DNA of 64,000 nucleotides, taken from a virus. Of the stretch, positions 1 to 64,000 are shown one piece after another. Where the stretch lies: IMG/VR virus record IMGVR_UViG_3300031419_000529, positions 27,173 to 91,172 of that record; one strand, 5' to 3'. The position numbers were made by a program, and so were the translations under genes. The notes under the pieces were generated by a model. That model searched no databases. It was given only the letters and a program-made list of their open reading frames with translations, and had not been told where the DNA came from. How positions within the stretch are numbered: the first letter of the stretch is position 1; each line of letters begins with the position of its first letter.

Positions 1-22
1 GGCCCGCAAAGTCACGTTCCAG

Positions 23-1807
23 ATGGCCCGTGATGCTATCGGCTTTATGCCTGGTGACATTATCGAGCTGATGGATAATCGCCGTGCAGCGACCCGTTTA
101 GGTGGCAGGATCATCAGCCACAATGGTGCTGATATTACTGTAGATGCTGACGTGTCTGAATTGGCCAGCAGTAGCGACACCATGGCAATCATGGGGAGCG
201 ATGCGAAGCTCGTTCACTATGACATCGCCAGAGTGTCAGGCTCGGTTATTACGCTCAAAACTGCGCCTGCCTGGGTGAAAGACGGCACTATCTTTGTTAT
301 CTCGACCCGCTCGGTAGTTGCTCGCCTGTATCGCATCATGGGCGTAAAAGAAGATGACAATAACTCCACTTACTCAATTTCTGCGACGTTACATGATCCG
401 AACAAGCAGGCCATTGTTGACGATGGCGCAGTGTTCGACATTCCTGACGATACGATGAATGGCTATCGGGTCCCCAATGTGGAAAACCTGAAAATCATCA
501 ACACCAACAATGAAACGGTGCAGGTTACGGCGACATGGGAAACCTCCACCGCGACCAAAAAGCTGATGTTTGAACTGTACGTCTACACCGAGAATGGCAA
601 GCTGGTTTCGCAGTACGAAACAGACCAGTTCCGTTATGAGTTTTATGGGCTGGATGCCGGGTCCTACACGCTTGGTGTGCGTGGCCGTAATGAGAACGGA
701 ATGAAAGGTGCCGAAACTCAGGTTAGCCTGGTTATTGGCGCGCCGTCTGTGCCCTCCAGTGTTATCTGGACCCCGGGCATATTCTCGGCTGACATCGTGC
801 CGGTCATGCGCGTTACGGCCACTACGGACACGACCTTTGAGTTTTGGTATTCCGGCACCACGAAAATTACCAACCCTAACCAGATTGAAGATAACAGCCA
901 GTTCCTCGGTCGCTCCAGCCAGTGGACGCTGCACAATCTTAAAGGTGACACCACGTACTACATGTACGTCCGCACAAAAAATGCTTTCGGCATGTCGCCA
1001 TTCATTGAAGCATCCGGACAGGCATCATCAGAAATTCCCGGCATGATTGATTATATCGATAATGCCATCAGGGATTCTGAGGCGTTCGAAAACGTCAAAA
1101 ACGGTGTTGATACCAATATTGAAGGTATTTTGCAGAATGCGTTGGCAAACGATGCGACCGTCAATCACCAGTGGAAGCAGTACGGTGAAGTTCGGGCAGA
1201 CGTTATCACCATCCGCACAACCGTTGCCACCGTTGAAGGTTCGCTTGCCGATCTGACCGATATTGTGCAGGCGCAGTACGGCGAACTTACCGCAGCAGTA
1301 AACCAGAAGCTTACTGCCGAGGTTAAGGACGATGGTACAGCCAAAGCATCTTACACGCTCAATCTCGGCATTGAGCGCAATGGCGTCATGTACAACACCG
1401 GTTTTGGCATGAGCATCGAGCCAAACGGCAGTGGGGGGTATAAATCAACGGCGGTGTTTGCCGCTGACCAGTTCGGGATTTATACGGGGAGCGATCCGGG
1501 TAACTACGAAGCCGCGTTCTTAGTCTATAACGGGCAAGTGTTCATCAACTCAGCATTTATTCAGGATGCCTCGATCACTTCGGCGAAAATCAAGGATGCC
1601 GCGATTACCAACGCCAAAATCAGCGGTTTTATTCAGTCTGACAATTTCAATGCCACCAACGGATGGTACTTAGGTAAAAGCGGCTCCGGCGCTGGACAGT
1701 TTCAGGTAAACGGCGGTGACGGCAACGGGCGCATGGAGATACGCGGTGATCGAATTAATATTTATGACGCCGGCGGTAATCTGAAAGTGAGATTAGGGAG
1801 GTTGTAA
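23..1807 (+). CDS. Host specificity/tail tip protein J (C-terminal part; frame open from window start)
   Basis: Fn3-like segments, coiled-coil linker and DUF1983-type C-terminus (AADQFGIY...VFINSAFIQDASITSAKI). Confidence 0.9.
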   Translation: MARDAIGFMPGDIIELMDNRRAATRLGGRIISHNGADITVDADVSELASSSDTMAIMGSDAKLVHYDIARVSGSVITLKTAPAWVKDGTIFVISTRSVVARLYRIMGVKEDDNNSTYSISATLHDPNKQAIVDDGAVFDIPDDTMNGYRVPNVENLKIINTNNETVQVTATWETSTATKKLMFELYVYTENGKLVSQYETDQFRYEFYGLDAGSYTLGVRGRNENGMKGAETQVSLVIGAPSVPSSVIWTPGIFSADIVPVMRVTATTDTTFEFWYSGTTKITNPNQIEDNSQFLGRSSQWTLHNLKGDTTYYMYVRTKNAFGMSPFIEASGQASSEIPGMIDYIDNAIRDSEAFENVKNGVDTNIEGILQNALANDATVNHQWKQYGEVRADVITIRTTVATVEGSLADLTDIVQAQYGELTAAVNQKLTAEVKDDGTAKASYTLNLGIERNGVMYNTGFGMSIEPNGSGGYKSTAVFAADQFGIYTGSDPGNYEAAFLVYNGQVFINSAFIQDASITSAKIKDAAITNAKISGFIQSDNFNATNGWYLGKSGSGAGQFQVNGGDGNGRMEIRGDRINIYDAGGNLKVRLGRL

Positions 1808-2796
1808 TGGCTTACGGGCTGATGATGAATGGTAGGGAGTTGATAGCAGTAAATAGCCCGTCACTGTTAGCCAACGATAAAGAACCCTGGGCCGACGGTA
1901 ATAGGCAAAAGATATATACTCCCCCGGATTATGTTCCGGGGAACCCGGTTTTTATCGTTGGGCAGACTGGCTATATCTTTGGGAGCGCGACCAATCCGCC
2001 ATTTTACGGAGGGATCACAGGTTGGCGAACCGATGGGAATCGAATCATCGTTGATTTTTCCTCGGCAAACAATCAGGCTCTTTTTACCGAGTTCAGCATA
2101 TATCAGGTTCAAACTCCGCAATCAGTTTCCGGGAATTATGGGATCATGATTCAAAACTCAGTTGACTGGATGAGCATTAACAGCGAGCAACGCCTTGGTT
2201 TTGTTGCTTGGAAAGGGATAGTGACAATAAACGGGCAATGGACTTTGCCAACTGTTCAAAATGACAATACGAAAGTAGTTTATGTTCGTTGTGATGATCC
2301 CGGCGTGTCTGTTTATCACTCAGTTGAATATAACGAATTAACGGTGTCGCGTGATAATGGGAGTGGGGAACCTTTCCGCACCACTGCTAACGTACAAGTT
2401 GTGATTATGAATAGTGGGTATTATCCGCCAACTCCCAGCGGCTTCGGCATGGTGATTAAAAATGACAATGGGAACAATACATTTACGAGTGATTGTGAGC
2501 CGTTAGTCTGGGATGGCCGTTCGGTAAGCGTGGGGGCTAACCCGGATGATTTAGTCAATACGGGCATTGCGAGGCCCATGATACCCCTTGCCGTAAATGC
2601 ATTCATGCGCGGTAACTCGGAAATGAGCGGGGGATATTATAACTATTATAGTTGTGGCTATAGATTTAACGGCTCGGCGGTGCAATTCTGGCGTGCTGAT
2701 TCAGGGCGTAAAATACAGACGAAATGGAATGTATCAACGCGATGGTATTCATCCCAGATGCCACTCATGGTTATAAACGCTGACCACTACTTCTAA
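1807..2796 (+). CDS. Tail-associated protein downstream of J
   Basis: Overlapping TAATG coupling to J; repeated YG(I/L/M) modules typical of post-J tail proteins. Confidence 0.65.
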   Translation: MAYGLMMNGRELIAVNSPSLLANDKEPWADGNRQKIYTPPDYVPGNPVFIVGQTGYIFGSATNPPFYGGITGWRTDGNRIIVDFSSANNQALFTEFSIYQVQTPQSVSGNYGIMIQNSVDWMSINSEQRLGFVAWKGIVTINGQWTLPTVQNDNTKVVYVRCDDPGVSVYHSVEYNELTVSRDNGSGEPFRTTANVQVVIMNSGYYPPTPSGFGMVIKNDNGNNTFTSDCEPLVWDGRSVSVGANPDDLVNTGIARPMIPLAVNAFMRGNSEMSGGYYNYYSCGYRFNGSAVQFWRADSGRKIQTKWNVSTRWYSSQMPLMVINADHYF

Positions 2797-2797
2797 C

Positions 2798-2822
2798 AAC
2801 CGGCCATTGAGCCGGTTTTTTT
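2798..2822 (+). terminator. Intrinsic terminator
   Basis: AACCGGC-cattga-GCCGGTT followed by a T tract. Confidence 0.7.
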
Positions 2823-2845
2823 ATATCTGAATTCAGGAGAACATC

Positions 2846-3988
2846 ATGCCAGCAGGCACTCTAACCCTAACGAATAACTCCGCTGTAGTTAAGGGGGCGG
2901 GAACGGCATTTAACACTGAGTTGAAAGCCGGCGATATGATTGTGAGCATCGTTGGCGGCGATACCTATACGTTGCCGGTGAAAACCGTTGATAGCGCCAC
3001 ACAGGTCACGTTAATTAAAGCGTATGACGGACCGGCGCAAGCCGGCGCAGCGTGGTATGCCGTACCGCGTGACACGATGAACGCTATTACCGCTCAACTG
3101 GCGGCTGAGACGGCCAAGGCAATGCGCGGGATGAATTACGACAAAGCAAACTGGCAGCAGGTGTTCAGCGGTACCGGAAACATTACGGTAACGCTTCCCG
3201 ACGGCAGTACATATACCGGTCCGGCCTGGAATAGCTTTACAGCGGCACTAAATTTAAAAGCTGATAAAACAGACCTTGATAAAAAAGTCGATAAAACATC
3301 GCTTGGCAACTCTGCAACCCGTGATGTGGGAACTGGCCCAGGAAACGTTGCGGTGGGGAATGATAGTCGTTTTAGTTCAATCGATGGGAATAGTGGTGGG
3401 GAACTATCTAGAGGTTCTGGAATATCATTAGCTATCAATGGCTCTAATGATACCGGCGGATATAACACTACGCCAAGATTTGAAACAATAATCAGGGGGC
3501 GAGGAGCCACTTCTGACCCCCGTGGAGCTAAATTCTCATTAATTGCTCAGGAGTTTATAGGCACAACTGCTGCGGGCATCCTTGAATTTGATGGGTTTGG
3601 GAAGAATTATACGTGGAGGTTTAACCTCGAAGGAAATGGAACAGCACCAGGCTCATGGATTGGAAACTCAGACCGTCGGATAAAAACGGATCTTGAAGTT
3701 ATCGACAATGCCCTTTCAAAAGTTGGAAGACTTACCGGATACACAGGGCTTAAGGATGGACATCCATTTACGGGATTAATAGCCCAAGATGTTAAAGACG
3801 TATTGCCTCAGGCAGTATCCATAACAGGCGATTTAAAGTTACAGAATGGTGAGATTGTCAAAGATGTTTTAGGCGTTAGTTATGGTGAGTTGGCGGGGCT
3901 GCTCGTTGAAGCAATTAAACAGTTATCGTTAAAAATTAGCCGTCAGGATGAAGAGGTTAGAGAATTAAAAGAGTCAATGAATCGTTAA
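2846..3988 (+). CDS. Tail fibre with C-terminal peptidase S74 intramolecular chaperone
   Basis: N-term MPAGTLTLTNNS; C-term SDRRIKTD...GLIAQDV...SYGELAGLLVEAIKQL coiled coil. Confidence 0.88.
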   Translation: MPAGTLTLTNNSAVVKGAGTAFNTELKAGDMIVSIVGGDTYTLPVKTVDSATQVTLIKAYDGPAQAGAAWYAVPRDTMNAITAQLAAETAKAMRGMNYDKANWQQVFSGTGNITVTLPDGSTYTGPAWNSFTAALNLKADKTDLDKKVDKTSLGNSATRDVGTGPGNVAVGNDSRFSSIDGNSGGELSRGSGISLAINGSNDTGGYNTTPRFETIIRGRGATSDPRGAKFSLIAQEFIGTTAAGILEFDGFGKNYTWRFNLEGNGTAPGSWIGNSDRRIKTDLEVIDNALSKVGRLTGYTGLKDGHPFTGLIAQDVKDVLPQAVSITGDLKLQNGEIVKDVLGVSYGELAGLLVEAIKQLSLKISRQDEEVRELKESMNR

Positions 3989-4050
3989 TTAAAACGAAAT
4001 AATACAACCACTAATTCCGCTTTGGCGGTTTTTTTTAATGGAGAAATGCG

Positions 4051-5397
4051 ATGGTTTTAATCAGTGGAGTATTAAAAGGACCTTATGGTGATGTACGTTC
4101 TGACGTGACAATCACCATGCGCTCGGTTAAAACATCCGCGACGGTATTGGGCTTGCTTAGTTCAAAATCTACAACGGATGAAAGCGGCCGTTATTCTTTG
4201 ACCGTTGAGTCTGGCGCATATGAAGTAATTGTTTCGGTCAGGGGGCAAGCTGATTTTTCAGTAGGTACAATTCAAGTATTCTCAGACTCGCTACCCGGCT
4301 CGCTCAATGATTTTCTGCGTCGTCCAGGGGAAAGCGACATCACGCCGGAGATTGTTCAAACCGTCGATCGCATGCGTGTAGATGCCGCCGCATCAGCGGA
4401 TAAGTCAGCCGCATCTGCTGCAGCGGCAAAACAAAGCGAAGATAACTCGGCGTCTACGTTAGCAGCAGCTGTAAAAGAAAGTTCACGTGCTGTTATCGTC
4501 CCTGCTGTAGTCAACGCGATTGGTAACTTTCAGGGGTATTTGAAGTTGGCCACGCTGCCGATAACCAACACAGGCGTGAACGGTGTGCACTTTATGGTTG
4601 CAGCGGGGAGAACGTACGGAACCCCAGGTATGGATATAAAGTTTGTTCAGTTCTCGGCACGCAACGCATCGACGACAGCACTCGATAGCAGAGGGCTAAA
4701 AGTTGCATCGCTGGGGCCAGCGGGGCAAGACGTTAAGTTTGGCGCAATTTATAACGCCCAAACAGCGCGATGGGAACTATGGATGTTAGGGCCAGCATAC
4801 AGCATGCCATCGGTAACAATACTCGCAAGCAGCAGCTCAAATGCCATGTCAGGAATTGAATTGCTGAAAGATAACACATGGCAAAAAACCAAGCCTGATG
4901 GTTTTACCCCCGTAGTAGAAGATAAAATTTATTCTGGTTATAACGTAACCGTGGACGCGAACGGATTTTTGAAAGCAGCATCGCCGATCGTTAAGTTGTC
5001 CCGCGATGGCTCATGCGACCTTAACGACGAAAGCCAGGGGGTAACTACCGAACGTGTGAGTGAAGGAGTTTATCGCGTATCCGGCACGTTGGGGTTTAAC
5101 GCTGATGCTGAATGGGGCGGCCCTGATGGTGGTATCGAGGTTCCGCTCGACCGCAACAAACAGCCGCTGATCTGGGTGGATTACGAGGTAGAGCCAACCG
5201 GTGATCTGCTGATCAAAACCTACCATCGCACGCACCCGACAGCGCCGGCATTCGCCCGCAATGAAGTGATGGGATATGACGAAGGGATGCCGATCGATAT
5301 ACCGGAGGGGCGCTGGGTGGACCTGCGCGTTGAGATGCCTGCCGTGGAAGAGTCTTCTCCAGAAATTGCAGTAGAAAAACCTGAGTTGGAGAGTTGA
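4051..5397 (+). CDS. Side tail fibre (prophage tail fibre N-terminal domain plus phage tail C-terminal domain)
   Basis: N-term ISGVLKGPYG..YSLTVESGAYEV; C-term DANGFLKAASPIVKL...DIPEGRWVDLRVEMP. Confidence 0.85.
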   Translation: MVLISGVLKGPYGDVRSDVTITMRSVKTSATVLGLLSSKSTTDESGRYSLTVESGAYEVIVSVRGQADFSVGTIQVFSDSLPGSLNDFLRRPGESDITPEIVQTVDRMRVDAAASADKSAASAAAAKQSEDNSASTLAAAVKESSRAVIVPAVVNAIGNFQGYLKLATLPITNTGVNGVHFMVAAGRTYGTPGMDIKFVQFSARNASTTALDSRGLKVASLGPAGQDVKFGAIYNAQTARWELWMLGPAYSMPSVTILASSSSNAMSGIELLKDNTWQKTKPDGFTPVVEDKIYSGYNVTVDANGFLKAASPIVKLSRDGSCDLNDESQGVTTERVSEGVYRVSGTLGFNADAEWGGPDGGIEVPLDRNKQPLIWVDYEVEPTGDLLIKTYHRTHPTAPAFARNEVMGYDEGMPIDIPEGRWVDLRVEMPAVEESSPEIAVEKPELES

Positions 5398-5403
5398 ATT
5401 TAA

Positions 5404-5426
5404 GCCGGGAGAGATCCCGGCATTTT
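5404..5426 (+). terminator. Terminator after tail fibre
   Basis: GCCGGGA-gaga-TCCCGGC followed by atttt. Confidence 0.6.
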
Positions 5427-5612
5427 GCTGACCGGTCAACATTAATGGCGGTGAAGAGGTCGGCTGTCCGAATTAATTTCGAATCGATCCGAGATTTTTA
5501 ATAAGTGTTTGAATGTTAAGGACGGTTAACGAAGGTTTTTTTGATGGGTTCTTAATCTTTTTTGGTGTTATCTATCTGAAATTAAATGATTTATTTTTCT
5601 GTGTGCGATTAA

Positions 5613-5636
5613 AGGAATCGTATTCGGTCTTTTTTT
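5613..5636 (+). other. att core (copy of the SdsR/RyeB sRNA 3' end) at the junction of two prophages
   Basis: AGGAATCGTATTCGGTCTTTTTTT resembles the sdsR terminator half as I recall it; the upstream GACCGAATAC arm of the intact gene is absent; integrase ends 80 bp away. Confidence 0.85.
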
Positions 5637-5670
5637 GTGTGCTTGATTTATAAGGTAAAATTTCACCCAC

Positions 5671-5700
5671 CCACGAAAATACACGAAATTTCCACGAAAA
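5671..5700 (+). repeat. Putative integrase arm-type sites (3 x CACGAAA)
   Basis: ccacgaaaat acacgaaatt tccacgaaaa between att core and int stop. Confidence 0.6.
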
Positions 5701-5716
5701 CCTATATCCGGTCTTT

Positions 5717-6802
5717 TTAGACAAGTACGTATTCCTTGCCTCTGGGATCGAGATATTTCTTCGTCATGATTGCTGATTTGTGGCCCAATAGGCGCTGTGC
5801 GAACTCTTCCCCTTTTTCCATGCTGTATAGCCGTGACGCGAGACTGCGAATCTCGTGAAATGTTGGTGGATTGTCACCAAGATCCAACGTTGAGGCATTC
5901 CTGGCTTTCACAAATGCTTTGGTTAAAGCGTCAGGGTGTAACGATGTATCACCTTTCTTAGAACGCCGCGTGGTGTTGATGATGTAGTTTGAAGAATGCG
6001 AGGCTCGGCAGCGCTCTATTACATCCCCCAAGCGAAGATTTGCCGCTTCAAGATGTAGGCTTAAAGGGATGGCGATGCGCATACCTGTTTTACCCTGTTC
6101 GACATGCAGTCGATCGTCGATGATGTCAGTAAAACGCAGGAGAACAACATCCTCTCTCCTTTGGCCGGTGATAAGGGCCATATCCATAGCAAATCCCACC
6201 CATTGAGGGTGTTCACTCGCTGCTAAATATATTTTTGTGTACTCATCATAATTTAGACGCTCACGTTTAACTTTAATGCGAGGGGCTCTAGTTGCTGCCA
6301 CTGGGTTTGTTTTTATTCTACCTTCCACGATTGCTTCCCTAAATATATCAGACAAAACTGAACGCATTGCTGTTGACATCGAATTTTTCCCCTGAGCGTT
6401 AAATGACTCCAAATACTCAGCTATCTGGCGAGTGTCTATTTCTGGCAGCAAACAGTTTCCCATTAATGACCTAATCATTTTTAACTGGTTAGTTCGAATT
6501 TTTATAGTGTTTGGTTTTAACTCTCGCCGGCTAAGTATTACCTCGTACCTATCTAGCCACGCATTAAGTGTTAAAACGTCTTTGCGGCTTTTAAGGCGAT
6601 CTATGAGTGCATTGGGCAGATAGTTTTGCTCAAGGTAGTTGTTCGCTTCGATTGCCTGCGCAATGGCATCCTTTCTTGCAATCTGCCCCAAGGGAAGCTC
6701 TCGCTGCGTGATAGGGTGGCGCCAGTAGAACGATTTATATTTCTTACGATAAGTGAGATTCTTAGGTAAGTTAGCGTCGTACTTTTCTGGTCTTTTCGCC
6801 AT
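5717..6802 (-). CDS. int: Lambda-type tyrosine integrase
   Basis: Arm-binding N-term (NLPKNLTYRK), TGQRRED, HEIRSL, LLGH, catalytic Y in TKKYLD. Confidence 0.97.
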   Translation of the reverse strand: MAKRPEKYDANLPKNLTYRKKYKSFYWRHPITQRELPLGQIARKDAIAQAIEANNYLEQNYLPNALIDRLKSRKDVLTLNAWLDRYEVILSRRELKPNTIKIRTNQLKMIRSLMGNCLLPEIDTRQIAEYLESFNAQGKNSMSTAMRSVLSDIFREAIVEGRIKTNPVAATRAPRIKVKRERLNYDEYTKIYLAASEHPQWVGFAMDMALITGQRREDVVLLRFTDIIDDRLHVEQGKTGMRIAIPLSLHLEAANLRLGDVIERCRASHSSNYIINTTRRSKKGDTSLHPDALTKAFVKARNASTLDLGDNPPTFHEIRSLASRLYSMEKGEEFAQRLLGHKSAIMTKKYLDPRGKEYVLV

Positions 6803-7046
6803 TAATTATTCTCTCTATCAGCGGTGGAACTTCTATTGCTTCGGTTTTCTGCAATGCTCTGGCAAGATTAAATGACTTGGGTTGTATATAAATCGCGTTC
6901 GGTTTTACCCTGTATTCTCGCCCATGTTTTTCCGGCGCTGGGTAAATGTTCCCACTACGAGCCCAGCGGCGTAATGTTTTTATTGATGGCTGTTTACTCT
7001 CATAGGTTTTTTCACTCCATTCTTCTAGGGTGAGTAACTTTGTCAT
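6771..7046 (-). CDS. xis: Excisionase
   Basis: LLTLEEW...PSIKTLRRWARSGNIYPAPEKHGREYRV; overlaps int. Confidence 0.93.
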   Translation of the reverse strand: MTKLLTLEEWSEKTYESKQPSIKTLRRWARSGNIYPAPEKHGREYRVKPNAIYIQPKSFNLARALQKTEAIEVPPLIERIINGEKTRKVRR

Positions 7047-7065
7047 TATCTTCTCCTCAAAAGAG

Positions 7066-7090
7066 AAGGGCGTAACACTGTTACGCCCTT
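7066..7090 (-). terminator. Perfect 12-bp inverted repeat just upstream of the xis RBS
   Basis: AAGGGCGTAACA-c-TGTTACGCCCTT; CTCTTTT follows on the minus strand. Confidence 0.55.
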
Positions 7091-7178
7091 ATTATGGTTT
7101 ATCTAATGTGATTAGGAAGGGGCTATGGTCGATCGTGTGTGGGCTATAATTTTCCTACTATCACTGTGAGGTTTTTGT

Positions 7179-7877
7179 ATGTGCGGCCGCTTTACCCAAG
7201 TACTAACAAGGGCTGACTATCTCGATTATTTAGCATCAGAGCTCGAGTATGCAGATGCTCTGGATACTGTGCCTATTGGAAGGTATAACGTTGCGCCTGG
7301 TACCCATGTACTGCTCATCAATCAGCGCGATACCCAGCTCCATATGGATCCGGTTCTATGGGGATATGGCCCTGATTGGTGGCTTGAGATGAAGCGCCCG
7401 CCCGTAATCAATGCACGGGTTGAAACTGCAGCGAGTAGCCGGATGTTTAAACCGTTGTGGGAGCATGGCCGCATGCTGGTGGCTGCCGACGGTTGGTATG
7501 AGTGGAAGAAGTCACCGGATGATCCGAAGAAGAAACAGCCGTATTTTATCCATTCGGATGGGCCGATATTCTTTGCTGCCATCAGTCGATTTCATACCAA
7601 AGAGGCTGAGCAGCACGATGATGGCTTTGTCATTATCACGGCTGCTAGCGACTCCGGCTTACTGGATATCCATGATCGGCGGCCGGTAGTCTTGCCGCCG
7701 GCGGCGGCCCGCGAATGGCTAAACCCCGAAACTTCTTCTGCGCGTGCTGAAGAAATCGCCACGCGTGGAGCCACACCTGCCGATAAATTCTCGTGGTATC
7801 CCGTTTCAAAGGCCGTTGGCAGCATTAAGAACGACAGCGCGGATCTCTTGAAGCCTATCGATAATCCGCTACTGTGA
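7179..7877 (+). CDS. yedK: SOS response-associated peptidase (SRAP/YedK family)
   Basis: MCGRF N-terminus, INARVET, DGWYEW, IHDRRP. Confidence 0.95.
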   Translation: MCGRFTQVLTRADYLDYLASELEYADALDTVPIGRYNVAPGTHVLLINQRDTQLHMDPVLWGYGPDWWLEMKRPPVINARVETAASSRMFKPLWEHGRMLVAADGWYEWKKSPDDPKKKQPYFIHSDGPIFFAAISRFHTKEAEQHDDGFVIITAASDSGLLDIHDRRPVVLPPAAAREWLNPETSSARAEEIATRGATPADKFSWYPVSKAVGSIKNDSADLLKPIDNPLL

Positions 7878-7879
7878 TG

Positions 7880-9148
7880 TCAGTAAACGCGGGCGCGCGG
7901 CAAGTCCGTCACTCGTGTGGTATATGCGGGGGAGAGCAATTCTCGCTTCATCGACCATGCCTGGTGATTGCCCTGGCCGGCGAACCAGACTTTTGCACGC
8001 CCAGACTTGTTGATTTGATCTAAAACTGTCATCAACCGTTCGCTATTAGGCCGTGGCTGGAATTCATCAAACAGATTCAACTGGGCGATACCTTGTGAGT
8101 AGAAGTCCTGCAGCATGACGCCTGCTTTCTGATAGCGGTGGCCCGGCTGCCAGATTGTATCTAAACATCGAATAGCCGCGGCTATAATGTCTCGAGTATC
8201 TTGCGTTGGTGTGCTGAGCTTGATGCTTGCAGTGTTGCTGTAATAGTCCTCGTTGATCGAGAACGGACTGGTCTTAACCCAGGCATTTATATACCGGCAA
8301 TATTGATGCTCTTCGCGGAGTTTTTCCGCCGCGCGCGTCGCGTACATGCAGATCGCCTGGTGCATTTGGTCATACTCCGTGATGCGGTCACCGAAGCTGC
8401 GGCTGCAGATAATCTGCTGCTTCGTCGGTGCAAATTCCTCGAGCGACAAACAGGGTTCACCACGCAGTTCTCGCACCGTGCGCTCAATCACGACACTGAA
8501 ATGCTTTCTGATCATTGTGGTGCTTGCGTCAGCCAACTGAAGTGCAGTCTCTATCCCCATGACCTGCAGTTTTTTCGATATCCGCCGACCAATACCCCAG
8601 ATCTCCGCTACCGGCACTAGCGCCATCAATTTTCGCTGCCGTTCCAAATTAGAAAGGTCAACCACGCCGCCGGTCTTATCCCATTTTTTCGCAGCGAAAT
8701 TTGCCAGTTTTGCGAGTGTCTTGGTTTGGGCAATGCCCACACCTACGGTGAGCCCCGTGTCGCGCAGCACTTTGGCACGAACCTGCCGACCGAACTTATC
8801 AAGATCAATGCAGTTACGAACGCCGGTCAGATCGAGAAAACTTTCGTCAATTGAATAAATTTCGACGCGTGGTGCCATCTCTTCCAGCACTGCCATTACT
8901 CGCATCGACATATCGGCGTACAACTCGTAATTACTGCTGAACGCTATGCCGCCGGCGCGCTCAAAGTCCCGCTTAATTTTGAAATAGGGCTCTCCCATTT
9001 TGAGCCCCAATAACTTGGCTTCTTTACTCCGCGCCACTACACAGCCGTCATTATTCGATAGAACAACCACTGGGCGTCCGCGTAGATCCGGACGCCACAG
9101 CGTTTCGCAGCTTGCATAGAAGCTGTTTACATCGGCCAGGGCATACAT
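7880..9148 (-). CDS. umuC: DNA polymerase V subunit UmuC
   Basis: [22 protein letters not shown]-term [12 protein letters not shown]. Confidence 0.97.
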
Positions 9149-9570
9149 TATTTCAGCCTCGTGATCGTTGAAATGACTACCCCAACGATGTCCAGGTCTT
9201 CGCCACCGTCAGGAAGGGGAATAGGGCTGAATTTCGGGTTCATTGGCTCGAGCTGTGCAACAGGGTTTAGGCACAGCCGCTTAACCGTGAACTCGCCTGC
9301 GATGCTGGCGATCACGATATCGCCGTGACAGGCACTAATGCTTCGATCGACTACCAGCATAGATCCGTCGGTGATCCCGGCTTCGATCATGCTTTCTCCT
9401 GAAGCGATCAGAAAGTAAGTTGCCGAAGGGTGGCTTATGCAGTACTCGTTGAGGTCGATCCGCGCGTGCACGTAATCTTGCGCAGGGCTGGGGAAGCCTG
9501 CTGGGACTTTGTCGGAGTAAAGCGGAGTGAGTTGTTTCTCGGGTGTTGGTGTTGGAAAAAAGTGCTTCAT
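9148..9570 (-). CDS. umuD: DNA polymerase V subunit UmuD (likely start 9570)
   Basis: VPAGFPSPA cleavage site, GESM serine, TVKRL lysine; the longer ORF start lies upstream of the LexA box. Confidence 0.95.
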
Positions 9571-9584
9571 GGTGCATTTCTCTA

Positions 9585-9604
9585 TACTGTTTTTATATAC
9601 AGTA
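9585..9604. promoter_or_regulatory. LexA (SOS) box upstream of umuD
   Basis: TACTGTTTTTATATACAGTA = CTG-N10-CAG. Confidence 0.93.
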
Positions 9605-9755
9605 TAATCCCGTTTTAGACGTTGCAACCATAAAGAAAGGGAGGGATAGAAGGATCTAAAGCTATCCCTTTGTTGAGCAAGATGATCCTCTCGGAAAAAT
9701 TTTACTTCGCTAGCTGGGGATACACACAGGCTGTGAGCCAGTTTCTTAAGTAAGG

Positions 9756-10043
9756 CTAAAAAGCCGGTACAGGTTTTTTTGTTTTTATAATCAACTCGAT
9801 ATCTTCGTCTTTTAGGCTAGCGCGACCATCGTCTTGAGTTGCTAAGTAATAGGTATTTCCATTCACACTTGTAAATTCTGATATAGAAAAAGACTCATAT
9901 AGATCAATTGGTTCAACAGGATCTTTGCTTTCAGTATTACGTCGTCTTACAAGATTACCTGTGATAAAGGTAGCTATACCGTCTTGCATAGAACCAGACA
10001 AGATGCTTCCTTTATGACCAGCACCATAGACAATAAAATCCAT
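9756..10043 (-). CDS. Hypothetical protein (AT-rich accessory)
   Basis: 95-aa ORF with strong SD (GGAGGAAGG). Confidence 0.7.
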   Translation of the reverse strand: MDFIVYGAGHKGSILSGSMQDGIATFITGNLVRRRNTESKDPVEPIDLYESFSISEFTSVNGNTYYLATQDDGRASLKDEDIELIIKTKKPVPAF

Positions 10044-10055
10044 AATCCTTCCTCC

Positions 10056-10298
10056 TTATATTTTGTTTACATCTAAACCAGCCTTGACCAACCTATCAAC
10101 AATGTTGCGCATTTTGCCAATTTCGGCAGTGTATGTTTTTGATATTCCAAGTTCTTCACATATTGCTTTTCGGTCAACACTAGATAAATCTTGAGCATAT
10201 TTTAGGAACTGGAGATGAAGTTCAGCTGTTTTTTCACCAACTGGAGCTTTACTTCTGGCGGATTTTATTGCCTTGTAAATTTCTTGTTCTTTCTTCAT
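10056..10298 (-). CDS. Small HTH-like protein (accessory)
   Basis: 80 aa; KAICEELGISKTYTAEIGKM helix-turn-helix-like; SD AAGGAG. Confidence 0.7.
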   Translation of the reverse strand: MKKEQEIYKAIKSARSKAPVGEKTAELHLQFLKYAQDLSSVDRKAICEELGISKTYTAEIGKMRNIVDRLVKAGLDVNKI

Positions 10299-10361
10299 AA
10301 CTTACTCCTTCATAAGAAAATTATTGCTTGAAATGGTAATGTTAATGAGTACAATCTAACC

Positions 10362-10548
10362 ACAGTTTTTTCTTCTTAGGCAATCATAAGGAGGCTAATT
10401 TTGGCCAACTTTTTGAATTGCCCCGCGGAACCTGTTTAGTTTTTTTAAAGGTTCCCCCTTCCCGGGGAAGATATCAAAAGAAGTACAGAGAAGGGGGCGC
10501 GAAAGCGTTCGTCAGCAAACTGGGCGCCGGAGAAATCCGGCGTTTTAA
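10362..10548 (+). ncRNA. Candidate structured RNA, antisense orientation to the left operon
   Basis: TTGAAA-16-TACAAT promoter-like; stems GGAACCT/AGGTTCC, CCCTTC/GAAGGG, CGC-GAAA-GCG; terminator CGCCGGA-GAAA-TCCGGCG-TTTT. Confidence 0.35.
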
Positions 10549-10591
10549 TTTGTCCAGTTACATCATGACGGATATTTTACGAATTTGCCTA

Positions 10592-10930
10592 TCAGTCGTT
10601 CCAACAGTCAATTTCGCATTCAATGTTCTCGTCGATTTCAATATTTGATGCTTCTTCATTGAGTGTATCTCGGGCTTCTTTTTCGTACCTAACTCTACAA
10701 CTGCCGAACCAACTGCTAAATTCTGGTGACCAGCCGTCGATCCCGTAATCGACCTTTGCGTTACGTTCTGCCATTTCCGACACCATGCAATCGGCGGTAA
10801 TGATGGCTGCACGCCGGATGTACCCCTTGAGGTCACGTTTGCGCCAGTATGGAGAACGCTTGGAATCGCAGATAGGTTTAAAGTGAACCTTCCAGCGCTG
10901 GATGCAGCGCCCTGTCAGTGTTTTGCTCAT
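10592..10930 (-). CDS. Hypothetical phage protein
   Basis: 112-aa ORF, SD GAGG, coupled to upstream stop. Confidence 0.7.
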   Translation of the reverse strand: MSKTLTGRCIQRWKVHFKPICDSKRSPYWRKRDLKGYIRRAAIITADCMVSEMAERNAKVDYGIDGWSPEFSSWFGSCRVRYEKEARDTLNEEASNIEIDENIECEIDCWND

Positions 10931-11109
10931 TATTCCACCTCTGACATCAGTGCTACGGCATCGAGCGGCTGGCAGGCGTAATCCGCTGCGAGCAGCATTT
11001 GGTCCTCGATATCGAGATGACAGTTCACCTCGTCGGGGTACACCACGCCTTCAAAGCGGTAACACTCAGGCTGCCCGCTCAGGCAGAACAGGAAAAAAAG
11101 TCCGTACAT
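10930..11109 (-). CDS. Small YebW/DUF1482-like protein (59 aa, not in ORF track)
   Basis: Hand translation MYGLFFLFCLSGQPECYRFEGVVYPDEVNCHLDIEDQMLLAADYACQPLDAVALMSEVE; SD AAGGA; 4-Cys pattern like YebW. Confidence 0.65.
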   Translation of the reverse strand: MYGLFFLFCLSGQPECYRFEGVVYPDEVNCHLDIEDQMLLAADYACQPLDAVALMSEVE

Positions 11110-11148
11110 AGGGATCCTTAACCGCGCAGGTATGCGGCGAGAGGGGAA

Positions 11149-11445
11149 TTAATAGAGGTAATTTCCGATAGAGATAGGCTTGATACCGAGTTTTTCAGCG
11201 ATGTGACGTGGGCGAACACCCGCAGCGTAAAGCTGCCTGGCAAGCTCAGTATCTTCTTGGGGGTACTTTGTGCTGTGATGGTAATCACCGCGTTTTTGCA
11301 GGCTGATATGAAGTTTGTGTGCTTGGCTCTTAACCGCGTGTTTAGTGCGTCCTATCAGCAGGCCAATATCTTCAGCTGTGAGCTTTGCAGCGTATTTTCG
11401 AAGGATGTTTATCTCTGATTCTTGCCACTCCGGGAATATTTGCAT
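11149..11445 (-). CDS. HTH-type DNA-binding phage protein
   Basis: WQESEINILRK...IGRTKHAVKSQAHKL Myb/HTH-like, second HTH at C-term. Confidence 0.7.
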   Translation of the reverse strand: MQIFPEWQESEINILRKYAAKLTAEDIGLLIGRTKHAVKSQAHKLHISLQKRGDYHHSTKYPQEDTELARQLYAAGVRPRHIAEKLGIKPISIGNYLY

Positions 11446-11469
11446 AAATCCTCCTTTCTTGGTGGGGGG

Positions 11470-11694
11470 CTATTTGCGCCGCCCCCAGACCAAACGGTCA
11501 TAAGCCAGGCAGATCAGCTCGCAGATTGGTATCGCTACGTAGAACGCAATTAGCAGCAGCGGCCACACAATCGCCTCACAGGCGACAAAGCCAGCACTGT
11601 CTTTTTTTGCATTGACTGGGCGACGGAGCATGCAGCCGATCACGAAAGCGGTCGGCACACCGATGAGGTAGATGATGAGTGTGATGATCCACAT
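11470..11694 (-). CDS. Small membrane protein
   Basis: Two hydrophobic segments; coupled to upstream stop. Confidence 0.6.
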   Translation of the reverse strand: MWIITLIIYLIGVPTAFVIGCMLRRPVNAKKDSAGFVACEAIVWPLLLIAFYVAIPICELICLAYDRLVWGRRK

Positions 11695-11996
11695 TAGGAC
11701 TGCTTCCTTGGGGCTTTCGCGCTTTTGTCACGCCAAGTACGAGCATTGACCTTGAAGGATTTCCCCTTGCCGCCACTGAACAGCATGTTTTTCTGCACGG
11801 CGCGCTTAGAATATCCATGGGTTAGGACATCATTAGGGAAGCCGTGGCGCACTAGTACGTAAACGCTGTGGCGCTTGCCGTTCTCCACCATCATCTTGGC
11901 AGCCGCGAGGCCCATGGCAGACATAAAGCTGTCGCACTTGTCGTCGGGCTGGATATGGCGGATATAAAGCACGCCCTTAAGGTATTTGCTGCTCAT
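11694..11996 (-). CDS. Hypothetical phage protein
   Basis: Operon context. Confidence 0.6.
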   Translation of the reverse strand: MSSKYLKGVLYIRHIQPDDKCDSFMSAMGLAAAKMMVENGKRHSVYVLVRHGFPNDVLTHGYSKRAVQKNMLFSGGKGKSFKVNARTWRDKSAKAPRKQS

Positions 11997-12000
11997 TACA

Positions 12001-12312
12001 TCAATTTTCCTTGGCGCTAATAGCGCCGGTAATAGGGTTGATCACCACGTCGCTTTGCAACGGGCAAATTCGTTTGTATTTGACGGGTTTGTTCTTGAGG
12101 TAGGTCAGTTTGCCAGGGGTGAAAATGGCGATGTCATCGATATCGAAAATGGCAGCGATTTTCTTTATCGCGTCCTGCATATTGGCTTCGACCGCATGCT
12201 GCCAAACTTCCCGGCGGCCCTGCTTGACCTCCATAAGAGTTAAACTTCGCGGGAAAGGCGGCTCAGGATCTCTTGCTTTGACGGGATCCGGATCTGGTGG
12301 GCAAGCATCCAC
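12001..12312 (-). CDS. Hypothetical phage protein (true start probably 12234)
   Basis: Operon context; MEVKQGRREVW start follows the upstream stop. Confidence 0.55.
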   Translation of the reverse strand: MDACPPDPDPVKARDPEPPFPRSLTLMEVKQGRREVWQHAVEANMQDAIKKIAAIFDIDDIAIFTPGKLTYLKNKPVKYKRICPLQSDVVINPITGAISAKEN

Positions 12313-12662
12313 GCTTTGCGCTGCGTCTGCGTTTTGTGTTCCAACATTTTGCGGATGTCCGGCAGCGGAATACCGGTATCACCGGAGATCGTGTGTTCGT
12401 TATGCCCAGCACGGTGGAACTGGTAAACGGCCAGCATTACCGTTGATGAATAGCGCTGGCGCATGCCGATGTTCACCGAGTCCAATTTGCGCTTGGCCGG
12501 CGGCAGGCCGTTTCCCTGATATATGGGCTTGGGTTCATGTTGGTATGGCATGCCGCTGCGGATCGCGGCGCGGGCACGCATTCGCCAGATAATCACCGCG
12601 ATATAGCAGCACTTATCATCCTCGGGCTTGTAGATTTTGCCGTAGTTCAATTTATCATCCAT
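12240..12662 (-). CDS. Hypothetical phage protein
   Basis: 140-aa ORF in left operon. Confidence 0.65.
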   Translation of the reverse strand: MDDKLNYGKIYKPEDDKCCYIAVIIWRMRARAAIRSGMPYQHEPKPIYQGNGLPPAKRKLDSVNIGMRQRYSSTVMLAVYQFHRAGHNEHTISGDTGIPLPDIRKMLEHKTQTQRKAWMLAHQIRIPSKQEILSRLSREV

Positions 12663-12663
12663 A

Positions 12664-13818
12664 TCAGGCCGCCTTCTGCTTTTCTTCGGATTCCCACTCT
12701 TTCACCGTTTTCATGCAGGCCGCGTGCACCTGGCGCGCGGTAGCGATACCGAAGCCTTTAACGGTTTCTGATAGTTCTTCCGGGGTGAGGCTGACGGCGG
12801 CATAAAGTGAATTGAGGCCGGAGGTATTCAGCAGATCCAGCCACTGGGGTTTTAGCTGCGGTAGCGAACTGAGCGGGATACCTTCAGCCCAGTCGGCACG
12901 CAGGACAAGGTGAGGGTGGCTGCGCTCGAGTAGCTCGCTGATACGGTTGCAAATCGCTGAACCAAGTTCTTCCGGCCAAGCCTGCTTGAAAACGTCCAAT
13001 GTTGGGTAACGCGGCCGGCACCATTCAGTTACTGAGACGATGACGCCGATCCCGGTGTTGGTTCTGACCTCAATGTGCCAATCGATGTCCTGCAGGATCT
13101 GCAGTTGCACATCGCGGTCATCTGAACCGAACGATAATCGCCAACCGAAGGTATAAAAGTAAAAGTGGATGCCGCTGCTGTCGCTGGCGCGGTACCAGAC
13201 TGGCGCCACATCACCGTCGATGTTTTGTAAGCGCGACTGTAATTCCCCAACGGTATCTTCCAGCACGGAATTACTGTGCGCGGCTTGAGCTAGCGATGTT
13301 TTTAGATCCGCCGCTTCGCCGCGGGCTTTACGTATTTCCGCTTTTTGTTGGTCGAGCAATTGCACCTTGAACTTCAAATCTTCTTTCAGCCTGATGATCT
13401 GCTTTTGCAGTGCCTGCGGGTTGAGGGATTTCAGGGTGTTGTTGTCTTTGACGAGCAGATTATTATCGCTGGTGAGCTGCTTCACCCTGGCGCGCGCTAT
13501 CTCTGAGTTAGCATTGGCCTCTTTGGCGACAACGGTCTGCTCATCCAGTTGATCCTGTAGGCTGGTGATCTGCAATTGTTGCGTGGTTATGTCGGCTTGT
13601 AGCGCCTCGTGCCGGTCGAGCAGTTCGTTAAATTCATCGACATCAACGTTGTGCTGCTCGATACACAGGGACTGTGCTTGGTTTAGCAAAACGCCTGCGC
13701 TCTCAACGGAGCGCTGCGCAGTCCCTGTGGTCTGTTCGGTTGCAAGGTCGAGCTGCGCCCGAACGGGGCGCAGGGCTGATTCCAACACGCTGGCAACGGT
13801 TGTTAGTGTGGTACTCAT
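12664..13818 (-). CDS. Coiled-coil phage protein with C-terminal HhH-like motif
   Basis: Long heptad region; VKGFGIATA HhH-like; SD AAGGA. Confidence 0.7.
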   Translation of the reverse strand: MSTTLTTVASVLESALRPVRAQLDLATEQTTGTAQRSVESAGVLLNQAQSLCIEQHNVDVDEFNELLDRHEALQADITTQQLQITSLQDQLDEQTVVAKEANANSEIARARVKQLTSDNNLLVKDNNTLKSLNPQALQKQIIRLKEDLKFKVQLLDQQKAEIRKARGEAADLKTSLAQAAHSNSVLEDTVGELQSRLQNIDGDVAPVWYRASDSSGIHFYFYTFGWRLSFGSDDRDVQLQILQDIDWHIEVRTNTGIGVIVSVTEWCRPRYPTLDVFKQAWPEELGSAICNRISELLERSHPHLVLRADWAEGIPLSSLPQLKPQWLDLLNTSGLNSLYAAVSLTPEELSETVKGFGIATARQVHAACMKTVKEWESEEKQKAA

Positions 13819-13858
13819 GGATGTTCCTTATGCGGGTCTGCTGGCGCAGGGTGCTCGA

Positions 13859-15457
13859 TTAAACGTTGGCAGAGATGTGGCGAATGCGACCGGCGATGAT
13901 TGCAGGAATAAGCTGGTTCAACGCTGCCGCGCTGATCTTGATGCCTTCGGCGGCCAGATCGGCTTTAACATCATTGATGATCTCCGTGATGCCCATACCT
14001 GCTGGCTTTAATTCTTCAGTGGCCACCGCCGGAGCGCCGCCCAAAGTTTCGGGATACTTGAACGCTGCAGCCGAGTGAAGCGGGGCATTAGCAACAGGCT
14101 CAGGATCTTCAATTGGTGCAGCCTTTGCCGGCAGTAATGCGGCGGCTGCCTGTCGTTCCCGCTCAATACGTTCGTCATCAAGTTTCTTCTGGTTGCTGAT
14201 CCGCTGTTCAATCAGCAGCTTCAGATGCTCGCTGTCGTTCCCAATGAGTTGGTTGATATCGGCAAATAACGGTTTAAACGCCGGTTCAATCACGTCGAAC
14301 AGTTTCAGATTCGCCTGGTACTTATCGCAGATCTGGTTGGCTTCGATTTTTGCGCGTGCCAATTCGTCGTTTGCGGCCCCCTGTAGTGATGTCAGGGTTT
14401 TCTTTCCCTTGATGGCGCTGACAAAGTCCGCAGGGATAATCGGCAGGTGGACGGCACCGAGCTGGACATTTAAAGCACTAATATGTTCATTCAGCGCTGT
14501 CTTGGCCTTGCTGATGATTTCAGCGCGGAGCTCATCTTTACGTGACTTCACCAGCTTTGTGAGTTCCAAGCGTTTGGCGCGCATCGCTTCGCGCAAGGTG
14601 TCGATTGTGCGGAATAGCTCATCAATCTCAACTGTCTGCGACAACGCCTGCTGTTTGATGAGGTCGAGTTCGGACTCAGCCTTGTCGCAGAACTTCACTG
14701 TTTCCTCCGCGTCGGCGAAGTCCTGATCTGTCACGAGGCTAGTATTGATAGATTCAATGAAGGCCAGAGCTTTCCCTTGGTAAACGGTGAGGTTTGACTG
14801 TTTTACTGCGCCTTCAATCTCCACCATCAGTGCTGGCAGTCGCATGATCGATTTGCCCTGCGGTGGTTCTTTCAGCGTACCAGGCTCGTAACCGTCCAGA
14901 TCCTGCTTGAACTGCTGCCAGCCGGCTATCAGTGCATCCGCGCGCCCCGGCACTGGGGTGTACTCCATGGAAGCAAAGTTTTCCTCGGTACCGTCGGAAC
15001 AAACGAAAATTACGCGCTCCGCACCGCTTACCAGCAACTGCTGCTCCAATTGCCAGTAATATTCTGGTGGTAACTCCTGCTGCCGCACGGATTCCGCCAG
15101 GCCGGTATTCCACATTTTATGTTCGAACAGCGTGTCTTCCATCATGGTCATGCCGTCGAAGGAGGCCAACAAACACCCCATGTCATCAATAGCTGTTGCC
15201 GGATAAAGTTCGTCGCCGATCATGCTCTCGACGATGACACGCGCGGTTGCCTCTTGCTGGTGGCCTTTATCGAAAAGGTTGGTTTGCACCCAGTCGCTGA
15301 TCTCCCGTTCGGTACCGGTGGCTTTCATGCTCAGCAGTTCGTCGCGGCGCATTTTGCTGGACGCGGCCATCATTACTGGTGCTTCGCTGGCGGTGAAGTG
15401 TTTGGCACGCAGCGCGTGCCATTCAGCAGAACCCTGCTGTACGTTAATGATTTGCAT
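13859..15457 (-). CDS. YqaJ/lambda-exonuclease family protein
   Basis: QGSAEWHALR..TASEAP, LASFDG, FEHK, YYWQLEQQLLV; adjacent to bet. Confidence 0.92.
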   Translation of the reverse strand: MQIINVQQGSAEWHALRAKHFTASEAPVMMAASSKMRRDELLSMKATGTEREISDWVQTNLFDKGHQQEATARVIVESMIGDELYPATAIDDMGCLLASFDGMTMMEDTLFEHKMWNTGLAESVRQQELPPEYYWQLEQQLLVSGAERVIFVCSDGTEENFASMEYTPVPGRADALIAGWQQFKQDLDGYEPGTLKEPPQGKSIMRLPALMVEIEGAVKQSNLTVYQGKALAFIESINTSLVTDQDFADAEETVKFCDKAESELDLIKQQALSQTVEIDELFRTIDTLREAMRAKRLELTKLVKSRKDELRAEIISKAKTALNEHISALNVQLGAVHLPIIPADFVSAIKGKKTLTSLQGAANDELARAKIEANQICDKYQANLKLFDVIEPAFKPLFADINQLIGNDSEHLKLLIEQRISNQKKLDDERIERERQAAAALLPAKAAPIEDPEPVANAPLHSAAAFKYPETLGGAPAVATEELKPAGMGITEIINDVKADLAAEGIKISAAALNQLIPAIIAGRIRHISANV

Positions 15458-16283
15458 CGATAGGCTCCAATTTACGGATAGCTTCGGTTTGAGCTTCTGA
15501 AAGGATGAATTTGGTGCTGACGGTCGCGATCACGGCATCGGCTTTTTTACTGCCGGATTCGATCATCCTTTGCCAGCCAGGGAGGTTTTGATTGAATTTG
15601 TCAGCTGGGTAATGTGGCAACGTCAACGGCGTTTGGGTTTCTTTGTGGGGCGTCACATCCTTGGCGTCGCTGATATCCAAGGATTTACCTTCCATTTCTT
15701 CAGCCGTAGGCTGCTGGCCGATTTCGGGCCATGCTTTGCGTAGTGCCTGCGCTTCGGCGCATTTCGCTAGCTGGCCATAAGGGCGTTTCTTCCACATAGC
15801 GTTCGGCGCGGAGCTATCACGGCCAGCAGTCGCGTAATTCTCCATCCAGTATTCTTTGGCGCTGAATTCGACGATCTTGCCGTCGGGCATACTCTTGCAA
15901 ACGGTGTACTTGCACCAGGCGGGAAAGGTGATTTCAACGCCATTTAGCGTTTTTGTAATGTCGTCACCAAATTCAGGCTCATTTGCACCCGCATAGCTCC
16001 CTGAGCGATCGGCCTGAATGCGATAAAGGCCGATGCCGGGCATCACTACGTCGCGCCATTCGTTTTTGCCTGATTGGGCATCTTTAACGCTCATCGGTAC
16101 CAAGTGAACCGGCTTCATCAGCGGATCCAACTGACGAGCGATGCAATAGCTGACAGCCATGACAACAGAGTCATCCCGCGCGCCGGGATAAATGGAGTTT
16201 TTCAGCGCGTTCCAGGTAGGCTCATCGATCCCCATGGCCGCGACAGATTGTGGCAAAGTGCCTGTTGTTACCATGTTGCTCAT
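15444..16283 (-). CDS. bet: Phage recombination protein Bet (Red-beta)
   Basis: LDPLMKPVHLVP, GIGLYRIQADRSG, MWKKRPYGQLAKCAEAQALRKAWP. Confidence 0.94.
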   Translation of the reverse strand: MSNMVTTGTLPQSVAAMGIDEPTWNALKNSIYPGARDDSVVMAVSYCIARQLDPLMKPVHLVPMSVKDAQSGKNEWRDVVMPGIGLYRIQADRSGSYAGANEPEFGDDITKTLNGVEITFPAWCKYTVCKSMPDGKIVEFSAKEYWMENYATAGRDSSAPNAMWKKRPYGQLAKCAEAQALRKAWPEIGQQPTAEEMEGKSLDISDAKDVTPHKETQTPLTLPHYPADKFNQNLPGWQRMIESGSKKADAVIATVSTKFILSEAQTEAIRKLEPIDANH

Positions 16284-16438
16284 TGGTCAGCCCTCACGGA
16301 GTTACGGATAGATAAGCGGAAAACGCTGAGAACGACGGCGCAGGCTTTCAACGGATGGCGGCGGTGCTTGAATTGGTGAATATTGTGGCTGCCGATCCGG
16401 TGTTGGTACTGGATCTGTTGGATAGGGTTATGGCTCAT
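16280..16438 (-). CDS. Small 52-aa protein coupled to bet (not in ORF track)
   Basis: GGAG SD; MSHNPIQQIQYQHRIGSHNIHQFKHRRHPLKACAVVLSVFRLSIRNSVRADQ; stop overlaps bet ATG (ATGA). Confidence 0.55.
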   Translation of the reverse strand: MSHNPIQQIQYQHRIGSHNIHQFKHRRHPLKACAVVLSVFRLSIRNSVRADQ

Positions 16439-16446
16439 GGTATTCT
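16418..16446 (+). promoter_or_regulatory. Sigma70 promoter for the antisense sRNA
   Basis: TTGGAT-17 bp-TATTCT with extended TGn. Confidence 0.7.
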
Positions 16447-16452
16447 CCGTGT

Positions 16453-16565
16453 TGATCGGGGGTGGTTCCCCGGTCAGCTAGCTGGTGGCCTTTGGTCATT
16501 GGCCAGTCCTTATGATTTGCGGTTTGGTCGCCGCATTTCGGGATAGCCCCGCTTGCGGGGCTTTT
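16453..16565 (+). ncRNA. Candidate multi-target antisense sRNA (three UGGU-loop hairpins plus terminator)
   Basis: Hairpins 16453-16476 (loop UGGU, two G.U pairs valid only on +), 16486-16505 (UUUGGUCAUU), 16518-16535 (UUUGGUCG); terminator AGCCCCG-CUUG-CGGGGCU-UUU. Confidence 0.7.
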
Positions 16566-16578
16566 CTCGTTTATGGGG

Positions 16579-16911
16579 TTAGTGAATTTCGTGCAGTTCC
16601 GGATCATGTGCTGCTTCCAGCTCCATCGCTCGTTCGGCTTTTGCGATCCGTGTAAGGATTTCGGTTTGCACCGAGTAAAGGTATTCCTCCATATCAGGCG
16701 ACTCGGTCAGTGCGACAAGAGGGCGCTTGTCTAACCCCGCGATGTGGCAGCGTTCCGCAATCAGCTTTTGAAACACTGATACCCGCAGGCTTTTCCGCAT
16801 CCCTTCAATACGCGCATCGAGCAGCGTTTTTTCATCAGGATCCGCCGCTAGCGTGCGGTCATACTGCTCTAGCGTCTCCTCAACCATCCGCTGATAGTTA
16901 TAGTCATGCAT
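16579..16911 (-). CDS. Hypothetical phage protein
   Basis: 110-aa ORF, SD AGGT. Confidence 0.7.
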   Translation of the reverse strand: MHDYNYQRMVEETLEQYDRTLAADPDEKTLLDARIEGMRKSLRVSVFQKLIAERCHIAGLDKRPLVALTESPDMEEYLYSVQTEILTRIAKAERAMELEAAHDPELHEIH

Positions 16912-17044
16912 TTATTTACCTAACTTATAATGTTAATTGATATAAATTTAAGTGATACTATTTGCATTAAGGATTTGTTTTCTAGGTGAAAAAACAAATA
17001 ATGGATGTATAATAAAGAAATTAATATTTTAAAGTGATGAAATA

Positions 17045-18424
17045 ATGGACGAGTTAAATATATTAAATAATCTTAATAAATTGCGCAGACTTATTTCTGA
17101 TATAGAGTCTTCAAATGTAGGTAGTAAGAATGACTTGCACTTCGAGGCTAGAGAAAATGTAAAGCAATTGTTAGAGGGGAATGTTTTTATTATTCGTGGA
17201 GCTTTATCCTCTCTCGAATCTAGTAATAAAAGAGTTCTCAAGAATTCTGAGATTGAAGATGTCAAACACACTTTATCGTTTGTGAGTAAAATTTGCTCAG
17301 ATATTAACGATTTAAATGCAAAAAGTCCTTTGTACATAGCCGCTGTAAGAAATAACTTAACTAAAATGGATGAGTTATTAGAGCAAATAAAGCCTATTGT
17401 TAGGTTTTTTGTTACAACAGGCAGTGGGCTAAATGATAGTAGTGCAATGGTCGAGCGAGTTAAAAATACACTAAAAGATGCATCAATTCTCCATCATACA
17501 ATGACGGTAAAACTAGCAAAATTAGATGAGAAAATAGATTCAGCCTCTAAAATAATTGGTGCTTCTTCGGCTAAGTTTGAAAAAATATCAAAAAACTTAG
17601 ATAACCTTGAAGAATCTAATAGCAAATATCAAAAAACAATCTCATTATTGGATTTAGAGTCTGATTTGATTTCTGAAAGGAAAAGTGAGTTAACTGCAGC
17701 ATATGAACTTCTTTCTAGTGTAAAAAAAACATATAGTGAAAATAACGAAACTTTAAAAACTATAGGTGACAACCTATCAAGTTTAGAGAGTAGTGTTAGT
17801 GACATAGAGTCTAGGGCGACAAATGCTAAAAACGATCTTGATAGTAAAACAAGTGAAATTGACTCTATAATTGCACAGGCAGCAGCTGCTTTAGAAACGA
17901 CAACTACTGTATCGGTTGGGACTTTCTTCAAAGAGCAGTATGACATTTCTAAAAACCGCATGTTTATTTGGCCATCTTTTGCACTTGCATTCTTAATTGG
18001 GGCAATATGGATTTGCTATGATACCTTAAGCGATATTCGTCATGGGGTTGTTGATGGTGGAGCTGAACTGCCTTATATAATTGCAAGGTTTTGTATTGCG
18101 CCATTATTCTTATTAGGTGTTTGGTTCTGTACTAATCAGTATATTAAACAAAAAAATATAACTGAAGATTACGCATATAAGAAAGTTTTATCTTTATCAT
18201 TAATTGGCTTCAAGTCCGAGATACAGAAAACTGGCGAGGCCAATACGACAGGATTTATAAAATCACTACTAAAAGAAATCCTTCGCTCTCCTTTGGAAAC
18301 TTTAGATAAAAAGCATTACAAGAGAGAGACAAAACTATTAAAATTAGCGCATGATGAGATGATTTCCAATATGTTTAAAAAAGTGTCTCCGCAAAAGACC
18401 GAAGTTGACGAAGAAAAAAAGTAA
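17045..18424 (+). CDS. AT-rich moron: long coiled coil plus 2 TM helices (candidate defence/exclusion)
   Basis: Opposite strand to operon, low GC, heptads, TM segments IWPSFALAFLIGAIWIC and CIAPLFLLGVWFC; own terminator. Confidence 0.8.
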   Translation: MDELNILNNLNKLRRLISDIESSNVGSKNDLHFEARENVKQLLEGNVFIIRGALSSLESSNKRVLKNSEIEDVKHTLSFVSKICSDINDLNAKSPLYIAAVRNNLTKMDELLEQIKPIVRFFVTTGSGLNDSSAMVERVKNTLKDASILHHTMTVKLAKLDEKIDSASKIIGASSAKFEKISKNLDNLEESNSKYQKTISLLDLESDLISERKSELTAAYELLSSVKKTYSENNETLKTIGDNLSSLESSVSDIESRATNAKNDLDSKTSEIDSIIAQAAAALETTTTVSVGTFFKEQYDISKNRMFIWPSFALAFLIGAIWICYDTLSDIRHGVVDGGAELPYIIARFCIAPLFLLGVWFCTNQYIKQKNITEDYAYKKVLSLSLIGFKSEIQKTGEANTTGFIKSLLKEILRSPLETLDKKHYKRETKLLKLAHDEMISNMFKKVSPQKTEVDEEKK

Positions 18425-18442
18425 CTTAATACTTTTTATCAT

Positions 18443-18474
18443 AAAAAAAGCCACAGCATTGAGCTGTGGCTTTT
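18443..18474. terminator. Bidirectional terminator
   Basis: A7-GCCACAGC-attga-GCTGTGGC-T4. Confidence 0.85.
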
Positions 18475-18486
18475 CTATTAGTGTAA

Positions 18487-18750
18487 TCAAAAGACCCCAT
18501 GGGGTACGCGGCTGCAACCGCGCATTTTCTGGCGGCCGGCGGCGCTGATTTGCCCTGGTGCAAGAAGTTCGCTCTCAACCGTGCGGCGTTTGCGTGGCTT
18601 CGGTGGTGCTGGCATATCCGGCATCGTTTTACAGCGGGTGATCACCAACGTTGTTTTTTCGATACGGTCGCTGCTGCGTTGGATACGCTCTTGAAGTTCA
18701 CGAGCGCGGCGGAGTGTTGCTGATTTTGCTTTTGCTGTAATCATGGTCAT
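18487..18750 (-). CDS. N: Lambda N-like antitermination protein
   Basis: Arg-rich N-term (SATLRRARE); C-term GRQKMRGCSRVP resembles lambda N GRQKIKGKSIP; boxA upstream in pL leader. Confidence 0.7.
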   Translation of the reverse strand: MTMITAKAKSATLRRARELQERIQRSSDRIEKTTLVITRCKTMPDMPAPPKPRKRRTVESELLAPGQISAAGRQKMRGCSRVPHGVF

Positions 18751-18887
18751 TGGTCAGTCCTCGGGTGGTACTTTGTGTCGTGAGCATTTTGGTTATTAAT
18801 GCTTTTTGAATGATTAGGTTACCTGCTTTTTTCCACATCAGGCGAGGTGGTATCTTGGTGTTTCCACACAACCAAGAAGGCAAAACA

Positions 18888-19167
18888 GATGGCATCTTTT
18901 ACTGTTCGTGTTGAACTGAAGAATTCTGATTGGGATACGTACAATAAACTCCATGAAAAAATGAGGTTGTCCGGCTACTCGCGCCAGATTAGGGCGGACA
19001 CAGGAGTTATCTATCAGTTGCCTGATGCGGAGTATGTGGCAGAAAAAACACTTACGGTTGTGCAAGTTCACGGGGAGGTAAAAGCTATAGCGTCATCTCT
19101 CAATAGCGATCCTCATGTGTTTGTCACGGAAGCTGTTCGTTGGTACTGGAACTTAGATCGAGCCTGA
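18888..19167 (+). CDS. GhoS/DUF2622-like protein (likely start 18888)
   Basis: FTVRVEL...YNKLHEKM...GYSRQI...GVIYQLPDAEY; extended -10 TGGTATCTT upstream. Confidence 0.75.
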
Positions 19168-19356
19168 TGCACCGTTGGTTTCGTTTACAGCGTTATCGTT
19201 AGGAAGTTCGACTATGCAAAGCATCAAACCATCTTGATTCATCCGCTTATTCAACTGTTGGAAAACGAAGTTAGGGTTATTTTCCAACAGTTGTCTTAAC
19301 TGCCGTTTATCTTCTTCCGTAGGTTTTTGGCGAGCAGTCTTCTCTGATTCATTCAT
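19153..19356 (-). CDS. Hypothetical protein, first gene of pL operon
   Basis: SD GAGGA; 67 aa. Confidence 0.55.
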   Translation of the reverse strand: MNESEKTARQKPTEEDKRQLRQLLENNPNFVFQQLNKRMNQDGLMLCIVELPNDNAVNETNGASGSI

Positions 19357-19370
19357 AGCAGTTCCTCGTT

Positions 19371-19423
19371 TAGTGGTCTTAGTCCTGCCGCCCCGAAATG
19401 GCAGCGGCAGGGTAAAAACACTA
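19371..19423 (-). promoter_or_regulatory. Long stem in pL leader (RNase III site-like)
   Basis: TAGTG..CCTGCCGC-loop-GCGGCAGG..CACTA; position equals the lambda N leader RIII hairpin. Confidence 0.5.
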
Positions 19424-19507
19424 CAGGCTTAGCGATCAGTGGACATCATCCGACTGAGTTGCGCCGCGACGGGTGCTGGGTACCCTGTGTTGCTGTCGCT
19501 ACCTGTT

Positions 19508-19519
19508 TGTTAAAGAGCA
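19508..19519 (-). promoter_or_regulatory. nutL boxA
   Basis: TGCTCTTTAACA on minus strand just after pL. Confidence 0.85.
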
Positions 19520-19539
19520 ATCCCGGTTGGGATGGCTTT

Positions 19540-19592
19540 AATGTAAGTTTTTCTACAATGAGCGGTCAAGTGATTTTTGTAAGTTTTTCTAC
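19540..19592 (-). promoter_or_regulatory. pL promoter with two OL operators
   Basis: TTGACC-18-TACATT; TGTAAGTTTTTCTAC at 19542 and 19578; same motif at OR. Confidence 0.8.
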
Positions 19593-19626
19593 TTTTCAGG
19601 GCGTGTGAGATCTGAAGGTGGGATGA

Positions 19627-19944
19627 TTAGTTGTGGGAGAACAAGAGATAGGCCACGCTACTAAAACCAATTGCTGTTACAAAATAGTGAGATTTGTCAA
19701 TAACAAAGCTCTTTGTGGAGGGACTGAGTTTTATGAAAGTGGACAAAAATGGGAAGAGTACGAGAGTAATTACAGCACCTACAAATATTGACCATGCAAA
19801 CATGAAGCCGCCAGTTACAAGATCATGAAAAATCCCCTTATTTTCTTCCGAGGCAATAATACAGAGTATTACATAGTAGGTAATGTAAATATATTTAATT
19901 TTATTAGTGTTTTTTATATTATTTATCTTAGAGTTCATCTTCAC
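19627..19944 (-). CDS. Small 3-TM membrane protein in cI operon
   Basis: Hydrophobic segments, AT-rich, overlaps upstream gene. Confidence 0.65.
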   Translation of the reverse strand: MKMNSKINNIKNTNKIKYIYITYYVILCIIASEENKGIFHDLVTGGFMFAWSIFVGAVITLVLFPFLSTFIKLSPSTKSFVIDKSHYFVTAIGFSSVAYLLFSHN

Positions 19945-20323
19945 AAAGCGCCTTGAGCAAGTTAGGAGTCACACTGTTATTAATTCTTTTATTAGCAGAT
20001 AAATAACCTATTATTTGACCTTGCTTAATAATCATGGGAGGGTTACTGGAATAAGCATTGAAAGGTGAATATTGGCTGTATTCACTTCCAAAGGTGCCGT
20101 ATTCATTCCAAATGGAGCTTGAGCTATATTGACTTCCATATGTGCCATATTCATTAAAAATAGAGTCGGAATCGTAGCTATTTGTCACATTACCCAGTTT
20201 GGTGTTTTGAGGGTCCTGCGCGATCAGTACTGCACCGCTTACAACATTGCATAGCTGATTTGCACCGAGTGATGGGAGCGCAAGAGAAAATAAGGCGACC
20301 CCAAGGAAATTTCTTACCATCAC
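19928..20323 (-). CDS. Exported protein with NEYG repeats in cI operon
   Basis: Signal peptide; SIFNEYGTYGSQYS/SIWNEYGTFGSEYS; starts 5 bp after cI stop. Confidence 0.75.
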   Translation of the reverse strand: MMVRNFLGVALFSLALPSLGANQLCNVVSGAVLIAQDPQNTKLGNVTNSYDSDSIFNEYGTYGSQYSSSSIWNEYGTFGSEYSQYSPFNAYSSNPPMIIKQGQIIGYLSANKRINNSVTPNLLKALCEDEL

Positions 20324-20328
20324 AAATC

Positions 20329-21003
20329 CTATATTGGTTTTATATGACAGATTACAGTTCCAATTATACGACAGTTACTATCAAATTTAACAAACCTCAT
20401 TTCTTGAGGGTAGTCAGGGTTTGTTGCCTTTAGATACCCAATGTTGTCTATTAATTGAAATTGCTTAAGTCCAACATTATTAGATGTATTAAATGCTGAT
20501 ATAATATACTGCCCGTTCATTGGAGTGCGAAGTGCTTCATCAACAAAGACTGTGTCGCCCATCTCAAATCGCGGAAGCATGGAATCATCATTAATCTCTA
20601 TCGAAAAAGTATTGTTGCTGCAAGGGACTGGGCAAGGAATATGTTTATCACTTCCTGAGGAAGAAACGGTAGCGCTTTTCGAGTTAACAATAGTTTGCCA
20701 AGTTACATAGGGGACAAGTCGAAGGTCTACCTTGTCACTGAGGGGGGAAGAGCTAATGGCCTTTTCCTCGATAGAACCAACATTGTTTACCAACCACTCC
20801 GCAGAGCACTTGAGCACTTGAATTACTGCCAATAGCACTTTGTCCTTCATGCTTTCTTGGCTGCCATTTTCGATGTTGCTGATCGTTACGCGCGTGAGTT
20901 TCCGCTCGCCTTGCAGCAAGCGATTTATCTCTTTTACGGCCTCCTCTTGAGTCAGACCAAGCTGCTCACGGCGCCATCTAAAACGTTCACCGAGTGTTTT
21001 CAT
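20329..21003 (-). CDS. cI: CI-like repressor (HTH plus S24 domain), lacking the Ala-Gly cleavage site
   Basis: LGLTQEE..TISNIENG HTH; DDSM and GLKQ catalytic motifs; VPYVTWQTIV where VPxxxWVQAG is expected. Confidence 0.92.
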   Translation of the reverse strand: MKTLGERFRWRREQLGLTQEEAVKEINRLLQGERKLTRVTISNIENGSQESMKDKVLLAVIQVLKCSAEWLVNNVGSIEEKAISSSPLSDKVDLRLVPYVTWQTIVNSKSATVSSSGSDKHIPCPVPCSNNTFSIEINDDSMLPRFEMGDTVFVDEALRTPMNGQYIISAFNTSNNVGLKQFQLIDNIGYLKATNPDYPQEMRFVKFDSNCRIIGTVICHIKPI

Positions 21004-21051
21004 ACGTATACGATACGGAAAACTAACGTAGGTTTCATGACGTCAATTTTC

Positions 21052-21080
21052 TTGCTATAAAATGTAGAATAACTTACATT
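21052..21080 (+). promoter_or_regulatory. pR promoter overlapping OR operator
   Basis: TTGCTA-17-TACATT; TGTAGAATAACTTACA is the reverse complement of the OL motif with one mismatch. Confidence 0.8.
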
Positions 21081-21098
21081 TCGAGATTGGAGGTGCCT

Positions 21099-21338
21099 AT
21101 GACTACGACAGGCAAGACGCTGTATCAGATCCTGAAAGAAAAGTACGGGAATGACAATGGCATCGCGAAGGCGTTCAGTGTTGAACGACCAACTGTTTTT
21201 ACCTGGCGGAAAACCACGCCAGAAAAAATCGCTTTGCTTTGCCATATTTCCCCCGAAATCCCATACACCTACAACCCAGCGGACTACGGCCGCAACCCTG
21301 AGAATTTAAGCCTGGTTCTGACCAAACCAGCCTGTTAG
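21099..21338 (+). CDS. cro: Cro-like repressor (start 21099)
   Basis: GGAGG SD; GIAKAFSVERPTVFTWRK HTH; divergent from cI. Confidence 0.85.
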   Translation: MTTTGKTLYQILKEKYGNDNGIAKAFSVERPTVFTWRKTTPEKIALLCHISPEIPYTYNPADYGRNPENLSLVLTKPAC

Positions 21339-21358
21339 CAACGCATAAGGACTGACCA

Positions 21359-21721
21359 ATGACCACAATTTACCAGCCAGGCAATGGAACGGCAGGGGCC
21401 GCGATAGCCTCCGGCGTTCGCCGTGAGCTGCTGTCACGCAAGAAGGTAGGCAAAAACGGCCTACCATTCGCTGCTGTACGCGAAGACCAGATCAAAACGC
21501 GATGGACTGAGAGCGAGGCAGTGACGATCAAAAGTGCTGCCGATGCCATGGCGTCCAACCCCGCAGTTGAAACCAACGTCGCCGCGATCCGGGGCTTTCT
21601 GGCTATGTTCGCTGAAGCCCCTGAGATGTTGGTTCACGTCCACAACGAACTGAAGGCCGCCGGCCTGTCTGTTCCTGAATGGCTGCCACCACTTCCATCA
21701 ACAAAGGAGCTGCCACTATGA
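21359..21721 (+). CDS. cII-position regulator, possibly ribbon-helix-helix
   Basis: Position after cro; IKTRWTESEAVTIKSAADAM RHH-like. Confidence 0.6.
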   Translation: MTTIYQPGNGTAGAAIASGVRRELLSRKKVGKNGLPFAAVREDQIKTRWTESEAVTIKSAADAMASNPAVETNVAAIRGFLAMFAEAPEMLVHVHNELKAAGLSVPEWLPPLPSTKELPL

Positions 21722-21900
21722 GCCAGCAATCAACCACCCAATCCGTAGAACTGATATCCAGCCTCATTGGTAAGAAGCTGGGTATCGCTGGGCATGAAGC
21801 CCGGCGTTTGGCTATCACAGGGATACTGTCAGGGGTAACGCAGGCGTACTACTCACGGGAAAGTGACAAACATGGGGCCTCTGCTTCGAGGTCTGAGTAA
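21718..21900 (+). CDS. Small hypothetical protein
   Basis: AAGGAG SD; ATGA overlap. Confidence 0.6.
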   Translation: MSQQSTTQSVELISSLIGKKLGIAGHEARRLAITGILSGVTQAYYSRESDKHGASASRSE

Positions 21901-22952
21901 TGGCAATTGTCAGAACCAACCGCCAGCGTGGATTCACCATGATCGACAATGCGGCTATCGGCAATAAAACGCTGAGCTGGGCGGCTGAAGGAATGCTGCA
22001 TTATCTGCTGTCCAAGCCTGATGGCTGGTCAGTCAATCCGTCACACCTGTGGCAGGAGAAGAAGGGCGTTCGCGGCTGCGGCCGTGATGCCGTTTACAAG
22101 CTGCTGAACGAACTGATCCAGGTCGGTTTTATTCATCGTTTCCAACTGCGCGATGCCAAGGGTGTGACCGATGGTTTCGATTATTTCGTCTTCGACACGC
22201 CGCAACCGCATCCTGAAATTCAGGAAGTGGATGAACCCCAAGCGCCGCAAGGCTTGGCTCCGAATCCTGAAAATCAGGAAATGGACGAACCACCGTATCC
22301 TGAAAATCCGTATCCTGAAATTCAGGGCATTAGTAAAGACGGATCTGTAGTAAATACTGATCTCTCTCTCTTAGGCGATGCTCAAAATTCAGCCGGTGAT
22401 GAAACACCGCTAAACCCACACCTGAATGCCATTTTGAATAACCGCCCACCGGCGCCACAACCTGCACCGCAATTCGGCATGTTCCCGATGTCGTTCGACT
22501 GGGTACCTGGTGACGACTTTGCGCAAATCGCGCACCTGTCCGGTTTGACCGCGGCGGAATTCACTCCTGAGCTACTGAACGAGTTCCGGATCTTCTGGAA
22601 GCCGACAGGCCGGGTGTATTACCACTCCCAGTGGCAGCAAAAATTTATCAGCTCACTAAAACACGAGCAATTGCGAGGGCAACGCTATGCGCGACCGCAA
22701 CGGGCCGAAGCCGGTAACGGCGGCGGCAATGCAACGGATCGCTTCCAGCAGGGCGTCGCCGCAATACGAGCCGTACAGGAAAAATACGGCTACGGCGGCG
22801 GAACAGAAGACGATTCAGGGGATTGTCTTGACGGTGATTTTGCCCATGTATCCGATCCACTGGCCAACGTGGGTCAGTCGAATGAATACGACGGTACTGA
22901 TGGAGGCATTTGGAACGGAACTGACGCGGGTTCTGTTGCAGGACGCAATTAA
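21900..22952 (+). CDS. Replication initiator (O-like; HTH N-term, DnaT-like domain)
   Basis: LSWAAEGMLHYLLSKPDGW; internal iterons; FPMSFDWVP...EFRIFW...QWQQKF. Confidence 0.85.
   Translation: MAIVRTNRQRGFTMIDNAAIGNKTLSWAAEGMLHYLLSKPDGWSVNPSHLWQEKKGVRGCGRDAVYKLLNELIQVGFIHRFQLRDAKGVTDGFDYFVFDTPQPHPEIQEVDEPQAPQGLAPNPENQEMDEPPYPENPYPEIQGISKDGSVVNTDLSLLGDAQNSAGDETPLNPHLNAILNNRPPAPQPAPQFGMFPMSFDWVPGDDFAQIAHLSGLTAAEFTPELLNEFRIFWKPTGRVYYHSQWQQKFISSLKHEQLRGQRYARPQRAEAGNGGGNATDRFQQGVAAIRAVQEKYGYGGGTEDDSGDCLDGDFAHVSDPLANVGQSNEYDGTDGGIWNGTDAGSVAGRN
22211..22327. repeat. Replication origin iterons (4 x TCCTGAAAWTCMGKR)
   Basis: Copies at 22211, 22265, 22298, 22313 inside the initiator gene. Confidence 0.85.
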
Positions 22953-23442
22953 CCCGGAACAGCTGAACTACGCCATCAGGGCGGCACCGGGACGCAAGTT
23001 TTATCCGTTCCCTGCGCCACCGGACTGGCTGTCCATGGCGAAAGAGCTGATCGACGCCAGACTGCCGACAGTGGATAGCGTGATGGAGGAGTTTGACCGT
23101 TACAGCGCAAGACGGGGCTATTTCGACAGCCCTGAAGAGTTCAGATGGAAAGCGCCGATCTTGTACTGGATTGTCACCGATATGCGCAAGGCTATGCAGC
23201 AGTACAACCATGGCGTTGCTGAGCTGCGAAAAGTGGCAGAGCGGCTGCTCCGTCAGTGGGAAAAGAAACTACAGGATGGGGAGCAAATCCCGGAACCAGC
23301 AATCAGGCTGGGTTACACGGAAACGCCGATAGGTGTTGGAAAAGAACGGGGATTGACCACCCCCGAAACAGAGAAAAAAGGCGCGGCGCTTCTTCAGGCA
23401 ATTCGGCTGAAGGTGGCCCTAGCAAAAACAAGTAAGGACTGA
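22687..23442 (+). CDS. Lambda P-like helicase loader
   Basis: MQRIASS..PQYE, PFPAPPDW, LPTVDSVMEEF, ILYWIVTDMR resemble the P family; GAGG SD. Confidence 0.8.
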   Translation: MRDRNGPKPVTAAAMQRIASSRASPQYEPYRKNTATAAEQKTIQGIVLTVILPMYPIHWPTWVSRMNTTVLMEAFGTELTRVLLQDAINPEQLNYAIRAAPGRKFYPFPAPPDWLSMAKELIDARLPTVDSVMEEFDRYSARRGYFDSPEEFRWKAPILYWIVTDMRKAMQQYNHGVAELRKVAERLLRQWEKKLQDGEQIPEPAIRLGYTETPIGVGKERGLTTPETEKKGAALLQAIRLKVALAKTSKD

Positions 23443-23445
23443 CCA

Positions 23446-24588
23446 ATGACCATTTGTATCAAAAACGCACTGATTTACCGCTTGTCCCGAGGTGTGGATC
23501 TGAGCGGGATGGAAGAGCAACTGGCTGCATTTGCGTTCACGCCATGCGGTAGCCAGGACATGGCAAAAACCGGATGGGTGGCACCAATTGGCGATGCGCT
23601 CGTGCACACCGCCAACGGCCAGCATCTGCTGGTGGTACAGCGCGAAGAGAAACTGCTCCCGCGTGAAGTTATTCAAACCGAGCTGAACGAGAAAGTCGCC
23701 AAACTTGAAGCCGAACAGCATCGGAAACTGAAAAAATCAGAGAAAGACGCTCTCAAAGACGAAGTGCTGCATAGCCTGCTGCCGCGTGCTTTCAGCAAAC
23801 ACCATAAAACACAGATCTGGATTAACGAAGGGGCCGGGTTAATCGTCGTTGACGCCGCCAGTGCCAAACGCGCCGAAGATGCGCTGGCGTTACTGCGCAA
23901 AAGCTTGGGTTCCCTCCCAGTGGTGCCGTTGGCCATGGAAAGCCCGATCGAGCTGACCGTGACCGAATGGGTACGCTCTGGCCAGCCGCCAGCGGGCTTT
24001 ACTCTGCAAGATGAGGCCGAGTTGAAAGCGGTTTTGGAAGAGGGCGGGATCATCCGTTGCAAGAAGCAGGATCTGGTCGGTGATGAAATCGCGTCAAACC
24101 TGCAGGCGGGTAAGTTGGTCACGAAGTTGGCGCTGAGTTGGCAGGATCGAATTGATTTCGTGCTGAGCGATGACGGCACGCTGAAGAAACTGAAATTTAG
24201 CGATGTGCTGCTGGAGCAGAACGACGATATTGATCGGGAGGATTACGCCCAACGCTTTGACGCGGACTTTATTCTGCTGACCGGCGAGCTGGCGGCGTTG
24301 ATTGCCAACCTGGTTGCAGCGCTCGGCGGGGAAGCGAGCCATTCTGCCAATAGCAGCGGTTCAACGGCTAATGAGGATGACGATTCGCTGAATGATGAAC
24401 GTTATCCTGAAGCTGTCCAGTTTGTTCTGGCCAAGGGCAGCGCTTCGATTTCAGGCCTGCAGCGTCAATTCCGCATTGGCTATAACCGCGCTGCGCGGCT
24501 GATAGAGCAGATGGAGGCTGGTGGCGTGCTGTCGGAGCCCGGTGTCGATGGCACACGGACAGTGCTGAGTACAGGGGCCGAGCAATGA
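23446..24588 (+). CDS. rdgC: RdgC fused to an FtsK gamma domain
   Basis: [34 protein letters not shown]; C-term [25 protein letters not shown]. Confidence 0.93.
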
Positions 24589-24932
24589 TGCAGAAACCTC
24601 AAACCTCCGAAAAGGAGCGTAGTTGCATCAACGAGGGGATCCGCAAGCTGCGTAAGGCGGGCCGGTTCGATGAAGCAAATACTCAAATGAACCGGGTTAT
24701 CACGGCAGCCAGCGGTGCTGATTGGCATTCACTGCGCGATCTGGAAAACCTGCTGGCGCAAATGTTCCCTGATGAGGGCGATACCCAGACGGCGATCAGC
24801 GCGCGTCTACGTGAAATCTCTCCGATCCTGCATGGCCTGGTGAAGCAGGTAAGCAAAGTCCGCAACGAAGAATCAGGAAAAACCACCTGGTTCTATCGTC
24901 TTGTGCCTTCTCATCAGGAGGCGCGCCTGTGA
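24585..24932 (+). CDS. Hypothetical wHTH-like phage protein
   Basis: TAISARLRE...TWFYRL. Confidence 0.65.
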
Positions 24933-25594
24933 TCGACTTTTCAAACACGCCTTATGTTCAGGCGCTGGCGGCGCAAAAACTGGCCCCGACACACGAGCTT
25001 AAGGAAATTGGTGACCAGTGGCGCACGCCGGATCCGTTGTTCTGGGGGATCAATGGCATGTTCGGGCCATTTGTGTTGGATCTTTTCAGTGACGGCGAAA
25101 ACAGCAAGTGCGCGGCGTTCTATACAGCCGAAGATAACGCGTTGGTTCAGGACTGGTCAGCGCGTCTGAAAGATCTGAACGGCGCCGCGTTTGCCAATCC
25201 GCCATACAGCACAGCGAAGCAGCATGAGGGTGAATATATCACTGGCATGCGGCACATCATGCGCCATACGAAGGATATGCGGGAGTTCGGCGGGCGTTAT
25301 GTGTTTCTCATCAAATCGGCGACAGCGGAAGTATGGTGGCCGGAGGATGCGGATCACGTTGCGTTTATTCGTGGCCGTATTGGTTTTGACGTGCCGCTTT
25401 GGTACCGGCCGGCGGATGAAAAACAAGAGGCCACCAGTGCCGGTTTCGGCGCGGCTATCGCTCTGTTCGATAAAACATGGCGCGGCCCGGTTTCAAGTTA
25501 TGTCAGCCGTGACCGGCTAACTGCCCAAGGTGATGCTTTCATGGCACAAATTCGCAGGGAAGCTGAGCGATTGTCGGTGAGGAGTGTCGTGTGA
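24929..25594 (+). CDS. dam: Phage DNA N6-adenine methyltransferase
   Basis: DQWRTP, LDLF, NPPYS, RGRIGF. Confidence 0.92.
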   Translation: MIDFSNTPYVQALAAQKLAPTHELKEIGDQWRTPDPLFWGINGMFGPFVLDLFSDGENSKCAAFYTAEDNALVQDWSARLKDLNGAAFANPPYSTAKQHEGEYITGMRHIMRHTKDMREFGGRYVFLIKSATAEVWWPEDADHVAFIRGRIGFDVPLWYRPADEKQEATSAGFGAAIALFDKTWRGPVSSYVSRDRLTAQGDAFMAQIRREAERLSVRSVV

Positions 25595-26241
25595 CGGCTA
25601 CTACCCGGACTAAATCTTCGCGTAAGCACAAGACGGAAGCATTAGGTGTATTGCTACCAGGTGGTGGTATCAAATATGCGACAGATCACGACAGGGACAC
25701 GATGAAAGGGGTGCCTACGGGCACTCCTATCGCCATGCGTCCGATCGGCGACCGCAGGAACCTGAAGCATCACCGCAAATTCTGGAAGCTGCTGGAGTTG
25801 GGTTTTTCGTATTGGGAGCCAGATTGGACGTTCGTTAGCGATCCGGAGAAGTGGATTGCGCATGAGGTGGCGAAGACACTGGCGATACAGGCTGGCGATC
25901 CGCTGCTTTATGACAACATCACAAAGCTGATCGCCGACAGTGTGCTGCAGCGTGTTGCGGCACAACGGCAGCGCCGCTTTGACGCCGAAGCTGTGAAAAC
26001 GACGGAGGCTTATCTCAATCACGTCATGGTTAAAGCCGGTTTCTATGATCTAGCCGCTAACCCGGACGGCGGAACGTTGAAGCAGCGTTGGAGCATCGCT
26101 TTCGTCAACATGAGCCAGGAGAAGTTCGACAAGGTTTATAGCGGCGTCGCCGGCGTCATCTGGAATGAGACACTGCAGCAACACTTTGCCGATGAGTTTG
26201 AGATGGAACAGGCCGTTAATCGGCTGATTGAGTATGCTTAG
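25591..26241 (+). CDS. DUF1367 family protein
   Basis: RNLKHHRKFWKLLELGFSYWEP; SIAFVNMSQEKF. Confidence 0.85.
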   Translation: MTATTRTKSSRKHKTEALGVLLPGGGIKYATDHDRDTMKGVPTGTPIAMRPIGDRRNLKHHRKFWKLLELGFSYWEPDWTFVSDPEKWIAHEVAKTLAIQAGDPLLYDNITKLIADSVLQRVAAQRQRRFDAEAVKTTEAYLNHVMVKAGFYDLAANPDGGTLKQRWSIAFVNMSQEKFDKVYSGVAGVIWNETLQQHFADEFEMEQAVNRLIEYA

Positions 26242-26295
26242 CTGAGTATTTTCATTATAATTTCAACCACACTAACTTAAATAGAGCTGTTAAAA

Positions 26296-27318
26296 ATGCT
26301 TGATGTTCTTTCCTCAGGAAAAATCACTATTGATCTTCAGTTAATCGCTATCATTGTTGGAGTGGTAGTCACGCTGGCTGCATTTTATTTTCGTAAGGGA
26401 CTATCAAAGGTTGAATTATTTGTTTCGAGTAATGAAGTTACCTCTGAGGTTGACGTAAAATCACTTCAAAGAAAGCTCGATGAATTGGTAACCATTGTTG
26501 AAGGGGCGAAGGACGATGGCATCGTAGGGTTATCTGAAAGTGTCCAAAAGCTTAGGGCAAGAGTGTCAGAGCTTGAATTGCCAGGTCTTGATGTTAATTA
26601 TAAAGAAAGAATCGAAGGTGATATTCAGTCTATAGTTGATTCTCTCTTGGAAAATAATCTTGAAAATAATGATGAAATAAACAACAAAATAACCAATGTT
26701 ATCGATGGAATGATAAGTGAGAAGGTGGCTCTCAATGTTGCCGAAAAGGATAAGATTGCACTTGAAAAAGACAAAAACTTGATCTCTTTGATGCTTAATT
26801 CTAAAGATGATTTCGATTCGTTATTACGGCGCGAGTATGATTACTCATTGAGGTATAAAGGTGTTGTTTTGAATTTATTTATAATAATAAATATTGGGTT
26901 GTTGTTTATTGCGTTATTATATACTCTTTCGATTGCTTTATCCACTTCAGTGATAAATAACGGATTCCCAAGGGAACTGGCGCTGACCATTTCAGGTCTA
27001 TATATTGGATTTGCGTCCTTTGTTATATATGTAATAAAATTTTCAAATGCAAGAATTCTTACGATAATTGCATTGAGGGAGGATATGTCAAAAGAGAATG
27101 TTCTATCTCATTATGTAGATGCCTTTTCAAACAAACCAGAATTGAATGAAAATGATGTAGCAGTAATGAGAGTGTTAACAGTAAATCGCGCACAAAGAGA
27201 ACAGAAAACAAATCACCCATATGAAGTAATACTCCAGGGTATTAGTGGCTCAAATATCCAGTTTAAAGGCGGAAGACTGCAAGTGGGCAAAGATAACAAC
27301 AAGAGTGATCGGGATTAA
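26296..27318 (+). CDS. AT-rich membrane protein (N-term TM, coiled coil, 2 TM)
   Basis: Low-GC insertion between DUF1367 and DUF1364. Confidence 0.75.
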   Translation: MLDVLSSGKITIDLQLIAIIVGVVVTLAAFYFRKGLSKVELFVSSNEVTSEVDVKSLQRKLDELVTIVEGAKDDGIVGLSESVQKLRARVSELELPGLDVNYKERIEGDIQSIVDSLLENNLENNDEINNKITNVIDGMISEKVALNVAEKDKIALEKDKNLISLMLNSKDDFDSLLRREYDYSLRYKGVVLNLFIIINIGLLFIALLYTLSIALSTSVINNGFPRELALTISGLYIGFASFVIYVIKFSNARILTIIALREDMSKENVLSHYVDAFSNKPELNENDVAVMRVLTVNRAQREQKTNHPYEVILQGISGSNIQFKGGRLQVGKDNNKSDRD

Positions 27319-27623
27319 TGCGAGCGTACCGAAGCAAGGCTCTGCGCGATTCGGCGCGGGGCCGCTGCTGCACATTGCAGATCCCAGGAATCTGTAATGG
27401 GAACCCAGAAACAACGGTTCTATGCCATCTTCCCAGCAGCACCCAAGGCATGGGGTATAAGAGCGATGATTTTTGGGCGGTGTTTGGATGTTCCTGTTGT
27501 CATGATGTGATTGATGCGAGAAAATCGTATGATTGGGAAAACGGCGAAAAAGAAGAGCTGCTAATTAATGCTCTTTATTTGACATATAAATATTGGCATT
27601 CACTGTCATTATTTAATTATTAA
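27318..27623 (+). CDS. DUF1364 family protein
   Basis: SARGRCCTLQIPGICNGNPETTVLCH...CSCCHDVID. Confidence 0.88.
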   Translation: MRAYRSKALRDSARGRCCTLQIPGICNGNPETTVLCHLPSSTQGMGYKSDDFWAVFGCSCCHDVIDARKSYDWENGEKEELLINALYLTYKYWHSLSLFNY

Positions 27624-27653
27624 TAGTTAATACGTGAATTATTAGGAGATGTA

Positions 27654-28925
27654 GTGACTTCGTACACAGACGATTTTGTTAAGAAAAATATTGATGAGTG
27701 TGACTCGTTTATTCAAATAAAATATAAAGAGTCTGTATTTAATATACAAGGAGATAATGAACTAAACGATAGGGAATTTATTTCCAGCCTAAGTTATGAT
27801 GAGGTTTTTCAAGTGGCTCTTTATTGCGCCTGGTTGGATTTTTTCTCTAAGTTTAGAAATGACGCAGTTCTCCTTGACAAAAACACAATTTTTAACAGAA
27901 AGAAACTAGGCGATAGAGTTTTATTTTCCGCAGATCAAGTAAAGGATGATCCTGTCTTATTCTTGTCAAACTTATTAAGGGTAATAATAGAAGCTAATTT
28001 TTGGGAGGGCTCACCTGGTCTTTTTTATAATAGACGTGATGTTTTGACGATCTTAGCAAGTAATTACGAGAGAAGGGAGTATCAATTCGAATGGATAAGA
28101 GATACTTTGCAGATTTCATTAGCACAGTTCTTACTACATTCCGATGCTTTTAAAATGGCATTGCAACTTGGTTCCAATATAACTGAGCAGTCTAATACTA
28201 TAAAGAATGAGTTAAATAAAGATGTGGGAATACTAATTGGAACTCTAACTTCAGAAAGTGAAAGTATAAAGAAAGATTTCGATACAAAAAAAGAAGAGAT
28301 TTCAGAGTTATTAAACGATAAAGAGAAAGAGTTACGCAATATTTTTGAAGAGATAGACTCTAATGTTAAAGGGATAGATGAGGTTAGAGAAAGATTAAGT
28401 AGTTACCATTCTGAATTTAACTTTGTAGGTCTTTATGCTGGGTTCAAAGAATTAAAGAAAGGTAAAGATGAAGAGCTAGACTCGGCAAAAGGCAGTTATC
28501 ATCTCGCCATGATTATTGCAATAATGTTACCGTTGTTAAGTATAGGGATGCATATATTATTCCCTGGGCTGGTGAATGGAAAAACTTTAGTTGAATGGGT
28601 GTCGTGGGCAGCTCCGTTCGCTGCAATAGAACTTCTTATACTATATTATGCAAGGGTAATTTATTCAGAAGTTAAGTCGTTGAGAACGCAACTTGTACAA
28701 ATAAATTTAAGAGGGGCGTTATGCCAATTCATAGAAGAATATATGAATTATAGAAAGAAAATGAAAAATGAAAAAGGTGAGCTGAATGATGCAGCGTTGG
28801 ATAAATTTGATTCATTAATCTTCAGTACAATACAAATGGATAGCGATAACATTCCTGGGGCTCTGGATGGAGTTAATGCTATTGCTGAGTTGGCGGGAAA
28901 AGTTTTAGCAAAAAGTAAGCCTTAG
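27654..28925 (+). CDS. AT-rich coiled-coil plus 2 TM protein
   Basis: AGGAG SD with GTG start; FNFVGLYAGF, two TM helices, ALCQFIEEY. Confidence 0.78.
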   Translation: MTSYTDDFVKKNIDECDSFIQIKYKESVFNIQGDNELNDREFISSLSYDEVFQVALYCAWLDFFSKFRNDAVLLDKNTIFNRKKLGDRVLFSADQVKDDPVLFLSNLLRVIIEANFWEGSPGLFYNRRDVLTILASNYERREYQFEWIRDTLQISLAQFLLHSDAFKMALQLGSNITEQSNTIKNELNKDVGILIGTLTSESESIKKDFDTKKEEISELLNDKEKELRNIFEEIDSNVKGIDEVRERLSSYHSEFNFVGLYAGFKELKKGKDEELDSAKGSYHLAMIIAIMLPLLSIGMHILFPGLVNGKTLVEWVSWAAPFAAIELLILYYARVIYSEVKSLRTQLVQINLRGALCQFIEEYMNYRKKMKNEKGELNDAALDKFDSLIFSTIQMDSDNIPGALDGVNAIAELAGKVLAKSKP

Positions 28926-28993
28926 ATATAATGAAAATTATGTAGTTTAGATTGTTATTTAATTTATGATAATTTTGATTAACAGGGGGTATA

Positions 28994-30529
28994 ATGAAAA
29001 ATATAGTGGAAATGTCTTTTGAATGGCAGAACGAGAGTAATGGATTTCCAGCGGATAATCTGGATCGGGCCAAATATGCTAGATTCTTAACGGATTTCTT
29101 GGTTGCTAAAGGCAGTGAAAAAAATTATGTTTTGAATGTAAATGCTTCATGGGGCGCTGGGAAAACATGGTTTTTGAGACGTTGGTCTGAAGAGATTAAA
29201 AAGAATTATCCTGTGGTATTTGTTGATGCATGGAAAAGTGACCATTCAAAAGATCCTTTTTTGTCTGTTGTATCTGCAATTTCTAAAGATCTAGAGCCAT
29301 TAATAGATGTGAGATTTAAAGATAGCGCAATAACGAAAAAAAGCTGGCTATTATTAAAAAGTATAGCCCCCGAAATTACAAAAGGAATTGTGAAAAAATA
29401 TTTGAGCTTAGATATTGATGAGGTATCAAAAGCAATTAATAATAATGATGCATCCTCCATTGCTGGTGTGGGCGCCAAAGCAGTTGAGAAATTAATTAAG
29501 TTTCATGATGAAACTAATAGTTCCATTGATGACTTCAAAGAAGCTACATCAAAATATTTGGATTTAATTGTCAATAAATCAGATAAAGAGTTACCTCTGT
29601 TTGTTTTCATAGATGAATTAGACAGGTGCAGGCCAACTTATGCAATAGAAATGCTTGAAACAATAAAGCATATATTTGATATGGAGAACGTGGTTTTTGT
29701 TATTGCTACTGATAAAGATCAGCTGCAACACTCAATAAAAGCTGTATATGGAAGTGGATTTAACTCAACAAAATATTTGGATCGTTTTTTTGATAGATCA
29801 GTTACTTTGAGAAAAACCTCGCTCTTTGACTACATAAGTAACATGATTTCAAATAGTAATATTTTAACCGATTATTTTAGCAGGTCAGATTGTAGTTGGA
29901 TGATACCAGTTAATAATTTGGATCAAATTTCTGATAGGGTTGAATGGCTTTCAGCAATGTCACAATGTTTTTATATGGATTTAAGAACGACAAAACAATG
30001 GATTGAGCGATTGGAAGCATCAATATTATCCTCGGGTGATCGTATTGATTTTATATTTCTTTCATATTTACTGGCATTAAATAGTGTTAATGGAATCACA
30101 TATGCAAATGTTGCTAACACAACATCAATTATGGGGGCTGACTTCAAAGGTAAATACATTTCTGAATTGTATCGTGACATTGTAAATCCAGATGTTAAAC
30201 TGAATTTTTCTTTTGATTGCTCTGTTTTAGGTGATAAATTAAACATTAAAAACTCAAGTTCATACACCAGAAACCCATTTAAAATCGTAAATTTTTCGTT
30301 AGGTGTTCATGAGTTGTTTTTCAGTCTCCACTGTTGTGTGAATACAATCGACCCACAGAGGGTAATTGATGAGCAATGCTTTTCTTTATCTCAACGCTTA
30401 ATGGAAGGTGGTCAAGATACAAGGATGATTGATATAGGATTGATGCAAGCTGTCATAATGAGGAATAATAATGGGGTGAGTTTCCATGATTATATAGATA
30501 TAGTAGAGCTAGCAATGATATTAGAATGA
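28994..30529 (+). CDS. KAP-family P-loop NTPase
   Basis: NASWGAGKT Walker A; FIDELDRCRPTYAIEMLETIKHIF; YLDRFFD. Confidence 0.92.
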   Translation: MKNIVEMSFEWQNESNGFPADNLDRAKYARFLTDFLVAKGSEKNYVLNVNASWGAGKTWFLRRWSEEIKKNYPVVFVDAWKSDHSKDPFLSVVSAISKDLEPLIDVRFKDSAITKKSWLLLKSIAPEITKGIVKKYLSLDIDEVSKAINNNDASSIAGVGAKAVEKLIKFHDETNSSIDDFKEATSKYLDLIVNKSDKELPLFVFIDELDRCRPTYAIEMLETIKHIFDMENVVFVIATDKDQLQHSIKAVYGSGFNSTKYLDRFFDRSVTLRKTSLFDYISNMISNSNILTDYFSRSDCSWMIPVNNLDQISDRVEWLSAMSQCFYMDLRTTKQWIERLEASILSSGDRIDFIFLSYLLALNSVNGITYANVANTTSIMGADFKGKYISELYRDIVNPDVKLNFSFDCSVLGDKLNIKNSSSYTRNPFKIVNFSLGVHELFFSLHCCVNTIDPQRVIDEQCFSLSQRLMEGGQDTRMIDIGLMQAVIMRNNNGVSFHDYIDIVELAMILE

Positions 30530-30552
30530 GAAACATTAATAAGGACTGACCA

Positions 30553-31365
30553 ATGACCAACGTAATAGAACAACTTATAAAAATGCACGATCCGCGCTGT
30601 GTAAGCGCGGAGTCAATGAATGTAGGCCGCGGGCGAGCTTCCCTGACCAGGGAGCAAATTCTCGGAGCATTCGCAGCCGCGCAGCACCAGCACTCAGTTG
30701 GCCTCGACCTGCTGATGACTAAGTACCGCAGCGACTTCAAGGCGGAGCAGCGGCTACGTGCAGCGATCAATGAATGGGTACATCAACGCCCGCATCCCGA
30801 ACGCGCGGCTGCTGCATGTCAGTTAGCCCTGAGTATTGTGCTTGAGCGTAACCTGCCGGCACAGATATCACACCTCGCGTCATTATTACGCAGGTATGGC
30901 CCACGTACTGCTCAAACCCGAAAGAACATTGAGGCGCTGCAGTCAGAGATTAAGGCTTTAGACAAGCGCCGATGCCAGGTGCAAATCAGCGATACTGTTT
31001 ACGTTGAGGCTGGATTAGAAATTACCGATTTGAATACACGGATTGAGCGGGAACGTGCAGCATTGCGCGCCTGGTCTGAACGCCACGCAGCCACAACCAA
31101 TATTTGCCCACGATGCTCAGGCACTGGCCGTACTGTTAGACCGCACCCGGTAGAGTGCGAAGAGTGTGGTGGTAAAGGTAAGATACCCGCCAATATGGAA
31201 CACTTGCGTAACTCTATGCGTATCATAGGGGCCGAGGTAGCTCCCGGGAAGTGGGTTACTGAATATATCTCATTGGTTGGAGCTTGTATCAACTGGCTGT
31301 ATTGTAAAGAGGAGCAAGCAGGTAAGTGCATAAAAAACAGGATTATAAGCGAATTATACGACTGA
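30553..31365 (+). CDS. Q: Q-like late antiterminator (TIGR02642-type zinc finger)
   Basis: LIKMHDPRCVS N-term; CPRCSGTG..CEECGGKG; just upstream of lysis. Confidence 0.75.
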   Translation: MTNVIEQLIKMHDPRCVSAESMNVGRGRASLTREQILGAFAAAQHQHSVGLDLLMTKYRSDFKAEQRLRAAINEWVHQRPHPERAAAACQLALSIVLERNLPAQISHLASLLRRYGPRTAQTRKNIEALQSEIKALDKRRCQVQISDTVYVEAGLEITDLNTRIERERAALRAWSERHAATTNICPRCSGTGRTVRPHPVECEECGGKGKIPANMEHLRNSMRIIGAEVAPGKWVTEYISLVGACINWLYCKEEQAGKCIKNRIISELYD

Positions 31366-31431
31366 GTGTTATGGTACCATTAGTGTACTGAGATTTTTTA
31401 GGATTAAGAAAATCAATCAAAAGGGGAAATA

Positions 31432-31926
31432 ATGAGCAATCCTGCACTAGCGTTAATAAATTGGATCGAGGGATTCCCTTTGGAAACCCAGGACGAAATT
31501 ACTTTTTTGGTATGCGCATCTCACCCCAGTTTCAGCGCCGATATTGACAACATCTTTAAGTCTAAAGAGTATTCGTCAAAAATCCTTGAACTTTTAAAGG
31601 GTTCCACTAGTGGTGATTTTAAAGATATTGGAGTAATTGTCTCATTTCGTGCGCTGTTCGATTATTTTTTCTTGGCAAAACGCGGAACTAAAGAAGGATG
31701 GGATGAGACGGTTAAGCTATTTGACAGCGTAATCAATGACCCATCTGAGAAACCTGCTGGTGTTGTTGAGCAAGCTAAAGAAATGAAAGATAAGGTGCCA
31801 GAAAGAATGGCGCAATGGATTGCGATATGTGATTCATGGAAGCAACTTAAACTAACATCGCTCTCAGATGATGAAATTGAACAGTGGCATAACGCTCAAG
31901 CTTTCTCGACCTATAAGCCTGTTTGA
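31432..31926 (+). CDS. Hypothetical accessory protein between Q and lysis
   Basis: 164 aa, AGGGG SD, lower GC. Confidence 0.75.
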   Translation: MSNPALALINWIEGFPLETQDEITFLVCASHPSFSADIDNIFKSKEYSSKILELLKGSTSGDFKDIGVIVSFRALFDYFFLAKRGTKEGWDETVKLFDSVINDPSEKPAGVVEQAKEMKDKVPERMAQWIAICDSWKQLKLTSLSDDEIEQWHNAQAFSTYKPV

Positions 31927-31952
31927 TATTACCAATTCATCGATGTTAGGAG

Positions 31953-32025
31953 TTGCTTATAGTTCTATAACGCGCTAAATTTCCGAAAGATGCCGGAGTA
32001 TGCTTAAAGCTACTTCGGCTTTTTT
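31953..32025 (+). promoter_or_regulatory. Late promoter/pause/terminator unit 1
   Basis: TTGCTT-17(..CGCGC)-TAAATT, AAAGAT, hairpin GCCGGAGTA/TACTTCGGC plus T6. Confidence 0.8.
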
Positions 32026-32038
32026 ATTGGTCAGTCCT

Positions 32039-32071
32039 AAGCCTGCATGGTTCGCCCAGCAGGCTTTTTTT
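32039..32071 (+). terminator. Second terminator in late leader
   Basis: AAGCCTGC..GCAGGCTT plus T tract. Confidence 0.8.
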
Positions 32072-32097
32072 ATTCCCCCAAGCAGGGGAGGTGGAGT

Positions 32098-32340
32098 ATG
32101 AAAATGCAGGAGAAAGCAAGCCTCGCGGCCTACCTCTCTTCAGGGTTTCTTGTGCTGGTGGGGAAGGTGGGGAAATTACTTAACGATCTCACTCTGAACG
32201 ATTGGGCGATCGTCATCGGTATCATCATCGGTATCGCGACGTTTGCCGCAAACCTGTACTTCCAGAATCGCCAGACACGAGCTATTGAACGCGCCTCACG
32301 CGCCGGCGCCACAATCATTAACCCGGGGCGTGCCAAATGA
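32098..32340 (+). CDS. Holin with Met-Lys-Met dual start
   Basis: GGAG SD; ATGAAAATG; LTLNDWAIVIGIIIGIATFAANLYFQ. Confidence 0.85.
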   Translation: MKMQEKASLAAYLSSGFLVLVGKVGKLLNDLTLNDWAIVIGIIIGIATFAANLYFQNRQTRAIERASRAGATIINPGRAK

Positions 32341-32885
32341 CGATTAAAAAGAAGGTTAGCGCTGTCGTTTGCTCTGTGTCCGTGATTATCGGGCTGGTAT
32401 TGAACCAGGCGGGGGATTTCAAATCCGCGAATGGTAATCCCCTCCGATTTTCCAAGGCGGCGATGGAAGTCATGGGGAATGCGGAGAGTTGCCGCCGGGA
32501 TCCGTATCTATGCCCTGCCCAAATCATTACGCAGGGAATCGGTCATACCGGGAAAGGTGTAGCCGCCGTCAGCAAAGCGAGTGATCAGCAGATCGCTAAG
32601 TGGTTTGCCGAAGACCAACTCGATGCGCAGAACTGTATTGAGGTGAACGTTGAACGTAAGCTGGGGAAGCAACTCCCCCAGGGTGTATTCGATGGGATAG
32701 GGAGTTTTATTTTTAACGTCGGCTGTGGCCAGTTCACCCGCTCGACGATGTACCGATATCTGCTGGCTGAAAAAAACGTAGATGCCTGTGAGCAGTTGCC
32801 CCGATGGATTTATGCCGTGGGAAAGGTGCTTAAGGGACTGGTAATTCGTCGCGACAAAGAGAAGGCGCTCTGCCTGGCTCACTGA
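32337..32885 (+). CDS. Endolysin (GH24 lysozyme, SAR-type N-terminus)
   Basis: Basic plus weakly hydrophobic N-term; E-x8-C-x5-T triad (ESCRRDPYLCPAQIIT); FNVGCG; GLVIRR. Confidence 0.92.
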   Translation: MTIKKKVSAVVCSVSVIIGLVLNQAGDFKSANGNPLRFSKAAMEVMGNAESCRRDPYLCPAQIITQGIGHTGKGVAAVSKASDQQIAKWFAEDQLDAQNCIEVNVERKLGKQLPQGVFDGIGSFIFNVGCGQFTRSTMYRYLLAEKNVDACEQLPRWIYAVGKVLKGLVIRRDKEKALCLAH

Positions 32886-33017
32886 AAACAGGCCGATTCT
32901 GGCCGATATCTACATGAAAACCCCCGAATCGGTAACGCTACGTGAAATCTACAATCACGGTGATTGTCGTTACCCACACATTTTTCATAGCAAACGGCGT
33001 TAAGCCCGGATCCTGAC

Positions 33018-33554
33018 ATGACCAACAAAATACTGCTCACCATTGCCGGTGTATTGCAGGCGGGGATCCTTGCGCTTGGCTGGATGGCATTCCATTTCTA
33101 CGGCGTATCCGTTGCGAAGGATGGGGAGTTGAACCAGGCGAAAAGCGATCTGGGTGTGGCCACCGCGACGAATGTCCAGCAGGCATTCCAGTTCCAGCGC
33201 GCCAATGAGATATCAGCCGCAGCCGGTAAGTACAACGTCACCATCTCTGCCAAGAGCGAGGAACGGCAAATTGAAAACCGCAACGACCTTAAAACTGAGG
33301 AATGCGCTGATCGCTATATCCCTGACGCTACTGCTCAGCGCCTGTACGCGTACACGAACGGTCTACGTGCCATCGCAATGCGTGATTCCGGCAAGCCTGA
33401 CGGAGCCGCTACTAATTCCACTGCCGCCGGCCGCCTGACATACCGCCAGGCGGTTCTCTGGATCGACCCGTTGCTCACCTTACTGGACAGGGCGAACAAT
33501 GACCGCGCTGGGATCCGCAGCCTTCCACACCAACAACCAACAGAGCCTCGGTAA
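33018..33554 (+). CDS. Rz: Rz-like inner-membrane spanin
   Basis: N-terminal TM, coiled coil, after endolysin. Confidence 0.82.
   Translation: MTNKILLTIAGVLQAGILALGWMAFHFYGVSVAKDGELNQAKSDLGVATATNVQQAFQFQRANEISAAAGKYNVTISAKSEERQIENRNDLKTEECADRYIPDATAQRLYAYTNGLRAIAMRDSGKPDGAATNSTAAGRLTYRQAVLWIDPLLTLLDRANNDRAGIRSLPHQQPTEPR
33271..33438 (+). CDS. Rz1: Rz1-like outer-membrane lipoprotein spanin embedded in Rz
   Basis: GAGG SD with TTG; lipobox LLSAC; Pro-rich mature part. Confidence 0.75.
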   Translation: MKTATTLKLRNALIAISLTLLLSACTRTRTVYVPSQCVIPASLTEPLLIPLPPAA

Positions 33555-33593
33555 TCACCGGGGCTTTTTACTATCAGAAGCAGGAGAAGCAAC

Positions 33594-33806
33594 ATGTTCA
33601 CCATTAAGTTGAAGTACGCCACCAAGCAAGAGCGGTTAATCGGCGGCAGTGAAGTTATCTGGAATGGGGAGAGCAAGACCCTTTCAGTGATCGGTACCGG
33701 CGGTGACGAGAAGTATCAACTGTTACCCGGTGACGACGCCTATGTAACGAATGCCGCTGGCAAGACGGTTGCGACTTACACCAACTCAACACAGCCTGTT
33801 GCATAA
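33594..33806 (+). CDS. Small hypothetical protein
   Basis: AGGAG SD; 70 aa. Confidence 0.65.
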   Translation: MFTIKLKYATKQERLIGGSEVIWNGESKTLSVIGTGGDEKYQLLPGDDAYVTNAAGKTVATYTNSTQPVA

Positions 33807-33876
33807 GCCATCACACAGCTCATCCACCAGTGTGGGCTGTCTAATGGTCAATGGAAGAGAACAGTAAACACATCAC

Positions 33877-34722
33877 ATGGCAAAGCATGACTGGAAAGCG
33901 CTGCAGACTGAGTTCCTCAGGGACAATGCAGCTACAGGGATAACAGCTCAGCAGTGGTGTGAGAACCATGGGTTGAACTACCAGTCAGCCCGGCGTTACA
34001 TCAAACCTCGTGCTGCGCAATCTGCGCAAAACAAACAGCGCAATACTGCGCACAGTGCGCAGCGCAATGAGAATGCGCAAAACTGCGCAGGTGGTGATGA
34101 TTCAGTAGATGACGATGAACATGTATCAGCAGACGCAAGCGACAAGACTGATACAGCTCCGGATCAAGACGCGAAACCGCACGGAAGAGACGGCAAGGGC
34201 CGGTTTGCTCAGGGTAACGCGGGCAATACGGGTATTCCATCTAATGCTTTTGCACCGCGCAATCAGACCGCCAGAAAGCACTCAGCGTATTCGAAGTACC
34301 TCGATGCTGATGAGTTATTTGATGCGGTCGCCGATTCTGATCTGCATGACGAACTGATATTCACTCGCGCCCGGGCATTGTCAGTCACCAAGACAATGAA
34401 GCAGATCATGGAGGATTTGCAGAAGGCCGAGAGCGTTGAAACGCGCATTGAGCTTTACGACAAATTTCTCAAAGCTGAGCAGGGGCTCGACAGAAATATC
34501 GGGCGAATTGAGTCCATCGAGCGCACGCTCAGTAGTCTGCAACTGAACGCAGTTAATGTTCCGCGGCTAAGCGAAGACACACTGCGTATTATTGCGGCCA
34601 CTGCCAAGTTGAAAGCTGAGACTCAGAAGCTCACGGCAGAAAGCAAAGACGTCACTACGCCACTGTCTGGCATCGTCTCTGATATTCAGGGCATGACCGA
34701 TAACGGGTTGATGTCCAAATGA
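33877..34722 (+). CDS. terS: Terminase small subunit
   Basis: DWKALQ..WCENHGLNYQSARRYIK HTH; NQTARKH; precedes TerL. Confidence 0.85.
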   Translation: MAKHDWKALQTEFLRDNAATGITAQQWCENHGLNYQSARRYIKPRAAQSAQNKQRNTAHSAQRNENAQNCAGGDDSVDDDEHVSADASDKTDTAPDQDAKPHGRDGKGRFAQGNAGNTGIPSNAFAPRNQTARKHSAYSKYLDADELFDAVADSDLHDELIFTRARALSVTKTMKQIMEDLQKAESVETRIELYDKFLKAEQGLDRNIGRIESIERTLSSLQLNAVNVPRLSEDTLRIIAATAKLKAETQKLTAESKDVTTPLSGIVSDIQGMTDNGLMSK

Positions 34723-36434
34723 CGGCGCCACACTACGACTCGGCAAGCGTTGACGACGAACTGAGTGGAATGTCAGCGGCCCAGCAGCGTTTGTTCATCG
34801 TGACCAAGCTATCCAATCCTTGGTGGCGGCTGAACAACCTCTACAAGATCGAGAATGAGAAGGGCGAACTGGTCACGTTCCGATTGCGCCCAGCGCAGCG
34901 CACACTGTTCGAGTCGATGCATTACCGCAACATTATCCTGAAGGCGCGGCAGCTCGGTTTCTCAACAGCAATCGATATTTACCTGCTGGATCAGGCGTTG
35001 TTCAACAAGAACTTGAAGTGCGGGATTATCGCTCAGGACAAGTCAGCGGCTGGCGAGATATTCCGTACCAAGATAGCGATACCTTTCGACAACCTGCCAG
35101 GGTGGTTGAGGGCGGACTTCAAAATTACTGAGCGGCGCAGCGGGGCAAACGGCGGCTACATTCTATTTGCCCATGGTTCGAGCATTCAGGTGGCAACCTC
35201 ATTCCGTTCCGGTACCGTTCAGCGCCTGCACATTTCCGAGCATGGGAAGATCTGCGCCAAGTATCCGGCTAAGGCCAAGGAAGTGCGAACCGGTACGCTC
35301 AACGCCATTCACGACGGCTGTATTGCCTTCATCGAAAGCACGGCAGAGGGCGTCGGCGGCGACTTTCACGAAATGAGTACCCGCTCAATGGAGCTGGGGC
35401 AGACTGGTATCGAGCTGACCACTCAGGATTGGAAGTTTCATTTCTTCGCCTGGTGGCAGGATCCGAAGTATGTGGCGCAGGTTCCAGCTGCTGGCCTACG
35501 CCTCAGCAAATACCTCAGGGAATATTTTTCAGGCGTTGAGCTGTCGATGCAGATCACGCTCAGCGCCGAGCAGCGCCAGTGGTATATCAACAAAGAAATC
35601 GAGCAGCGCGACGAAATGAAACAGGAATTCCCCAGCACGCCGCTCGAGGCGTTCCTGACTTCTGGCCGCCGCGTATTCGATGCTATCAGCACGATGAAAG
35701 CGCAAGGCCACTGTACGCCGCCATTGCTGGTGTACGACATGGATCCGGTGACCGGCACCAAGACCAAAGCTCAGGGGCTGCGCGGCGGTGAAACAAAAGA
35801 GCTTGTCCGCACCCTGCTGAATCATCTGCTGGTCTGGGAGCTTCCAGATCCGGAAGAAGACTATGCCATTGGCGCTGATATCGCGGAAGGATTGGAAAGC
35901 GGCGACCGATCATCGTTTGACGTCATCAAGAAGAGCAGCGGCGAGCAAGTGGCGCATTGGTTCGGCTATCTCGATGCTGAGTTATTCGCGCAACTGCTGG
36001 CACACGTCGGCAAATGGTACAACACCGCCTACATCGGGCCTGAGCGTAACAACCACGGTCACGCGGTGCTGCAAAAGTTGCGTGATATCTACCCGCTGCG
36101 CGCTATCTACGCAGAGCAGTACCTCGATCGTGAAGACGATGACGAAACACCAAAGCTCGGCTGGCTGACTACCAAGCAAAGCAAGCCTGTCATCACTGAG
36201 GGATTGAAAACCCTATTACGTAACGGTGTCAGCGGCATCCGCTGGATCGGCACCGTCAATGAAGCGAACACCTACGTGTATGACCCCAAGGGTGCAATGG
36301 GCGCGCAATCCGGTTGTTACGATGACCAGGTGATGAGCTATGCCATTGCCCAAGAGATGCGCACCCGCATGCCAGCCCGTCCGAAGGTCACACCTATCGA
36401 CAGATCTAAACCCACACACTGGATGTCTCACTGA
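34719..36434 (+). CDS. terL: Terminase large subunit
   Basis: ILKARQLGFST, LHISE, ESTAEG, GADIAEG, DDQVMS. Confidence 0.95.
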   Translation: MTAPHYDSASVDDELSGMSAAQQRLFIVTKLSNPWWRLNNLYKIENEKGELVTFRLRPAQRTLFESMHYRNIILKARQLGFSTAIDIYLLDQALFNKNLKCGIIAQDKSAAGEIFRTKIAIPFDNLPGWLRADFKITERRSGANGGYILFAHGSSIQVATSFRSGTVQRLHISEHGKICAKYPAKAKEVRTGTLNAIHDGCIAFIESTAEGVGGDFHEMSTRSMELGQTGIELTTQDWKFHFFAWWQDPKYVAQVPAAGLRLSKYLREYFSGVELSMQITLSAEQRQWYINKEIEQRDEMKQEFPSTPLEAFLTSGRRVFDAISTMKAQGHCTPPLLVYDMDPVTGTKTKAQGLRGGETKELVRTLLNHLLVWELPDPEEDYAIGADIAEGLESGDRSSFDVIKKSSGEQVAHWFGYLDAELFAQLLAHVGKWYNTAYIGPERNNHGHAVLQKLRDIYPLRAIYAEQYLDREDDDETPKLGWLTTKQSKPVITEGLKTLLRNGVSGIRWIGTVNEANTYVYDPKGAMGAQSGCYDDQVMSYAIAQEMRTRMPARPKVTPIDRSKPTHWMSH

Positions 36435-38560
36435 TGAATACAGCCATGATTGACGCTGAGGACACACAATCTCAGCCGGACAACCGCGACCGATTTACGC
36501 TGCAACAACTACTGAATATCTCTGCTGATATAGATTCACAGCCTGAGTGGAGAACCACAGCCAATACGGCCTGTGCCTATTACGATGGCGATCAGCTACC
36601 GCCGGAGGTTGTTTCCAAGCTAAAAGAGCGTGGGCAGCCATTAACCATGCACAACCTGATCGCGCCGACTATCGACGGCGTGCTCGGGATGGAAGCAAAG
36701 ACACGTACCGATCTGATGGTCATTGCTGATGACCCAAGCGAAGAGATGGAGCAGATGGCGGAAGCGGTCAACGCTGAATACTCCGATGCCTGCAGGCTCA
36801 GCAACCTAAACAAAGCGCGTTCCGATGCATACGCTGAGCAGATTAAGGCAGGCTTAAGCTGGGTTGAAGTGCGCCGCAATAGCGACCCGTTCGGCAACAA
36901 GTATAAAGCCGGTACTGTACACCGTAACGAAGTATTCTGGGATTGGTTCAGCAGAGAAGCTGATCTGAGTGACTGCCGGTGGCTGATGCGTAAGCGTTGG
37001 CTGGATGTCGATGAAGTAAAAGGCTCGTTCCCCGGGCATGCCGATGTTATCGATTATTCAGTACGGGAATGGAAAGGTTTTGTCGAAACCGATCTGGCGG
37101 AAGGTGATGAGTCCAATCTGATAAACGGCTATGAGGAATACAACTCGTATAGCCGCGACCAGGCCGAGTGGATCACGACGAACCGTAAGCGCGTCATGCT
37201 GCAGGTCATCTATTACCGCACCTACCAACAGATGCCGGTTATGGAACTGTCGAATGGGCGTGTCATTCAGTACGACAAGAACAATGTTATGCATGCCGTG
37301 GCGCTGGCTACTGGGCGCGTATCGGTCACGATGGCTCGCGTCAGCCGGATCCGCGAGGCGTGGTTTGTCGGCCCGCATTTCATCACTGACCGTCCATGCT
37401 CTGCACCACAGGGCATGTTCCCGCTGGTACCGTTTTGGGGCTATCGTAAAGACAAGACGGGCGCACCTTATGGGCTGGCCTGCCGAGCTATTCCGGCACA
37501 GGATGAAGTCAATTTCCGTCGTATTAAGCTCACCTGGCTGCTACAGGCCAAGCGCGTGATTAAAGACGCCGACGCCACCAACATGACCGATAAGCAACTG
37601 GCGGAAGAACTGGAGCGACCTGACGGTGTGGTTAACCTCAATCCGGAGCGCAAGAACAAAAAGACCATAGCGGAAGCGCTGACGGTACAGCAGGATTTCC
37701 AGGTGGCTCAGCAACAGTTTACTGTCATGCAGGAATCGATGAAGCTAATCCAAGATGGCATGGGCGTGTACTCAACTTTCCTCGGGCAGGATTCAAGCGC
37801 ATCGAGCGGCATTGCTATTAGCAATCTGGTGGAGCAAGGTGCCACGACACTGGCAGAAATCAACGACAACTACCAATTTGCCTGTCAGCAGGTCGGCCAA
37901 CTGTTGTTATCGTACCTGTTAGAGGACTTGAGCCGCCGGCGCAATTACATGGTGGTCATCAACCGTGACGATAAACGCCGTCGCAAAGAGATCATGCTGA
38001 ACGCTGAAGAAGAGCAAGGCTCGATGAATAACGATGTCTCCCGCTTGCGGGCGCATATTGCCCTGGCACCTATTCAGCAGACGCCGGCTTATAAATCACA
38101 ACTGGCGGAGCGTATGTCTCAGGTGATCACCGGCCTGCCGTCGGAAGTGCAGGCGACAGTGCTGGATATGTGGGTAGAACTGCTGGATGTGCCGAACAAA
38201 CAGGAGTTCATTGAGCGGATCCGCAGCGCGCTTGGCACACCGAAGGCACCGGATGAAATGACGCCAGAAGAACAGCAGGCCGCCCAGCAAGAACAGCAAA
38301 TGCAGCAGGCACAGCAAGAGCTGGCGATGCGGGAGATTGCCGGGAAGGTGGCTAAGCTGGAGGCGGAAAGCAAGCGGATTGCAGCTCAGGCGGAACGTGA
38401 CCAGGCATTAGCCAACGGTCAGCGCTTTAATGATGCCCATACTCAGGCACAGACAGGGCAGATTCTTCAGCAGATGGAGAATGTGTCTGCTGAGATAAAC
38501 GCTCTGAATGACCAAATGTTGCAGACCATTCAGGGTCAAATTGACTCGATTCCTGTATGA
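36434..38560 (+). CDS. Portal protein (933W-like)
   Basis: YYDGDQL, NLIAPTIDGVLGMEAK; 708 aa with Gln-rich barrel. Confidence 0.92.
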   Translation: MNTAMIDAEDTQSQPDNRDRFTLQQLLNISADIDSQPEWRTTANTACAYYDGDQLPPEVVSKLKERGQPLTMHNLIAPTIDGVLGMEAKTRTDLMVIADDPSEEMEQMAEAVNAEYSDACRLSNLNKARSDAYAEQIKAGLSWVEVRRNSDPFGNKYKAGTVHRNEVFWDWFSREADLSDCRWLMRKRWLDVDEVKGSFPGHADVIDYSVREWKGFVETDLAEGDESNLINGYEEYNSYSRDQAEWITTNRKRVMLQVIYYRTYQQMPVMELSNGRVIQYDKNNVMHAVALATGRVSVTMARVSRIREAWFVGPHFITDRPCSAPQGMFPLVPFWGYRKDKTGAPYGLACRAIPAQDEVNFRRIKLTWLLQAKRVIKDADATNMTDKQLAEELERPDGVVNLNPERKNKKTIAEALTVQQDFQVAQQQFTVMQESMKLIQDGMGVYSTFLGQDSSASSGIAISNLVEQGATTLAEINDNYQFACQQVGQLLLSYLLEDLSRRRNYMVVINRDDKRRRKEIMLNAEEEQGSMNNDVSRLRAHIALAPIQQTPAYKSQLAERMSQVITGLPSEVQATVLDMWVELLDVPNKQEFIERIRSALGTPKAPDEMTPEEQQAAQQEQQMQQAQQELAMREIAGKVAKLEAESKRIAAQAERDQALANGQRFNDAHTQAQTGQILQQMENVSAEINALNDQMLQTIQGQIDSIPV

Positions 38561-38585
38561 TAATCGGAGCAAACAGGAGGGGTAC

Positions 38586-39398
38586 ATGGCATTAGTTTAT
38601 CATTACTGCAGTCCGCATACATTTCTTCATATTATTGAAAAAAAGAAAATATGGCTATCATCATCTAACAATATGAATGACTCAGCTGAAGGAGAGTGGT
38701 TTTCAAGTGCATATCATGATTTTTTGAAAGAAAATGAAGAGAGATTTGGCATTGATTTTTGTGACAAAGCTATGCATAAATTCAGTATTAATAATGAACC
38801 GAAATATATCACTTGCTTTTCTAAAGTTGGAGATTCGCTAAGTCAATGGAGAGCGTATGCACAAAATGGTGAAGGAGTGGTTCTAGGATTTGATGATACG
38901 AAGCTCGGTGCTAAAGGAGAATATGCATACCCCAGCCGAGTACCAGCAAGTAGCTTAGCGATGATTGATGTTGAATATCTAACTAGAGAGAATATATTCC
39001 ATATCTTAAATGATGTTTTTTCTAAGTGCCAAGAAGAAACAGATGAAAATGAACGTTCATTTTTGTTTGCGGCAATTAGCTTAGGCCGTTATCTGTCGGT
39101 AAAGAATCCTGCATTTCACGAAGAAAAAGAAAAGCGGTTGATTTTTTCCCCTATCATCAATGATGATAAAGGTGTTCGGGAATTCTCTGTGAGTAATAGC
39201 ATTGGAGAGTTAAAACATAGGATATCCAATGGGTATTTAACTTCACATTTTGAATATGAGATAAATACAAAGGAAGCATTAAAAGAAATAATTCTTGGAC
39301 CAAAGAATAAATTTTCCGAGTACGATGTTAAAAAATTTCTTGGATTTAGCGGGTTGGAAAATATTACAGTAAAAAAATCAGCAGCAACATACCGATAA
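38586..39398 (+). CDS. DUF2971 domain protein (AT-rich moron; start 38586)
   Basis: VYHYCS, MNDSAEG, CFSKVGDSLSQWRAYA, KNPAFHEEKEKR, EIILGPK. Confidence 0.85.
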   Translation: MALVYHYCSPHTFLHIIEKKKIWLSSSNNMNDSAEGEWFSSAYHDFLKENEERFGIDFCDKAMHKFSINNEPKYITCFSKVGDSLSQWRAYAQNGEGVVLGFDDTKLGAKGEYAYPSRVPASSLAMIDVEYLTRENIFHILNDVFSKCQEETDENERSFLFAAISLGRYLSVKNPAFHEEKEKRLIFSPIINDDKGVREFSVSNSIGELKHRISNGYLTSHFEYEINTKEALKEIILGPKNKFSEYDVKKFLGFSGLENITVKKSAATYR

Positions 39399-39403
39399 AA
39401 CTG

Positions 39404-39474
39404 TTGCACCAACGCTTTTGATGCGCTAGATTCCGGAAAGATATCAAGCCTCGCCCTAAAAAGCGGGGCTTTTT
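39404..39474 (+). promoter_or_regulatory. Late promoter/pause/terminator unit 2
   Basis: TTGCAC-17(..TGCGC)-TAGATT, AAAGAT, hairpin AAGCCTCGC/GCGGGGCTT plus T tract. Confidence 0.8.
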
Positions 39475-39652
39475 CATTTCCCTCGGTCAAGGTCAGTGTT
39501 GTTGTGTTTTTCTTTGAGTATTTGCCCGCCTCGTGCGGGCATTTTTGTTTGTGCCGCTAAGCACTTTGGCAACAGAGCGCTTATTCGCACGGGCAGCGAT
39601 ACGCCTTTCCATTTCGGATCTATCCGACAAATAGACATGCAGGAGTAGGGAC

Positions 39653-40690
39653 GTGGATATTGATAATTTAACGGGTAATGAGACAGCAGAGGAAATTGAA
39701 GCACTGCTGGATAGTTTGGGTGAGGTGGAGATTTCAGACGTGGCTGTGGTTCCTGCCGTTACTGAAAAGCCTGTTACACAGGTTACTTCGACTGTTGATC
39801 AGACCAAAACGGGCGATACTGGAGTCACACCGCCGCCGGGTGTAACTGTTGAACAGACCGGAACCAGCACTACGGGTGAGGTTGCAACTGAAGAGCGGCC
39901 GAAAGGTATCGCTACTCAGGATGGCAAACACGTCATCCCCTATGCCGTATTGGAAGCTGCGCGAGCCGAAAATCGTCGGAGTGCTGAAAGCCAGCAACGC
40001 GCGAGCATTGAACTGGAACAAACCAAGCGCCAGCTTCAGATGCTTACGCAGCAGGTTAACCAAGCGGGACTGACCCCAGCGAAATTATCTGAAGAATCAC
40101 AAATCACTCCCGAACAACTGGCTAAGATTCGTGATGAATTCCCGGATTTGTCCGGCGTGTTCGAAACCTTGGTGCAGAAAATTGATTATCTGCAAAAAGC
40201 TAATCCAAGCACGCAAGCTGCTCCGATTGAATCAACAGGCAACCCGGTCACTGATGCGTTGAAAGCAACTCCTGAGCTTGAAGGGTGGCAGTCTGCGGAT
40301 CCAGATCGTTTTAGCCTGGCGGTTCACCTCGATGAGAAGTTGCAAACTGATCCTGCATGGAAAGACAAGCCGTTAACTGAGCGATTCAACGAAGTGGTTA
40401 AGCGCACCAAGGCGGCTTATGGCGAGAGCGTTGAGGCGCCTCTAACTCCTGCCACCGTTCAAGTTGCACAGCCTACCGCTGAAGAGCTCCAAAAGTTGGC
40501 AGATGACAAATTAGCCGCGGCTAAAGCTTCTGCCGCAATCCCGACATCACCGTCTGATCTGGGTTCGCCGAGTACGCATCAACCTACGCTATTGGAGCAA
40601 GCTGCTGGCGCTGATCATCAGCAGTTGACGGCAATGTTCTCCGGCATGAGCGAGGCGCAAATCGACGCGCTGTTAGAGCAGTCGCTCTGA
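39653..40690 (+). CDS. Head scaffolding protein
   Basis: DGKHVIPYAVLE; acidic/coiled; between portal and capsid. Confidence 0.75.
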   Translation: MDIDNLTGNETAEEIEALLDSLGEVEISDVAVVPAVTEKPVTQVTSTVDQTKTGDTGVTPPPGVTVEQTGTSTTGEVATEERPKGIATQDGKHVIPYAVLEAARAENRRSAESQQRASIELEQTKRQLQMLTQQVNQAGLTPAKLSEESQITPEQLAKIRDEFPDLSGVFETLVQKIDYLQKANPSTQAAPIESTGNPVTDALKATPELEGWQSADPDRFSLAVHLDEKLQTDPAWKDKPLTERFNEVVKRTKAAYGESVEAPLTPATVQVAQPTAEELQKLADDKLAAAKASAAIPTSPSDLGSPSTHQPTLLEQAAGADHQQLTAMFSGMSEAQIDALLEQSL

Positions 40691-40754
40691 CCTGACGGTC
40701 AATATCATTTATCTATAGCCCGCCTCGTGCGGGTTTTTCTTTTGGGAGTTATCC

Positions 40755-41978
40755 ATGACCACCATTACCTCTGCCCAGGCGAATAAGCTCCAGCAGGTCG
40801 CGCTGTTTACTGCAGCGAACCGCAACCGCTCATTCGTGAACGTGCTGACTGAACAGCAGGAAGCGCCGAAGGCCGTTAACCCGGACAAGAAAGGTACCCT
40901 GCAAACCAGCTTTACTGCGCCTGTCGTCCGCATTACCGATCTGCAAAAACAGAAGGGTGATGAAGTTGATATGCAGATCGTCCATAAGCTGAGCAAGCGC
41001 CCGACCATGGGTGATGAAAAGCTGGCTGGCCGTGGTGAAAACCTCGGGTTCGCCGATTTTTCATTGAAGATTAACCAAGGGCGTCACCTGGTGGATGCCG
41101 GCGGCAAGATGTCGCAGCAGCGTTTCAAGCACAACCTGAACAAAACCGCGCGCGTACTGCTGGGTACCTACTTCAATGACCTGCAGGATCAGTGTGCGAC
41201 TGTCCACCTGGCGGGCGCTCGCGGCGATTTCATTGCCGATGACACCATTCTGCCGCTGGCGGGTCACGGCGAGTTCGGCAAGATCATGATCAACGACGTG
41301 ATGCCACCGACGTATGACCGCCATTTCTACGCCGGTGATGCGACGTCGTTCGAGCAACTGGATGCCGCTGATCTGTTCAGTCTGGGCACTGTCGATAACA
41401 TCGCGTTGTTTCTGGATGAGATGGCCCACCCGTTGCAGCCGGTCAAAATGTCCAAAGACGAATTGAAGGATGAAGATCCGTACTTTGTTCTCTACGTCAC
41501 CCCGCGTCAGTGGAACGACTGGTACACCTCAACGTCTGGCAAAGACTGGCAGGCAATGATGGTTCGTGCGGTGAACCGCTCGAAGGGCTTCGATCATCCG
41601 CTCTTTAAAGGTGAATGCGCGATGTGGCGCAACATCCTGATCCGCAAATACTCCGGTATGCCGATCCGTTTTAACACAGGCTCGACCGTCGCTGTTTCAA
41701 ACAACGACAACGTGGCCAGCGTTTCCAACAAAACAGCCGGTACCACCATTGACCGCGCACTGTTGCTGGGCGGCCAGGCGTTGGGTAATGCCTACGGTAC
41801 CGGTGAAGCCGGTGGCCACTTCGGTTATCACGAAGAAAAAGTTGACCATGGCAATGGCGCTGAAATCTCTGTGAGCTGGATTAACGGCCTGAAGAAAATC
41901 CGTTTCCAACAGAAAGATGGCCGCGTAAACGACCACGGCATCATGGTAGTGGACTCGGCGATCACGCTGGGCCGTTAA
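40755..41978 (+). CDS. Major capsid protein (DUF4043/N4-gp56-like)
   Basis: PVVRITDLQKQKGDEV, RPTMGDE, HPLFKGECAMW; 407 aa. Confidence 0.92.
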   Translation: MTTITSAQANKLQQVALFTAANRNRSFVNVLTEQQEAPKAVNPDKKGTLQTSFTAPVVRITDLQKQKGDEVDMQIVHKLSKRPTMGDEKLAGRGENLGFADFSLKINQGRHLVDAGGKMSQQRFKHNLNKTARVLLGTYFNDLQDQCATVHLAGARGDFIADDTILPLAGHGEFGKIMINDVMPPTYDRHFYAGDATSFEQLDAADLFSLGTVDNIALFLDEMAHPLQPVKMSKDELKDEDPYFVLYVTPRQWNDWYTSTSGKDWQAMMVRAVNRSKGFDHPLFKGECAMWRNILIRKYSGMPIRFNTGSTVAVSNNDNVASVSNKTAGTTIDRALLLGGQALGNAYGTGEAGGHFGYHEEKVDHGNGAEISVSWINGLKKIRFQQKDGRVNDHGIMVVDSAITLGR

Positions 41979-41984
41979 TTTAAC

Positions 41985-42008
41985 AAGCAGGCTTCGGCCT
42001 GCTTTTTT
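41985..42008 (+). terminator. Terminator after capsid
   Basis: AAGCAGGC-TTCG-GCCTGCTT plus TTTT. Confidence 0.85.
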
Positions 42009-42023
42009 GTGGAGAAGAAAACT

Positions 42024-42407
42024 ATGGCAACGATTATCGCGCCATCTATGCGAGACGCTGTGTATCAGGGCCCGCAAGGCAACCTGTCTATCGCAGAAGG
42101 GCAGATCATTTTGGCAGCAGCAAAATCAGGTGATGTTGTAGAGCTGCTGGAAATGCCAATCGGCATGCGCATCTATTCACTCGATATCGTCAGTGAAGCT
42201 TTGGGTGCCGGTGTAACTGTGGCGATTAAGTCCGGCACTACCACGCTGGTGGCCGCTGGCAGTCATGCTGCTGCAGTGGCGAAAGTAGTACCGATTGTGC
42301 CTTACAGCACAGTTGCCAGTGGAGAGAAGATTACCGCAACGCTTGCTGGTGGTGATGCCGCCGGCCGCCTGGTGGTCAACGTTAAGTACGTAGCAACCGG
42401 CTACTGA
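42024..42407 (+). CDS. Capsid decoration/cement-like protein
   Basis: VYQGPQGNLS; position after MCP. Confidence 0.65.
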   Translation: MATIIAPSMRDAVYQGPQGNLSIAEGQIILAAAKSGDVVELLEMPIGMRIYSLDIVSEALGAGVTVAIKSGTTTLVAAGSHAAAVAKVVPIVPYSTVASGEKITATLAGGDAAGRLVVNVKYVATGY

Positions 42408-42471
42408 TCCGTTAATCCCTGTAACCCCCAGAGGCTCGCTAAATGCGGGCCTTTTTTATTGGAGCACTCCA

Positions 42472-42924
42472 ATGACCACCCAAACTATCGCAGTGGCCTA
42501 TATCGGCCCTAAAGACAAAAAGCGCGACACAATTACTGGCAGTCGGTTGGTATTCCCACGCCTTACGCCGGTAGATGTTGAATCTGCCATTGCGCACCGT
42601 CTGCTTGATTTCCCGACGGTCTTCGTAAAGGCGGATCTACTTGAAAGCGTGCTGAAAGCAAAGGCGAACGCATCAGAAGATCAGGCTGAAGCTGATCGCC
42701 TGGAACAAGTCCGGTTAGCCGCATTGGCAGCGGAAAACTGCCTTGTCGTGAAAATTGGCAACGATGAGGTTGATCTCGCCAAGTTGACCGCCGTGCAGTT
42801 GGCAACGTTGGTAGAGGCTGAAGAGCTGGAACTGAAGCAGGATCCGCAAGAGAAAGTCGGTGACTTCCGCATCCGTGTTCGCGATGCAATCAACGGCAAG
42901 CAGGTTAGCGGAGACGGCGAGTAA
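42472..42924 (+). CDS. Virion morphogenesis protein
   Basis: YIGPKDKKRDTITGSR; conserved position in this phage type. Confidence 0.65.
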   Translation: MTTQTIAVAYIGPKDKKRDTITGSRLVFPRLTPVDVESAIAHRLLDFPTVFVKADLLESVLKAKANASEDQAEADRLEQVRLAALAAENCLVVKIGNDEVDLAKLTAVQLATLVEAEELELKQDPQEKVGDFRIRVRDAINGKQVSGDGE

Positions 42925-43520
42925 TGGCCGCGCTTGACGTATTTCTGCCAGCGATCCGGCGCCATATTAACGGGCCGCTGGAAATCATGATGCGGCAGTC
43001 GGTGCTTGAGGCGGCAATTGCCTTTTGCCGTGAATCAATGTTCTGCCGCGAAGAGCTGACATTGGTCAACGCCATGCCGGGAACGACGTATGCATTGACC
43101 GAAAGCTCACTGGTGAAATGCGTTAAGCGCCTATGTGTTGCAGACCTTTCTGAGCAATTACGCCGGGCTGATGCACCAGGTTCAGTATTGGTGGCGGGCA
43201 TCGACTTCAACGTCATTTCTGCGAACCATATCGCGTTTGTGCGTCCATTCGAAAAGGTCAGTGTACTTTTCTCTATCGAGCCACGCCGGAGTGTTTCGGA
43301 AGTTCCTGACGCACTGGCCGATGACTATCTGGACGTTATTGCCGCCGGCGCATTGAACGACCTGTTCATGATGCCAGGTAAACCATGGTCGGATCCGCAA
43401 CGCGCCGGATATTTCAACACGCAGTTTATCGAGGGTTATCGCCGTGCATTTCGGGATGCTCTCGATAATTCGCCGATCACGTCTTTCTATAACCCTATTC
43501 GTAAGCACGAGTTCTACTGA
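42924..43520 (+). CDS. Head-tail adaptor-like protein
   Basis: FLPAIRRHINGP; MPGKPWSDP. Confidence 0.7.
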   Translation: MAALDVFLPAIRRHINGPLEIMMRQSVLEAAIAFCRESMFCREELTLVNAMPGTTYALTESSLVKCVKRLCVADLSEQLRRADAPGSVLVAGIDFNVISANHIAFVRPFEKVSVLFSIEPRRSVSEVPDALADDYLDVIAAGALNDLFMMPGKPWSDPQRAGYFNTQFIEGYRRAFRDALDNSPITSFYNPIRKHEFY

Positions 43521-44176
43521 TGCAAAAAGTTGCCGAGATTATCGGGCGCGTAAACACGCAGCTCGTTGATGTCGCATGGATGCGCTGGCCCAAGGCGGAG
43601 CTCCTTGATTATTACAACGACGCGATCCGCGCCGTGATTATTGTTCGGCCCGATGCGGGGGAAAGTTCCGAGCTCCTGACGTGCGTGGCAGGTACCAAGC
43701 AGCAATTGCCGGAAGGGGCTAACCGGTTGCTGGACATCACCCGCGTGGCCGGTGGCCGCGTAATCCGTCCAGTACCTCGCGAGGCTCTGGATACGCAATT
43801 CCCTGACTGGCATTTCAGTACCGGCGCCATTGAGGGTTATTGCTACGACGAGCAGACGCCACGAACCTTCTATGTGTTTCCCGGTGCCGAGGCTGGTGTG
43901 CAGCTTGATGCTGTGGTGTCGCGCATCCCTAAGGCTGTCACTATTCAGCAGCTTGATGGTGGGGATGCAGTTTCACTGGATGAGCTCTATATCAACCCGA
44001 TCGTTGAGTGGATGCTCTATCGCTGCTTCTCCAAAGATTCACAGAACGGCGCCAACGCTCAGTTAGCCCAACAGCATTACCAGGCATTCAACGATCAGCT
44101 TGGCGTTAAAACACAGGCCGAAATGGCCGCGGGCAATAAAAAGCGTGAACAATATAATGGGAGCACCCAGCTATGA
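43520..44176 (+). CDS. Adaptor/tail tubular-like protein
   Basis: RWPKAELLDYYNDA..RPDA; WMLYRCFSKD. Confidence 0.7.
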   Translation: MQKVAEIIGRVNTQLVDVAWMRWPKAELLDYYNDAIRAVIIVRPDAGESSELLTCVAGTKQQLPEGANRLLDITRVAGGRVIRPVPREALDTQFPDWHFSTGAIEGYCYDEQTPRTFYVFPGAEAGVQLDAVVSRIPKAVTIQQLDGGDAVSLDELYINPIVEWMLYRCFSKDSQNGANAQLAQQHYQAFNDQLGVKTQAEMAAGNKKREQYNGSTQL

Positions 44177-46599
44177 GTATTTTGGTTGAAGGGAAGCTGA
44201 CTGGGCCTGCCGGTGGTTCAATCAATAACGCTGATATAGTCCTGACTGCGATCAATACTAGCCTGGTTGTTTTGGGAGGCACTCCTGTCTCAGCAAAAAC
44301 AGACAACGACGGCAACTATTCCTTTACGCTGAATAATGGCAACTATGCAGTATCGGTTTCCAAAGACGGAAATAACTGGTTCTCCGGCATGGTTACCGTG
44401 ACAGATCTGACGATCCCAAAATCCCTGAATGCATTGCTTCTGCAGGATGCAATGAATGCGGAAATTCCATCAGATTATTGGTCATACTTTCAGGCGCAAA
44501 CCGGTATTCTTTTCAGCAATTTTGAGAAGATCGATAACGCGGTATCCGTAACCGTTGATGCGAAAAATACAGCGGTCGGTGCGCGCGATATTGCGGTGGC
44601 CGCGCGTAATGATGCCGAGGCATTTGCGGGTGCCGCCAAGTCCGGTCCAGACGCATATACTGACAGAGGTGAGGCTCAAGATGCTATCAACGCCGGTACC
44701 GAGACACGGCGTTATTTCAGTGTGCGTTCGATTGATGACAAGTACTGGGTGGATGAATACGAAAATGTGAATGGTGTCGCCACCCCAACAGGGCGCAGGT
44801 TGGAAAGCGCCAAGTTTGTTGAGGACATTAAGTTGGTGACTGAGTATTTGAGCTCAGTCATCCCTGAGTCACTCGGCAATAAAATGAGCGGGTTACATCA
44901 TGTTGTTATGACCCGGGATGGTGTCGGCATCTTCATCATCGATAAAAAGAATTACGCCCAGTTCGCCGGTATGACAGACAAGTTGCAGGAAAGGCTTTCA
45001 GTCTTAGGCAATTACAACATTGCGAAGCGCCTTCGTGGCCTGCATTTTGTCGGTGATACAGACGGCACGCTCACGAATGCCTGGGGGTATGTTGCGGGTG
45101 ATTTGAAACTCAGACTCGCTGGTATGAAAACCCCGGTGAATGATCTCGAAAATATTTTCGGTTCCCTGATCAAGATTAACGGGAACAAGCTTTCGCTGTT
45201 CAGTAAAAGCGCCGATGAGCAACCACTCTGGGATAGGGCGAACGTGCTTAGCGCAACGCCAATGTCAGATTCTGGCGTTGTGTTCACGTATAGAGAAAGT
45301 AGTGGCGTGGTTGCTACTGGTGTTCTGACACGAACGGCGATGCAGGCAGGATATAAAGCGCGAGAGCTGGACATTGACGATGCTGACATCTTTCTGATCG
45401 CGGTCACAGGCCAGTCTTTAGCTGCAACGCAAGCGGGTGAGAGCATCGTAAAACATGATCCGAGCCTCGACGGTAAGGCACTGATGTTTTCTGGCGCAGG
45501 ACAAGATCGCGGTTTGGTCATGGGGGAGATGCTCGCTCAGACCGAACTGGGAGGACTGACTGACCTAAACTCGCCACTGCAGTCTCGTGGGAGCGGCGCC
45601 GTGCAGCACATCCTCAGGGCTATTCGGGATAATGGATTAACGCTTCCACCTATCGTTACACGAACGCATGCAATGGGCGGTGCCTCTTACGAACAACTTA
45701 AAAAAGGCACACCTACCTACCAATCTGGACAGACGATAGCGACAGAGTTTGCACGCCAAGCGAAAGACATGGCGAAGAACCCCGTTATACCGGCATTGAT
45801 AGTGACGCATGGTGAGGCTGACAGCGCCATGGTGACGGAGGTGGGGCAGTATTACCAGCGCCTAAATGAGTGGATTAATGATCATCAAGCTGGCTATCAG
45901 GCAATCACCGGGCAAGCTCAAAAGCCCATTGCCTTTGTCGATCAACTTGGTTCACGTATCCGAACCAAAAGCCCGACAAGTGGCGATATCATTTATGGTG
46001 ACTTCATTGCACAAGACCAATGGCAGTTGTCACTTGATCGTGCTGACGTCGTTTTATCAACGCCAAAATATCCAATGAACCGGTTATACCCGCTTGACCA
46101 ACAGCATCTGCTGCAGCGCGGTTATTCGTGGTTGGATGAATATGTCGGGCAAGCCATTTATTGGACGTTTTTCAATCCGCTCAATACCCAGCGGCGTAAG
46201 TGGAATCCAGTTCAGCCGAAGAAATTCACTATCACAGGCAATAAGTTACGTTGTGATTTTGAAACCACGCCGTTGGGTTATCCATTGACGTTCGATGATT
46301 ACACCCTAGGCGCCGCGCCATTTGCTGGGCTCGACTTTGAGAAGGGGTCGGCAACGGTAAATCACGTTGAACAAGTGGGCGACTTCGCTTTTGAGTGGGG
46401 GCTCAACCATGCTCCAACGTCAGGTGATTTTATCCGGTTTGGTTTCAATGCCACAGACCCTGGCGGATTCCCGGCACCTTACGATAAGTGGATTTTCCCA
46501 CTCACCAACATCAGAGATACGTCACCACTGATGAGCAAATATTCGGCACAGCACATGTGGAATTGGTCTGTGTTGGCACGCGTACCCGTTACCTTGTAG
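44173..46599 (+). CDS. Tail fibre/spike with SGNH (O-acetylesterase-like) domain
   Basis: Prophage tail fibre N-term; GQSLA, HGEAD, DQQH motifs. Confidence 0.82.
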   Translation: MSILVEGKLTGPAGGSINNADIVLTAINTSLVVLGGTPVSAKTDNDGNYSFTLNNGNYAVSVSKDGNNWFSGMVTVTDLTIPKSLNALLLQDAMNAEIPSDYWSYFQAQTGILFSNFEKIDNAVSVTVDAKNTAVGARDIAVAARNDAEAFAGAAKSGPDAYTDRGEAQDAINAGTETRRYFSVRSIDDKYWVDEYENVNGVATPTGRRLESAKFVEDIKLVTEYLSSVIPESLGNKMSGLHHVVMTRDGVGIFIIDKKNYAQFAGMTDKLQERLSVLGNYNIAKRLRGLHFVGDTDGTLTNAWGYVAGDLKLRLAGMKTPVNDLENIFGSLIKINGNKLSLFSKSADEQPLWDRANVLSATPMSDSGVVFTYRESSGVVATGVLTRTAMQAGYKARELDIDDADIFLIAVTGQSLAATQAGESIVKHDPSLDGKALMFSGAGQDRGLVMGEMLAQTELGGLTDLNSPLQSRGSGAVQHILRAIRDNGLTLPPIVTRTHAMGGASYEQLKKGTPTYQSGQTIATEFARQAKDMAKNPVIPALIVTHGEADSAMVTEVGQYYQRLNEWINDHQAGYQAITGQAQKPIAFVDQLGSRIRTKSPTSGDIIYGDFIAQDQWQLSLDRADVVLSTPKYPMNRLYPLDQQHLLQRGYSWLDEYVGQAIYWTFFNPLNTQRRKWNPVQPKKFTITGNKLRCDFETTPLGYPLTFDDYTLGAAPFAGLDFEKGSATVNHVEQVGDFAFEWGLNHAPTSGDFIRFGFNATDPGGFPAPYDKWIFPLTNIRDTSPLMSKYSAQHMWNWSVLARVPVTL

Positions 46600-46607
46600 G
46601 AGATATC

Positions 46608-47519
46608 ATGGCATCAGTAATTCAATCGAACCTCGAAGCGGAGCCCGGTGCTTTGGTTGGTTTTGACCTTTCTGGATACATTGAAAGTGCGGCCAAGTAT
46701 TTGGCTGCTCATAAGGCGCGCGTGATCGCAGATGGCGGTTATATCCCCGATGAAAATAAGACGCTTGATGAGTTTAACTTCATCATTGATAAGGGGGTTT
46801 CAGAACGCATTTCTGCTTATCCATTTGTCAGTGGCGGGGTGAAGGTCGATAACGATGGCAATGTTCTGAAAGTATATTCGCTCTTTGGGCCGGACTTTAT
46901 TCCTGTAATGGTGGCGGGTAGCGCGAGTCCTCTTCCAACAATTAAGTTAGATAGCTCTGGCGAAATGCTTGGGGTGAGGATCACCCTTAATAATGGCGGG
47001 TATTACTTAAGGTCTGAAATCCCGGTAGTTATGCAGAAATCAGCGGGCAAGCAGTGGCTCCTGAGTGGCCGGATGAAGGATTACAACCTACTGGATAGTG
47101 CAGGGATAACGATTGGTTGGGGTGTCGGCAGTGCAACATATGCATTTATGGAAACGCGTAAAACAGCCGCAATTTCAAACCCATGGAAGTATGTTTGTAC
47201 GCATAAACTGCCTGTTGCTGCTGGAAGCTATGTAGCAGCAACACAAACTCCCTATGCCGACTTCGTACATTCTGCCGGCCTTTTTGACTCCGTAGCTGGA
47301 AAAGTATTTGGGTATCAAGATGGCAGCTTGGCGCAAGTTGGCTCTTCGGATACTGGTGTCCTGGCCGATATGACCGGTTTAAATAACTACCTTTGGATTG
47401 GGCCAACCTACCTGGCACAAGCTGGCGGAGTAAATGTGTGTGACGGAATTTTCTCCGTGGCGCGGTGCATGAGTATGGCGACTGAAAAGGATGCAATAGC
47501 TCTATCGTCCCGAGCATAA
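46608..47519 (+). CDS. Tail fibre accessory protein (start 46608)
   Basis: AGGAG SD; HKARVIADGG motif; beta-rich. Confidence 0.6.
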   Translation: MASVIQSNLEAEPGALVGFDLSGYIESAAKYLAAHKARVIADGGYIPDENKTLDEFNFIIDKGVSERISAYPFVSGGVKVDNDGNVLKVYSLFGPDFIPVMVAGSASPLPTIKLDSSGEMLGVRITLNNGGYYLRSEIPVVMQKSAGKQWLLSGRMKDYNLLDSAGITIGWGVGSATYAFMETRKTAAISNPWKYVCTHKLPVAAGSYVAATQTPYADFVHSAGLFDSVAGKVFGYQDGSLAQVGSSDTGVLADMTGLNNYLWIGPTYLAQAGGVNVCDGIFSVARCMSMATEKDAIALSSRA

Positions 47520-47533
47520 CCACCTCAGATTGA

Positions 47534-47607
47534 TTGCTTTGTGCGACGATGCGCGCTAAATTCCCCAAAGATGCCGACTTATGCCTAACCGCTGAGTCGG
47601 CTTTTTT
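47534..47607 (+). promoter_or_regulatory. Late promoter/pause/terminator unit 3
   Basis: TTGCTT-17(..GCGCGC)-TAAATT, AAAGAT, hairpin GCCGACTTA/TGAGTCGGC plus T6. Confidence 0.8.
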
Positions 47608-47630
47608 ATTCCCTCAATTTGTGACCCCAT

Positions 47631-49256
47631 ATGCCTGATATCGATATCACAACTATGGGCGGCGAGATGCCGCGCATGGTCGCGCACCTGTTGCCGCAAA
47701 CCTCTGCGACAATCGCAAATAATTGCCACTTTCGCCACGGCGTGATCACTCCGAATAACGTTGATGCCAAGCAAGCCAAAGTGTTCAGCATTACGCCTGG
47801 TACCATTTTCAATTATCACGATGACGTTTGGTTTGCGTGGAACGGTATCGTTGACGCTATCCGCAGCCCTGTTGCCAATGACGACTATGACCGGGTGTAC
47901 TTTACGGATGGCACCTATCCGAAGGTGACTAGCAACCGCATTGCAACGCAAGGACAGGGGAATTACCCAGCAGCGTATTTTCGGTTGGGTATTCCGGCGC
48001 CAGAAAATGCGATTGTAATTGGTGGTGTAACGCCGCCGGCAGATCCGGGCGAGGATGATCCGACGGATGACGAAAGTCGTTTCTATGTTGAAACCTATGT
48101 GACTGAATACGGTGAAGAAGGGCCGCCGGGGCCTGCGTCCGCAGAGGTCACCATTGTTCGCCCGGGCAGCACGGTTGCATTGCAGCTACAGCCCCCAGGT
48201 ACCCAGAACAGCAATATCACGCGGCGCCGTATTTATCGATCGGCAACCAGCGATAGCACTGCCGATTTCTTGTTGGTAGTTGAGCTGGGGATCGCGATTG
48301 GTTCGTATGATGATTCTCTATCTGGCTCAGAACTGAGCGCGACACTGGAAACGTACGACTACATGATGCCGCCGGAAGGCATGATCGGTTTATGCGCCAT
48401 GAAGAACGGTATCTGCGCCGGGTTTAAGGGCAACGAAGTGATGTTCTCTGAAGCATTCTTGCCATATGCCTGGAAGCCGGCTAACCGGCAGACCACCATG
48501 AACCAGATTGTTGCCATCGCGCCGATCGGCACATCGCTCGTCGTCGGTACCGAAGGCGATCCGTATTTATTCAGTGGCATCACGCCATCAAACATCAGCA
48601 GCACCGAACCCAATGTCACGCTGGCCTGCGTGTCGCGCCGCTCAATGGTGGCGATGGACGGATTTGCGATTTACGCGTCCCCGAACGGTATTGTGACGGT
48701 CGATGCTTCCGGTAATGCGCTGGTGGCCACTGAGAAAATCATCGAACAAAAGCAGTGGCGGAAGATGTTTAACCCTTCATCGATCCGTGCCTGGCGGGTT
48801 GAGAACGAATACCTGGCGCTATACGACACGGCCGACGGCACTGCAGGTTTTATCTTCAATCCTCAATCGATGGACATCCGACACATAACGGCGTCGTTTA
48901 ACGCCGGCTTCAACGATGAGAAGAGCGACACGCTTTATATCGTGAAGGGAACTCAGCTCTATACCCTGCAGGGTGGTGAAATGCCGGTTAGCATGCGCTG
49001 GCGGTCGAAGCCGTTCCTTGCTCCCTATGACACTTCATTTTCATGCTTACGCGTCATGAGCGATCAGTTGTTCTTCGTTGGTATCAACATCATTGTCGAT
49101 GGCGCGCAGGTGATCACTTTGCCGCCGGGAGCGATGCGGGAAAGCATGCTTAAACTACCGCCGATATCAGGCAGGAAATGGACGATCGAAACGTGGGGTA
49201 GAGGCCAGGTTGACCGGATCACATTGTCCACATCAATGATGGAGATGCCCGCGTGA
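47631..49256 (+). CDS. Tail nozzle-like protein
   Basis: DRVYFTDG, GEEGPPGPAS, FSEAFLPYAW; 541 aa. Confidence 0.75.
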   Translation: MPDIDITTMGGEMPRMVAHLLPQTSATIANNCHFRHGVITPNNVDAKQAKVFSITPGTIFNYHDDVWFAWNGIVDAIRSPVANDDYDRVYFTDGTYPKVTSNRIATQGQGNYPAAYFRLGIPAPENAIVIGGVTPPADPGEDDPTDDESRFYVETYVTEYGEEGPPGPASAEVTIVRPGSTVALQLQPPGTQNSNITRRRIYRSATSDSTADFLLVVELGIAIGSYDDSLSGSELSATLETYDYMMPPEGMIGLCAMKNGICAGFKGNEVMFSEAFLPYAWKPANRQTTMNQIVAIAPIGTSLVVGTEGDPYLFSGITPSNISSTEPNVTLACVSRRSMVAMDGFAIYASPNGIVTVDASGNALVATEKIIEQKQWRKMFNPSSIRAWRVENEYLALYDTADGTAGFIFNPQSMDIRHITASFNAGFNDEKSDTLYIVKGTQLYTLQGGEMPVSMRWRSKPFLAPYDTSFSCLRVMSDQLFFVGINIIVDGAQVITLPPGAMRESMLKLPPISGRKWTIETWGRGQVDRITLSTSMMEMPA

Positions 49257-50521
49257 GTAATAAAGGAAAATTCCGTTCTGGTACTGATTTGCCGACGGTG
49301 GCAGAGAATATTCAAACGCTGACTGGACAGCGGGGCGATGGCCTTGATCGTGCGGTCACGGTGCGTGATTTGGCTCGACTCGGTTTTTCGACCAAGAAAG
49401 CAGGTAACGGTGGCGTGTCTTTGATACCCGGCTGGACGCCGCCGCCGGATTGGGGCGGGCCGGGAGCAAATAAACCGACGCAGTTCCCCACTAAACCAAC
49501 AGGCTTCACGGCCTATGGTGCATTCTCGTTTATCGCGTTGGTGTGGGACATGCCGAAGTATGGCGGACACTCACTGACGGAAATTTATCGCAATGGCGAA
49601 GATAACTTGGCTGATGCTGTGCTGGTGGGTACGGAGGCTGCCGGCGTCTTTAGTGATCCGCAAAACACCGGGACGCCCGGCGCTTATTACTGGATCCGTC
49701 ACGTTAATGCCAAAGGTGTGCCGGGGCCGTTCAATGACACCGCCGGCACGTTTGCAAAAACGGATCCTGATGCCGCACAGAACCTGATTGCCGACCGGGT
49801 TATCGCCGGCATTGAAATGATCACTCCTTTGTTGCGTTCTGCACGGATTGAGAATGGTCGGTTCACGGTCGATGAAAACGGCAACATGACGGCTATCAAT
49901 GCTAGCATGAACTTCATGACGGCCAATGGCGGCTGGTTCTACGACGTGTACGCCGAGCGGGCCACATTCAGGAACTGCCAGATACTGGAGGACTGTGATG
50001 TCCGCGGCACTATCTATGCTAATAAGCTGGTTGGCGACGTGTATAACGCACAGTCTGGTGGGATCTATGTACCGCCTATGACTCAAGGTGTCAGTTATGG
50101 CTTCACTTGGTCGAGCCAGGCTGGGGATCATGTGATATGGAATATTGTTGGTGAGGATTTCGAACGTGTAATGGACACGAACGTCACTATTTTGGCAGCA
50201 AGTGCTGACAGGCAGTACTTCACTGTTATTTTGCGTAGCCCGGGTCATGACGATATCCAAATTGCATACAAGGACACAGGGAATAGCGGGGAAAACGGAT
50301 CGCTAAATTATTTGCTCGAGGGCATTAAGCTCCCCGCTGTCGGGCGTGATAAACAGCAACAATTAATCATCCGAATTGGAGAAAGTCGCGGTAGCACAGT
50401 GGCAATTACAACCCCTGTGATCAGCGGAGGCGGCAGCACTGGAAGTCCTGAAGTGAGAGCAAAGCCGGTAATTGGCGTTTACAAATCAGGGCGCCAGATA
50501 GCCACGAGTGGCCCGCAATGA
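49253..50521 (+). CDS. Tail tip fibre protein
   Basis: LTGQRGDGLDRAVT, YYWIRHVN, GTIYANKLVGDV. Confidence 0.75.
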   Translation: MSNKGKFRSGTDLPTVAENIQTLTGQRGDGLDRAVTVRDLARLGFSTKKAGNGGVSLIPGWTPPPDWGGPGANKPTQFPTKPTGFTAYGAFSFIALVWDMPKYGGHSLTEIYRNGEDNLADAVLVGTEAAGVFSDPQNTGTPGAYYWIRHVNAKGVPGPFNDTAGTFAKTDPDAAQNLIADRVIAGIEMITPLLRSARIENGRFTVDENGNMTAINASMNFMTANGGWFYDVYAERATFRNCQILEDCDVRGTIYANKLVGDVYNAQSGGIYVPPMTQGVSYGFTWSSQAGDHVIWNIVGEDFERVMDTNVTILAASADRQYFTVILRSPGHDDIQIAYKDTGNSGENGSLNYLLEGIKLPAVGRDKQQQLIIRIGESRGSTVAITTPVISGGGSTGSPEVRAKPVIGVYKSGRQIATSGPQ

Positions 50522-50886
50522 TGACGCTTGAGGAAAAGGTGAATGCCCTTGCTAGGCGAAGTGCCGACAAAAATCTGATATCAGATATCCAAGACGCCTG
50601 CCGTGAAAAGCAGGCGTTTTGCTTTGGTGCCGATGATGCGCGGATCGTCTTGCGGCCACGCATGAAAGATGGTGTGCCGTATGTGGTGGTGTGGCTTGGC
50701 GTGAGCACGGCAACCGATGGCTTATTGCGATATACGCCACGCATTAAAGAACTGACGCGAATGATCGGCGGCCGGTGGGCCGAGTTTTATACAGACAGAA
50801 AAGGGTTCATCAGGGTAGCCAGGCGGCTCGGTTTTGTTCGCCTGCCTGATGAAGATGGATTAATGAAATTCCGGATCCCGGTGTGA
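50518..50886 (+). CDS. Small tail-region protein (GNAT-like fold possible)
   Basis: EFYTDRKGFIRVARRLGF. Confidence 0.6.
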   Translation: MMTLEEKVNALARRSADKNLISDIQDACREKQAFCFGADDARIVLRPRMKDGVPYVVVWLGVSTATDGLLRYTPRIKELTRMIGGRWAEFYTDRKGFIRVARRLGFVRLPDEDGLMKFRIPV

Positions 50887-50893
50887 GGGTAGT

Positions 50894-51565
50894 ATGGGCA
50901 AAGGCGGCAGTAACGAAATCAAAGAAACAGAGAATGAAAAGGCTGCGGCACAAGTGGCTTCCCAGCAATGGGATCTCTATCAAAACGAGCTCCAGCCTTA
51001 TGAAAATCTGTTCATGGATAAGGTCGATGCGCTGAACAACGAACAGAAGTATTCCGACATTGCCAATGACACCAATCTTGGCTACCAGGCTGAGTTCGGT
51101 AAGGCGCGGCAGGATACCGCCACGCAGTTGGCGGCCAGTGGTGTGGATCCGAGTAGCGGCAAATTCCAGGGAACACTCGACAACATTACCTCCGATCAAG
51201 TCGCCGGCCAGATCGACACGACTAACCGCGCGCAGAGTACGCAGGCCGATAAGTACGTTGGCGGTCTTCAGGATGTCGTTGCTATGGGGGCGGGCCAGAA
51301 AGCTGATGCACTGTCAGGGTTCAACAGTATCGCCAATACCAGCATGCAAAAAGCCCAGTCCGATGCGCAGCGCTCGATGAGCAACCGACAAGCGACAGCA
51401 GGAGTGGTGGGGGCATTGGGGGGCGCAGCAGTACGCACCTATGGATTACAGGACGCAGCAGCACCGGCCTCAAGCGCCGGTTCAACTGGTGTATTTGGCG
51501 GAAGTAATAGCGGTGGCCAATATGGCGTGTCCAATACGCCATTCGGTAAATCGACCTTTAACTAA
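50894..51565 (+). CDS. Internal virion/ejection protein
   Basis: MGKGGS start; GVDPSSGKFQ; Gly/Ala-rich tail. Confidence 0.7.
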   Translation: MGKGGSNEIKETENEKAAAQVASQQWDLYQNELQPYENLFMDKVDALNNEQKYSDIANDTNLGYQAEFGKARQDTATQLAASGVDPSSGKFQGTLDNITSDQVAGQIDTTNRAQSTQADKYVGGLQDVVAMGAGQKADALSGFNSIANTSMQKAQSDAQRSMSNRQATAGVVGALGGAAVRTYGLQDAAAPASSAGSTGVFGGSNSGGQYGVSNTPFGKSTFN

Positions 51566-51577
51566 CAGGGGCCAATT

Positions 51578-51964
51578 ATGGGACAGGCAGCGGATACATA
51601 TGCCCGATTGATCCGGGAGCAGTACGCGGACTGGCAGAACCGGTTTTACCCGAAACAGAAAGAGCTGATGGGATTAGCGACCAGCGGTCAGCTGATGAAC
51701 GACCAGCTTGCACGCGCTGATGCAAATAATCAGCAGACGCTGAATACGGCACAGGTAGGACAGCAGAACCAGATGGCGCGTTATGGGGTGGCACAAACAC
51801 CCACAGCCGGAGACAACAATCTTGGGCTTCGCTCCGCGTTGGCAACTGCCGGAGCCAAAAACGGGATCCGAGAAGGTGAAGCGGATCGGCAAATGAATAT
51901 TCTGACGGGGGGCAGCGCCAGCCTTCGCCAACAAATGAATATCGGTGGCGGGAGTAGCAGCTAA
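51578..51964 (+). CDS. Internal virion protein
   Basis: AADTYARLIREQYADWQNRF. Confidence 0.7.
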   Translation: MGQAADTYARLIREQYADWQNRFYPKQKELMGLATSGQLMNDQLARADANNQQTLNTAQVGQQNQMARYGVAQTPTAGDNNLGLRSALATAGAKNGIREGEADRQMNILTGGSASLRQQMNIGGGSSS

Positions 51965-52461
51965 TGGGATACGGATTAGTCGATATCGCGAACCAGACGC
52001 GCCAGCAGGCATTGCAGGGATTTGGTGAGGCTTCGTCGCGTGAAACTCAGCGTGAGGTGGCAAATCAGCAACTGAAAGATGCTGAGAATCAAATGAAGAT
52101 GCAGATGACCGGTACCGGCGCGGGCATGGGGCTGGCAATGGGGTCGGGCAGTTCTTTGCTGGGCGGTAGCGCGGGTACTGCTGCAGGATCAGCGGCAGGT
52201 GCTGGTGCTGCGGGAGCCGCTGGGGCTGGAGCTGCAGGCGCGGCAGCCGGAACAGCCGCCGCAGGCACTGCAGTTGCCGGTACCGCTGCAGCAGGAACGG
52301 CAGCAGCAGCTGGTGGCGCAGCAGCCGCAGGAACAGCAACCGGTGTTGCCGCCGGAGCAGGTACTGCGGCAGCGACTGGTGCGACAGCCGGTGCATGGGG
52401 TGGCCCAATCGGTATGGGGATCGGCGCGGCGGTCGGTCTGCTGGCAAGTCAACTTTTCTAA
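51964..52461 (+). CDS. Internal virion protein with Gly/Ala/Thr low-complexity tract
   Basis: MGYGLVD..; long GAAG/TAAA tract; GGPIGMGIGAAVG. Confidence 0.7.
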   Translation: MGYGLVDIANQTRQQALQGFGEASSRETQREVANQQLKDAENQMKMQMTGTGAGMGLAMGSGSSLLGGSAGTAAGSAAGAGAAGAAGAGAAGAAAGTAAAGTAVAGTAAAGTAAAAGGAAAAGTATGVAAGAGTAAATGATAGAWGGPIGMGIGAAVGLLASQLF

Positions 52462-52471
52462 GGAATCAATC

Positions 52472-53824
52472 ATGGGTGTTCAAGGTTTAGCTGATGGCTT
52501 CCTGGCTGGCTTCAATACGGCTGATGCTGCTATCTCTCGCAATAAAGAATTGAAGCAGCGCGACATGGCTCTGCAGCAGCAAGTGAAGGACTCCGATCGC
52601 AACTACAGTCTGCGTGAAGCCGACTTCAATTACGGCAAAGATCGCGATCAGCGAAATTTTGGTTATCAGCAAGAACGTGACCAGGTGGGCGATAAGCAAT
52701 GGGGCCTTCGCCATGCGCTCGATGAGCAGCAACTGGGCATAAGCCGCGCTGGCCTTGGCATGCGTGCGCAGGAACTGGGGATGCGGCAGAAGGAATACAA
52801 CTATCGCATGATGCAGGAAGAGCGCAGCCAGCGGCTTCAGAATGAAATGCCGGTTGTTCAGACGCTGTATAAACAGATGGAAGAGACCGGCAAGTTCGAT
52901 CCGCAATTGTACTCGCAGATTTCGAAAGACAATCCGCTTAACCCTGGGCGCTTCTTTGGGCAGGAGGCGATCAACAACGTGATGGAAGTGAATCGCGTTA
53001 TGCCTAAGGTGCTCTCGGGTGAGATGAACTACAACGATCCGAAGGTCATCAAGCTGATGAACACGGTGTTGTCGCCGCATATTCAGCGTGGTGTGGGTGA
53101 AGTTGATCCGCAGACGGGTAAGAAAATCGTGAGCAAAGAGCTGGGCCACATTGGCGTAAGCGAGGACGGGAAGTTCATCATTCCAGGCTTAACGGTGAAG
53201 TATGACGATGGTTCCACCGCGCAGAAGCCGATGACTGAATTGGGCTCTGCAGATGAGCGTGATAACCAACTTGCCCATATGCCGGTGTCACGCATGATGG
53301 ATGAAATCCGCGGCTACGGTCAGATGGTCGGTCAGCTTAACCAGCCGGATCGTGCCGCCTTCCTCAACGACATGGTCAACCCACCGGATAAGACAGCTAG
53401 CCGCGAAGAGGCCAAAGGCTTGCGCCGCGATTTGCTCGATGTGGGCAAGGCCCGCGCCAAGGCATTGGCTGGGGCGACTGATGAGCGGGCGATGGCTGAG
53501 ATCAATGCTCAGTATGATCAGTTGCAGGGTGAGGTGATGAACTCTTACGGGCAGTCTGTGCCACAGACACCGGCACAGGATCCGGAGTTTTCTTCCTACG
53601 CTGAGCAGTACAAGCAGCAATTCGGTGAAGTGCCAGATCCACGCAAGCCAGAGGACATGCAAGGCTTCCAGTTATGGAAATCCAAGAAGCAGGGTGGCAC
53701 TACTCCAGCAGCACCTGCCGCCACAACCCCACAAGGCAAGGCACCGTCACAGTTGCCCGATAATTCGTATGCTGCAGGGTATCTGAGAGAGATGCGTCAG
53801 CAGTCGCAGCGAAAACAGCAGTAA
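52472..53824 (+). CDS. Ejection (DNA transfer) protein (start 52472)
   Basis: AAGGA SD; MGVQGLADGFLAGF; Gln-rich. Confidence 0.72.
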   Translation: MGVQGLADGFLAGFNTADAAISRNKELKQRDMALQQQVKDSDRNYSLREADFNYGKDRDQRNFGYQQERDQVGDKQWGLRHALDEQQLGISRAGLGMRAQELGMRQKEYNYRMMQEERSQRLQNEMPVVQTLYKQMEETGKFDPQLYSQISKDNPLNPGRFFGQEAINNVMEVNRVMPKVLSGEMNYNDPKVIKLMNTVLSPHIQRGVGEVDPQTGKKIVSKELGHIGVSEDGKFIIPGLTVKYDDGSTAQKPMTELGSADERDNQLAHMPVSRMMDEIRGYGQMVGQLNQPDRAAFLNDMVNPPDKTASREEAKGLRRDLLDVGKARAKALAGATDERAMAEINAQYDQLQGEVMNSYGQSVPQTPAQDPEFSSYAEQYKQQFGEVPDPRKPEDMQGFQLWKSKKQGGTTPAAPAATTPQGKAPSQLPDNSYAAGYLREMRQQSQRKQQ

Positions 53825-53993
53825 TCCTCCAGTGATACAACAGCGCATTTAACCGCTGCGCTTTTGCATTTTCCTTTCTTAGTTGAATCTATCTATTTGT
53901 TTTATTGTAATAAATATCATTATTTAACTATTTACAACCCAATAATTAAGATTATTAGCTATTGCCAGCACAACAAACTTATCAGCGACCACG

Positions 53994-54036
53994 TTGACAG
54001 GGATGTAATAAAATATTACTGTATATACATACAGTT
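53994..54036 (+). promoter_or_regulatory. SOS promoter with LexA box
   Basis: TTGACA-17-TACTGT; TACTGTATATACATACAGTT overlaps the -10. Confidence 0.9.
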
Positions 54037-54096
54037 AATTAATAAAAAACATTTTAATTCATATTGATATGTACGGCTTCTGCTGGGGAGATTTTT

Positions 54097-54243
54097 GTGA
54101 CACTGAGCAATGAAGATGTTTTAGCCAACTTGGCTGCGATTTTAGAATTACTGACACATTGCGATGAAGATACTAAGATAGAGACGGTGCAGACAATTGC
54201 ATTACTTGGATGGAGTATGTTAAAAAAATCCCAATTAAACTAG
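54097..54243 (+). CDS. 48-aa LexA-controlled protein, candidate antirepressor (not in ORF track)
   Basis: GGGGAG SD, GTG start; MTLSNEDVLANLAAILELLTHCDEDTKIETVQTIALLGWSMLKKSQLN. Confidence 0.7.
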   Translation: MTLSNEDVLANLAAILELLTHCDEDTKIETVQTIALLGWSMLKKSQLN

Positions 54244-54295
54244 AAACATTAATAAAATTTATAAGGAGGCGTTTACTACCTCCTTGATTTCAAAT

Positions 54296-55486
54296 TTATT
54301 TACATATACATGTGGCGCTTTTAGTTTCCCATTCTTTTAACTCAGAGTAGAAGAATTTAATGTGTTTCTTACTTCCACTTCCTCGACAAATCGTACAGTA
54401 TTTTTTTTGTTTCAAATTCAAGTAAGACTTCCCTGGTCTACTTTTTCCGTTCATATCACTACGAATGAATATATTAAATTTGTCAATGTGAGCATAAAGT
54501 CTTCCGTATGTGTTTTTATTGCTTTCGGAACCATGGTGCGGAGATGTTATTATCGAGTTTGATTGTATGAAGTCTAACTCATGATTAAAGGTGAAGTTGG
54601 AGTCAGCGGTAAATAAAACTCCAGAGTTAGATCCTATAGCTGGAGAATAAAATACCAAACTCTCAACGTTAGCTTTTGTTAGTGCAAGATACATTAACGA
54701 GCTAATGTTTTTTGTGTAGCTAAGAATTTCTTTTGAGTTCACAGGATGTAAGTATTTTTCACCACCATATGAATCGTTGTTACTGTATTCAAACCAACGT
54801 ATTTTAGAGCCGGCGTTGTATGCGAGGCTAGATAATTTTAAAATTTTAACGGCGGAATGAATGGCGGACTCGAATATTCTTTGTATGTTGTTTTCTACAC
54901 TGGATCTAAGAATTTTCCTTTTAGGATTAGAAAGCATATTTGAGAGCACTTTAATCGATGCAATAGTTTTTGATTTAAGATCAACTTCTTTGTGCTCATG
55001 ATTTTCTTTTTTTAGGTACTTCTCAATTGACGAGTTTTCTTTATCTTGTTGTCCGGGATTTTCAGATTTGTTATTGCTCATTATATTACCAATTTCTTGA
55101 AGGGTAATGGAATTTGTGGCATCATTCTCTTCAAAGTAGATATTAATATCATGGTAAAGTTCTTTGGCAAATTCTTCAGGGGCATAGATTAAATCATCAA
55201 GTCTATGCGACCAACTTCCGGGTAACCAAGTCTCTTTGCTTTTCCCTCCAGAAACAAAATACCCTAATAATCCATGAACATGATCTGAGTCGCAATGAGT
55301 GCAAACTATTATATCTAAATCTATATCCCCAACTCTAGATTTTAAAAGGTTTGGGAAGTCTTTTTTGTTTTTTCCTCCATCTACTAGAATATTAATCCCA
55401 TTTCTTTGTAGGTAAAATGCATCACCGCATGTCACATCTATTGCGATAAACTTATCATTATGATTATTTGTTAAAGTGTTCGTCAT
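54296..55486 (-). CDS. Metallo-beta-lactamase-fold hydrolase (ComEC/Rec2-like), AT-rich moron
   Basis: DVTCGDA, LVDGG, THCDSDHVHG, LFTAD, PHHGS. Confidence 0.88.
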   Translation of the reverse strand: MTNTLTNNHNDKFIAIDVTCGDAFYLQRNGINILVDGGKNKKDFPNLLKSRVGDIDLDIIVCTHCDSDHVHGLLGYFVSGGKSKETWLPGSWSHRLDDLIYAPEEFAKELYHDINIYFEENDATNSITLQEIGNIMSNNKSENPGQQDKENSSIEKYLKKENHEHKEVDLKSKTIASIKVLSNMLSNPKRKILRSSVENNIQRIFESAIHSAVKILKLSSLAYNAGSKIRWFEYSNNDSYGGEKYLHPVNSKEILSYTKNISSLMYLALTKANVESLVFYSPAIGSNSGVLFTADSNFTFNHELDFIQSNSIITSPHHGSESNKNTYGRLYAHIDKFNIFIRSDMNGKSRPGKSYLNLKQKKYCTICRGSGSKKHIKFFYSELKEWETKSATCICK

Positions 55487-55558
55487 TTCTGAGATGCCTT
55501 AAAAAATTACACTTAGTTTAAATTTGGTCTCATTTAAAAGTACAACAAAATGTTTCAA

Positions 55559-55632
55559 TTAACAAAGTGTTTTTATTGCGCTAGATTACCCAATGATGCC
55601 AAGCCTCGCTCTAACCAGCGGGGCTTTTTTTA
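55559..55632 (+). promoter_or_regulatory. Late promoter/pause/terminator unit 4
   Basis: TTAACA-17(..TGCGC)-TAGATT, AATGAT, hairpin AAGCCTCGCT/AGCGGGGCTT plus T tract. Confidence 0.75.
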
Positions 55633-55654
55633 TGCCTAAATTCTGGAGCCTCAA

Positions 55655-58600
55655 ATGGCCTACGATCCGCAACAACAGCGACCTGAAGAACAAGCGCTAA
55701 ACAACAACCGTGAATCGCTGAACATCCGGCAGCCAGGTGAAGCTGGTAGCACTGGTTTCGACTGGGAACAGGTGCGTAAGGCGCGCGAGGCCGCCGGCCG
55801 AAAATCGATAGTTCCCGATCCAAGTGTAGTTATAAAAGATTTGGGACTATCAGCAGTATCCGCGCCATTTGACGCCGTTAGCGGCTTAACTCAGTTTGCT
55901 ACCGGACTAAATAAAAACCTGGAAAACACAAGTAAAGGAAGGACTCTTTCTGACTTTGGAATAGACCCTGCAATGCAGGAGGTCATTCGCGCAAACCCAA
56001 GCAACGAGGCCGCAAAGCTGATTGGCAAAGGAGCGGATCGTGTAGTTGGTACAATCGGTAATTTTGCCAAAGACGCATCAGAGGGGGTCAAAGAAAATTA
56101 TAGCGATGGTGCAAAGCAGGCTGCCGCAATGCCTTTTGTCCAGCAGGATAAAGAAGGTAATTATCATGCCGGGCCTGGGCTTTTCGATAAAGATGCATGG
56201 CTAATTAACGCTGTTCCAACAATTACGCAGATGTTCACCATGAGTGGGGCTGCCAAAGTAGGTGCGGATGGTGTAATGAAAATGGTAGAACACGCCGTTT
56301 TTACGAAGCTTAGCAAGTCTCTTCCTGAGGACGTTGCGAGGGCGACAGCCAAAGAAACTGCCCAAATTGCTCGTGATAGAGCTAGGCATTCAACGTTTGC
56401 CGGTGCAATGGCTGCATCATCTCAAGGTCAGGCTGGGAACGATATGAGGGATGAAATAAATTCAATCCCATTCGATCAGTTGACCCAAAGTAAAACATTC
56501 CAAGATGCTTTTGCTGAGGTTGATGACAACCCTGCATATAAGGATTACACCGACACCCAAAAGTTAAGCCTCGCGAGAAATCAGGTTGCGGAGAAAGCAG
56601 CTACGACAGTTACTTCAGATCCGCGCTTATTAGCTGTCAATATGATGGCATCTACTCTCGGTGATAACACTCTTCTTCGGTTGCTGACGAAAAAGACAAC
56701 AGTCAAGGGGCCTCTACAGGGCATGATTCTTGGTGGTGCTACCGAAGGCACTGCTGAATTCGCTCAAGGATCCTCGCAGCGTTACATTCAAAACCAACAG
56801 TTAATCAATACAGCAGATCAAAAAATAGACCCAATGAAAGATGTCTATTCAACTGGTTTAAATAATGCCGTGCTTGGCACTGGAGTAGGTGTTGGTGCTG
56901 GTTTTATCGGCGGTGCGCGCAATCACCGGTCAGCACCTGAGCAGCAGGGGGGCGAGCAAAAAAATCAACCAGTTAATGCTGAAAATGCCACTGGCGAACA
57001 GCAGCCTGTCAACACCTCAGAAGCTGGCACCCAGCCACAAGAAACCCCATCTCAACCAGTCAATGGGCAGTTTACTGCTGAAGAGGTCGCCGGTGCCGCG
57101 CCAACGCGTGCTGATGAGTTCAGGGACACCCCAGCGTACTTGCGCCAAGATCCGCGCATTCAAGGTTTTGCCGAAGATAACGATGTGCAGCGTGCGCTGG
57201 CGGAACAACAGCAATCGCCGACGGCTGACGAGTTAATCAAGCAGCAAATGGAATCAGGTGATCAGGGTTATACCCCTGAAGAGCTGGCGGCGCAGGAGCG
57301 GGCAGATCAAATCCGCGAAGCGCTTATGCCACGGCTACCGCCTCCGGGTAAAACGTCAGTCATCGCCATGCCGGGTGAAGTGGCAAACGTGAATGTTGAT
57401 GATGCGCAGGCAGGTGACGGGCCACAGTTCCGCGCCGGGGAGCAGGTTCGGGGCCAGCAGTTCATACCACGTGACGCGGAACCACGTGCAAATGAAGTTG
57501 GTCGCGCCTCGCAGACCTATGACGGTGAGACGGTTCCAGGCAAGGCGATAACGGACAAGAACATCATTTTTGCCGATGGGCCAGTAATTAATACTGACGA
57601 TGTGCAGGCCGGTTCGGCACCCACATTCACGCGGGGCGAGACGCGCGATCAGCGCAACCTACGTAAATACTCCGAGGGCATTGGTGCCAATAACCAGACT
57701 CAGGGATTGCCAGACAATCGCCAGCGCGCCGGTGGCGTTCCCATTGATGCACAGACCGAGGCCTATGCTAAAGGCGAGCGACTTGGAGAGCTGAGAATCT
57801 TCGGTGACAAGCCATTTTCCTCGGAGCGAATTGCCCGCCTATCCCGCTCGGGTAAAACACCCGGTGCCACGATCGAAGCTGTCGATAGTGGTTTTGCTGT
57901 TCGTATGCCACTAGATAAGCCAAAACCAACGCCAAGCCTGAATGACGGCGAAGGCGAGCTAAGGTTGTTTGGCGACAAACCATTTGCCACATTACGGATG
58001 GCTCAGGCATCACGTTCAGGGAAAACACCTGGTGCCAAGATCGAGGAAGTTGAGGGCGGATATGCGATACGCATGCCGGTAGAAAAAGCGCCAGATCCAG
58101 AACCACAGTCGGTGACCGCAGAAAATGGACTGACAAAGGACGAGTCTGCTGAGCTGATCCAGCGGTTACTCGCTGAAGACCAAGCCGGCGGCCATGTGAT
58201 GAGTATCTTCAGGGCTGCCCATGGCACGCCAGAGGAACGGCGAATGTATGGTGCTCAATATCGCCCAATTCTCAACGCTCATCGCGCTAAAAAGCCGCAT
58301 TGGCGTGGAAACGCTGAATTTGATGATACAGGTAATGATCATGGCTCTACGCGTCATGAAGACCAGATTGACGACTTTGGCCAAAAACTGGAAGGCGCAG
58401 CGAAGCATCGGTGGGGTAAGTTCTCGGAGGCTATGGAGCGCGATGCTTCGGATGAACAGTATCAAACTGAACCCTTATCTAAGCTATTCCCTCAACCTGA
58501 TTACAGCAAAATGTCTGATGACGGCGTGGGTCACGATAAGCTGGCGCTGATCTCAATGCTTCGGGCTCGAATCCCATCGACGAAGCCGAAACGTTTACTG

Positions 58601-61600
58601 TCGCGCTGGGTGGAATCGGCCAAGGTGATGAAGGGACTCTCTGCGGATCTGCTTGATGGAAGAGTTAGCGTCGCAGATGTTCGTCAAAAGATACTTAATA
58701 GCAAGAATTTGCGTGGCATGCTGGATACACACGACCTCATCACCTCGTTGCCGCCAGAACAAATGGCTGCAGCATCAAAGTATCGTGTGCGTCATTCGCA
58801 CTACTCAATGTATGAGGGCAAGAGGTACCCGGAGCCGGGAAAATCGGTCTACGAGCTGGAAAGAGCCAATGGGATGGTGATCAGCGGAGTTGCTGATACG
58901 GATAAAGGCAACTTTATGGATAAAGCGCGGGCCTTCATTGATCAACAAAGTGGTGGCGCTCCAGCGTCGAAACAAACTAATTTCACAATCCATGCTGATC
59001 GCAAAACCCGCGATATCTTTATTGGCTATAAGGGGGCAAGCGGGGTAGCCAGGATTAAAGAAGGGTTCAAGGATCCTCGCGCAGCCCGCGATTATCTCAA
59101 TGAGAACCGCGCTGAGCTGGAAAGCCAAATAGCCAAGCAACGTGATCAGGCTCGTGCCGAACAGCGCCGGGACACCAACGCCCCGCGCACCGGAGCTGAG
59201 CGGCGATCCGCCGATGTTACCCCTGCACAGTTCGATAAAGAGTTTGGGTTCCGTGGGGTACAGTTCGGGAATTATGTGGAGTCGGGCCGCCGCCAGGCAG
59301 AATTGAACGATGCCTTTGATAGCCTGCATGACATGGCTGACATTATCGGAGTTCCGGTAAAAGCCATTTCCCTGAATGGCGAGCTCGGCCTTGCGTTCGG
59401 CGCGCGCGGCCGCGGTGGTTCTAATGCAGTTAAGGCGCATTACGAGCCGGGCGAGGTAGTGATTAATCTGACGAAAAATAATGGTGCAGGTTCGCTGGCA
59501 CATGAGTGGTTCCATGCTTTAGACAACTATTTCGGCCAGGCTGATGTAGGCGGTGGTCGTGGCATCAATTATGCGACTACACGCCGCCGTAAGACCATGA
59601 TGTTTAAGGATGGGAAGATGGTGCCTGCTGATTTCCCTGTGCGCCAAGAGGTTTGGAATGCATGGAAGGGAGTGATGAAAGCCGTCGGCGATAGTGGCAT
59701 GGTTGCCCGCGCGCAGAAGCTGGATGAGCTGCGCAGCAAACCCTATTGGGCAACCAATGTTGAAATGGCTGCTCGTTCGTATGAGCGTTACATCCTCGAT
59801 CGGGCTGAGGCTAAAGGCACCCGCAACGACTATCTGGTTAACCTCAAAAAAGCAGAAGAGCATGGCAACCCGGATACTTATGCCTATCCGACGGAAGCGG
59901 AGCTGAATAACGGTGTTCGGGACGCTTTCGATACCCTGTTCAAAACGCTGAAAACTAAACCAACAGATCGTGGCGTAGCCTTCTATTCCAAGGATGGGCT
60001 CGATATCGGCGGTGGCAATATCATTGCCGAAGATAATTTTGATACCTCAGGTGCAAAACCCGAAACGGGTATGAGAAAGCGATACGCTCAGAGTGTCGCC
60101 GATTCGTGGGTACGCCGCATGAACGGAGCGGCCCGGATCAAGGTAGAGGTTGTTCAGTCGCAGGCTGACGCTGCAGCGATGATGCCGAATGGCATACCGA
60201 AAGAGTTCGGTACCGTCCACGCCATTTATCAGCCAGAACTGAGCCGGGTGATTGTTGTTGCCGACAACATTGCGGACGGTAAACAGTTACGGTCTAAGCT
60301 GCGCCACGAGATTTTGGCACACCACGGCTTGGCTTCAGTGATTGGCGATGTGGAATATGACCGGATCATCCGCGTACTTCACCAAACGCGTGATAGCAAG
60401 AACCCGGAGATTCAGTCTGTATGGCGCCAGGTGCAGAGGTCATACGCCAATGAATCGCCAGAGGTACAGGCCAATGAGTTTCTGGCACATATGGCCGAAC
60501 GGTCAGAACTAACGGGATTGGGAGGCATTTGGGATCGGTTCGTCGCCATCATCACCAATGCGTTGCGTAAAGCCAACTTCTTCAACCCGAGTGACATCAC
60601 GCCGGCAGAGATCCGCAATATCCTGCGCTCCATTGCCGGGCGATTTAAGCGTACCGCAATGTATGAAGGTGAACAGCCAGGCAGCAGGGAGTTTGACGAT
60701 ACGTTCAGCCGTACAGATGCGCTTTACTCAGCATCAGGGAAAACTGAGCCGTTCAAACCGATGCCAGGGGATGCAGAGCGCTACCGCGCCGAGCTGTCCA
60801 GGGCAATGAATTCACTCAAGTCCGGCGAACTGATAATGAGTTTAGGCCGAACGCCTCCAGTGCTAAAAGCCTTAGGGGCCGCAGATCTGGATATGACTAT
60901 TTCACGAGATATCGTCAGGAAAGCCAGCAATGGCGTTAAACACGAAGTACCCATGACAGTGATAGAGCATCTCCCTGAGCTGATGCATGACCCAATTGCT
61001 GTCTTTAAATCGGGTACGCAGGAAAATGCGATGGTTGTTTTGCTTGAAGCGAGTGATACGCGAGGAAACCCTGTTGTTTCGGCTGTTCATTTAAACAAGA
61101 AGTCAGGCCGTATTGAGATCAACCGGATCGCGTCGGTGTATGGAACAGAAGGAGGAATACGCAAAATAGAAGACATGGCTCGCTACGGGCAGACGCTTTA
61201 CATGAGAGAAAAAGAAAAGCCTCATTCCAATACGACCCAAGGGCTTCAATTGCCCAAGCGTGGTTCACTGGAAGGAGGCTCCGGAGCTAATGAGTGGCTT
61301 CGTTCAATTGGGCTCCAATTGCCCAAGGAGAACACCGCTCACGGCTCTATCGAAAATATACTCTCTTCCGACGACATCCGCAAGAATACGGCGCTGTACT
61401 CCCGTTCCGCTGGCACCACTATGGACGAAATCACCAATAGAAAAATGGGCTTCAACGTCGAGAAAGGGAAGGTCGAAAAGGCAAAAGATTTTTACGGCAT
61501 GGTGAAGTCGAAGGATAGGTCTGAGCTAAAGAGTTGGCTGCAGGATATGGGCCGAAAACTGAATACCAAAACCTTTGATGGTATGGCCCCTCTCAAATAT

Positions 61601-64000
61601 GCGGAAGATGCCGCCGGAAAATCAGATGCCCGATCATCGGCATATATTGGCGCACGTATGGCGGCAGGTGCTGGCTCAGTCACTGCGGCCACTTTCGAAC
61701 ATGGCTTGCCGAAATACAATAAGGCAGAGGGGGTTGTAGAGCGGCAGGCTGGAACGGGTAAGGAAGATGCGCTGATGGGCATTCTGGATAGCCTGGGTAA
61801 TCACCGCGAAAACTTCCTGAAATGGATAGCCGGCCACCGCTCCGAGCGCCTGATGGCTGAAGGCAAGGAGAACAATTTCACTGCCGACGAGATCGCCTAC
61901 ATGAAAGGGCTGAACAAGGGCAATGAAGCGCTATTCGATGCCCAGAAAAAGAAATACGACGCTTTCATTAAATCGATTCTGGATCTACAGCAGGATATGG
62001 GCCTGATTGACCCGGAGAGTCGCGCCAATTGGGAGAGCGCCTGGTACCTGCCGTATTACCGAGAGGCGGAAGATGGCGAGGTGAAAGGGCCATGGAGTGC
62101 GCGCGGCATCGCAAACCAAAGCAGCACCGTCCGCAAGTTGAAGGGCAGCGAGCTCACTATCAAGGACCCGATTGAGAACCTGTTTAACTACGTGGCCAAG
62201 TCAGTCGATGCGTCCATGAAGAACGAGGCAATGCGCCGCGCCGTGGTAAACCTGGCCGATACCGGTGTGCTGGACGTGATCGAATCGCCCAATAAAATGG
62301 ACTTCGAGCGGATCGGCAAGGATGTGGTGAAGGTATTTACCGACGGTAAAGAGCAACTGGTGCAGGTCAATGACCCTGAGCTTTACCGTGCATTCACCAT
62401 GATCGACCTTGAGCGCAGCAACTCGGCATTCATGAAAGCGGCGCGCCAGGCGAAAAAGGTACTGACGATCGGTACTACCAGCATGCCGGATTTCATTATT
62501 AGGAACTTTATCCGTGACTCCCTGCACTCATGGGCCATTAATAAAGATGGGTTTAAGGCCGGTATAGACTCCTTCAAGGCACTGAACAAGGCCTTTAAAA
62601 CGGATGATAGCCTTATCGATATGATGTTCGCCGGCGCCACATTTGGCGGTGGGTACTCAAACGTTTACGACCCGGCATCGACTGCACGATCAATCCGTGG
62701 TGTGCTGCGCCGAAAGGGGTATACCGACAGCCAGATCAATGAGTTCGAGTCATCCATTGTACGAAACAGCAAAGATGTCATAGATAAACTGGGAACAGGG
62801 CTTGAGAAGTATCGCCACCTTAGCGAAGCGGCGGAGAATGCCAACCGCTTGGCAACCTACGACGCGGCGATTCGGTCGGGAAAAGGGAAGGCACAGGCTG
62901 CGTTCGAATCTCGTGATCTGATGGATTTTAGCATGATGGGGGCCAGCAAAATCATGATCAACCTCAGTGACATGCTACCGTTCTTCAACGCACGCATGCA
63001 GGGGTTGAGTAAGCTGGGACGCGCGATTAAAGAGGATCCGCAAACTGTATTAAAGCGTGGTGGAATGATTACCGCCGCTTCGCTTGCGCTGCTGGCTTTA
63101 AACTGGGACGACAAGCGTTATGAAGAATTACCAGACTGGGATAAAGACACATATTGGCATGCCTGGCTGCCTGGCGGTTTCCATATCCGGTTCCCGAAAC
63201 CGTTCGAAATCGGCCTGATGTTTGGCACACTGCCTGAACGGTTTGTTCGAACCCTGGGTGGGCAGGACTCTCCGGGTAAGTTTGGTAAGCTGGTGGCTCA
63301 TAACTTCATGGAAACAATGGCATTCAACCCAATCCCGCAGGTAGCAATGCCGATTGCTGAGGCATATGTAAATTACGACTTCTTCAAAGGCGGCCCGATC
63401 GAGAACATGGCGGACAGCAACCTAATTGCTGGCGCCAGATACAACGACCAAACCAGCCTGCTGATGCGTGAAATTGGTGGCGCAACCAACTTATCGCCGA
63501 AGATGCTGGATCACATCATACAGGGTTATACCGGTAGCCTGGGGGCATATGTCATGGGGGCAACCAATATCCTGATGCGCGGAATGCAAGACAATGGTGA
63601 AACCGCGTCTATGCGCCTGGATGAAATGCCGGTGATTAAATCACTTTTGCGTGGCTATGGTGATGACCCGGCGAAGTCTACTCAGTTCAGTGAGGACTTC
63701 TACCGGATGATGACGCAGGTGAACCAGATCAACAGCACCATCAATTCGTATCGGAAGCAGGGGCGGATTGACGATGCTCAAGAGCTGCGGGCGGAAAACA
63801 GAGATAAGTTGTCACAACTGAAGGGGTTAACGGCGACACAGACAGAGCTCCGCCAGTTGAATAACCGGATAGAGCTGGTACGTATTGATCGCATTTTGAC
63901 GGCAGAACAGAAGAGGGAAAGGATTGACCGCTTTATGGCCCAGCGCAATAAGCTGGTCCAGCAAGCGGTCGAGAGGGTGAATCCGTATTTTAATAAGTGA
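55655..64000 (+). CDS. Giant polyvalent ejection protein (LPD1/zincin-like, MuF-C/PBECR-like, LPD38-like)
   Basis: 2781 aa; GSLAHEWFHALDNYF, HEILAHHG, LPELMHDPIAVF..INRIASVYG, PKPFEIG; terminal position as in 933W-like phages. Confidence 0.88.
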   Translation: MAYDPQQQRPEEQALNNNRESLNIRQPGEAGSTGFDWEQVRKAREAAGRKSIVPDPSVVIKDLGLSAVSAPFDAVSGLTQFATGLNKNLENTSKGRTLSDFGIDPAMQEVIRANPSNEAAKLIGKGADRVVGTIGNFAKDASEGVKENYSDGAKQAAAMPFVQQDKEGNYHAGPGLFDKDAWLINAVPTITQMFTMSGAAKVGADGVMKMVEHAVFTKLSKSLPEDVARATAKETAQIARDRARHSTFAGAMAASSQGQAGNDMRDEINSIPFDQLTQSKTFQDAFAEVDDNPAYKDYTDTQKLSLARNQVAEKAATTVTSDPRLLAVNMMASTLGDNTLLRLLTKKTTVKGPLQGMILGGATEGTAEFAQGSSQRYIQNQQLINTADQKIDPMKDVYSTGLNNAVLGTGVGVGAGFIGGARNHRSAPEQQGGEQKNQPVNAENATGEQQPVNTSEAGTQPQETPSQPVNGQFTAEEVAGAAPTRADEFRDTPAYLRQDPRIQGFAEDNDVQRALAEQQQSPTADELIKQQMESGDQGYTPEELAAQERADQIREALMPRLPPPGKTSVIAMPGEVANVNVDDAQAGDGPQFRAGEQVRGQQFIPRDAEPRANEVGRASQTYDGETVPGKAITDKNIIFADGPVINTDDVQAGSAPTFTRGETRDQRNLRKYSEGIGANNQTQGLPDNRQRAGGVPIDAQTEAYAKGERLGELRIFGDKPFSSERIARLSRSGKTPGATIEAVDSGFAVRMPLDKPKPTPSLNDGEGELRLFGDKPFATLRMAQASRSGKTPGAKIEEVEGGYAIRMPVEKAPDPEPQSVTAENGLTKDESAELIQRLLAEDQAGGHVMSIFRAAHGTPEERRMYGAQYRPILNAHRAKKPHWRGNAEFDDTGNDHGSTRHEDQIDDFGQKLEGAAKHRWGKFSEAMERDASDEQYQTEPLSKLFPQPDYSKMSDDGVGHDKLALISMLRARIPSTKPKRLLSRWVESAKVMKGLSADLLDGRVSVADVRQKILNSKNLRGMLDTHDLITSLPPEQMAAASKYRVRHSHYSMYEGKRYPEPGKSVYELERANGMVISGVADTDKGNFMDKARAFIDQQSGGAPASKQTNFTIHADRKTRDIFIGYKGASGVARIKEGFKDPRAARDYLNENRAELESQIAKQRDQARAEQRRDTNAPRTGAERRSADVTPAQFDKEFGFRGVQFGNYVESGRRQAELNDAFDSLHDMADIIGVPVKAISLNGELGLAFGARGRGGSNAVKAHYEPGEVVINLTKNNGAGSLAHEWFHALDNYFGQADVGGGRGINYATTRRRKTMMFKDGKMVPADFPVRQEVWNAWKGVMKAVGDSGMVARAQKLDELRSKPYWATNVEMAARSYERYILDRAEAKGTRNDYLVNLKKAEEHGNPDTYAYPTEAELNNGVRDAFDTLFKTLKTKPTDRGVAFYSKDGLDIGGGNIIAEDNFDTSGAKPETGMRKRYAQSVADSWVRRMNGAARIKVEVVQSQADAAAMMPNGIPKEFGTVHAIYQPELSRVIVVADNIADGKQLRSKLRHEILAHHGLASVIGDVEYDRIIRVLHQTRDSKNPEIQSVWRQVQRSYANESPEVQANEFLAHMAERSELTGLGGIWDRFVAIITNALRKANFFNPSDITPAEIRNILRSIAGRFKRTAMYEGEQPGSREFDDTFSRTDALYSASGKTEPFKPMPGDAERYRAELSRAMNSLKSGELIMSLGRTPPVLKALGAADLDMTISRDIVRKASNGVKHEVPMTVIEHLPELMHDPIAVFKSGTQENAMVVLLEASDTRGNPVVSAVHLNKKSGRIEINRIASVYGTEGGIRKIEDMARYGQTLYMREKEKPHSNTTQGLQLPKRGSLEGGSGANEWLRSIGLQLPKENTAHGSIENILSSDDIRKNTALYSRSAGTTMDEITNRKMGFNVEKGKVEKAKDFYGMVKSKDRSELKSWLQDMGRKLNTKTFDGMAPLKYAEDAAGKSDARSSAYIGARMAAGAGSVTAATFEHGLPKYNKAEGVVERQAGTGKEDALMGILDSLGNHRENFLKWIAGHRSERLMAEGKENNFTADEIAYMKGLNKGNEALFDAQKKKYDAFIKSILDLQQDMGLIDPESRANWESAWYLPYYREAEDGEVKGPWSARGIANQSSTVRKLKGSELTIKDPIENLFNYVAKSVDASMKNEAMRRAVVNLADTGVLDVIESPNKMDFERIGKDVVKVFTDGKEQLVQVNDPELYRAFTMIDLERSNSAFMKAARQAKKVLTIGTTSMPDFIIRNFIRDSLHSWAINKDGFKAGIDSFKALNKAFKTDDSLIDMMFAGATFGGGYSNVYDPASTARSIRGVLRRKGYTDSQINEFESSIVRNSKDVIDKLGTGLEKYRHLSEAAENANRLATYDAAIRSGKGKAQAAFESRDLMDFSMMGASKIMINLSDMLPFFNARMQGLSKLGRAIKEDPQTVLKRGGMITAASLALLALNWDDKRYEELPDWDKDTYWHAWLPGGFHIRFPKPFEIGLMFGTLPERFVRTLGGQDSPGKFGKLVAHNFMETMAFNPIPQVAMPIAEAYVNYDFFKGGPIENMADSNLIAGARYNDQTSLLMREIGGATNLSPKMLDHIIQGYTGSLGAYVMGATNILMRGMQDNGETASMRLDEMPVIKSLLRGYGDDPAKSTQFSEDFYRMMTQVNQINSTINSYRKQGRIDDAQELRAENRDKLSQLKGLTATQTELRQLNNRIELVRIDRILTAEQKRERIDRFMAQRNKLVQQAVERVNPYFNK

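Follow-up and report, generated by a model that had tools for sequence, protein, structure and literature searches.

A 20-base translation-start block shared by unlinked early phage genes, and its predicted antisense RNA partners

The DNA analysed (the window), from a lambda-like prophage, was a stretch of 64,000 nucleotides of the IMG/VR virus record IMGVR_UViG_3300031419_000529, corresponding to positions 27,173 to 91,172 of that record. A sequence scan of the window located the 20-mer TAAGGACTGACCAATGACCA without mismatch on the plus strand at 21346–21365, 23433–23452 and 30540–30559, at the starts of the cII-position, rdgC and Q genes for which a preliminary description of this DNA had reported it; the number of copies expected by chance was 0 (100 dinucleotide shuffles). 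Variants described there at the starts of N and of a gene named bet were likewise recovered, both on the minus strand, at 18744–18763 with 2 mismatches and at 16277–16296 with 3 mismatches. The tagged starts belong to an N-position gene (18487–18750, with an arginine-rich product of 87 aa), a recombinase gene (15444–16283), the cII-position gene (21359–21721, 120 aa), a gene whose product is RdgC fused to an FtsK-gamma domain (23446–24588) and a Q-like antiterminator gene (30553–31365). The name bet had to be replaced, the recombinase being of the RecT family (PF03837) and not Bet; the phage encodes both RecT and a RecE-like exonuclease. The N-position and cII-position genes matched no family and were named from position only. 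For the cII-position protein, Pfam and PHROGs searches gave nothing, ESM Atlas leads were weak and of ribbon-helix-helix type, and the phage collection held no match to this protein or to the 16-kb early region.

At all five tagged starts, the long open reading frame is opened by the ATG of the block itself, and the block has the layout of a cassette, with the Shine–Dalgarno (SD) sequence TAAGGA followed by a 7-base spacer and then by ATG ACC A. Met-Thr starts, which the motif was said to force, are found at four of the five genes, RecT starting with Met-Ser. The cassette carries stop codons in three frames (TAA at block positions 1–3, TGA at 8–10 and TGA at 15–17), and at 38 of 112 unique starts the upstream ORF terminates at one of them. 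In the window, the P-like loader gene upstream of RdgC stops at the TGA of positions 8–10, a 52-aa ORF upstream of RecT ends at the TGA of an ATGA overlap, and the block of the cII-position gene starts 7 bases past the cro stop. A tandem TGACCA-A-TGACCA is present in the block. Spacer and codon 2 were conserved to the same degree as SD and ATG, which is not required by translation alone and was therefore counted for a reading of the block as a pairing site. The sequence around separate copies shows no relationship, so that the 20-base block is sharply bounded. Further partial matches were noted at 54103 and 21764, that at 54103 without SD.

The window holds six copies of the block, the five gene starts and one non-start copy at 16493–16512 on the minus strand (1 mismatch, G at position 10); together with a 13-base antisense copy at 32026–32038 on the plus strand, all of them lie within 16277–32038. 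Among relatives, the ORF behind the copy at 16493–16512 has 23, 6–8 or 0 codons, and ATA replaces ATG in the Yersinia type, from which this copy was judged not to be a conserved gene start; a mini-ORF at this site, considered as a leader peptide, was rejected on the same grounds (length 6 to 23 codons, ATA in the Yersinia type). The copy is the template of the anti-block of a predicted small RNA.

This RNA, of about 120 nt, was predicted at 16453–16571 on the plus strand from covariation, fold and terminator. It lies antisense to the pL operon, between a 110-aa ORF and the 52-aa ORF/RecT pair. Hairpins 1 and 2 are followed by unpaired anti-SD bases, by hairpin 3 and by an intrinsic terminator (16545–16562) plus a U tail, the best terminator of the region being oriented toward the plus strand. 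UUGGUC, complementary to the core GACCAA of the block, recurs in the loops of its three hairpins. The 5′ half of the anti-block sits in hairpin 2 and is buried there, and the stem of this hairpin is itself maintained by compensatory changes. A putative promoter at 16418–16446 on the plus strand (TTGGAT and TATTCT spaced by 17 bases, and a TG one base ahead of TATTCT) was assigned by consensus match. The TA...T hexamer is found at a fixed distance from hairpin 1 across every lineage; since the 52-aa ORF on the opposite strand has its SD and start overlapping this promoter, the conservation is ambiguous. The consensus fold reached −48 to −50 kcal/mol on the plus strand vs. −24 kcal/mol on the opposite strand, and many of its G-U pairs exist on the plus strand only. 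In an alignment of 18 distinct sequences, 98% of cells were paired and compensatory changes occurred in 21 of 38 pairs; none of 500 shuffles reached these values, and slid controls gave 3–7 pairs. On this covariation, the antisense RNA gene is, at the level of sequence, real.

A second antisense partner was predicted downstream of Q, in a late-promoter leader at 31953–32071 on the plus strand. A late promoter-like site (31953–31981; TTGCTT, 17 bases, TAAATT) is followed there by a hairpin with a U run (31992–32025), a seed at 32026–32038 and a second terminator (32040–32071), after which the first late ORF begins. The seed comprises 13 unpaired bases complementary to block positions 3–15. Architecture and seed of the leader were kept in 12 fetched relatives despite changed stems. 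Rfam contained no family, C4 included, that matched 16453–16571 or 31953–32071, either at gathering thresholds or with E values up to 5, and neither the small RNA nor the late leader had a match in the collection of cultured phages. Four sub-strings taken from the block or its complement occurred in no paper of the literature searched.

For comparison, about 30 related prophages of Serratia, Yersinia, Pectobacterium and Brenneria were collected. In these, all orthologs of the five genes keep the block or a variant of it with 1–2 bases changed in spacing. With at most 3 mismatches, it was found at 22 of 22 unique orthologous starts of N-like genes, 24 of 24 of cII-position genes and 18 of 18 of RdgC genes, and among RecT and Q orthologs the block or the variant in spacing persists at protein identities as low as about 50%. 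Seven neighbouring gene families, with 7–15 orthologs each, carried it in none. The scan of related prophages proposed in the preliminary description thereby establishes a conservation that is specific to the gene, with the block on every ortholog of the five and on none of the seven neighbours. About 30 protein families carry the block, excisionase-like genes in relatives among them, and in relatives, too, the copies cluster in the early region.

Block and small RNA occur together. A model of the small RNA, R1, gave a single match each in 31 of the 34 records that carry the block; of the remaining three, one is truncated on its pL side and two have a single chance copy of the block, so that the RNA is present in all 31 records with several block copies and an intact pL side. 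A motif conserved in phages lacking the antisense copy, which had been named as evidence against the proposed regulon, was thus not encountered, the three exceptions being uninformative. Among 151 sampled Yersiniaceae genomes, R1 matched 4, with clustered block copies listed for three and totals only for the fourth. Weak R1 matches in G305, G160 and G107 were mostly terminator similarity and were left out. Whole-genome counts of 14-mers with one mismatch were too noisy for use (background 0–4 per genome), and an apparent excess in G152 consisted of scattered chance matches.

Whether substitutions in the block co-vary with the RNA had also been put forward as a check, and seed and block were found to change jointly in G138, G225 and a sister lineage, type X. 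A single G9-to-A variant is common to the small RNA, the late leader and three gene starts of G138. G225 has a distant homolog of the small RNA with a different anti-block that matches the local starts. In type X (12 loci), the RNA is homologous (41–54 bits) and syntenic, and its seeds are different and single-stranded. Canonical block copies numbered 0 in type X loci vs. 170 in canonical loci; two new blocks at the ATG (A and B) were present in 37 and 11 copies in type X vs. 0 and 1 in canonical loci. Both are complementary to the two unpaired seeds of the type X RNA, and the genes that bear them include RdgC, the cII-position gene and excisionase. The two seeds are adjacent in an unpaired stretch, and each matches its own class of starts, which lie at distances of kilobases and on both operons. 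As far as sequence comparison reaches, seed and start-site block have changed together on unlinked genes in the sister lineage. The type X RNA had no match in the phage collection or in complete E. coli genomes. The evidence for joint change comprises about four to five independent lineages, the sequences within each being closely related, and gene conversion between copies (concerted evolution) could mimic it. The hairpin loops UUUGGUCG are constant even where the cassette has lost GACCAA, a constancy that is not accounted for by the RNA-pairing model.

The net cofolding gain was −14 to −29 kcal/mol with the small RNA and −18 to −24 kcal/mol with the leader for tagged starts, and 0 to −12 kcal/mol across both RNAs for 15 untagged starts; a sixteenth untagged start, that of the 52-aa ORF, which the small RNA overlaps in antisense, gave −22 kcal/mol with the small RNA. 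At single positions, the match between RNA and targets is imperfect: the anti-block in the window has a C facing block position 10, giving an A·C mismatch with every target, and in several relatives the cII-position start has G9A and the small RNA does not. Changes that preserve pairing are not in excess among the substitutions. Across 31 gene families, transitions that keep pairing numbered 2.8 per A/C site vs. 4.7 pairing-breaking transitions per G/T site, and the bias towards G·U wobble was rejected on this count, and with it the earlier argument from A-to-G changes at the variant starts that keep G·U pairing. A TAA-to-TGA change in the block also keeps the stop codon.

Taken together, block and antisense RNAs are probably best read as an RNA-controlled translation regulon. 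The post-transcriptional regulon with antisense pairing that the preliminary description had suggested is strongly supported by the comparison, the G·U argument for it having fallen away. The 20-base block would be a portable translation-initiation cassette marking a defined set of early genes, and it would be kept identical because antisense RNAs encoded by the phage pair with it. Its constant partner would be the structured RNA of about 120 nt, with its own putative promoter directed against the pL operon; in many relatives, the short late-promoter leader with the seed at 32026–32038 would be a second. Because pairing spans SD and start codon, ribosome loading should be blocked, and we infer repression as the sign of regulation. 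Both RNAs could be produced while pL and pR stay repressed, so that leaky or incoming mRNAs for antiterminators, excision and recombination genes would be silenced. Upon induction, strong pL transcription through the RNA gene would yield a fully complementary transcript and would also collide with the promoter of the small RNA, and repression would then lift.

A module-exchange boundary, named in the preliminary description as an alternative, is correct as a description, since homology breakpoints fall exactly at the 5′ edge of the block. Of 263 internal ends of BLAST segments, 43 lay no more than 30 bases from one of the six block sites (7.2 per site), and 22 other gene starts had 33 (1.5 per site); the ends fall exactly at block positions 0–2, and the cII-position block is the commonest breakpoint in the region. 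This excess is partly built in, because the loci were found via the block. That the block is primarily a module linker for swaps by homologous recombination, with the antisense RNAs incidental, would agree with its presence on about 31 protein families and with the combination of three-frame stops, SD and ATG, which would guarantee a working joint. A linker, however, needs identity between phages at one joint and not identity among many joints per genome, and direct or inverted 20-base repeats beside a recombinase are a liability. It leaves unexplained the two structured antisense copies and the seed-matching blocks of type X, and the fixed gene membership among orthologs suits regulation better. 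We consider a linker as the primary role improbable. Rather than competing with regulation, the boundary role probably follows from it or comes as an additional function: the cassette may double as a recombination joint, since it is shared and carries stops in three frames, and mosaic breakpoints at its edge would follow.

There is little to recommend the block as a protein site, for a translational repressor like T4 RegA or a host factor, or as a long match to the 3′ tail of 16S rRNA. The tandem TGACCA-A-TGACCA could suit a dimer, and the constant UUUGGUCG loops hint that the RNA has a partner besides the cassette, but no candidate binding protein was found, the cII-position protein offering only the weak ribbon-helix-helix leads, and a protein site predicts neither complementary copies in two RNAs nor co-changing seeds. 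Beyond TAAGGA, a likeness to the complement of the host 16S tail is seen in the spacer, with 7 of 8 bases agreeing in order (P ~0.045 for random 8-mers). Extended pairing to this tail was rejected as marginal and sterically implausible; pairing of the whole spacer to 16S rRNA would hinder placement of the ATG in the P site. Equally small is the chance that a genuine small RNA has the overlapped pL transcript as its sole target, in cis, its likeness to the block reflecting a copied cassette homogenised by gene conversion. Its position in the pL operon upstream of the 52-aa ORF/RecT resembles that of P22 sas (PMC12197685), its anti-block is partly base-paired in hairpin 2, and target matching is imperfect position by position. 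Against cis-only action, an independent second antisense copy exists in the late leader, the type X RNA has two seeds matching different, distant start classes on both operons, and the complement of the block core is repeated in three hairpin loops; these features are unlikely for a passive relic.

With the RNA-controlled regulon as the preferred reading, a further and more speculative step is that pairs of block and seed act as interchangeable specificity classes in a second, RNA-based immunity system; we regard this as possible but rather doubtful. At least three such classes were seen, namely the canonical block, the type X A/B blocks and the G225 block. The small RNA of a lysogen would silence the antiterminator, excision and recombination mRNAs of its own prophage and also those of incoming relatives with the same tag, regardless of repressor immunity, and a simultaneous switch of tag and seed could let phages escape.

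To our knowledge, antisense RNAs of temperate phages have been one-RNA, one-target devices. Here, a set of switch genes (N, Q, the post-cro gene, excisionase, RecT and RdgC) is seemingly wired to one RNA. If true, a post-transcriptional layer is added to the lambdoid lysis–lysogeny circuit, prophages gain a sequence-programmable exclusion of relatives, and the precision of some mosaic joints is explained. A short portable tag with its seed would also make a compact orthogonal tool for multi-gene repression.

The closest analogue of the block is the Start-Associated Sequence (SAS) of Cluster K mycobacteriophages, a short asymmetric repeat at the ribosome-binding site (RBS), few bases before the ATG and including the SD core, which occurs in 11–19 copies restricted to non-structural genes from different families and is conserved also at positions unable to pair with 16S rRNA (Pope et al. 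2011, PMC3203893). The block is likewise a short asymmetric repeat in RBS position on many gene families and limited to the early part of the genome. SAS, however, is a 13 bp sequence, GGGATAGGAGCCC, without start codon, whereas the block has a different sequence and includes the ATG; host phylum and phage type differ as well, which makes the block an analogue and not a member. SAS is without an identified partner, whereas for the block a structured antisense RNA whose seed co-changes is predicted. A testable model is thereby offered for start-associated repeats that have been without a partner since 2011, and the immunity logic of tag and seed could also explain the mycobacteriophage sequences.

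The P4 CI RNA is related to c4 RNA. In P1 and P7, c4 is a structured phage RNA whose complementary loops pair with the RBS region and block translation, and the immunity specificity of c4-type RNAs is set by sequence differences (PMC12197685). The small RNA resembles c4, in silico, in having loops and unpaired stretches complementary to phage RBS regions. Unlike c4, which has a single operon leader as its target (icd-ant) and is cut out of that same transcript, it would address at least 5 unlinked tagged genes in two divergent operons, and it lies on the strand opposite to the pL operon and has a terminator and a putative convergent promoter of its own. Lambda 6S RNA and StxS of Stx phages are short transcripts that start at the constitutive late promoter past Q, end at a terminator and have a regulatory role in lysogens (PMC7547250). 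The late leader is similar to them in having a promoter-like site downstream of Q and a close intrinsic terminator, with late genes following; StxS targets stx1 and host rpoS, whereas the leader seed complements the early-gene cassette of the phage itself. P22 sar/sas, lambda OOP and aQ are small lambdoid antisense RNAs that repress the translation or stability of a regulator, each with one overlapped or adjoining target and none with a repeated multi-gene cassette. STnc6030 of the Salmonella prophage BTP1 is made by the lysogen, pairs with phage mRNA and excludes superinfecting relatives, leaving induction unaffected, but it is 786 nt long, cis-antisense to one structural gene and without a start-site cassette. 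In its predicted structure, its own intrinsic terminator and accessible seed, and in the co-variation of seed and targets between lineages, the small RNA resembles trans-acting sRNAs that regulate multiple genes.

The block, a 20-base start sequence comprising the SD TAAGGA, a 7-base spacer and ATG ACC A, was located in the window as the shared start motif of the preliminary description, which was confirmed: exact copies lie at 21346, 23433 and 30540 (+), with 0 expected in shuffles, and variants at 18744-18763 (−, 2 mismatches) and 16277-16296 (−, 3 mismatches). At each of these five gene-start copies, the ATG within the block opens a long ORF. In the order 18744, 16277, 21346, 23433 and 30540, these encode an arginine-rich 87-aa protein in the N position, a RecT-family recombinase (formerly described as bet), a 120-aa protein in the cII position directly after cro (21359-21721, +), RdgC fused to an FtsK-gamma domain (23446-24588, +) and a Q-like antiterminator. 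Flanks beyond the 20 bases are unrelated between copies. Two copies were additionally found: a 1-mismatch copy at 16493-16512 (−), where no conserved gene start lies, and a 13-base reverse-complement copy at 32026-32038 (+).

For the cII-position protein, no Pfam or PHROG family was matched and ESM Atlas yielded only weak ribbon-helix-helix leads (NikA/TacA/MobC-like), so the protein may act as a small regulator that binds DNA. The C-terminal FtsK-gamma of RdgC is a KOPS-reading domain, and the fusion also occurs in type X, a sister lineage of these phages, whereas RdgC of another lambdoid prophage (G225) is plain (304 aa). RecT and a RecE-like exonuclease make up the recombination module (12664-15457, −); behind it lies a PmgS-like gene, which in type X likewise comes after the exonuclease.

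The window lies within a 91-kb IMG/VR provirus. An exact 19-mer of the block was found in 41 IMG/VR stretches and is clustered in Serratia, Yersinia, Pectobacterium and Brenneria genomes; isolated single matches in unrelated phyla fit chance. Its 14-base core occurs in 5-9 copies per related record, compared with 0-1 for the reversed control. Ortholog starts were gathered within the fetched loci by protein homology, not by motif, and the block with ≤3 mismatches was present at all unique starts of N-like (22/22), cII-position (24/24) and RdgC genes (18/18). Orthologs of RecT and Q with as little as about 50% protein identity still have the block, or a variant in which the spacer differs in length by 1-2 bases. 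It is absent in these loci from seven neighbouring gene families (cro, O-like, the 52-aa ORF, the 110-aa ORF and three nin-region ORFs); about 31 protein families, excisionase-like genes among them, bear it somewhere. Information content is nearly 2 bits within the block, values inflated by motif-based selection, and at either edge falls away to about 0. Spacer and codon 2 vary as little as SD and ATG do, which exceeds what translation alone would demand.

The copy at 16493-16512 lies in a unit of about 130 bases that is kept in relatives, with compensatory changes in its stems. The consensus structure reaches −48 to −50 kcal/mol on the + strand vs −24 on the − strand, many consensus pairs are G-U on the + strand only, and the region's best intrinsic terminator (16545-16562 with its U tail) is oriented to the + strand. 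Among 18 distinct sequences, in an alignment that had been fitted to the model, 98% of cells pair and double changes occur at 21 of 38 pairs; 0 shuffles reach 98% or 21 pairs, and slid controls gave 3-7. Together, these observations assign the unit to the + strand and argue for a structured small RNA of about 120 nt (16453-16571, +), which would therefore be antisense to the pL operon. It is placed between the 110-aa ORF and the 52-aa ORF/RecT, downstream of a putative promoter (16418-16446, +), and contains the complement of the whole block (anti-block); the predicted fold places the 5′ half of this within hairpin 2 and leaves the anti-SD segment single-stranded. UUGGUC, complementary to the invariant GACCAA of the block, recurs in the RNA's hairpin loops. 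A sense-strand mini-ORF at this copy was rejected as a leader peptide (6 to 23 codons, ATG missing in the Yersinia type). The end of cro (21313-21331), shortly before the cII-position block, folds as a small hairpin (CTGGTT/AACCAG); its loop and 3′ side, TGACCAAACC, are complementary to the loop of hairpin 3 in the small RNA and may offer the cII-position target alone a second contact point.

The 13-base copy belongs to a late leader (31953-32071, +). Downstream of Q and a moron follow a promoter-like site, a hairpin with a U run, the unpaired 13-base seed, complementary to block positions 3-15, and a second terminator. Architecture and seed are repeated in 12 fetched relatives with altered stems. 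This antisense copy was not found in the Yersinia type (14-mer search) or in type X (9-mer search); the small RNA would therefore be the constant partner.

A covariance model of the small RNA gave exactly one match in 31 of the 34 block-bearing records; of the remaining three, one stops short of the pL-distal region and the other two have just one copy of the block, a chance one. It matched 4 of 151 sampled Yersiniaceae genomes; clustered block copies are listed for three of them (G035, G138, G163) and copy totals alone for G034. The motif without the antisense copy, named beforehand as refuting a regulon, was encountered in 0 cases among these records and genomes.

RNA and block also change jointly. 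In G138, a divergent Yersiniaceae prophage, the same G9-to-A is carried by the RNA gene, the late leader and the N-like, cII-position and RdgC starts. Its Q start (L074, ~4200-4250, −) has a block with a 2-base longer spacer, and ATTGGTCAT, about 15 bases upstream, could pair with ATGACCAA of that start as a built-in intramolecular anti-block. In G225, a distant RNA homolog (33 bits) lies between RdgC and an excisionase-like gene; its anti-block differs from the canonical one at many positions and matches the starts of two genes: the adjoining excisionase-like one and, 4 kb away in the other operon, one of 68 aa. Twelve further loci, type X, were found by searching with the RNA's hairpin-3 loop plus terminator foot. 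Their RNA (41-54 bits) is syntenic and presents two different seeds in the predicted unpaired stretch. The canonical block numbers 0 there vs 170 copies in canonical loci. Block A (AGGTTAGCA, 0-6 bases, ATG) stands at 37 starts in type X, namely RdgC and several pL-operon genes, vs 0 in canonical loci, and block B (CACGAGATA, few bases, ATG) at 11, namely the cII-position gene and excisionase, vs 1; each is complementary to one seed of the local RNA. Judged by complementarity, genes of the same kinds carry tags in both lineages; the tags differ, and each is matched by the local RNA. This comparison, which covers just four to five independent lineages, is a comparative counterpart of a compensatory-mutation experiment.

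Net of unfolding cost, cofolding the five tagged starts gained −14 to −29 kcal/mol when the partner was the small RNA and −18 to −24 when it was the late leader, against 0 to −12 for 15 untagged starts with either RNA; the 52-aa ORF start, overlapped in antisense by the small RNA, gave −22 with it. Several features fit imperfectly: a C opposes block position 10 in the window's small RNA, G9A occurs at some cII-position starts though not in the RNA, and hairpin 2 buries half of the anti-block in the predicted fold. The UUUGGUCG loops are kept in every RNA lineage, including type X, whose tags lack GACCAA, which hints at a constant partner distinct from the tag; UUUGGUCG is also the terminator loop in type X (e.g. 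L107:7673-7810, −). Compared with the host 16S 3′ end (L093:1490-1515), block positions 1-14 resemble the complement of its tail beyond TAAGGA, the spacer matching TGA and CCAA in order (P about 0.045), so the anti-block is somewhat like the 16S 3′ end.

A second property of the block is that of a recombination joint. Internal BLAST segments end at its first bases 7.2 times per tagged vs 1.5 times per untagged start, a difference subject to ascertainment. It carries stop codons in all three frames, and in 38 of 112 starts the upstream ORF terminates at one of these; a stop-SD-start unit that is shared and works in any frame is ideally suited to crossover. This recombination role is read as a consequence of enforced identity, possibly also a second benefit; a pure linker would leave both the antisense RNAs and the seed-matched tags unexplained. 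Probable control of the tagged genes by the RNA, the post-transcriptional regulon originally proposed, is well supported by comparison, through co-occurrence and the joint change of seed and tag. The accompanying argument that A-to-G variants keep G·U pairing is not evidence, because pairing-preserving substitutions are not enriched (2.8 vs 4.7 per site).

Neither the small RNA nor the late leader was matched in Rfam, no match was found among cultured phages or complete E. coli genomes, and the literature searched contained none of four sub-strings taken from the block or from its complement. The tag has its closest analogue in the Start-Associated Sequence (SAS) of Cluster K mycobacteriophages, for which no partner is known and of which these genomes hold one reverse-oriented copy away from gene starts (PMC3203893). 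The RNA is closest to P1/P7 c4, P22 sar and sas, lambda OOP and BTP1 STnc6030 (PMC12197685), and to the pR′ leader RNA StxS (PMC7547250). In none of these is a start-site tag repeated across many genes and combined with a cognate RNA of swapped specificity; tag and RNA together would constitute a new form of phage antisense control.

Follow-up and report, generated by a model that had tools for sequence, protein, structure and literature searches.

Our analysis suggests that a lambda-like prophage of the Serratia type contains the gene for a regulatory small RNA (about 115 nt), antisense to its early-left operon, that probably represses all of the early genes carrying a common sequence tag at their start sites. 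The DNA analyzed (hereafter the window, 64,000 nt) is one part of a 91-kb provirus record. On the comparative evidence, this RNA and the leader RNA of the late promoter would address a barcode on the starts of the N-position and cII-position genes, the recombination genes, and Q. To our knowledge, the targets of previously described phage antisense RNAs are either a single locus or host genes, and full-text literature searches, both on the motif and on phage RNAs with multiple targets, turned up no published description. If true, this reading would add a post-transcriptional layer to the lambdoid lysis-lysogeny circuit and a testable function for the long-known, uncharacterized IsrB class of prophage RNAs. 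It would also provide a concrete explanation to test for the start-associated sequence (SAS) boxes, which have been without a known partner since 2011, and a route to cross-immunity between heteroimmune relatives.

The window has a lambdoid gene layout throughout, with holin, endolysin, and spanin genes downstream of the Q-like antiterminator (Table 1). Around the small RNA, the genes between 7880 and 16911 are all encoded on the minus strand. GenBank phage records contain neither a near nor a distant DNA match.

Table 1. Features of the small RNA locus, the tagged starts, and the related RNAs (window coordinates unless a locus is named).
Feature	Coordinates	Strand	Details
RecE-like gene	13859-15457	-	
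recT/bet (RecT/Bet-like) gene	15444-16283	-	
Tag at bet/RecT-like start, variant GAGGGCTGACCAATGAG	16279..16295	-	Motif ATG 16283; duplex -32.1 kcal/mol
Conserved 52-aa gene	16280..16438	-	SD and ATG overlap small RNA promoter; stop overlaps bet ATG
Putative sigma-70 promoter	16418..16446	+	TTGGAT 16418-16423, 17-nt spacer, TATTCT 16441-16446, extended -10 TGg
Predicted small RNA, about 115 nt	16453..16568	+	Fold, covariation, strand test
Hairpin 1	16453-16476	+	Loop UGGU
Hairpin 2 (long)	16477-16507	+	
Anti-tag core UGGUCAUUGGCCAGUCCUUAUG	16493..16514	+	Complementary to start regions of five genes
Further copy of 17-nt motif	from 16495	-	Motif ATG 16499
Single-stranded linker CCUUAU	16508-16513	+	Free in fold
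Hairpin 3	16514-16539	+	Loop UUUGGUCG
Terminator module	16540-16568	+	
Intrinsic terminator	16545..16572	+	AGCCCCG-CUUG-CGGGGCU at 16545-16562, then UUUUCUCGUUU
Tag at start of 87-aa Arg-rich N-position gene	18746..18762	-	Motif ATG 18750; duplex -31.0 kcal/mol
CI-like gene	20329-21003	-	
Tag at start of 120-aa cII-position gene	21347..21363	+	Motif ATG 21359; duplex -36.0 kcal/mol
Replication initiator	starts 21900	+	
Tag at rdgC-like start	23434..23450	+	Motif ATG 23446; duplex -33.0 kcal/mol
RdgC-like gene	starts 23446	+	
Tag at Q-like antiterminator start	30541..30557	+	Motif ATG 30553; duplex -34.1 kcal/mol
Q-like antiterminator gene	starts 30553	+	phrog_127, E 4e-9
Late-promoter leader	31952..32073	+	TTGCTT-17-TAAATT, hairpin with U6, anti-tag, terminator hairpin with AUGGUUCGCCCA loop
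Second anti-tag copy UUAUUGGUCAGUCCUA	32022-32039	+	Unpaired in the fold, between U6 hairpin and terminator hairpin
Second-lineage IsrB-like RNA	L287:4533-4662		5' seed mirrors tag GAGGCAAGACCAATG
Second-lineage IsrB-like RNA	L255:9245-9375		5' seed mirrors tag GAGGCAAGACCAATG
Second-lineage IsrB-like RNA	L250:5480-5630		5' seed mirrors tag GAGGCAAGACCAATG

An earlier note on this DNA had described a complete transcription unit with a promoter, three hairpins with UGGU(C) loops, and a CUUG-loop terminator, and all of these elements are present at the positions given in Table 1. The putative promoter matches 7 of 12 consensus positions in addition to its extended -10, and a consensus promoter/terminator scan left it uncalled. 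Its -10 has the form TAT..T in all 29 homologues (TATTCT, TATACT, TATGCT, TATAAT, or TATGAT); on the minus strand, this invariant element falls within an SD-ATG spacer. We infer that transcription starts near 16453. The terminator was the best-ranked plus-strand candidate of the scan and has a U tract on the plus strand only; it is an orphan, since the neighboring genes are all on the minus strand and there is no plus-strand gene upstream. The predicted fold is -61.1 kcal/mol on the plus strand (z -5.3) and -42.2 kcal/mol on the minus strand (z -3.8). Hairpin 2 sequesters most of the anti-tag in the minimum-energy fold, and the linker and the loops alone are free. Four public RNA runs (5-8% of sampled words) contain contigs of relatives at 90-95% identity, without strand or ends, and one RNA-Seq contig spans 16470-16899 of the window but does not itself show strand, ends, or level. 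We regard the existence of the small RNA as highly probable.

To assess conservation, relatives were gathered by a Bet protein search combined with a motif search. At least 29 related proviruses, from Serratia, Yersinia, Pectobacterium, Brenneria, and Symbiopectobacterium, have the RNA upstream of their recT/bet-recE module, and the RNA region upstream of bet can be aligned in 29 distinct sequences at 73-99% identity. The closest genome match is from Serratia quinivorans (97.7% identity). RNAalifold analysis of 22 distinct homologues proposed 37 pairs, in which 98.7% of the cells are paired and 14 pairs show changes on both sides; none of 500 shuffles reached the observed pairing values, and control pairs with partners slid by 1-3 columns were 29-51% paired. 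Read on the minus strand, the same pairs are only 78.3% paired, and because of the 164 G.U cells, the structure is strand-specific as well as conserved. The assignment to the plus strand, which had been made from wobble pairs and the U tract, is thus upheld. The terminator stem itself covaries, and its G.U pairs suit the plus strand only.

Seven diverse homologues adopt the same four-hairpin fold (z -5 to -7.5), and the loops of hairpins 1 and 3 read UUGGUC or UUUGGUC in all homologues. The anti-tag core is nearly invariant across homologues, and CGGGAUAGCCCCG is invariant. In hairpin 2, the 3' arm is frozen and variation is restricted to the 5' side. The comparative evidence therefore bears out the proposal of a conserved, structured RNA unit specific to the plus strand. 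A model built from the RNA (R1) was searched against 151 genomes of the order, one of them the query genome; the other genomes gave only terminator-driven matches (about 25 bits). In a set of 33 Serratia species genomes, the model found the RNA only in one that was already known. A pattern scan of genome contigs gave 44 matches, of which about a quarter are true and come from Enterobacterales; the remainder are chance matches in high-GC bacteria.

The functional proposal rests on what the core is complementary to. The tag, (A/G)AGGACUGACCAAUGACCA, is 17-22 nt long and runs from the SD across the spacer and the AUG through the second codon; within the RNA, the 3' arm of hairpin 2 holds the anti-AUG and anti-spacer portion and the linker holds the anti-SD portion. 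The 22-nt core pairs with one mismatch to 21344-21365, two to 30538-30559, and three to 23431-23452, and shuffled controls of the core gave zero matches. The previously reported counts of 21/22 for the cII-position gene, 21/22 for Q, and 19/20 for rdgC hold, those for Q and rdgC in shifted registers. The 17-nt motif occurs in the window at the five tagged starts and from 16495 on the minus strand, each time with a co-oriented ATG (Table 1), against 0.23 occurrences expected by chance. Duplexes of the core with the five tagged starts (-31 to -36 kcal/mol) are the top 5 of 149 ORF starts, for which the median is -13.8 kcal/mol (sd 5.2). Energies calculated with the full-length RNA did not discriminate the targets, whereas the core-only calculation did. 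Pairing of the core with its targets is interrupted by one C.A mismatch in the window itself and by two mismatches in a close Serratia relative.

These results agree with the earlier claim that the core mirrors a start-site tag common to the N-position gene, the cII-position gene, rdgC, Q, and bet. The identification of the 87-aa gene as "N" found no such backing, as family searches gave no match. An upstream GACCAAACC box at the cro-cII junction was considered as a conserved target feature and rejected, as it belongs to the end of one cro allele; the exact GACCAA of the box is present in two of five phages and a one-base variant in a third.

The tag behaves as a phage-private cassette. In its 17-nt form, AGGACTGACCAATGACC, it is confined to gene starts and, in the genomes checked, to prophages with the RNA. 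Allowing up to 3 mismatches, there are 7 copies in the window's own record and 8-10 in each of four near-complete relatives, and a reversed control pattern had 0 copies. Every copy that bears an ATG opens a real gene. The tagged genes number five here and 6-9 in the relatives; they form orthologous sets (cII-position gene, rdgC, Q, N-position gene, and bet) plus others that vary among relatives. Flanking sequences are unrelated up to the edges of the tag, where similarity begins and ends sharply. Four host genomes (about 5 Mb each) have their tag copies, counted at up to 1 mismatch, exclusively within 10-18 kb around the RNA gene. The exact 19-mer tag occurs in 33 IMG/VR contigs, 29 of which have the RNA as well; the remaining four are incomplete fragments (5-70% completeness). 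Conversely, 52 loci with a related, more distant bet gene gave no blastn match to the RNA region and contained 0 tags in 314 kb.

A second lineage shows that seed and tag change together. A search for GAGGCAAGACC with an ATG within 8 nt downstream found several proviruses that carry this tag at 3-5 places each, mostly at gene starts. Proviruses with the tag GAGGCAAGACCAATG encode an IsrB-like RNA that scores 30-33 bits with the Rfam isrB model (RF01386) and 17-20 bits with model R1. In this RNA, the 5' part consists of CAUUGGUCUUGCCUC, the exact mirror of its own tag, and downstream of this seed come two UUUGGUC-loop hairpins and a terminator. Between the lineages, the tag has CAA vs ACU here and the seed has UUG vs AGU here, while the GACCAAUG and UUGGUC parts are the same in both. 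Because this matching change is hard to explain otherwise, it suggests that the RNA and several unlinked start sites pair. The RNA and the tag thus both co-occur and change together. Because the tags vary so little within the present lineage, covariation of seed and target can be seen only in the comparison between lineages; within-lineage compensation was considered and rejected, as seed variants of the Yersinia group are mismatched to targets that keep the consensus tag. One tag copy of the second lineage, GACCAAAATG, has a longer spacer.

The earlier note needs correcting in one respect, as the small RNA is not the only RNA with an anti-tag: the leader of the late promoter has an independent second copy (Table 1). 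This leader lies between Q and the lysis genes, which is the pR' leader position. In four relatives, it is 79-89% identical and its seed is invariant. Sharing the seed, the leader RNA probably has the same tag as its target. In relatives, a portion of the leader (about 31970-32027) is found again at other places of the late regions. The mechanically called holin ORF (32047-32340) starts at 32047, inside the leader terminator hairpin and without an SD; relatives indicate a downstream holin start after GGGGAGGTGGAG(T/C)ATG, at about 32095.

The locus thus has the features of a trans-acting anti-RBS RNA, namely a strand-specific structure with a terminator and a conserved SD/AUG seed that co-changes across lineages. 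Judging from these sequence comparisons, we lean toward repression of the tag set in trans by the small RNA. In such a mechanism, the UUGGUC loops (the complement of GACCAA) and the anti-SD linker would make the first contact with the tag, and pairing would then extend across the SD and AUG. This would block ribosome binding on all tagged mRNAs at once, and the duplex would probably also invite RNase cleavage of these mRNAs. The 5' arm of hairpin 2 may serve as an internal mimic of the target. The leftward early transcripts, which are a perfect complement, should titrate the RNA after induction. More tentatively, the two anti-tag RNAs and the tagged genes could make up a private "tag and anti-tag" translational regulon, in which both RNAs read a barcode at the starts of Q and of the leading genes of the early modules, an RNA-based immunity layer that is titrated by leftward transcription on induction. 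If so, the layer would also silence superinfecting relatives, because the tag is common to Serratia, Yersinia, Pectobacterium, and Brenneria relatives, some of which have a diverged immunity region. Such a system would also account for the IsrB-type RNAs of other lineages and, possibly, for boxes of the SAS type.

Other explanations have to be weighed against repression in trans, beginning with the minus strand. In 17 of 22 homologues, this strand has a tag copy with an ATG and an ORF of 6-23 codons, and minus-strand RNA folds better than shuffles (see above). These observations are compatible with an element that works on the minus strand only, either as the RBS of a leader mini-ORF with translational coupling to the 52-aa gene and bet or as an mRNA processing structure. 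Against it stand the G.U cells, the incomplete minus-strand pairing, and the U tract that follows the terminator on the plus strand alone. The mini-ORF is also poorly maintained: depending on the homologue, it has 23, 17, 6-8, or 0 codons, relatives that are 98% identical differ in it by a 1-nt indel, and in five sequences its ATG is changed to ATA. We therefore consider a minus-strand element extremely unlikely, and a role solely as the RBS of the 23-aa ORF, which the earlier note had raised as an alternative, is ruled out by the lack of conservation of that ORF. The ATA variant corresponds to a C-to-U change in the plus-strand RNA, which keeps a G.U pair with the target AUG at the loss of the start codon.

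The RNA could instead regulate only in cis, as an antisense of the overlapping leftward transcript with the small gene, recT, and recE, which is the mode of action presumed for IsrB; complementarity in trans would then be a by-product of a locus that holds one more copy of a tag with some other purpose. The RNA promoter does overlap the start region of the 52-aa gene, the RNA is perfectly complementary to the pL transcript, and IsrB is itself antisense immediately upstream of recE (PMC2330248). Moreover, the 20 kb upstream of two IsrB loci contain no complementary site of at least 10 nt, apart from IsrB itself and terminator-like strings. We nonetheless think a purely cis-acting role unlikely. 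The ATG-to-ATA change preserves pairing to the target AUG yet disables the local start, lineages that differ in the seed differ correspondingly in multiple distant tags, the anti-tag copy in the late leader has no antisense partner, and tag and RNA co-occur tightly.

Alternatively, the tag may be a protein or ribosome binding site or a translational enhancer, similar to SAS, in which case the anti-tag RNAs would be decoys, sponges, or irrelevant. The tag does contain UAAGGA, which matches the 3' end of 16S rRNA, and its first two codons are fixed. The factor for the SAS box also remains unidentified (PMC3203893). A tag-binding protein, however, would not bind the complement, and it is the complement of the tag, not a copy, that the RNAs carry; the loop motif UUGGUC is likewise complementary to GACCAA of the tag. 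This explanation is thus very improbable. Type I toxin function of the 52-aa gene was also considered and rejected, as the protein is basic, unlike a typical hydrophobic toxin, and its coding part is free of overlap with the RNA.

An Rfam search of the window, one of the checks named in the earlier note, returned no match at gathering thresholds. The isrB model (RF01386) scores the RNA at 16.4 bits (E 1.1), relative to a gathering score of 35, and eight loci with homologues of the RNA yielded no match to this model even when E values up to 10 were allowed. Weak matches to BjrC68, F6, and asX2 were discarded because they rest on the terminator. Even so, the statement that no relative has been described does not stand, as Salmonella IsrB has the same position and orientation. 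IsrB-1 (Gifsy-2) and IsrB-2 (Gifsy-1) are terminator-defined RNAs of 88-94 nt, antisense between sbcA (recE) and its neighbor (PMC2330248), and IsrB is associated with ProQ, with a "likely role in lysogeny maintenance" (PMC5391140). In Enterobacteriaceae genomes, IsrB loci have the RNA antisense and immediately upstream of a recE-like gene. The order here is recE, recT/bet, the 52-aa gene, and then the RNA on the opposite strand, so that like IsrB, it is an antisense RNA with an orphan terminator in the early-left operon beside a recE/recT module (arrangement <- -> <-). In both, a CUUUGGUCGG-loop hairpin precedes CGGG..GCCC and the terminator, and alignment to the IsrB model shows a shared 3' module of a (C)UUUGGUCG(G)-loop hairpin and terminator. 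Model R1 weakly matches three of seven loci with above-threshold RF01386, at the same site (11-17 bits). Unlike IsrB, the RNA here is about 115 nt long, has two extra hairpins and a 22-nt anti-tag, and is below the family threshold; a search of the 20 kb around IsrB found no comparable set of tags. From these comparisons, our reading is that the present RNA is an enlarged, distant relative of IsrB, with an intermediate, the Providencia-type RNA, that scores 30-33 bits with RF01386.

The SAS of Cluster K mycobacteriophages is an RBS motif of at least 13 nt that occurs on many non-structural genes and is nearly absent from hosts (PMC3203893). Both SAS and the tag are private, asymmetric motifs at the RBS of different gene families, with single odd-orientation copies off gene starts. 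SAS differs in host phylum and in sequence and has no identified partner, whereas a complementary structured RNA is found here.

The P1/P7 c4 and P4 CI immunity RNAs are structured, with segments, thought to be in loops, that are complementary to mRNA RBS (PMC12197685). The RNA here likewise presents complementary segments to phage RBS regions, but c4 acts on one operon (ant), and both c4 and CI are processed from a sense transcript, unlike the present RNA. P4 CI acts on sites within its own transcript. The C4 covariance model (RF01695) gave no match in the window. A Brenneria-type provirus has a genuine C4 (L123:585-673; RF01695, 68 bits) about 7.7 kb from its anti-tag RNA; therefore, both RNA systems can coexist in one phage.

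As predicted short, terminated transcripts that would act by pairing, the anti-tag RNAs also resemble the lambda pR' leader RNA 6S/StxS (PMC7547250), P22 sar and sas, and lambda OOP, and the second anti-tag copy occupies the exact pR' leader position of 6S/StxS. The targets of these RNAs are a single phage locus or host mRNAs, in contrast to the shared tag here. We know of none among 6S/StxS, sar, sas, and OOP that addresses a tag common to several phage genes. In T4, RegA and RegB are each a single factor that shuts off many early mRNAs at their start regions (PMC3014915); those factors are proteins, while the factor proposed here is an RNA.

Several other features of the prophage were observed. 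An AT-rich insert on the opposite strand (16912-18480) splits the early-left operon between the 87-aa and 110-aa genes; its gene (17045-18424, plus strand) encodes a 459-aa coiled-coil/TM-like protein and has its own promoter-like sites and terminator. Within 19540-19595 and 21055-21085, the box TGTAAGTTTTTCTAC occurs twice upstream of the leftward early genes, and an inverted, related box, TGTAGAATAACTTACA, lies between the CI-like and cro-position genes; these boxes are probably the OL and OR operators. Immediately upstream of the Q-like gene, 28994-30529 encodes a KAP-family P-loop NTPase (Pfam E 9e-43), a possible defense-type moron.

What the first reader, a model, noticed from the sequence alone, without database searches (positions are those of the whole stretch)
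32026..32071. Second antisense copy of the motif between two late-leader terminators
Seen: ATTGGTCAGTCCT, a perfect 13-nt complement of AGGACTGACCAAT, lies right after terminator 1 and before terminator 2. On the minus strand it lacks an ATG, so it is not a gene start. Inference: it is transcribed only after read-through and forms a seed-plus-terminator sRNA that could shut off Q, N and other early genes as negative feedback.
Basis: partly seen in the sequence, partly recalled or inferred. Interest (0 to 1): 0.75.

Follow-up and report, generated by a model that had tools for sequence, protein, structure and literature searches.

The report
Anti-ribosome-site seed in phage late leader
A Serratia prophage puts the same 13-base tag on the ribosome-binding sites of its early genes (including the late-gene activator Q) and carries the tag's exact complement, unpaired, between the two terminators of its late-promoter leader, so the leader RNA probably switches those early genes off by base pairing, though no experiment shows this yet.

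Summary
ATTGGTCAGTCCT (32026-32038, + strand) is the exact complement of AGGACTGACCAAT. It lies unpaired between two intrinsic terminators, downstream of a lambda-pR'-like promoter and pause element and upstream of the holin gene.

The sense 13-mer is the Shine-Dalgarno, spacer and AU(G) of five early genes: Q-like, RdgC-like, RecT-like and two unknown.

Chance is excluded. All 21 perfect copies in four related 4.5-5.3 Mb host genomes lie inside the homologous prophage.

The system is shared by a prophage family in Serratia, Yersinia, Pectobacterium and Brenneria. Among 21 distinct unduplicated leaders, the unpaired 13-mer varies as little as the -10 hexamer (pi 0.02). The flanks vary freely (pi 0.5-0.6). 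Yersinia variants rearrange the element but keep anti-tag stretches, shown in a hairpin loop.

A paralogous late leader with the same promoter and first terminator lacks the seed, so termination and Q action do not need it.

A second RNA on the + strand (about 16447-16572), supported by covariation, carries the same anti-tag.

Best reading (about 0.55): a late-leader regulatory RNA of the StxS / lambda 6S kind that represses early-gene translation. Expression, the read-through requirement and the feedback on Q remain inferred. I found no compensatory covariation between seed and targets. The scan had already noted this stretch on the same genome.

The parts
31953..31981 (+). pR'-like late promoter: -35 TTGCTT (31953-58), 17-bp spacer ending GCGC, -10 TAAATT (31976-81)
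   Evidence: Read. The -10 is nearly invariant in 34 relatives and the spacer is free to vary. It is one of four such cassettes in the window.
31986..31991 (+). AAAGAT, a -10-like element in the initially transcribed region. It is a candidate sigma70-dependent pause / Q-loading site (lambda has AACGAT here, from my own knowledge).
   Evidence: It is conserved in all four cassettes and in relatives.
31992..32025 (+). Terminator t1: 12-bp hairpin (-15.4 kcal/mol) plus U6
   Evidence: There are compensatory changes in relatives.
32026..32038 (+). Anti-TIR seed AUUGGUCAGUCCU, unpaired linker between t1 and t2
   Evidence: pi 0.021 among 21 distinct type-A leaders.
32039..32071 (+). Terminator t2: hairpin (-15.8 kcal/mol) with a conserved loop, plus U7. 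It would be the 3' module of a seed-plus-terminator RNA.
32098..32340 (+). Holin gene, the first late gene behind the leader. It begins ATG-AAA-ATG.
   Evidence: (phrog_20, 1.2e-15).
30542..30554 (+). Sense tag AGGACTGACCAAT(G): SD, spacer and start of the Q-like gene (30553-31365)
   Evidence: phrog_127 Q-like, 4e-9; tag core kept at Q in nearly all of 56 relatives.
23435..23447 (+). Sense tag at the start of the gene with the RdgC-type (phrog_724, 'exonuclease recombination-associated') and FtsK-like C-terminal matches (23446-24588)
21348..21360 (+). Sense tag at the start of a 120-aa gene of unknown function, just right of the cro-position gene (21359-21721)
18749..18761 (-). Sense tag at the start of an 87-aa basic protein of unknown function in the leftward operon (18487-18750)
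16282..16294 (-). Sense tag variant AGGGCTGACCAAT (A4G, which keeps a G.U pair with the seed) at the start of the RecT-like annealing protein (15444-16283)
   Evidence: phrog_2449, 6e-125.
16447..16572 (+). Second anti-tag RNA. Candidate promoter TTGGAT-17-(TGg)TATTCT at 16418-16446, three hairpins, anti-tag ATTGGCCAGTCCT (16498-16510), and terminator 16545-16562 plus a U tract. It is antisense to the leftward operon.
   Evidence: 42 consensus pairs in 9 relatives, 19 of them with changes on both sides. Two hairpin loops and the anti-tag are conserved.
39423..39545 (+). Second late promoter/leader cassette. It also has two terminators, and its inter-terminator keeps a GGTCAGT core (complement of ACTGACC).
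   Evidence: The core is present in all 7 Serratia-type copies while the flanks vary.

Best explanation
The 13-mer is the base-pairing seed of a regulatory RNA built into the leader of the first Q-dependent late operon of a Serratia lambdoid prophage. Transcription starts at the pR'-like promoter. Most polymerases stop at t1, giving an RNA of about 39 nt without the seed. Those that pass t1 and stop at t2 give an RNA of about 85 nt. That RNA could be trimmed to a seed-plus-terminator species of about 50 nt, as RNase E trims StxS. After Q acts, the same sequence is the 5' leader of the late mRNA. In each of these forms the unpaired AUUGGUCAGUCCU can pair with the tag AGGACUGACCAAU(GA). That tag forms the Shine-Dalgarno, spacer and start codon of five early mRNAs: Q-like, RdgC-like, RecT-like and two genes of unknown function next to the immunity region. 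Pairing would block 30S binding. The expected result is coordinated repression of early and regulatory genes. In a lysogen this would damp leaky expression, possibly including that of incoming relatives with the same tag. After Q action it would shut early genes off. A separate structured RNA (about 16447-16572, +) carries the same anti-tag, so the tag looks like the address of a small phage RNA regulon. Shown: the sequence, the structures, accessibility, complementarity, conservation, and independence from terminator and Q function. Inferred: that the RNA is expressed, its processing, any chaperone use, the repression itself, and its timing.
For: (1) The complement is exact, non-random and phage-specific. 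(2) The six sense copies all have the tag at -11 to +2 of an ATG (five are gene starts). Across the family there are 113 distinct start-codon contexts. The 18 non-start contexts fall into two conserved non-coding places, the late leader and the leftward-operon RNA gene, apart from one stray context. Information content drops sharply at the 5' edge of the tag. (3) At Q the tag core persists although the spacing to ATG changes (AATG, AATATG, AAATG, AAAATG), so it is more than SD geometry. (4) The leader anatomy is lambda-pR'-like, and the hairpins are supported by compensatory changes with + strand G.U pairs. (5) Seed accessibility is 0.30. The duplex is about -25 kcal/mol over 15 bp, covering SD and AUG of all the targets. 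(6) Among 21 distinct type-A leaders from Serratia, Pectobacterium, Brenneria and Symbiopectobacterium, seed pi is 0.021. That compares with 0.016 for the -10, 0.12-0.15 for the t1 arms, 0.33 for the t1 loop and 0.5-0.6 for the flanks, while the Q proteins are only 53-87% identical. (7) The Yersinia variants duplicate or rearrange the element but keep anti-tag 10-mers. They present GGUCAGUC or UUGGUCAUU in the 11-12-nt loop of a third hairpin. (8) Pectobacterium-type phages have a second late leader with the same promoter and t1 but a different inter-terminator, so the seed is not needed for termination or Q action. (9) The independent anti-tag RNA has strong covariation support. (10) There are precedents. 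StxS is a pR' leader RNA that is Hfq-bound, RNase E-processed and represses stx1B at its RBS (PMC7547250). Lambda 6S RNA is Hfq-associated, is seen in both lysogenic and lytic states, and is processed (bioRxiv 10.1101/2024.10.31.621285).
Against: There are no expression data. The whole leader from the -10 to the t2 U tract is conserved (t2 pi 0.03, loop 0.00). The seed could therefore be hitch-hiking in a cassette that is constrained or recently exchanged as a unit. I found no compensatory seed/target covariation. Tag variants (G7A, C10A, T13A) are not matched by seed changes in the same genomes, and the seed variant C7U (L204) has no matching target. Substitutions in tags split 20 pair-preserving to 25 pair-breaking, which is uninformative given transition bias. 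t1 looks strong, so little seed-bearing short RNA may be made. One relative (L229) has tagged genes but no seed-bearing leader; it may be rearranged.
Confidence: 0.55

Rival explanations
1. Conserved passenger. The inverted tag copy is an old accident, for example a remnant of a rearrangement at a tagged gene start. It persists because the promoter-pause-t1-t2 cassette is conserved or exchanged as one block. It has no trans activity.
For: The whole leader is highly conserved, including the t2 loop. No seed/target covariation was found. Leader cassettes are clearly copied between positions within genomes (identical pR'+t1 in leaders 1 and 2).
Against: The linker is unpaired and has no role in either hairpin, yet it varies as little as the -10 hexamer while the t1 loop and arms vary. 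The paralogous leader swaps exactly this segment. The rearranged Yersinia versions retain anti-tag stretches in a loop rather than decaying. A second, independent non-coding anti-tag copy exists in a covarying RNA. Only the 13-mer, and no flanking gene-start sequence, is shared with the tagged genes.
Confidence: 0.2
2. Protein recognition site. A phage or host protein recognises the 13-mer. It would act either as RNA at the gene starts (a RegA-like translational repressor) or as double-stranded DNA in either orientation. The leader copy is one more binding site, for example a roadblock or decoy.
For: A tag this invariant at unrelated genes needs a sequence-specific reader. A DNA-binding reader would not care about orientation.
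Against: Position is fixed at -11 to +2 of the start codon and orientation always follows the gene, which argues for an RNA-level role. An RNA-binding protein would not recognise the complement. Both non-start copies lie in structured non-coding RNAs with + strand-specific G.U pairs. No candidate protein was identified.
Confidence: 0.1
3. Cis-acting element of the early right transcript. Transcripts from the early promoter that run through the Q-like gene end at t1/t2. The seed would then be in the 3' UTR of the Q message and fold back on the Q start (1.5 kb away here, about 0.9 kb in relatives), or be released as a 3'-UTR-derived RNA. The leader transcript from pR' would be irrelevant.
For: In most relatives the leader lies 50-90 nt after the Q stop codon. 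The Q start keeps the tag in nearly all relatives.
Against: Other insertions separate Q from the leader in several genomes without loss of the seed. Four further tagged genes lie on other transcripts or far upstream. This is a variant of the best explanation rather than a true alternative.
Confidence: 0.08
4. Recombination linker. The tag is a short conserved boundary sequence that promotes exchange of gene modules among mosaic phages, and the leader copy is another such junction.
For: Sequence upstream of the tag is unrelated between relatives, with the break exactly at the tag's 5' edge. Variable gene blocks sit next to tagged genes.
Against: 13 nt is very short for homologous exchange. The leader copy is inverted relative to the rightward genes, so exchange there would invert or delete essential DNA. 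This does not explain the covarying anti-tag RNA or the loop display.
Confidence: 0.05

Closest known systems
StxS (Stx phage pR' leader sRNA) and lambda 6S RNA
   Same: Both are short RNAs from the constitutive Q-dependent late promoter that end at the leader terminator. StxS binds Hfq, is trimmed by RNase E to a 3' piece, and represses a phage gene (stx1B) by pairing at its ribosome-binding site. [quoted passage not shown]
   Different: There is no sequence or Rfam similarity. Here there are two terminators with the seed between them. The predicted targets are five of the phage's own early/regulatory genes that share one built-in tag, including the antiterminator itself. No host target with a perfect site exists. 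Nothing is shown experimentally.
P1/P7 c4 RNA and P4 CI RNA (phage immunity antisense RNAs with repeated target sites)
   Same: These are phage RNAs whose short complementary stretches, displayed in loops, pair with repeated matching sequences in the phage's own mRNAs around a ribosome-binding site (c4: review PMC12197685; P4 from my own knowledge).
   Different: Those act on one operon (the antirepressor or the P4 early operon) and are processed from that same transcript. Here the targets are scattered over both early operons, and one seed lies in the late leader. No Rfam match was found.
Lambda aQ (paQ) and OOP antisense RNAs
   Same: These are RNA-level down-regulation of Q or cII in a lambdoid phage (listed in PMC12197685).
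   Different: They are cis-encoded, fully complementary antisense transcripts of a single gene. They are not trans seeds against a shared tag.
T4 RegA translational repressor
   Same: It is one factor that shuts off many early genes by recognising a related sequence at their translation starts (my own knowledge).
   Different: RegA is a protein. Here the candidate reader is RNA.

Membership tests
pR'-leader-derived regulatory RNA (StxS / lambda 6S kind) | Lies between a Q-dependent late promoter and its leader terminator, upstream of the lysis genes | tested here: met
   Promoter, pause element, t1 and t2, then holin, endolysin and spanin. A Q-like gene lies upstream (phrog_127, 4e-9).
pR'-leader-derived regulatory RNA (StxS / lambda 6S kind) | Intrinsic terminator with a U tail as the 3' end | tested here: met
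   t2 is -15.8 kcal/mol plus U7. Pairing is kept in 34 relatives.
pR'-leader-derived regulatory RNA (StxS / lambda 6S kind) | Accessible seed complementary to a target ribosome-binding site | tested here: met
   P(unpaired) is 0.30. The 15-bp duplexes of about -25 kcal/mol cover SD and AUG of the target starts.
pR'-leader-derived regulatory RNA (StxS / lambda 6S kind) | The RNA accumulates, binds Hfq and is processed | not testable with these tools
   No transcriptome or CLIP data are available here.
pR'-leader-derived regulatory RNA (StxS / lambda 6S kind) | Sequence or structure homology to a described RNA family | tested here: not met
   No Rfam family reaches threshold. The best hit has E 0.6. 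No similar DNA was found in 50,697 phage records.
Phage immunity antisense RNAs (P1 c4 / P4 CI) | Homology to the C4-type antisense RNA family | tested here: not met
   No Rfam hit on the leader or on the 16447-16572 RNA.
Phage immunity antisense RNAs (P1 c4 / P4 CI) | Short seeds matching repeated sites in the phage's own mRNAs | tested here: met
   5 tagged gene starts in the window and 113 distinct contexts in the family.
Tandem intrinsic terminators of a late leader (plain reading) | Two GC-rich hairpins, each followed by a U tract, on the transcribed strand | tested here: met
   This is true but does not explain the conserved linker.

The most novel reading that the evidence does not exclude
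A family of Serratia/Yersinia/Pectobacterium prophages runs an RNA regulon of its own. A 13-nt address tag is built into the translation starts of early and regulatory genes (Q included). It is read by two phage RNAs with the same anti-tag. One is a stand-alone structured RNA antisense to the leftward operon. The other is embedded in the Q-dependent late leader. This would be an RNA counterpart of T4 RegA for early shut-off. It could also act as cross-immunity against heteroimmune relatives that carry the same tag.
Probability: 0.4. Interest if true: 0.8.

Novelty: new variant of a known kind. Interest (0 to 1): 0.65.

Why it matters
If it is real, it gives the late-promoter leader RNA of lambdoid phages a role in the phage's own developmental programme. 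That RNA was long treated as a by-product of antitermination, and the role of lambda 6S is still open. It would be a multi-gene translational switch wired through a shared tag in ribosome-binding sites, and one of its targets is the antiterminator that controls the leader itself. The system is compact, has clear compensatory-mutation tests, and occurs in several enterobacterial genera. It would also be a new way for a prophage to silence related incoming phages at the RNA level.

Tried and rejected
1. Extended pairing of the tag with 16S rRNA, which would make the leader an rRNA mimic. Only the UCCUUA anti-SD is shared with the Serratia 16S; no 7-mer or longer is shared. Rejected.

2. Known RNA family. 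None was found at gathering scores, nor any credible hit at E up to 10, for the leader or the second RNA.

3. Isolated-phage relatives. No DNA match was found, and Q-like proteins are only 26-30% identical in Pasteurella and Aeromonas phages.

4. The 164-aa ORF as a handle for finding relatives. It has no homologue in viral contigs. It is an insertion specific to this phage.

5. Seed/target covariation. I looked in divergent Yersinia-type loci and across 56 Q starts and found none. Both the seed and the tags are more degenerate in the L219/L220/L237 group, which may simply reflect greater overall divergence.

6. Bias toward pair-preserving substitutions in tags. The count is 20 to 25, which is inconclusive.

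7. Literature search for the 13-mer itself gave no paper.

8. Alternative pairing of the seed with t1 or t2 (an antiterminator fold). Only a 2-bp or 4-bp weak contact appears in the MFE. Rejected.

9. Host targets. No perfect site lies outside the prophage in four genomes. Shorter seed matches were not examined.

Full report
**What is there**

The window is part of a 91-kb provirus record. Its closest Q-gene relatives are in Serratia (84-97% identity). More distant ones are in Yersinia, Pectobacterium, Brenneria and Symbiopectobacterium.

The region 31953-32098 on the + strand reads, in order:
- TTGCTT, a 17-bp spacer, then TAAATT (the promoter);
- tccg, then AAAGAT;
- hairpin t1 (31992-32019, -15.4 kcal/mol) and a T6 tract;
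- ATTGGTCAGTCCT (32026-32038);
- hairpin t2 (32039-32066, -15.8 kcal/mol) and a T7 tract;
- the ribosome-binding site and start of a holin gene, followed by endolysin and an Rz-like spanin.

From my own knowledge, this layout matches lambda pR' (-10 TAAATT) with its sigma70 pause element AACGAT. The upstream 270-aa gene matches Q-like antiterminators (phrog_127, 4e-9). The same promoter-pause-terminator cassette occurs four times in the window: 31972, 39423, 47553 and 55578.

The 13-mer is the exact reverse complement of AGGACTGACCAAT. With up to 2 mismatches that word occurs 7 times in the window, against 1.25 expected; 0 of 100 shuffles reach 7.

Five copies are the Shine-Dalgarno (AGGA), a 7-nt spacer and the AT of the ATG of real ORFs:
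- RecT-like, 15444-16283 (-);
- an 87-aa basic protein, 18487-18750 (-);
- a 120-aa protein, 21359-21721 (+), next to the cI-like repressor (20329-21003) and the cro-position gene;
- an RdgC-type protein, 23446-24588 (+);
- the Q-like gene, 30553-31365 (+).

On the minus strand the leader copy is followed by AAAAAA and starts no ORF.

In four whole host genomes of 4.5-5.3 Mb, all 21 perfect copies lie within the prophage.

**A family trait**

Nine related proviruses each carry 6-10 copies. Over the window, 46 viral loci and 10 genome loci, I found 113 distinct contexts in which the tag abuts a start codon. There were 18 in which it does not. Apart from one stray context, those 18 fall into just two conserved non-coding places: the late leader, and an intergenic site of the leftward operon.

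Information content collapses immediately 5' of the tag.

At the Q start the core GGACTGACCAA persists even where indels change the distance to ATG (AATG, AATATG, AAATG, AAAATG). A plain SD and spacer would not need this. Something reads the sequence.

**The leader copy in relatives**

I aligned 34 distinct leaders (A1). Both hairpins are 96% paired. Five pairs changed on both sides (0 of 500 shuffles), and many G.U pairs fit only the + strand.

Twenty-one leaders from four genera have the simple form (type A):
- Eighteen keep the perfect 13-mer.
- Two have T13A.
- One has C7T, which still gives G.U with the targets.

Pairwise diversity of the unpaired 13-mer is 0.021. For comparison:
- -10 hexamer: 0.016;
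- t1 arms: 0.12-0.15;
- t1 loop: 0.33;
- promoter spacer and the sequence after t2: 0.5-0.6.

The Q proteins of these phages are only 53-87% identical.

Yersinia phages carry a rearranged form, ATTGGTCAGT-tcc-GGTCAGTCCT-GAC. It keeps two overlapping anti-tag 10-mers. It folds into a third hairpin whose 12-nt loop shows GGUCAGUC.

A more divergent Yersinia group shows UUGGUCAUU in an 11-nt loop. That is the complement of AAUGACCAA, the start codon plus the MT(N) codons common to tagged genes. In that group the tags are also more degenerate.

A scan of 2.9 million viral contigs found the U-tract-plus-seed word in 16 contigs. All belong to this family.

**A useful internal control**

Pectobacterium- and Brenneria-type phages have a second late leader. 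Its promoter, pause element and t1 are virtually identical to those of the first. After the U tract, however, it continues with an unrelated linker and a different t2. The seed is therefore not part of what makes the promoter, the terminators or Q action work. It belongs specifically to the leader in front of the lysis genes.

In Serratia-type phages the second leader (window 39423) also has two terminators. Its linker keeps a GGTCAGT core in all seven copies, while neighbouring bases vary.

**Pairing potential**

I took an 86-nt leader RNA starting near the predicted start site. In it the probability that all 13 seed bases are unpaired is 0.30 (opening cost 0.7 kcal/mol).

Duplexes with the tagged starts are 15 bp: 13 Watson-Crick pairs, plus G.U at the G of AUG, plus A-U at +4. 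They are about -25 kcal/mol. Target opening costs are 2-7 kcal/mol. Such a duplex covers the SD and the start codon.

**A second anti-tag RNA**

I checked it. On the + strand there is:
- TTGGAT-17-(TGg)TATTCT, a candidate promoter;
- three hairpins;
- ATTGGCCAGTCCT;
- an intrinsic terminator at 16545-16562.

In nine relatives the consensus fold has 42 pairs, and 19 of them changed on both sides. Two hairpin loops keep UUGGUC, and the anti-tag is conserved.

The 'tag' on the minus strand here has no ATG in relatives (AATAAC). It is the complement of this RNA's seed, not a gene start. The family therefore has at least one well-supported RNA carrying the same anti-tag. That raises the prior that the leader copy works the same way.

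**Most likely mechanism**

Confidence is about 0.55. The leader RNA that passes t1 exposes the seed and represses translation of the tagged early genes. It may be terminated at t2, trimmed, or be the 5' end of the Q-antiterminated late mRNA.

The precedents are direct. StxS is the pR' leader RNA of Stx phages. It binds Hfq, is cut by RNase E to a 74-nt 3' piece, and represses stx1B at its RBS. [quoted passage not shown] Lambda 6S RNA is Hfq-associated, is present in both lysogenic and lytic states, and is processed. Its role is unknown (bioRxiv 10.1101/2024.10.31.621285).

Both are plausible but inferred. A constitutive pR' would also give some seed-bearing RNA in lysogens. There it could damp leaky early expression, or the early genes of incoming relatives.

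**Against**

- There are no expression data.
- The whole leader, including the t2 loop, is conserved, so hitch-hiking cannot be excluded.
- I found no compensatory change between seed and tags.
- One relative has tagged genes but no seed-bearing leader (L229).

**Rivals**

The rivals are a conserved passenger (0.2), a protein site (0.1), a cis or 3'-UTR role in the Q transcript (0.08), and a recombination linker (0.05).

**Comparison and novelty**

This works like StxS / lambda 6S in origin and like P1 c4 / P4 CI in logic (short seeds against repeated sites in the phage's own mRNAs; review PMC12197685). It is not a sequence member of any described RNA family. No isolated phage in 50,697 records has it.

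Three features look new: a shared tag in five or more early translation starts; two anti-tag RNAs; and one of those RNAs embedded between tandem terminators of the late leader. I rate it a new variant of a known kind, with interest 0.65.

Noticed in passing
window 31953-32075, 39404-39545, 47534-47620, 55559-55640 (+): There are four copies of a lambda-pR'-like cassette: TTG..., a 17-bp spacer ending GCGC, TA(A/G)ATT, 4 nt, AA(A/T)GAT, then one or more terminators. The late genes therefore appear to be split into four Q-dependent units, whereas lambda has one. Relatives have two or three such cassettes within 10 kb after Q.
   Followed up: partly
window 16418-16572 (+): A structured RNA lies antisense to the leftward operon. 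It has an extended -10 promoter, three hairpins (two of them with conserved UUGGUC loops), the anti-tag ATTGGCCAGTCCT and an intrinsic terminator. Nineteen of its 42 consensus pairs changed on both sides in 9 relatives. It has no Rfam family.
   Followed up: partly
window 31432-31926 (+): A 164-aa ORF (GC 0.41, against 0.52 for its neighbours) is inserted between the Q-like gene and the late promoter. It has no Pfam or PHROG match and no relative in viral contigs. Relatives carry other, unrelated insertions at the same spot or none, so this looks like a hot spot for accessory genes.
   Followed up: partly
window 27654-30529 (+): Two AT-rich genes (GC 0.33-0.34) lie just upstream of Q: a 423-aa protein (phrog_9373) and a 511-aa KAP-family P-loop NTPase (PF07693, 9e-43). 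They are a candidate defence pair.
   Followed up: no
window 32098-32106 (+): The holin gene begins ATG-AAA-ATG. From my own knowledge this is the Met-Lys-Met dual-start arrangement known from lambda S (holin/antiholin).
   Followed up: no
window 39470-39500 (+); L187, L188, L191, L193, L204, L233 second leaders: The linker between the two terminators of the second late leader keeps GGTCAGT (complement of the tag core ACTGACC) in all 7 Serratia-type copies, although flanking bases differ. It may be a weaker second seed.
   Followed up: partly
L209, L215, L217, L221, L232, L234, L240 (second leader about 7-9 kb after Q): In Pectobacterium/Brenneria-type phages, leaders 1 and 2 share a virtually identical promoter, pause element and t1 but have different linkers and t2. 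This suggests copying or gene conversion of the 5' half of the cassette within genomes.
   Followed up: partly
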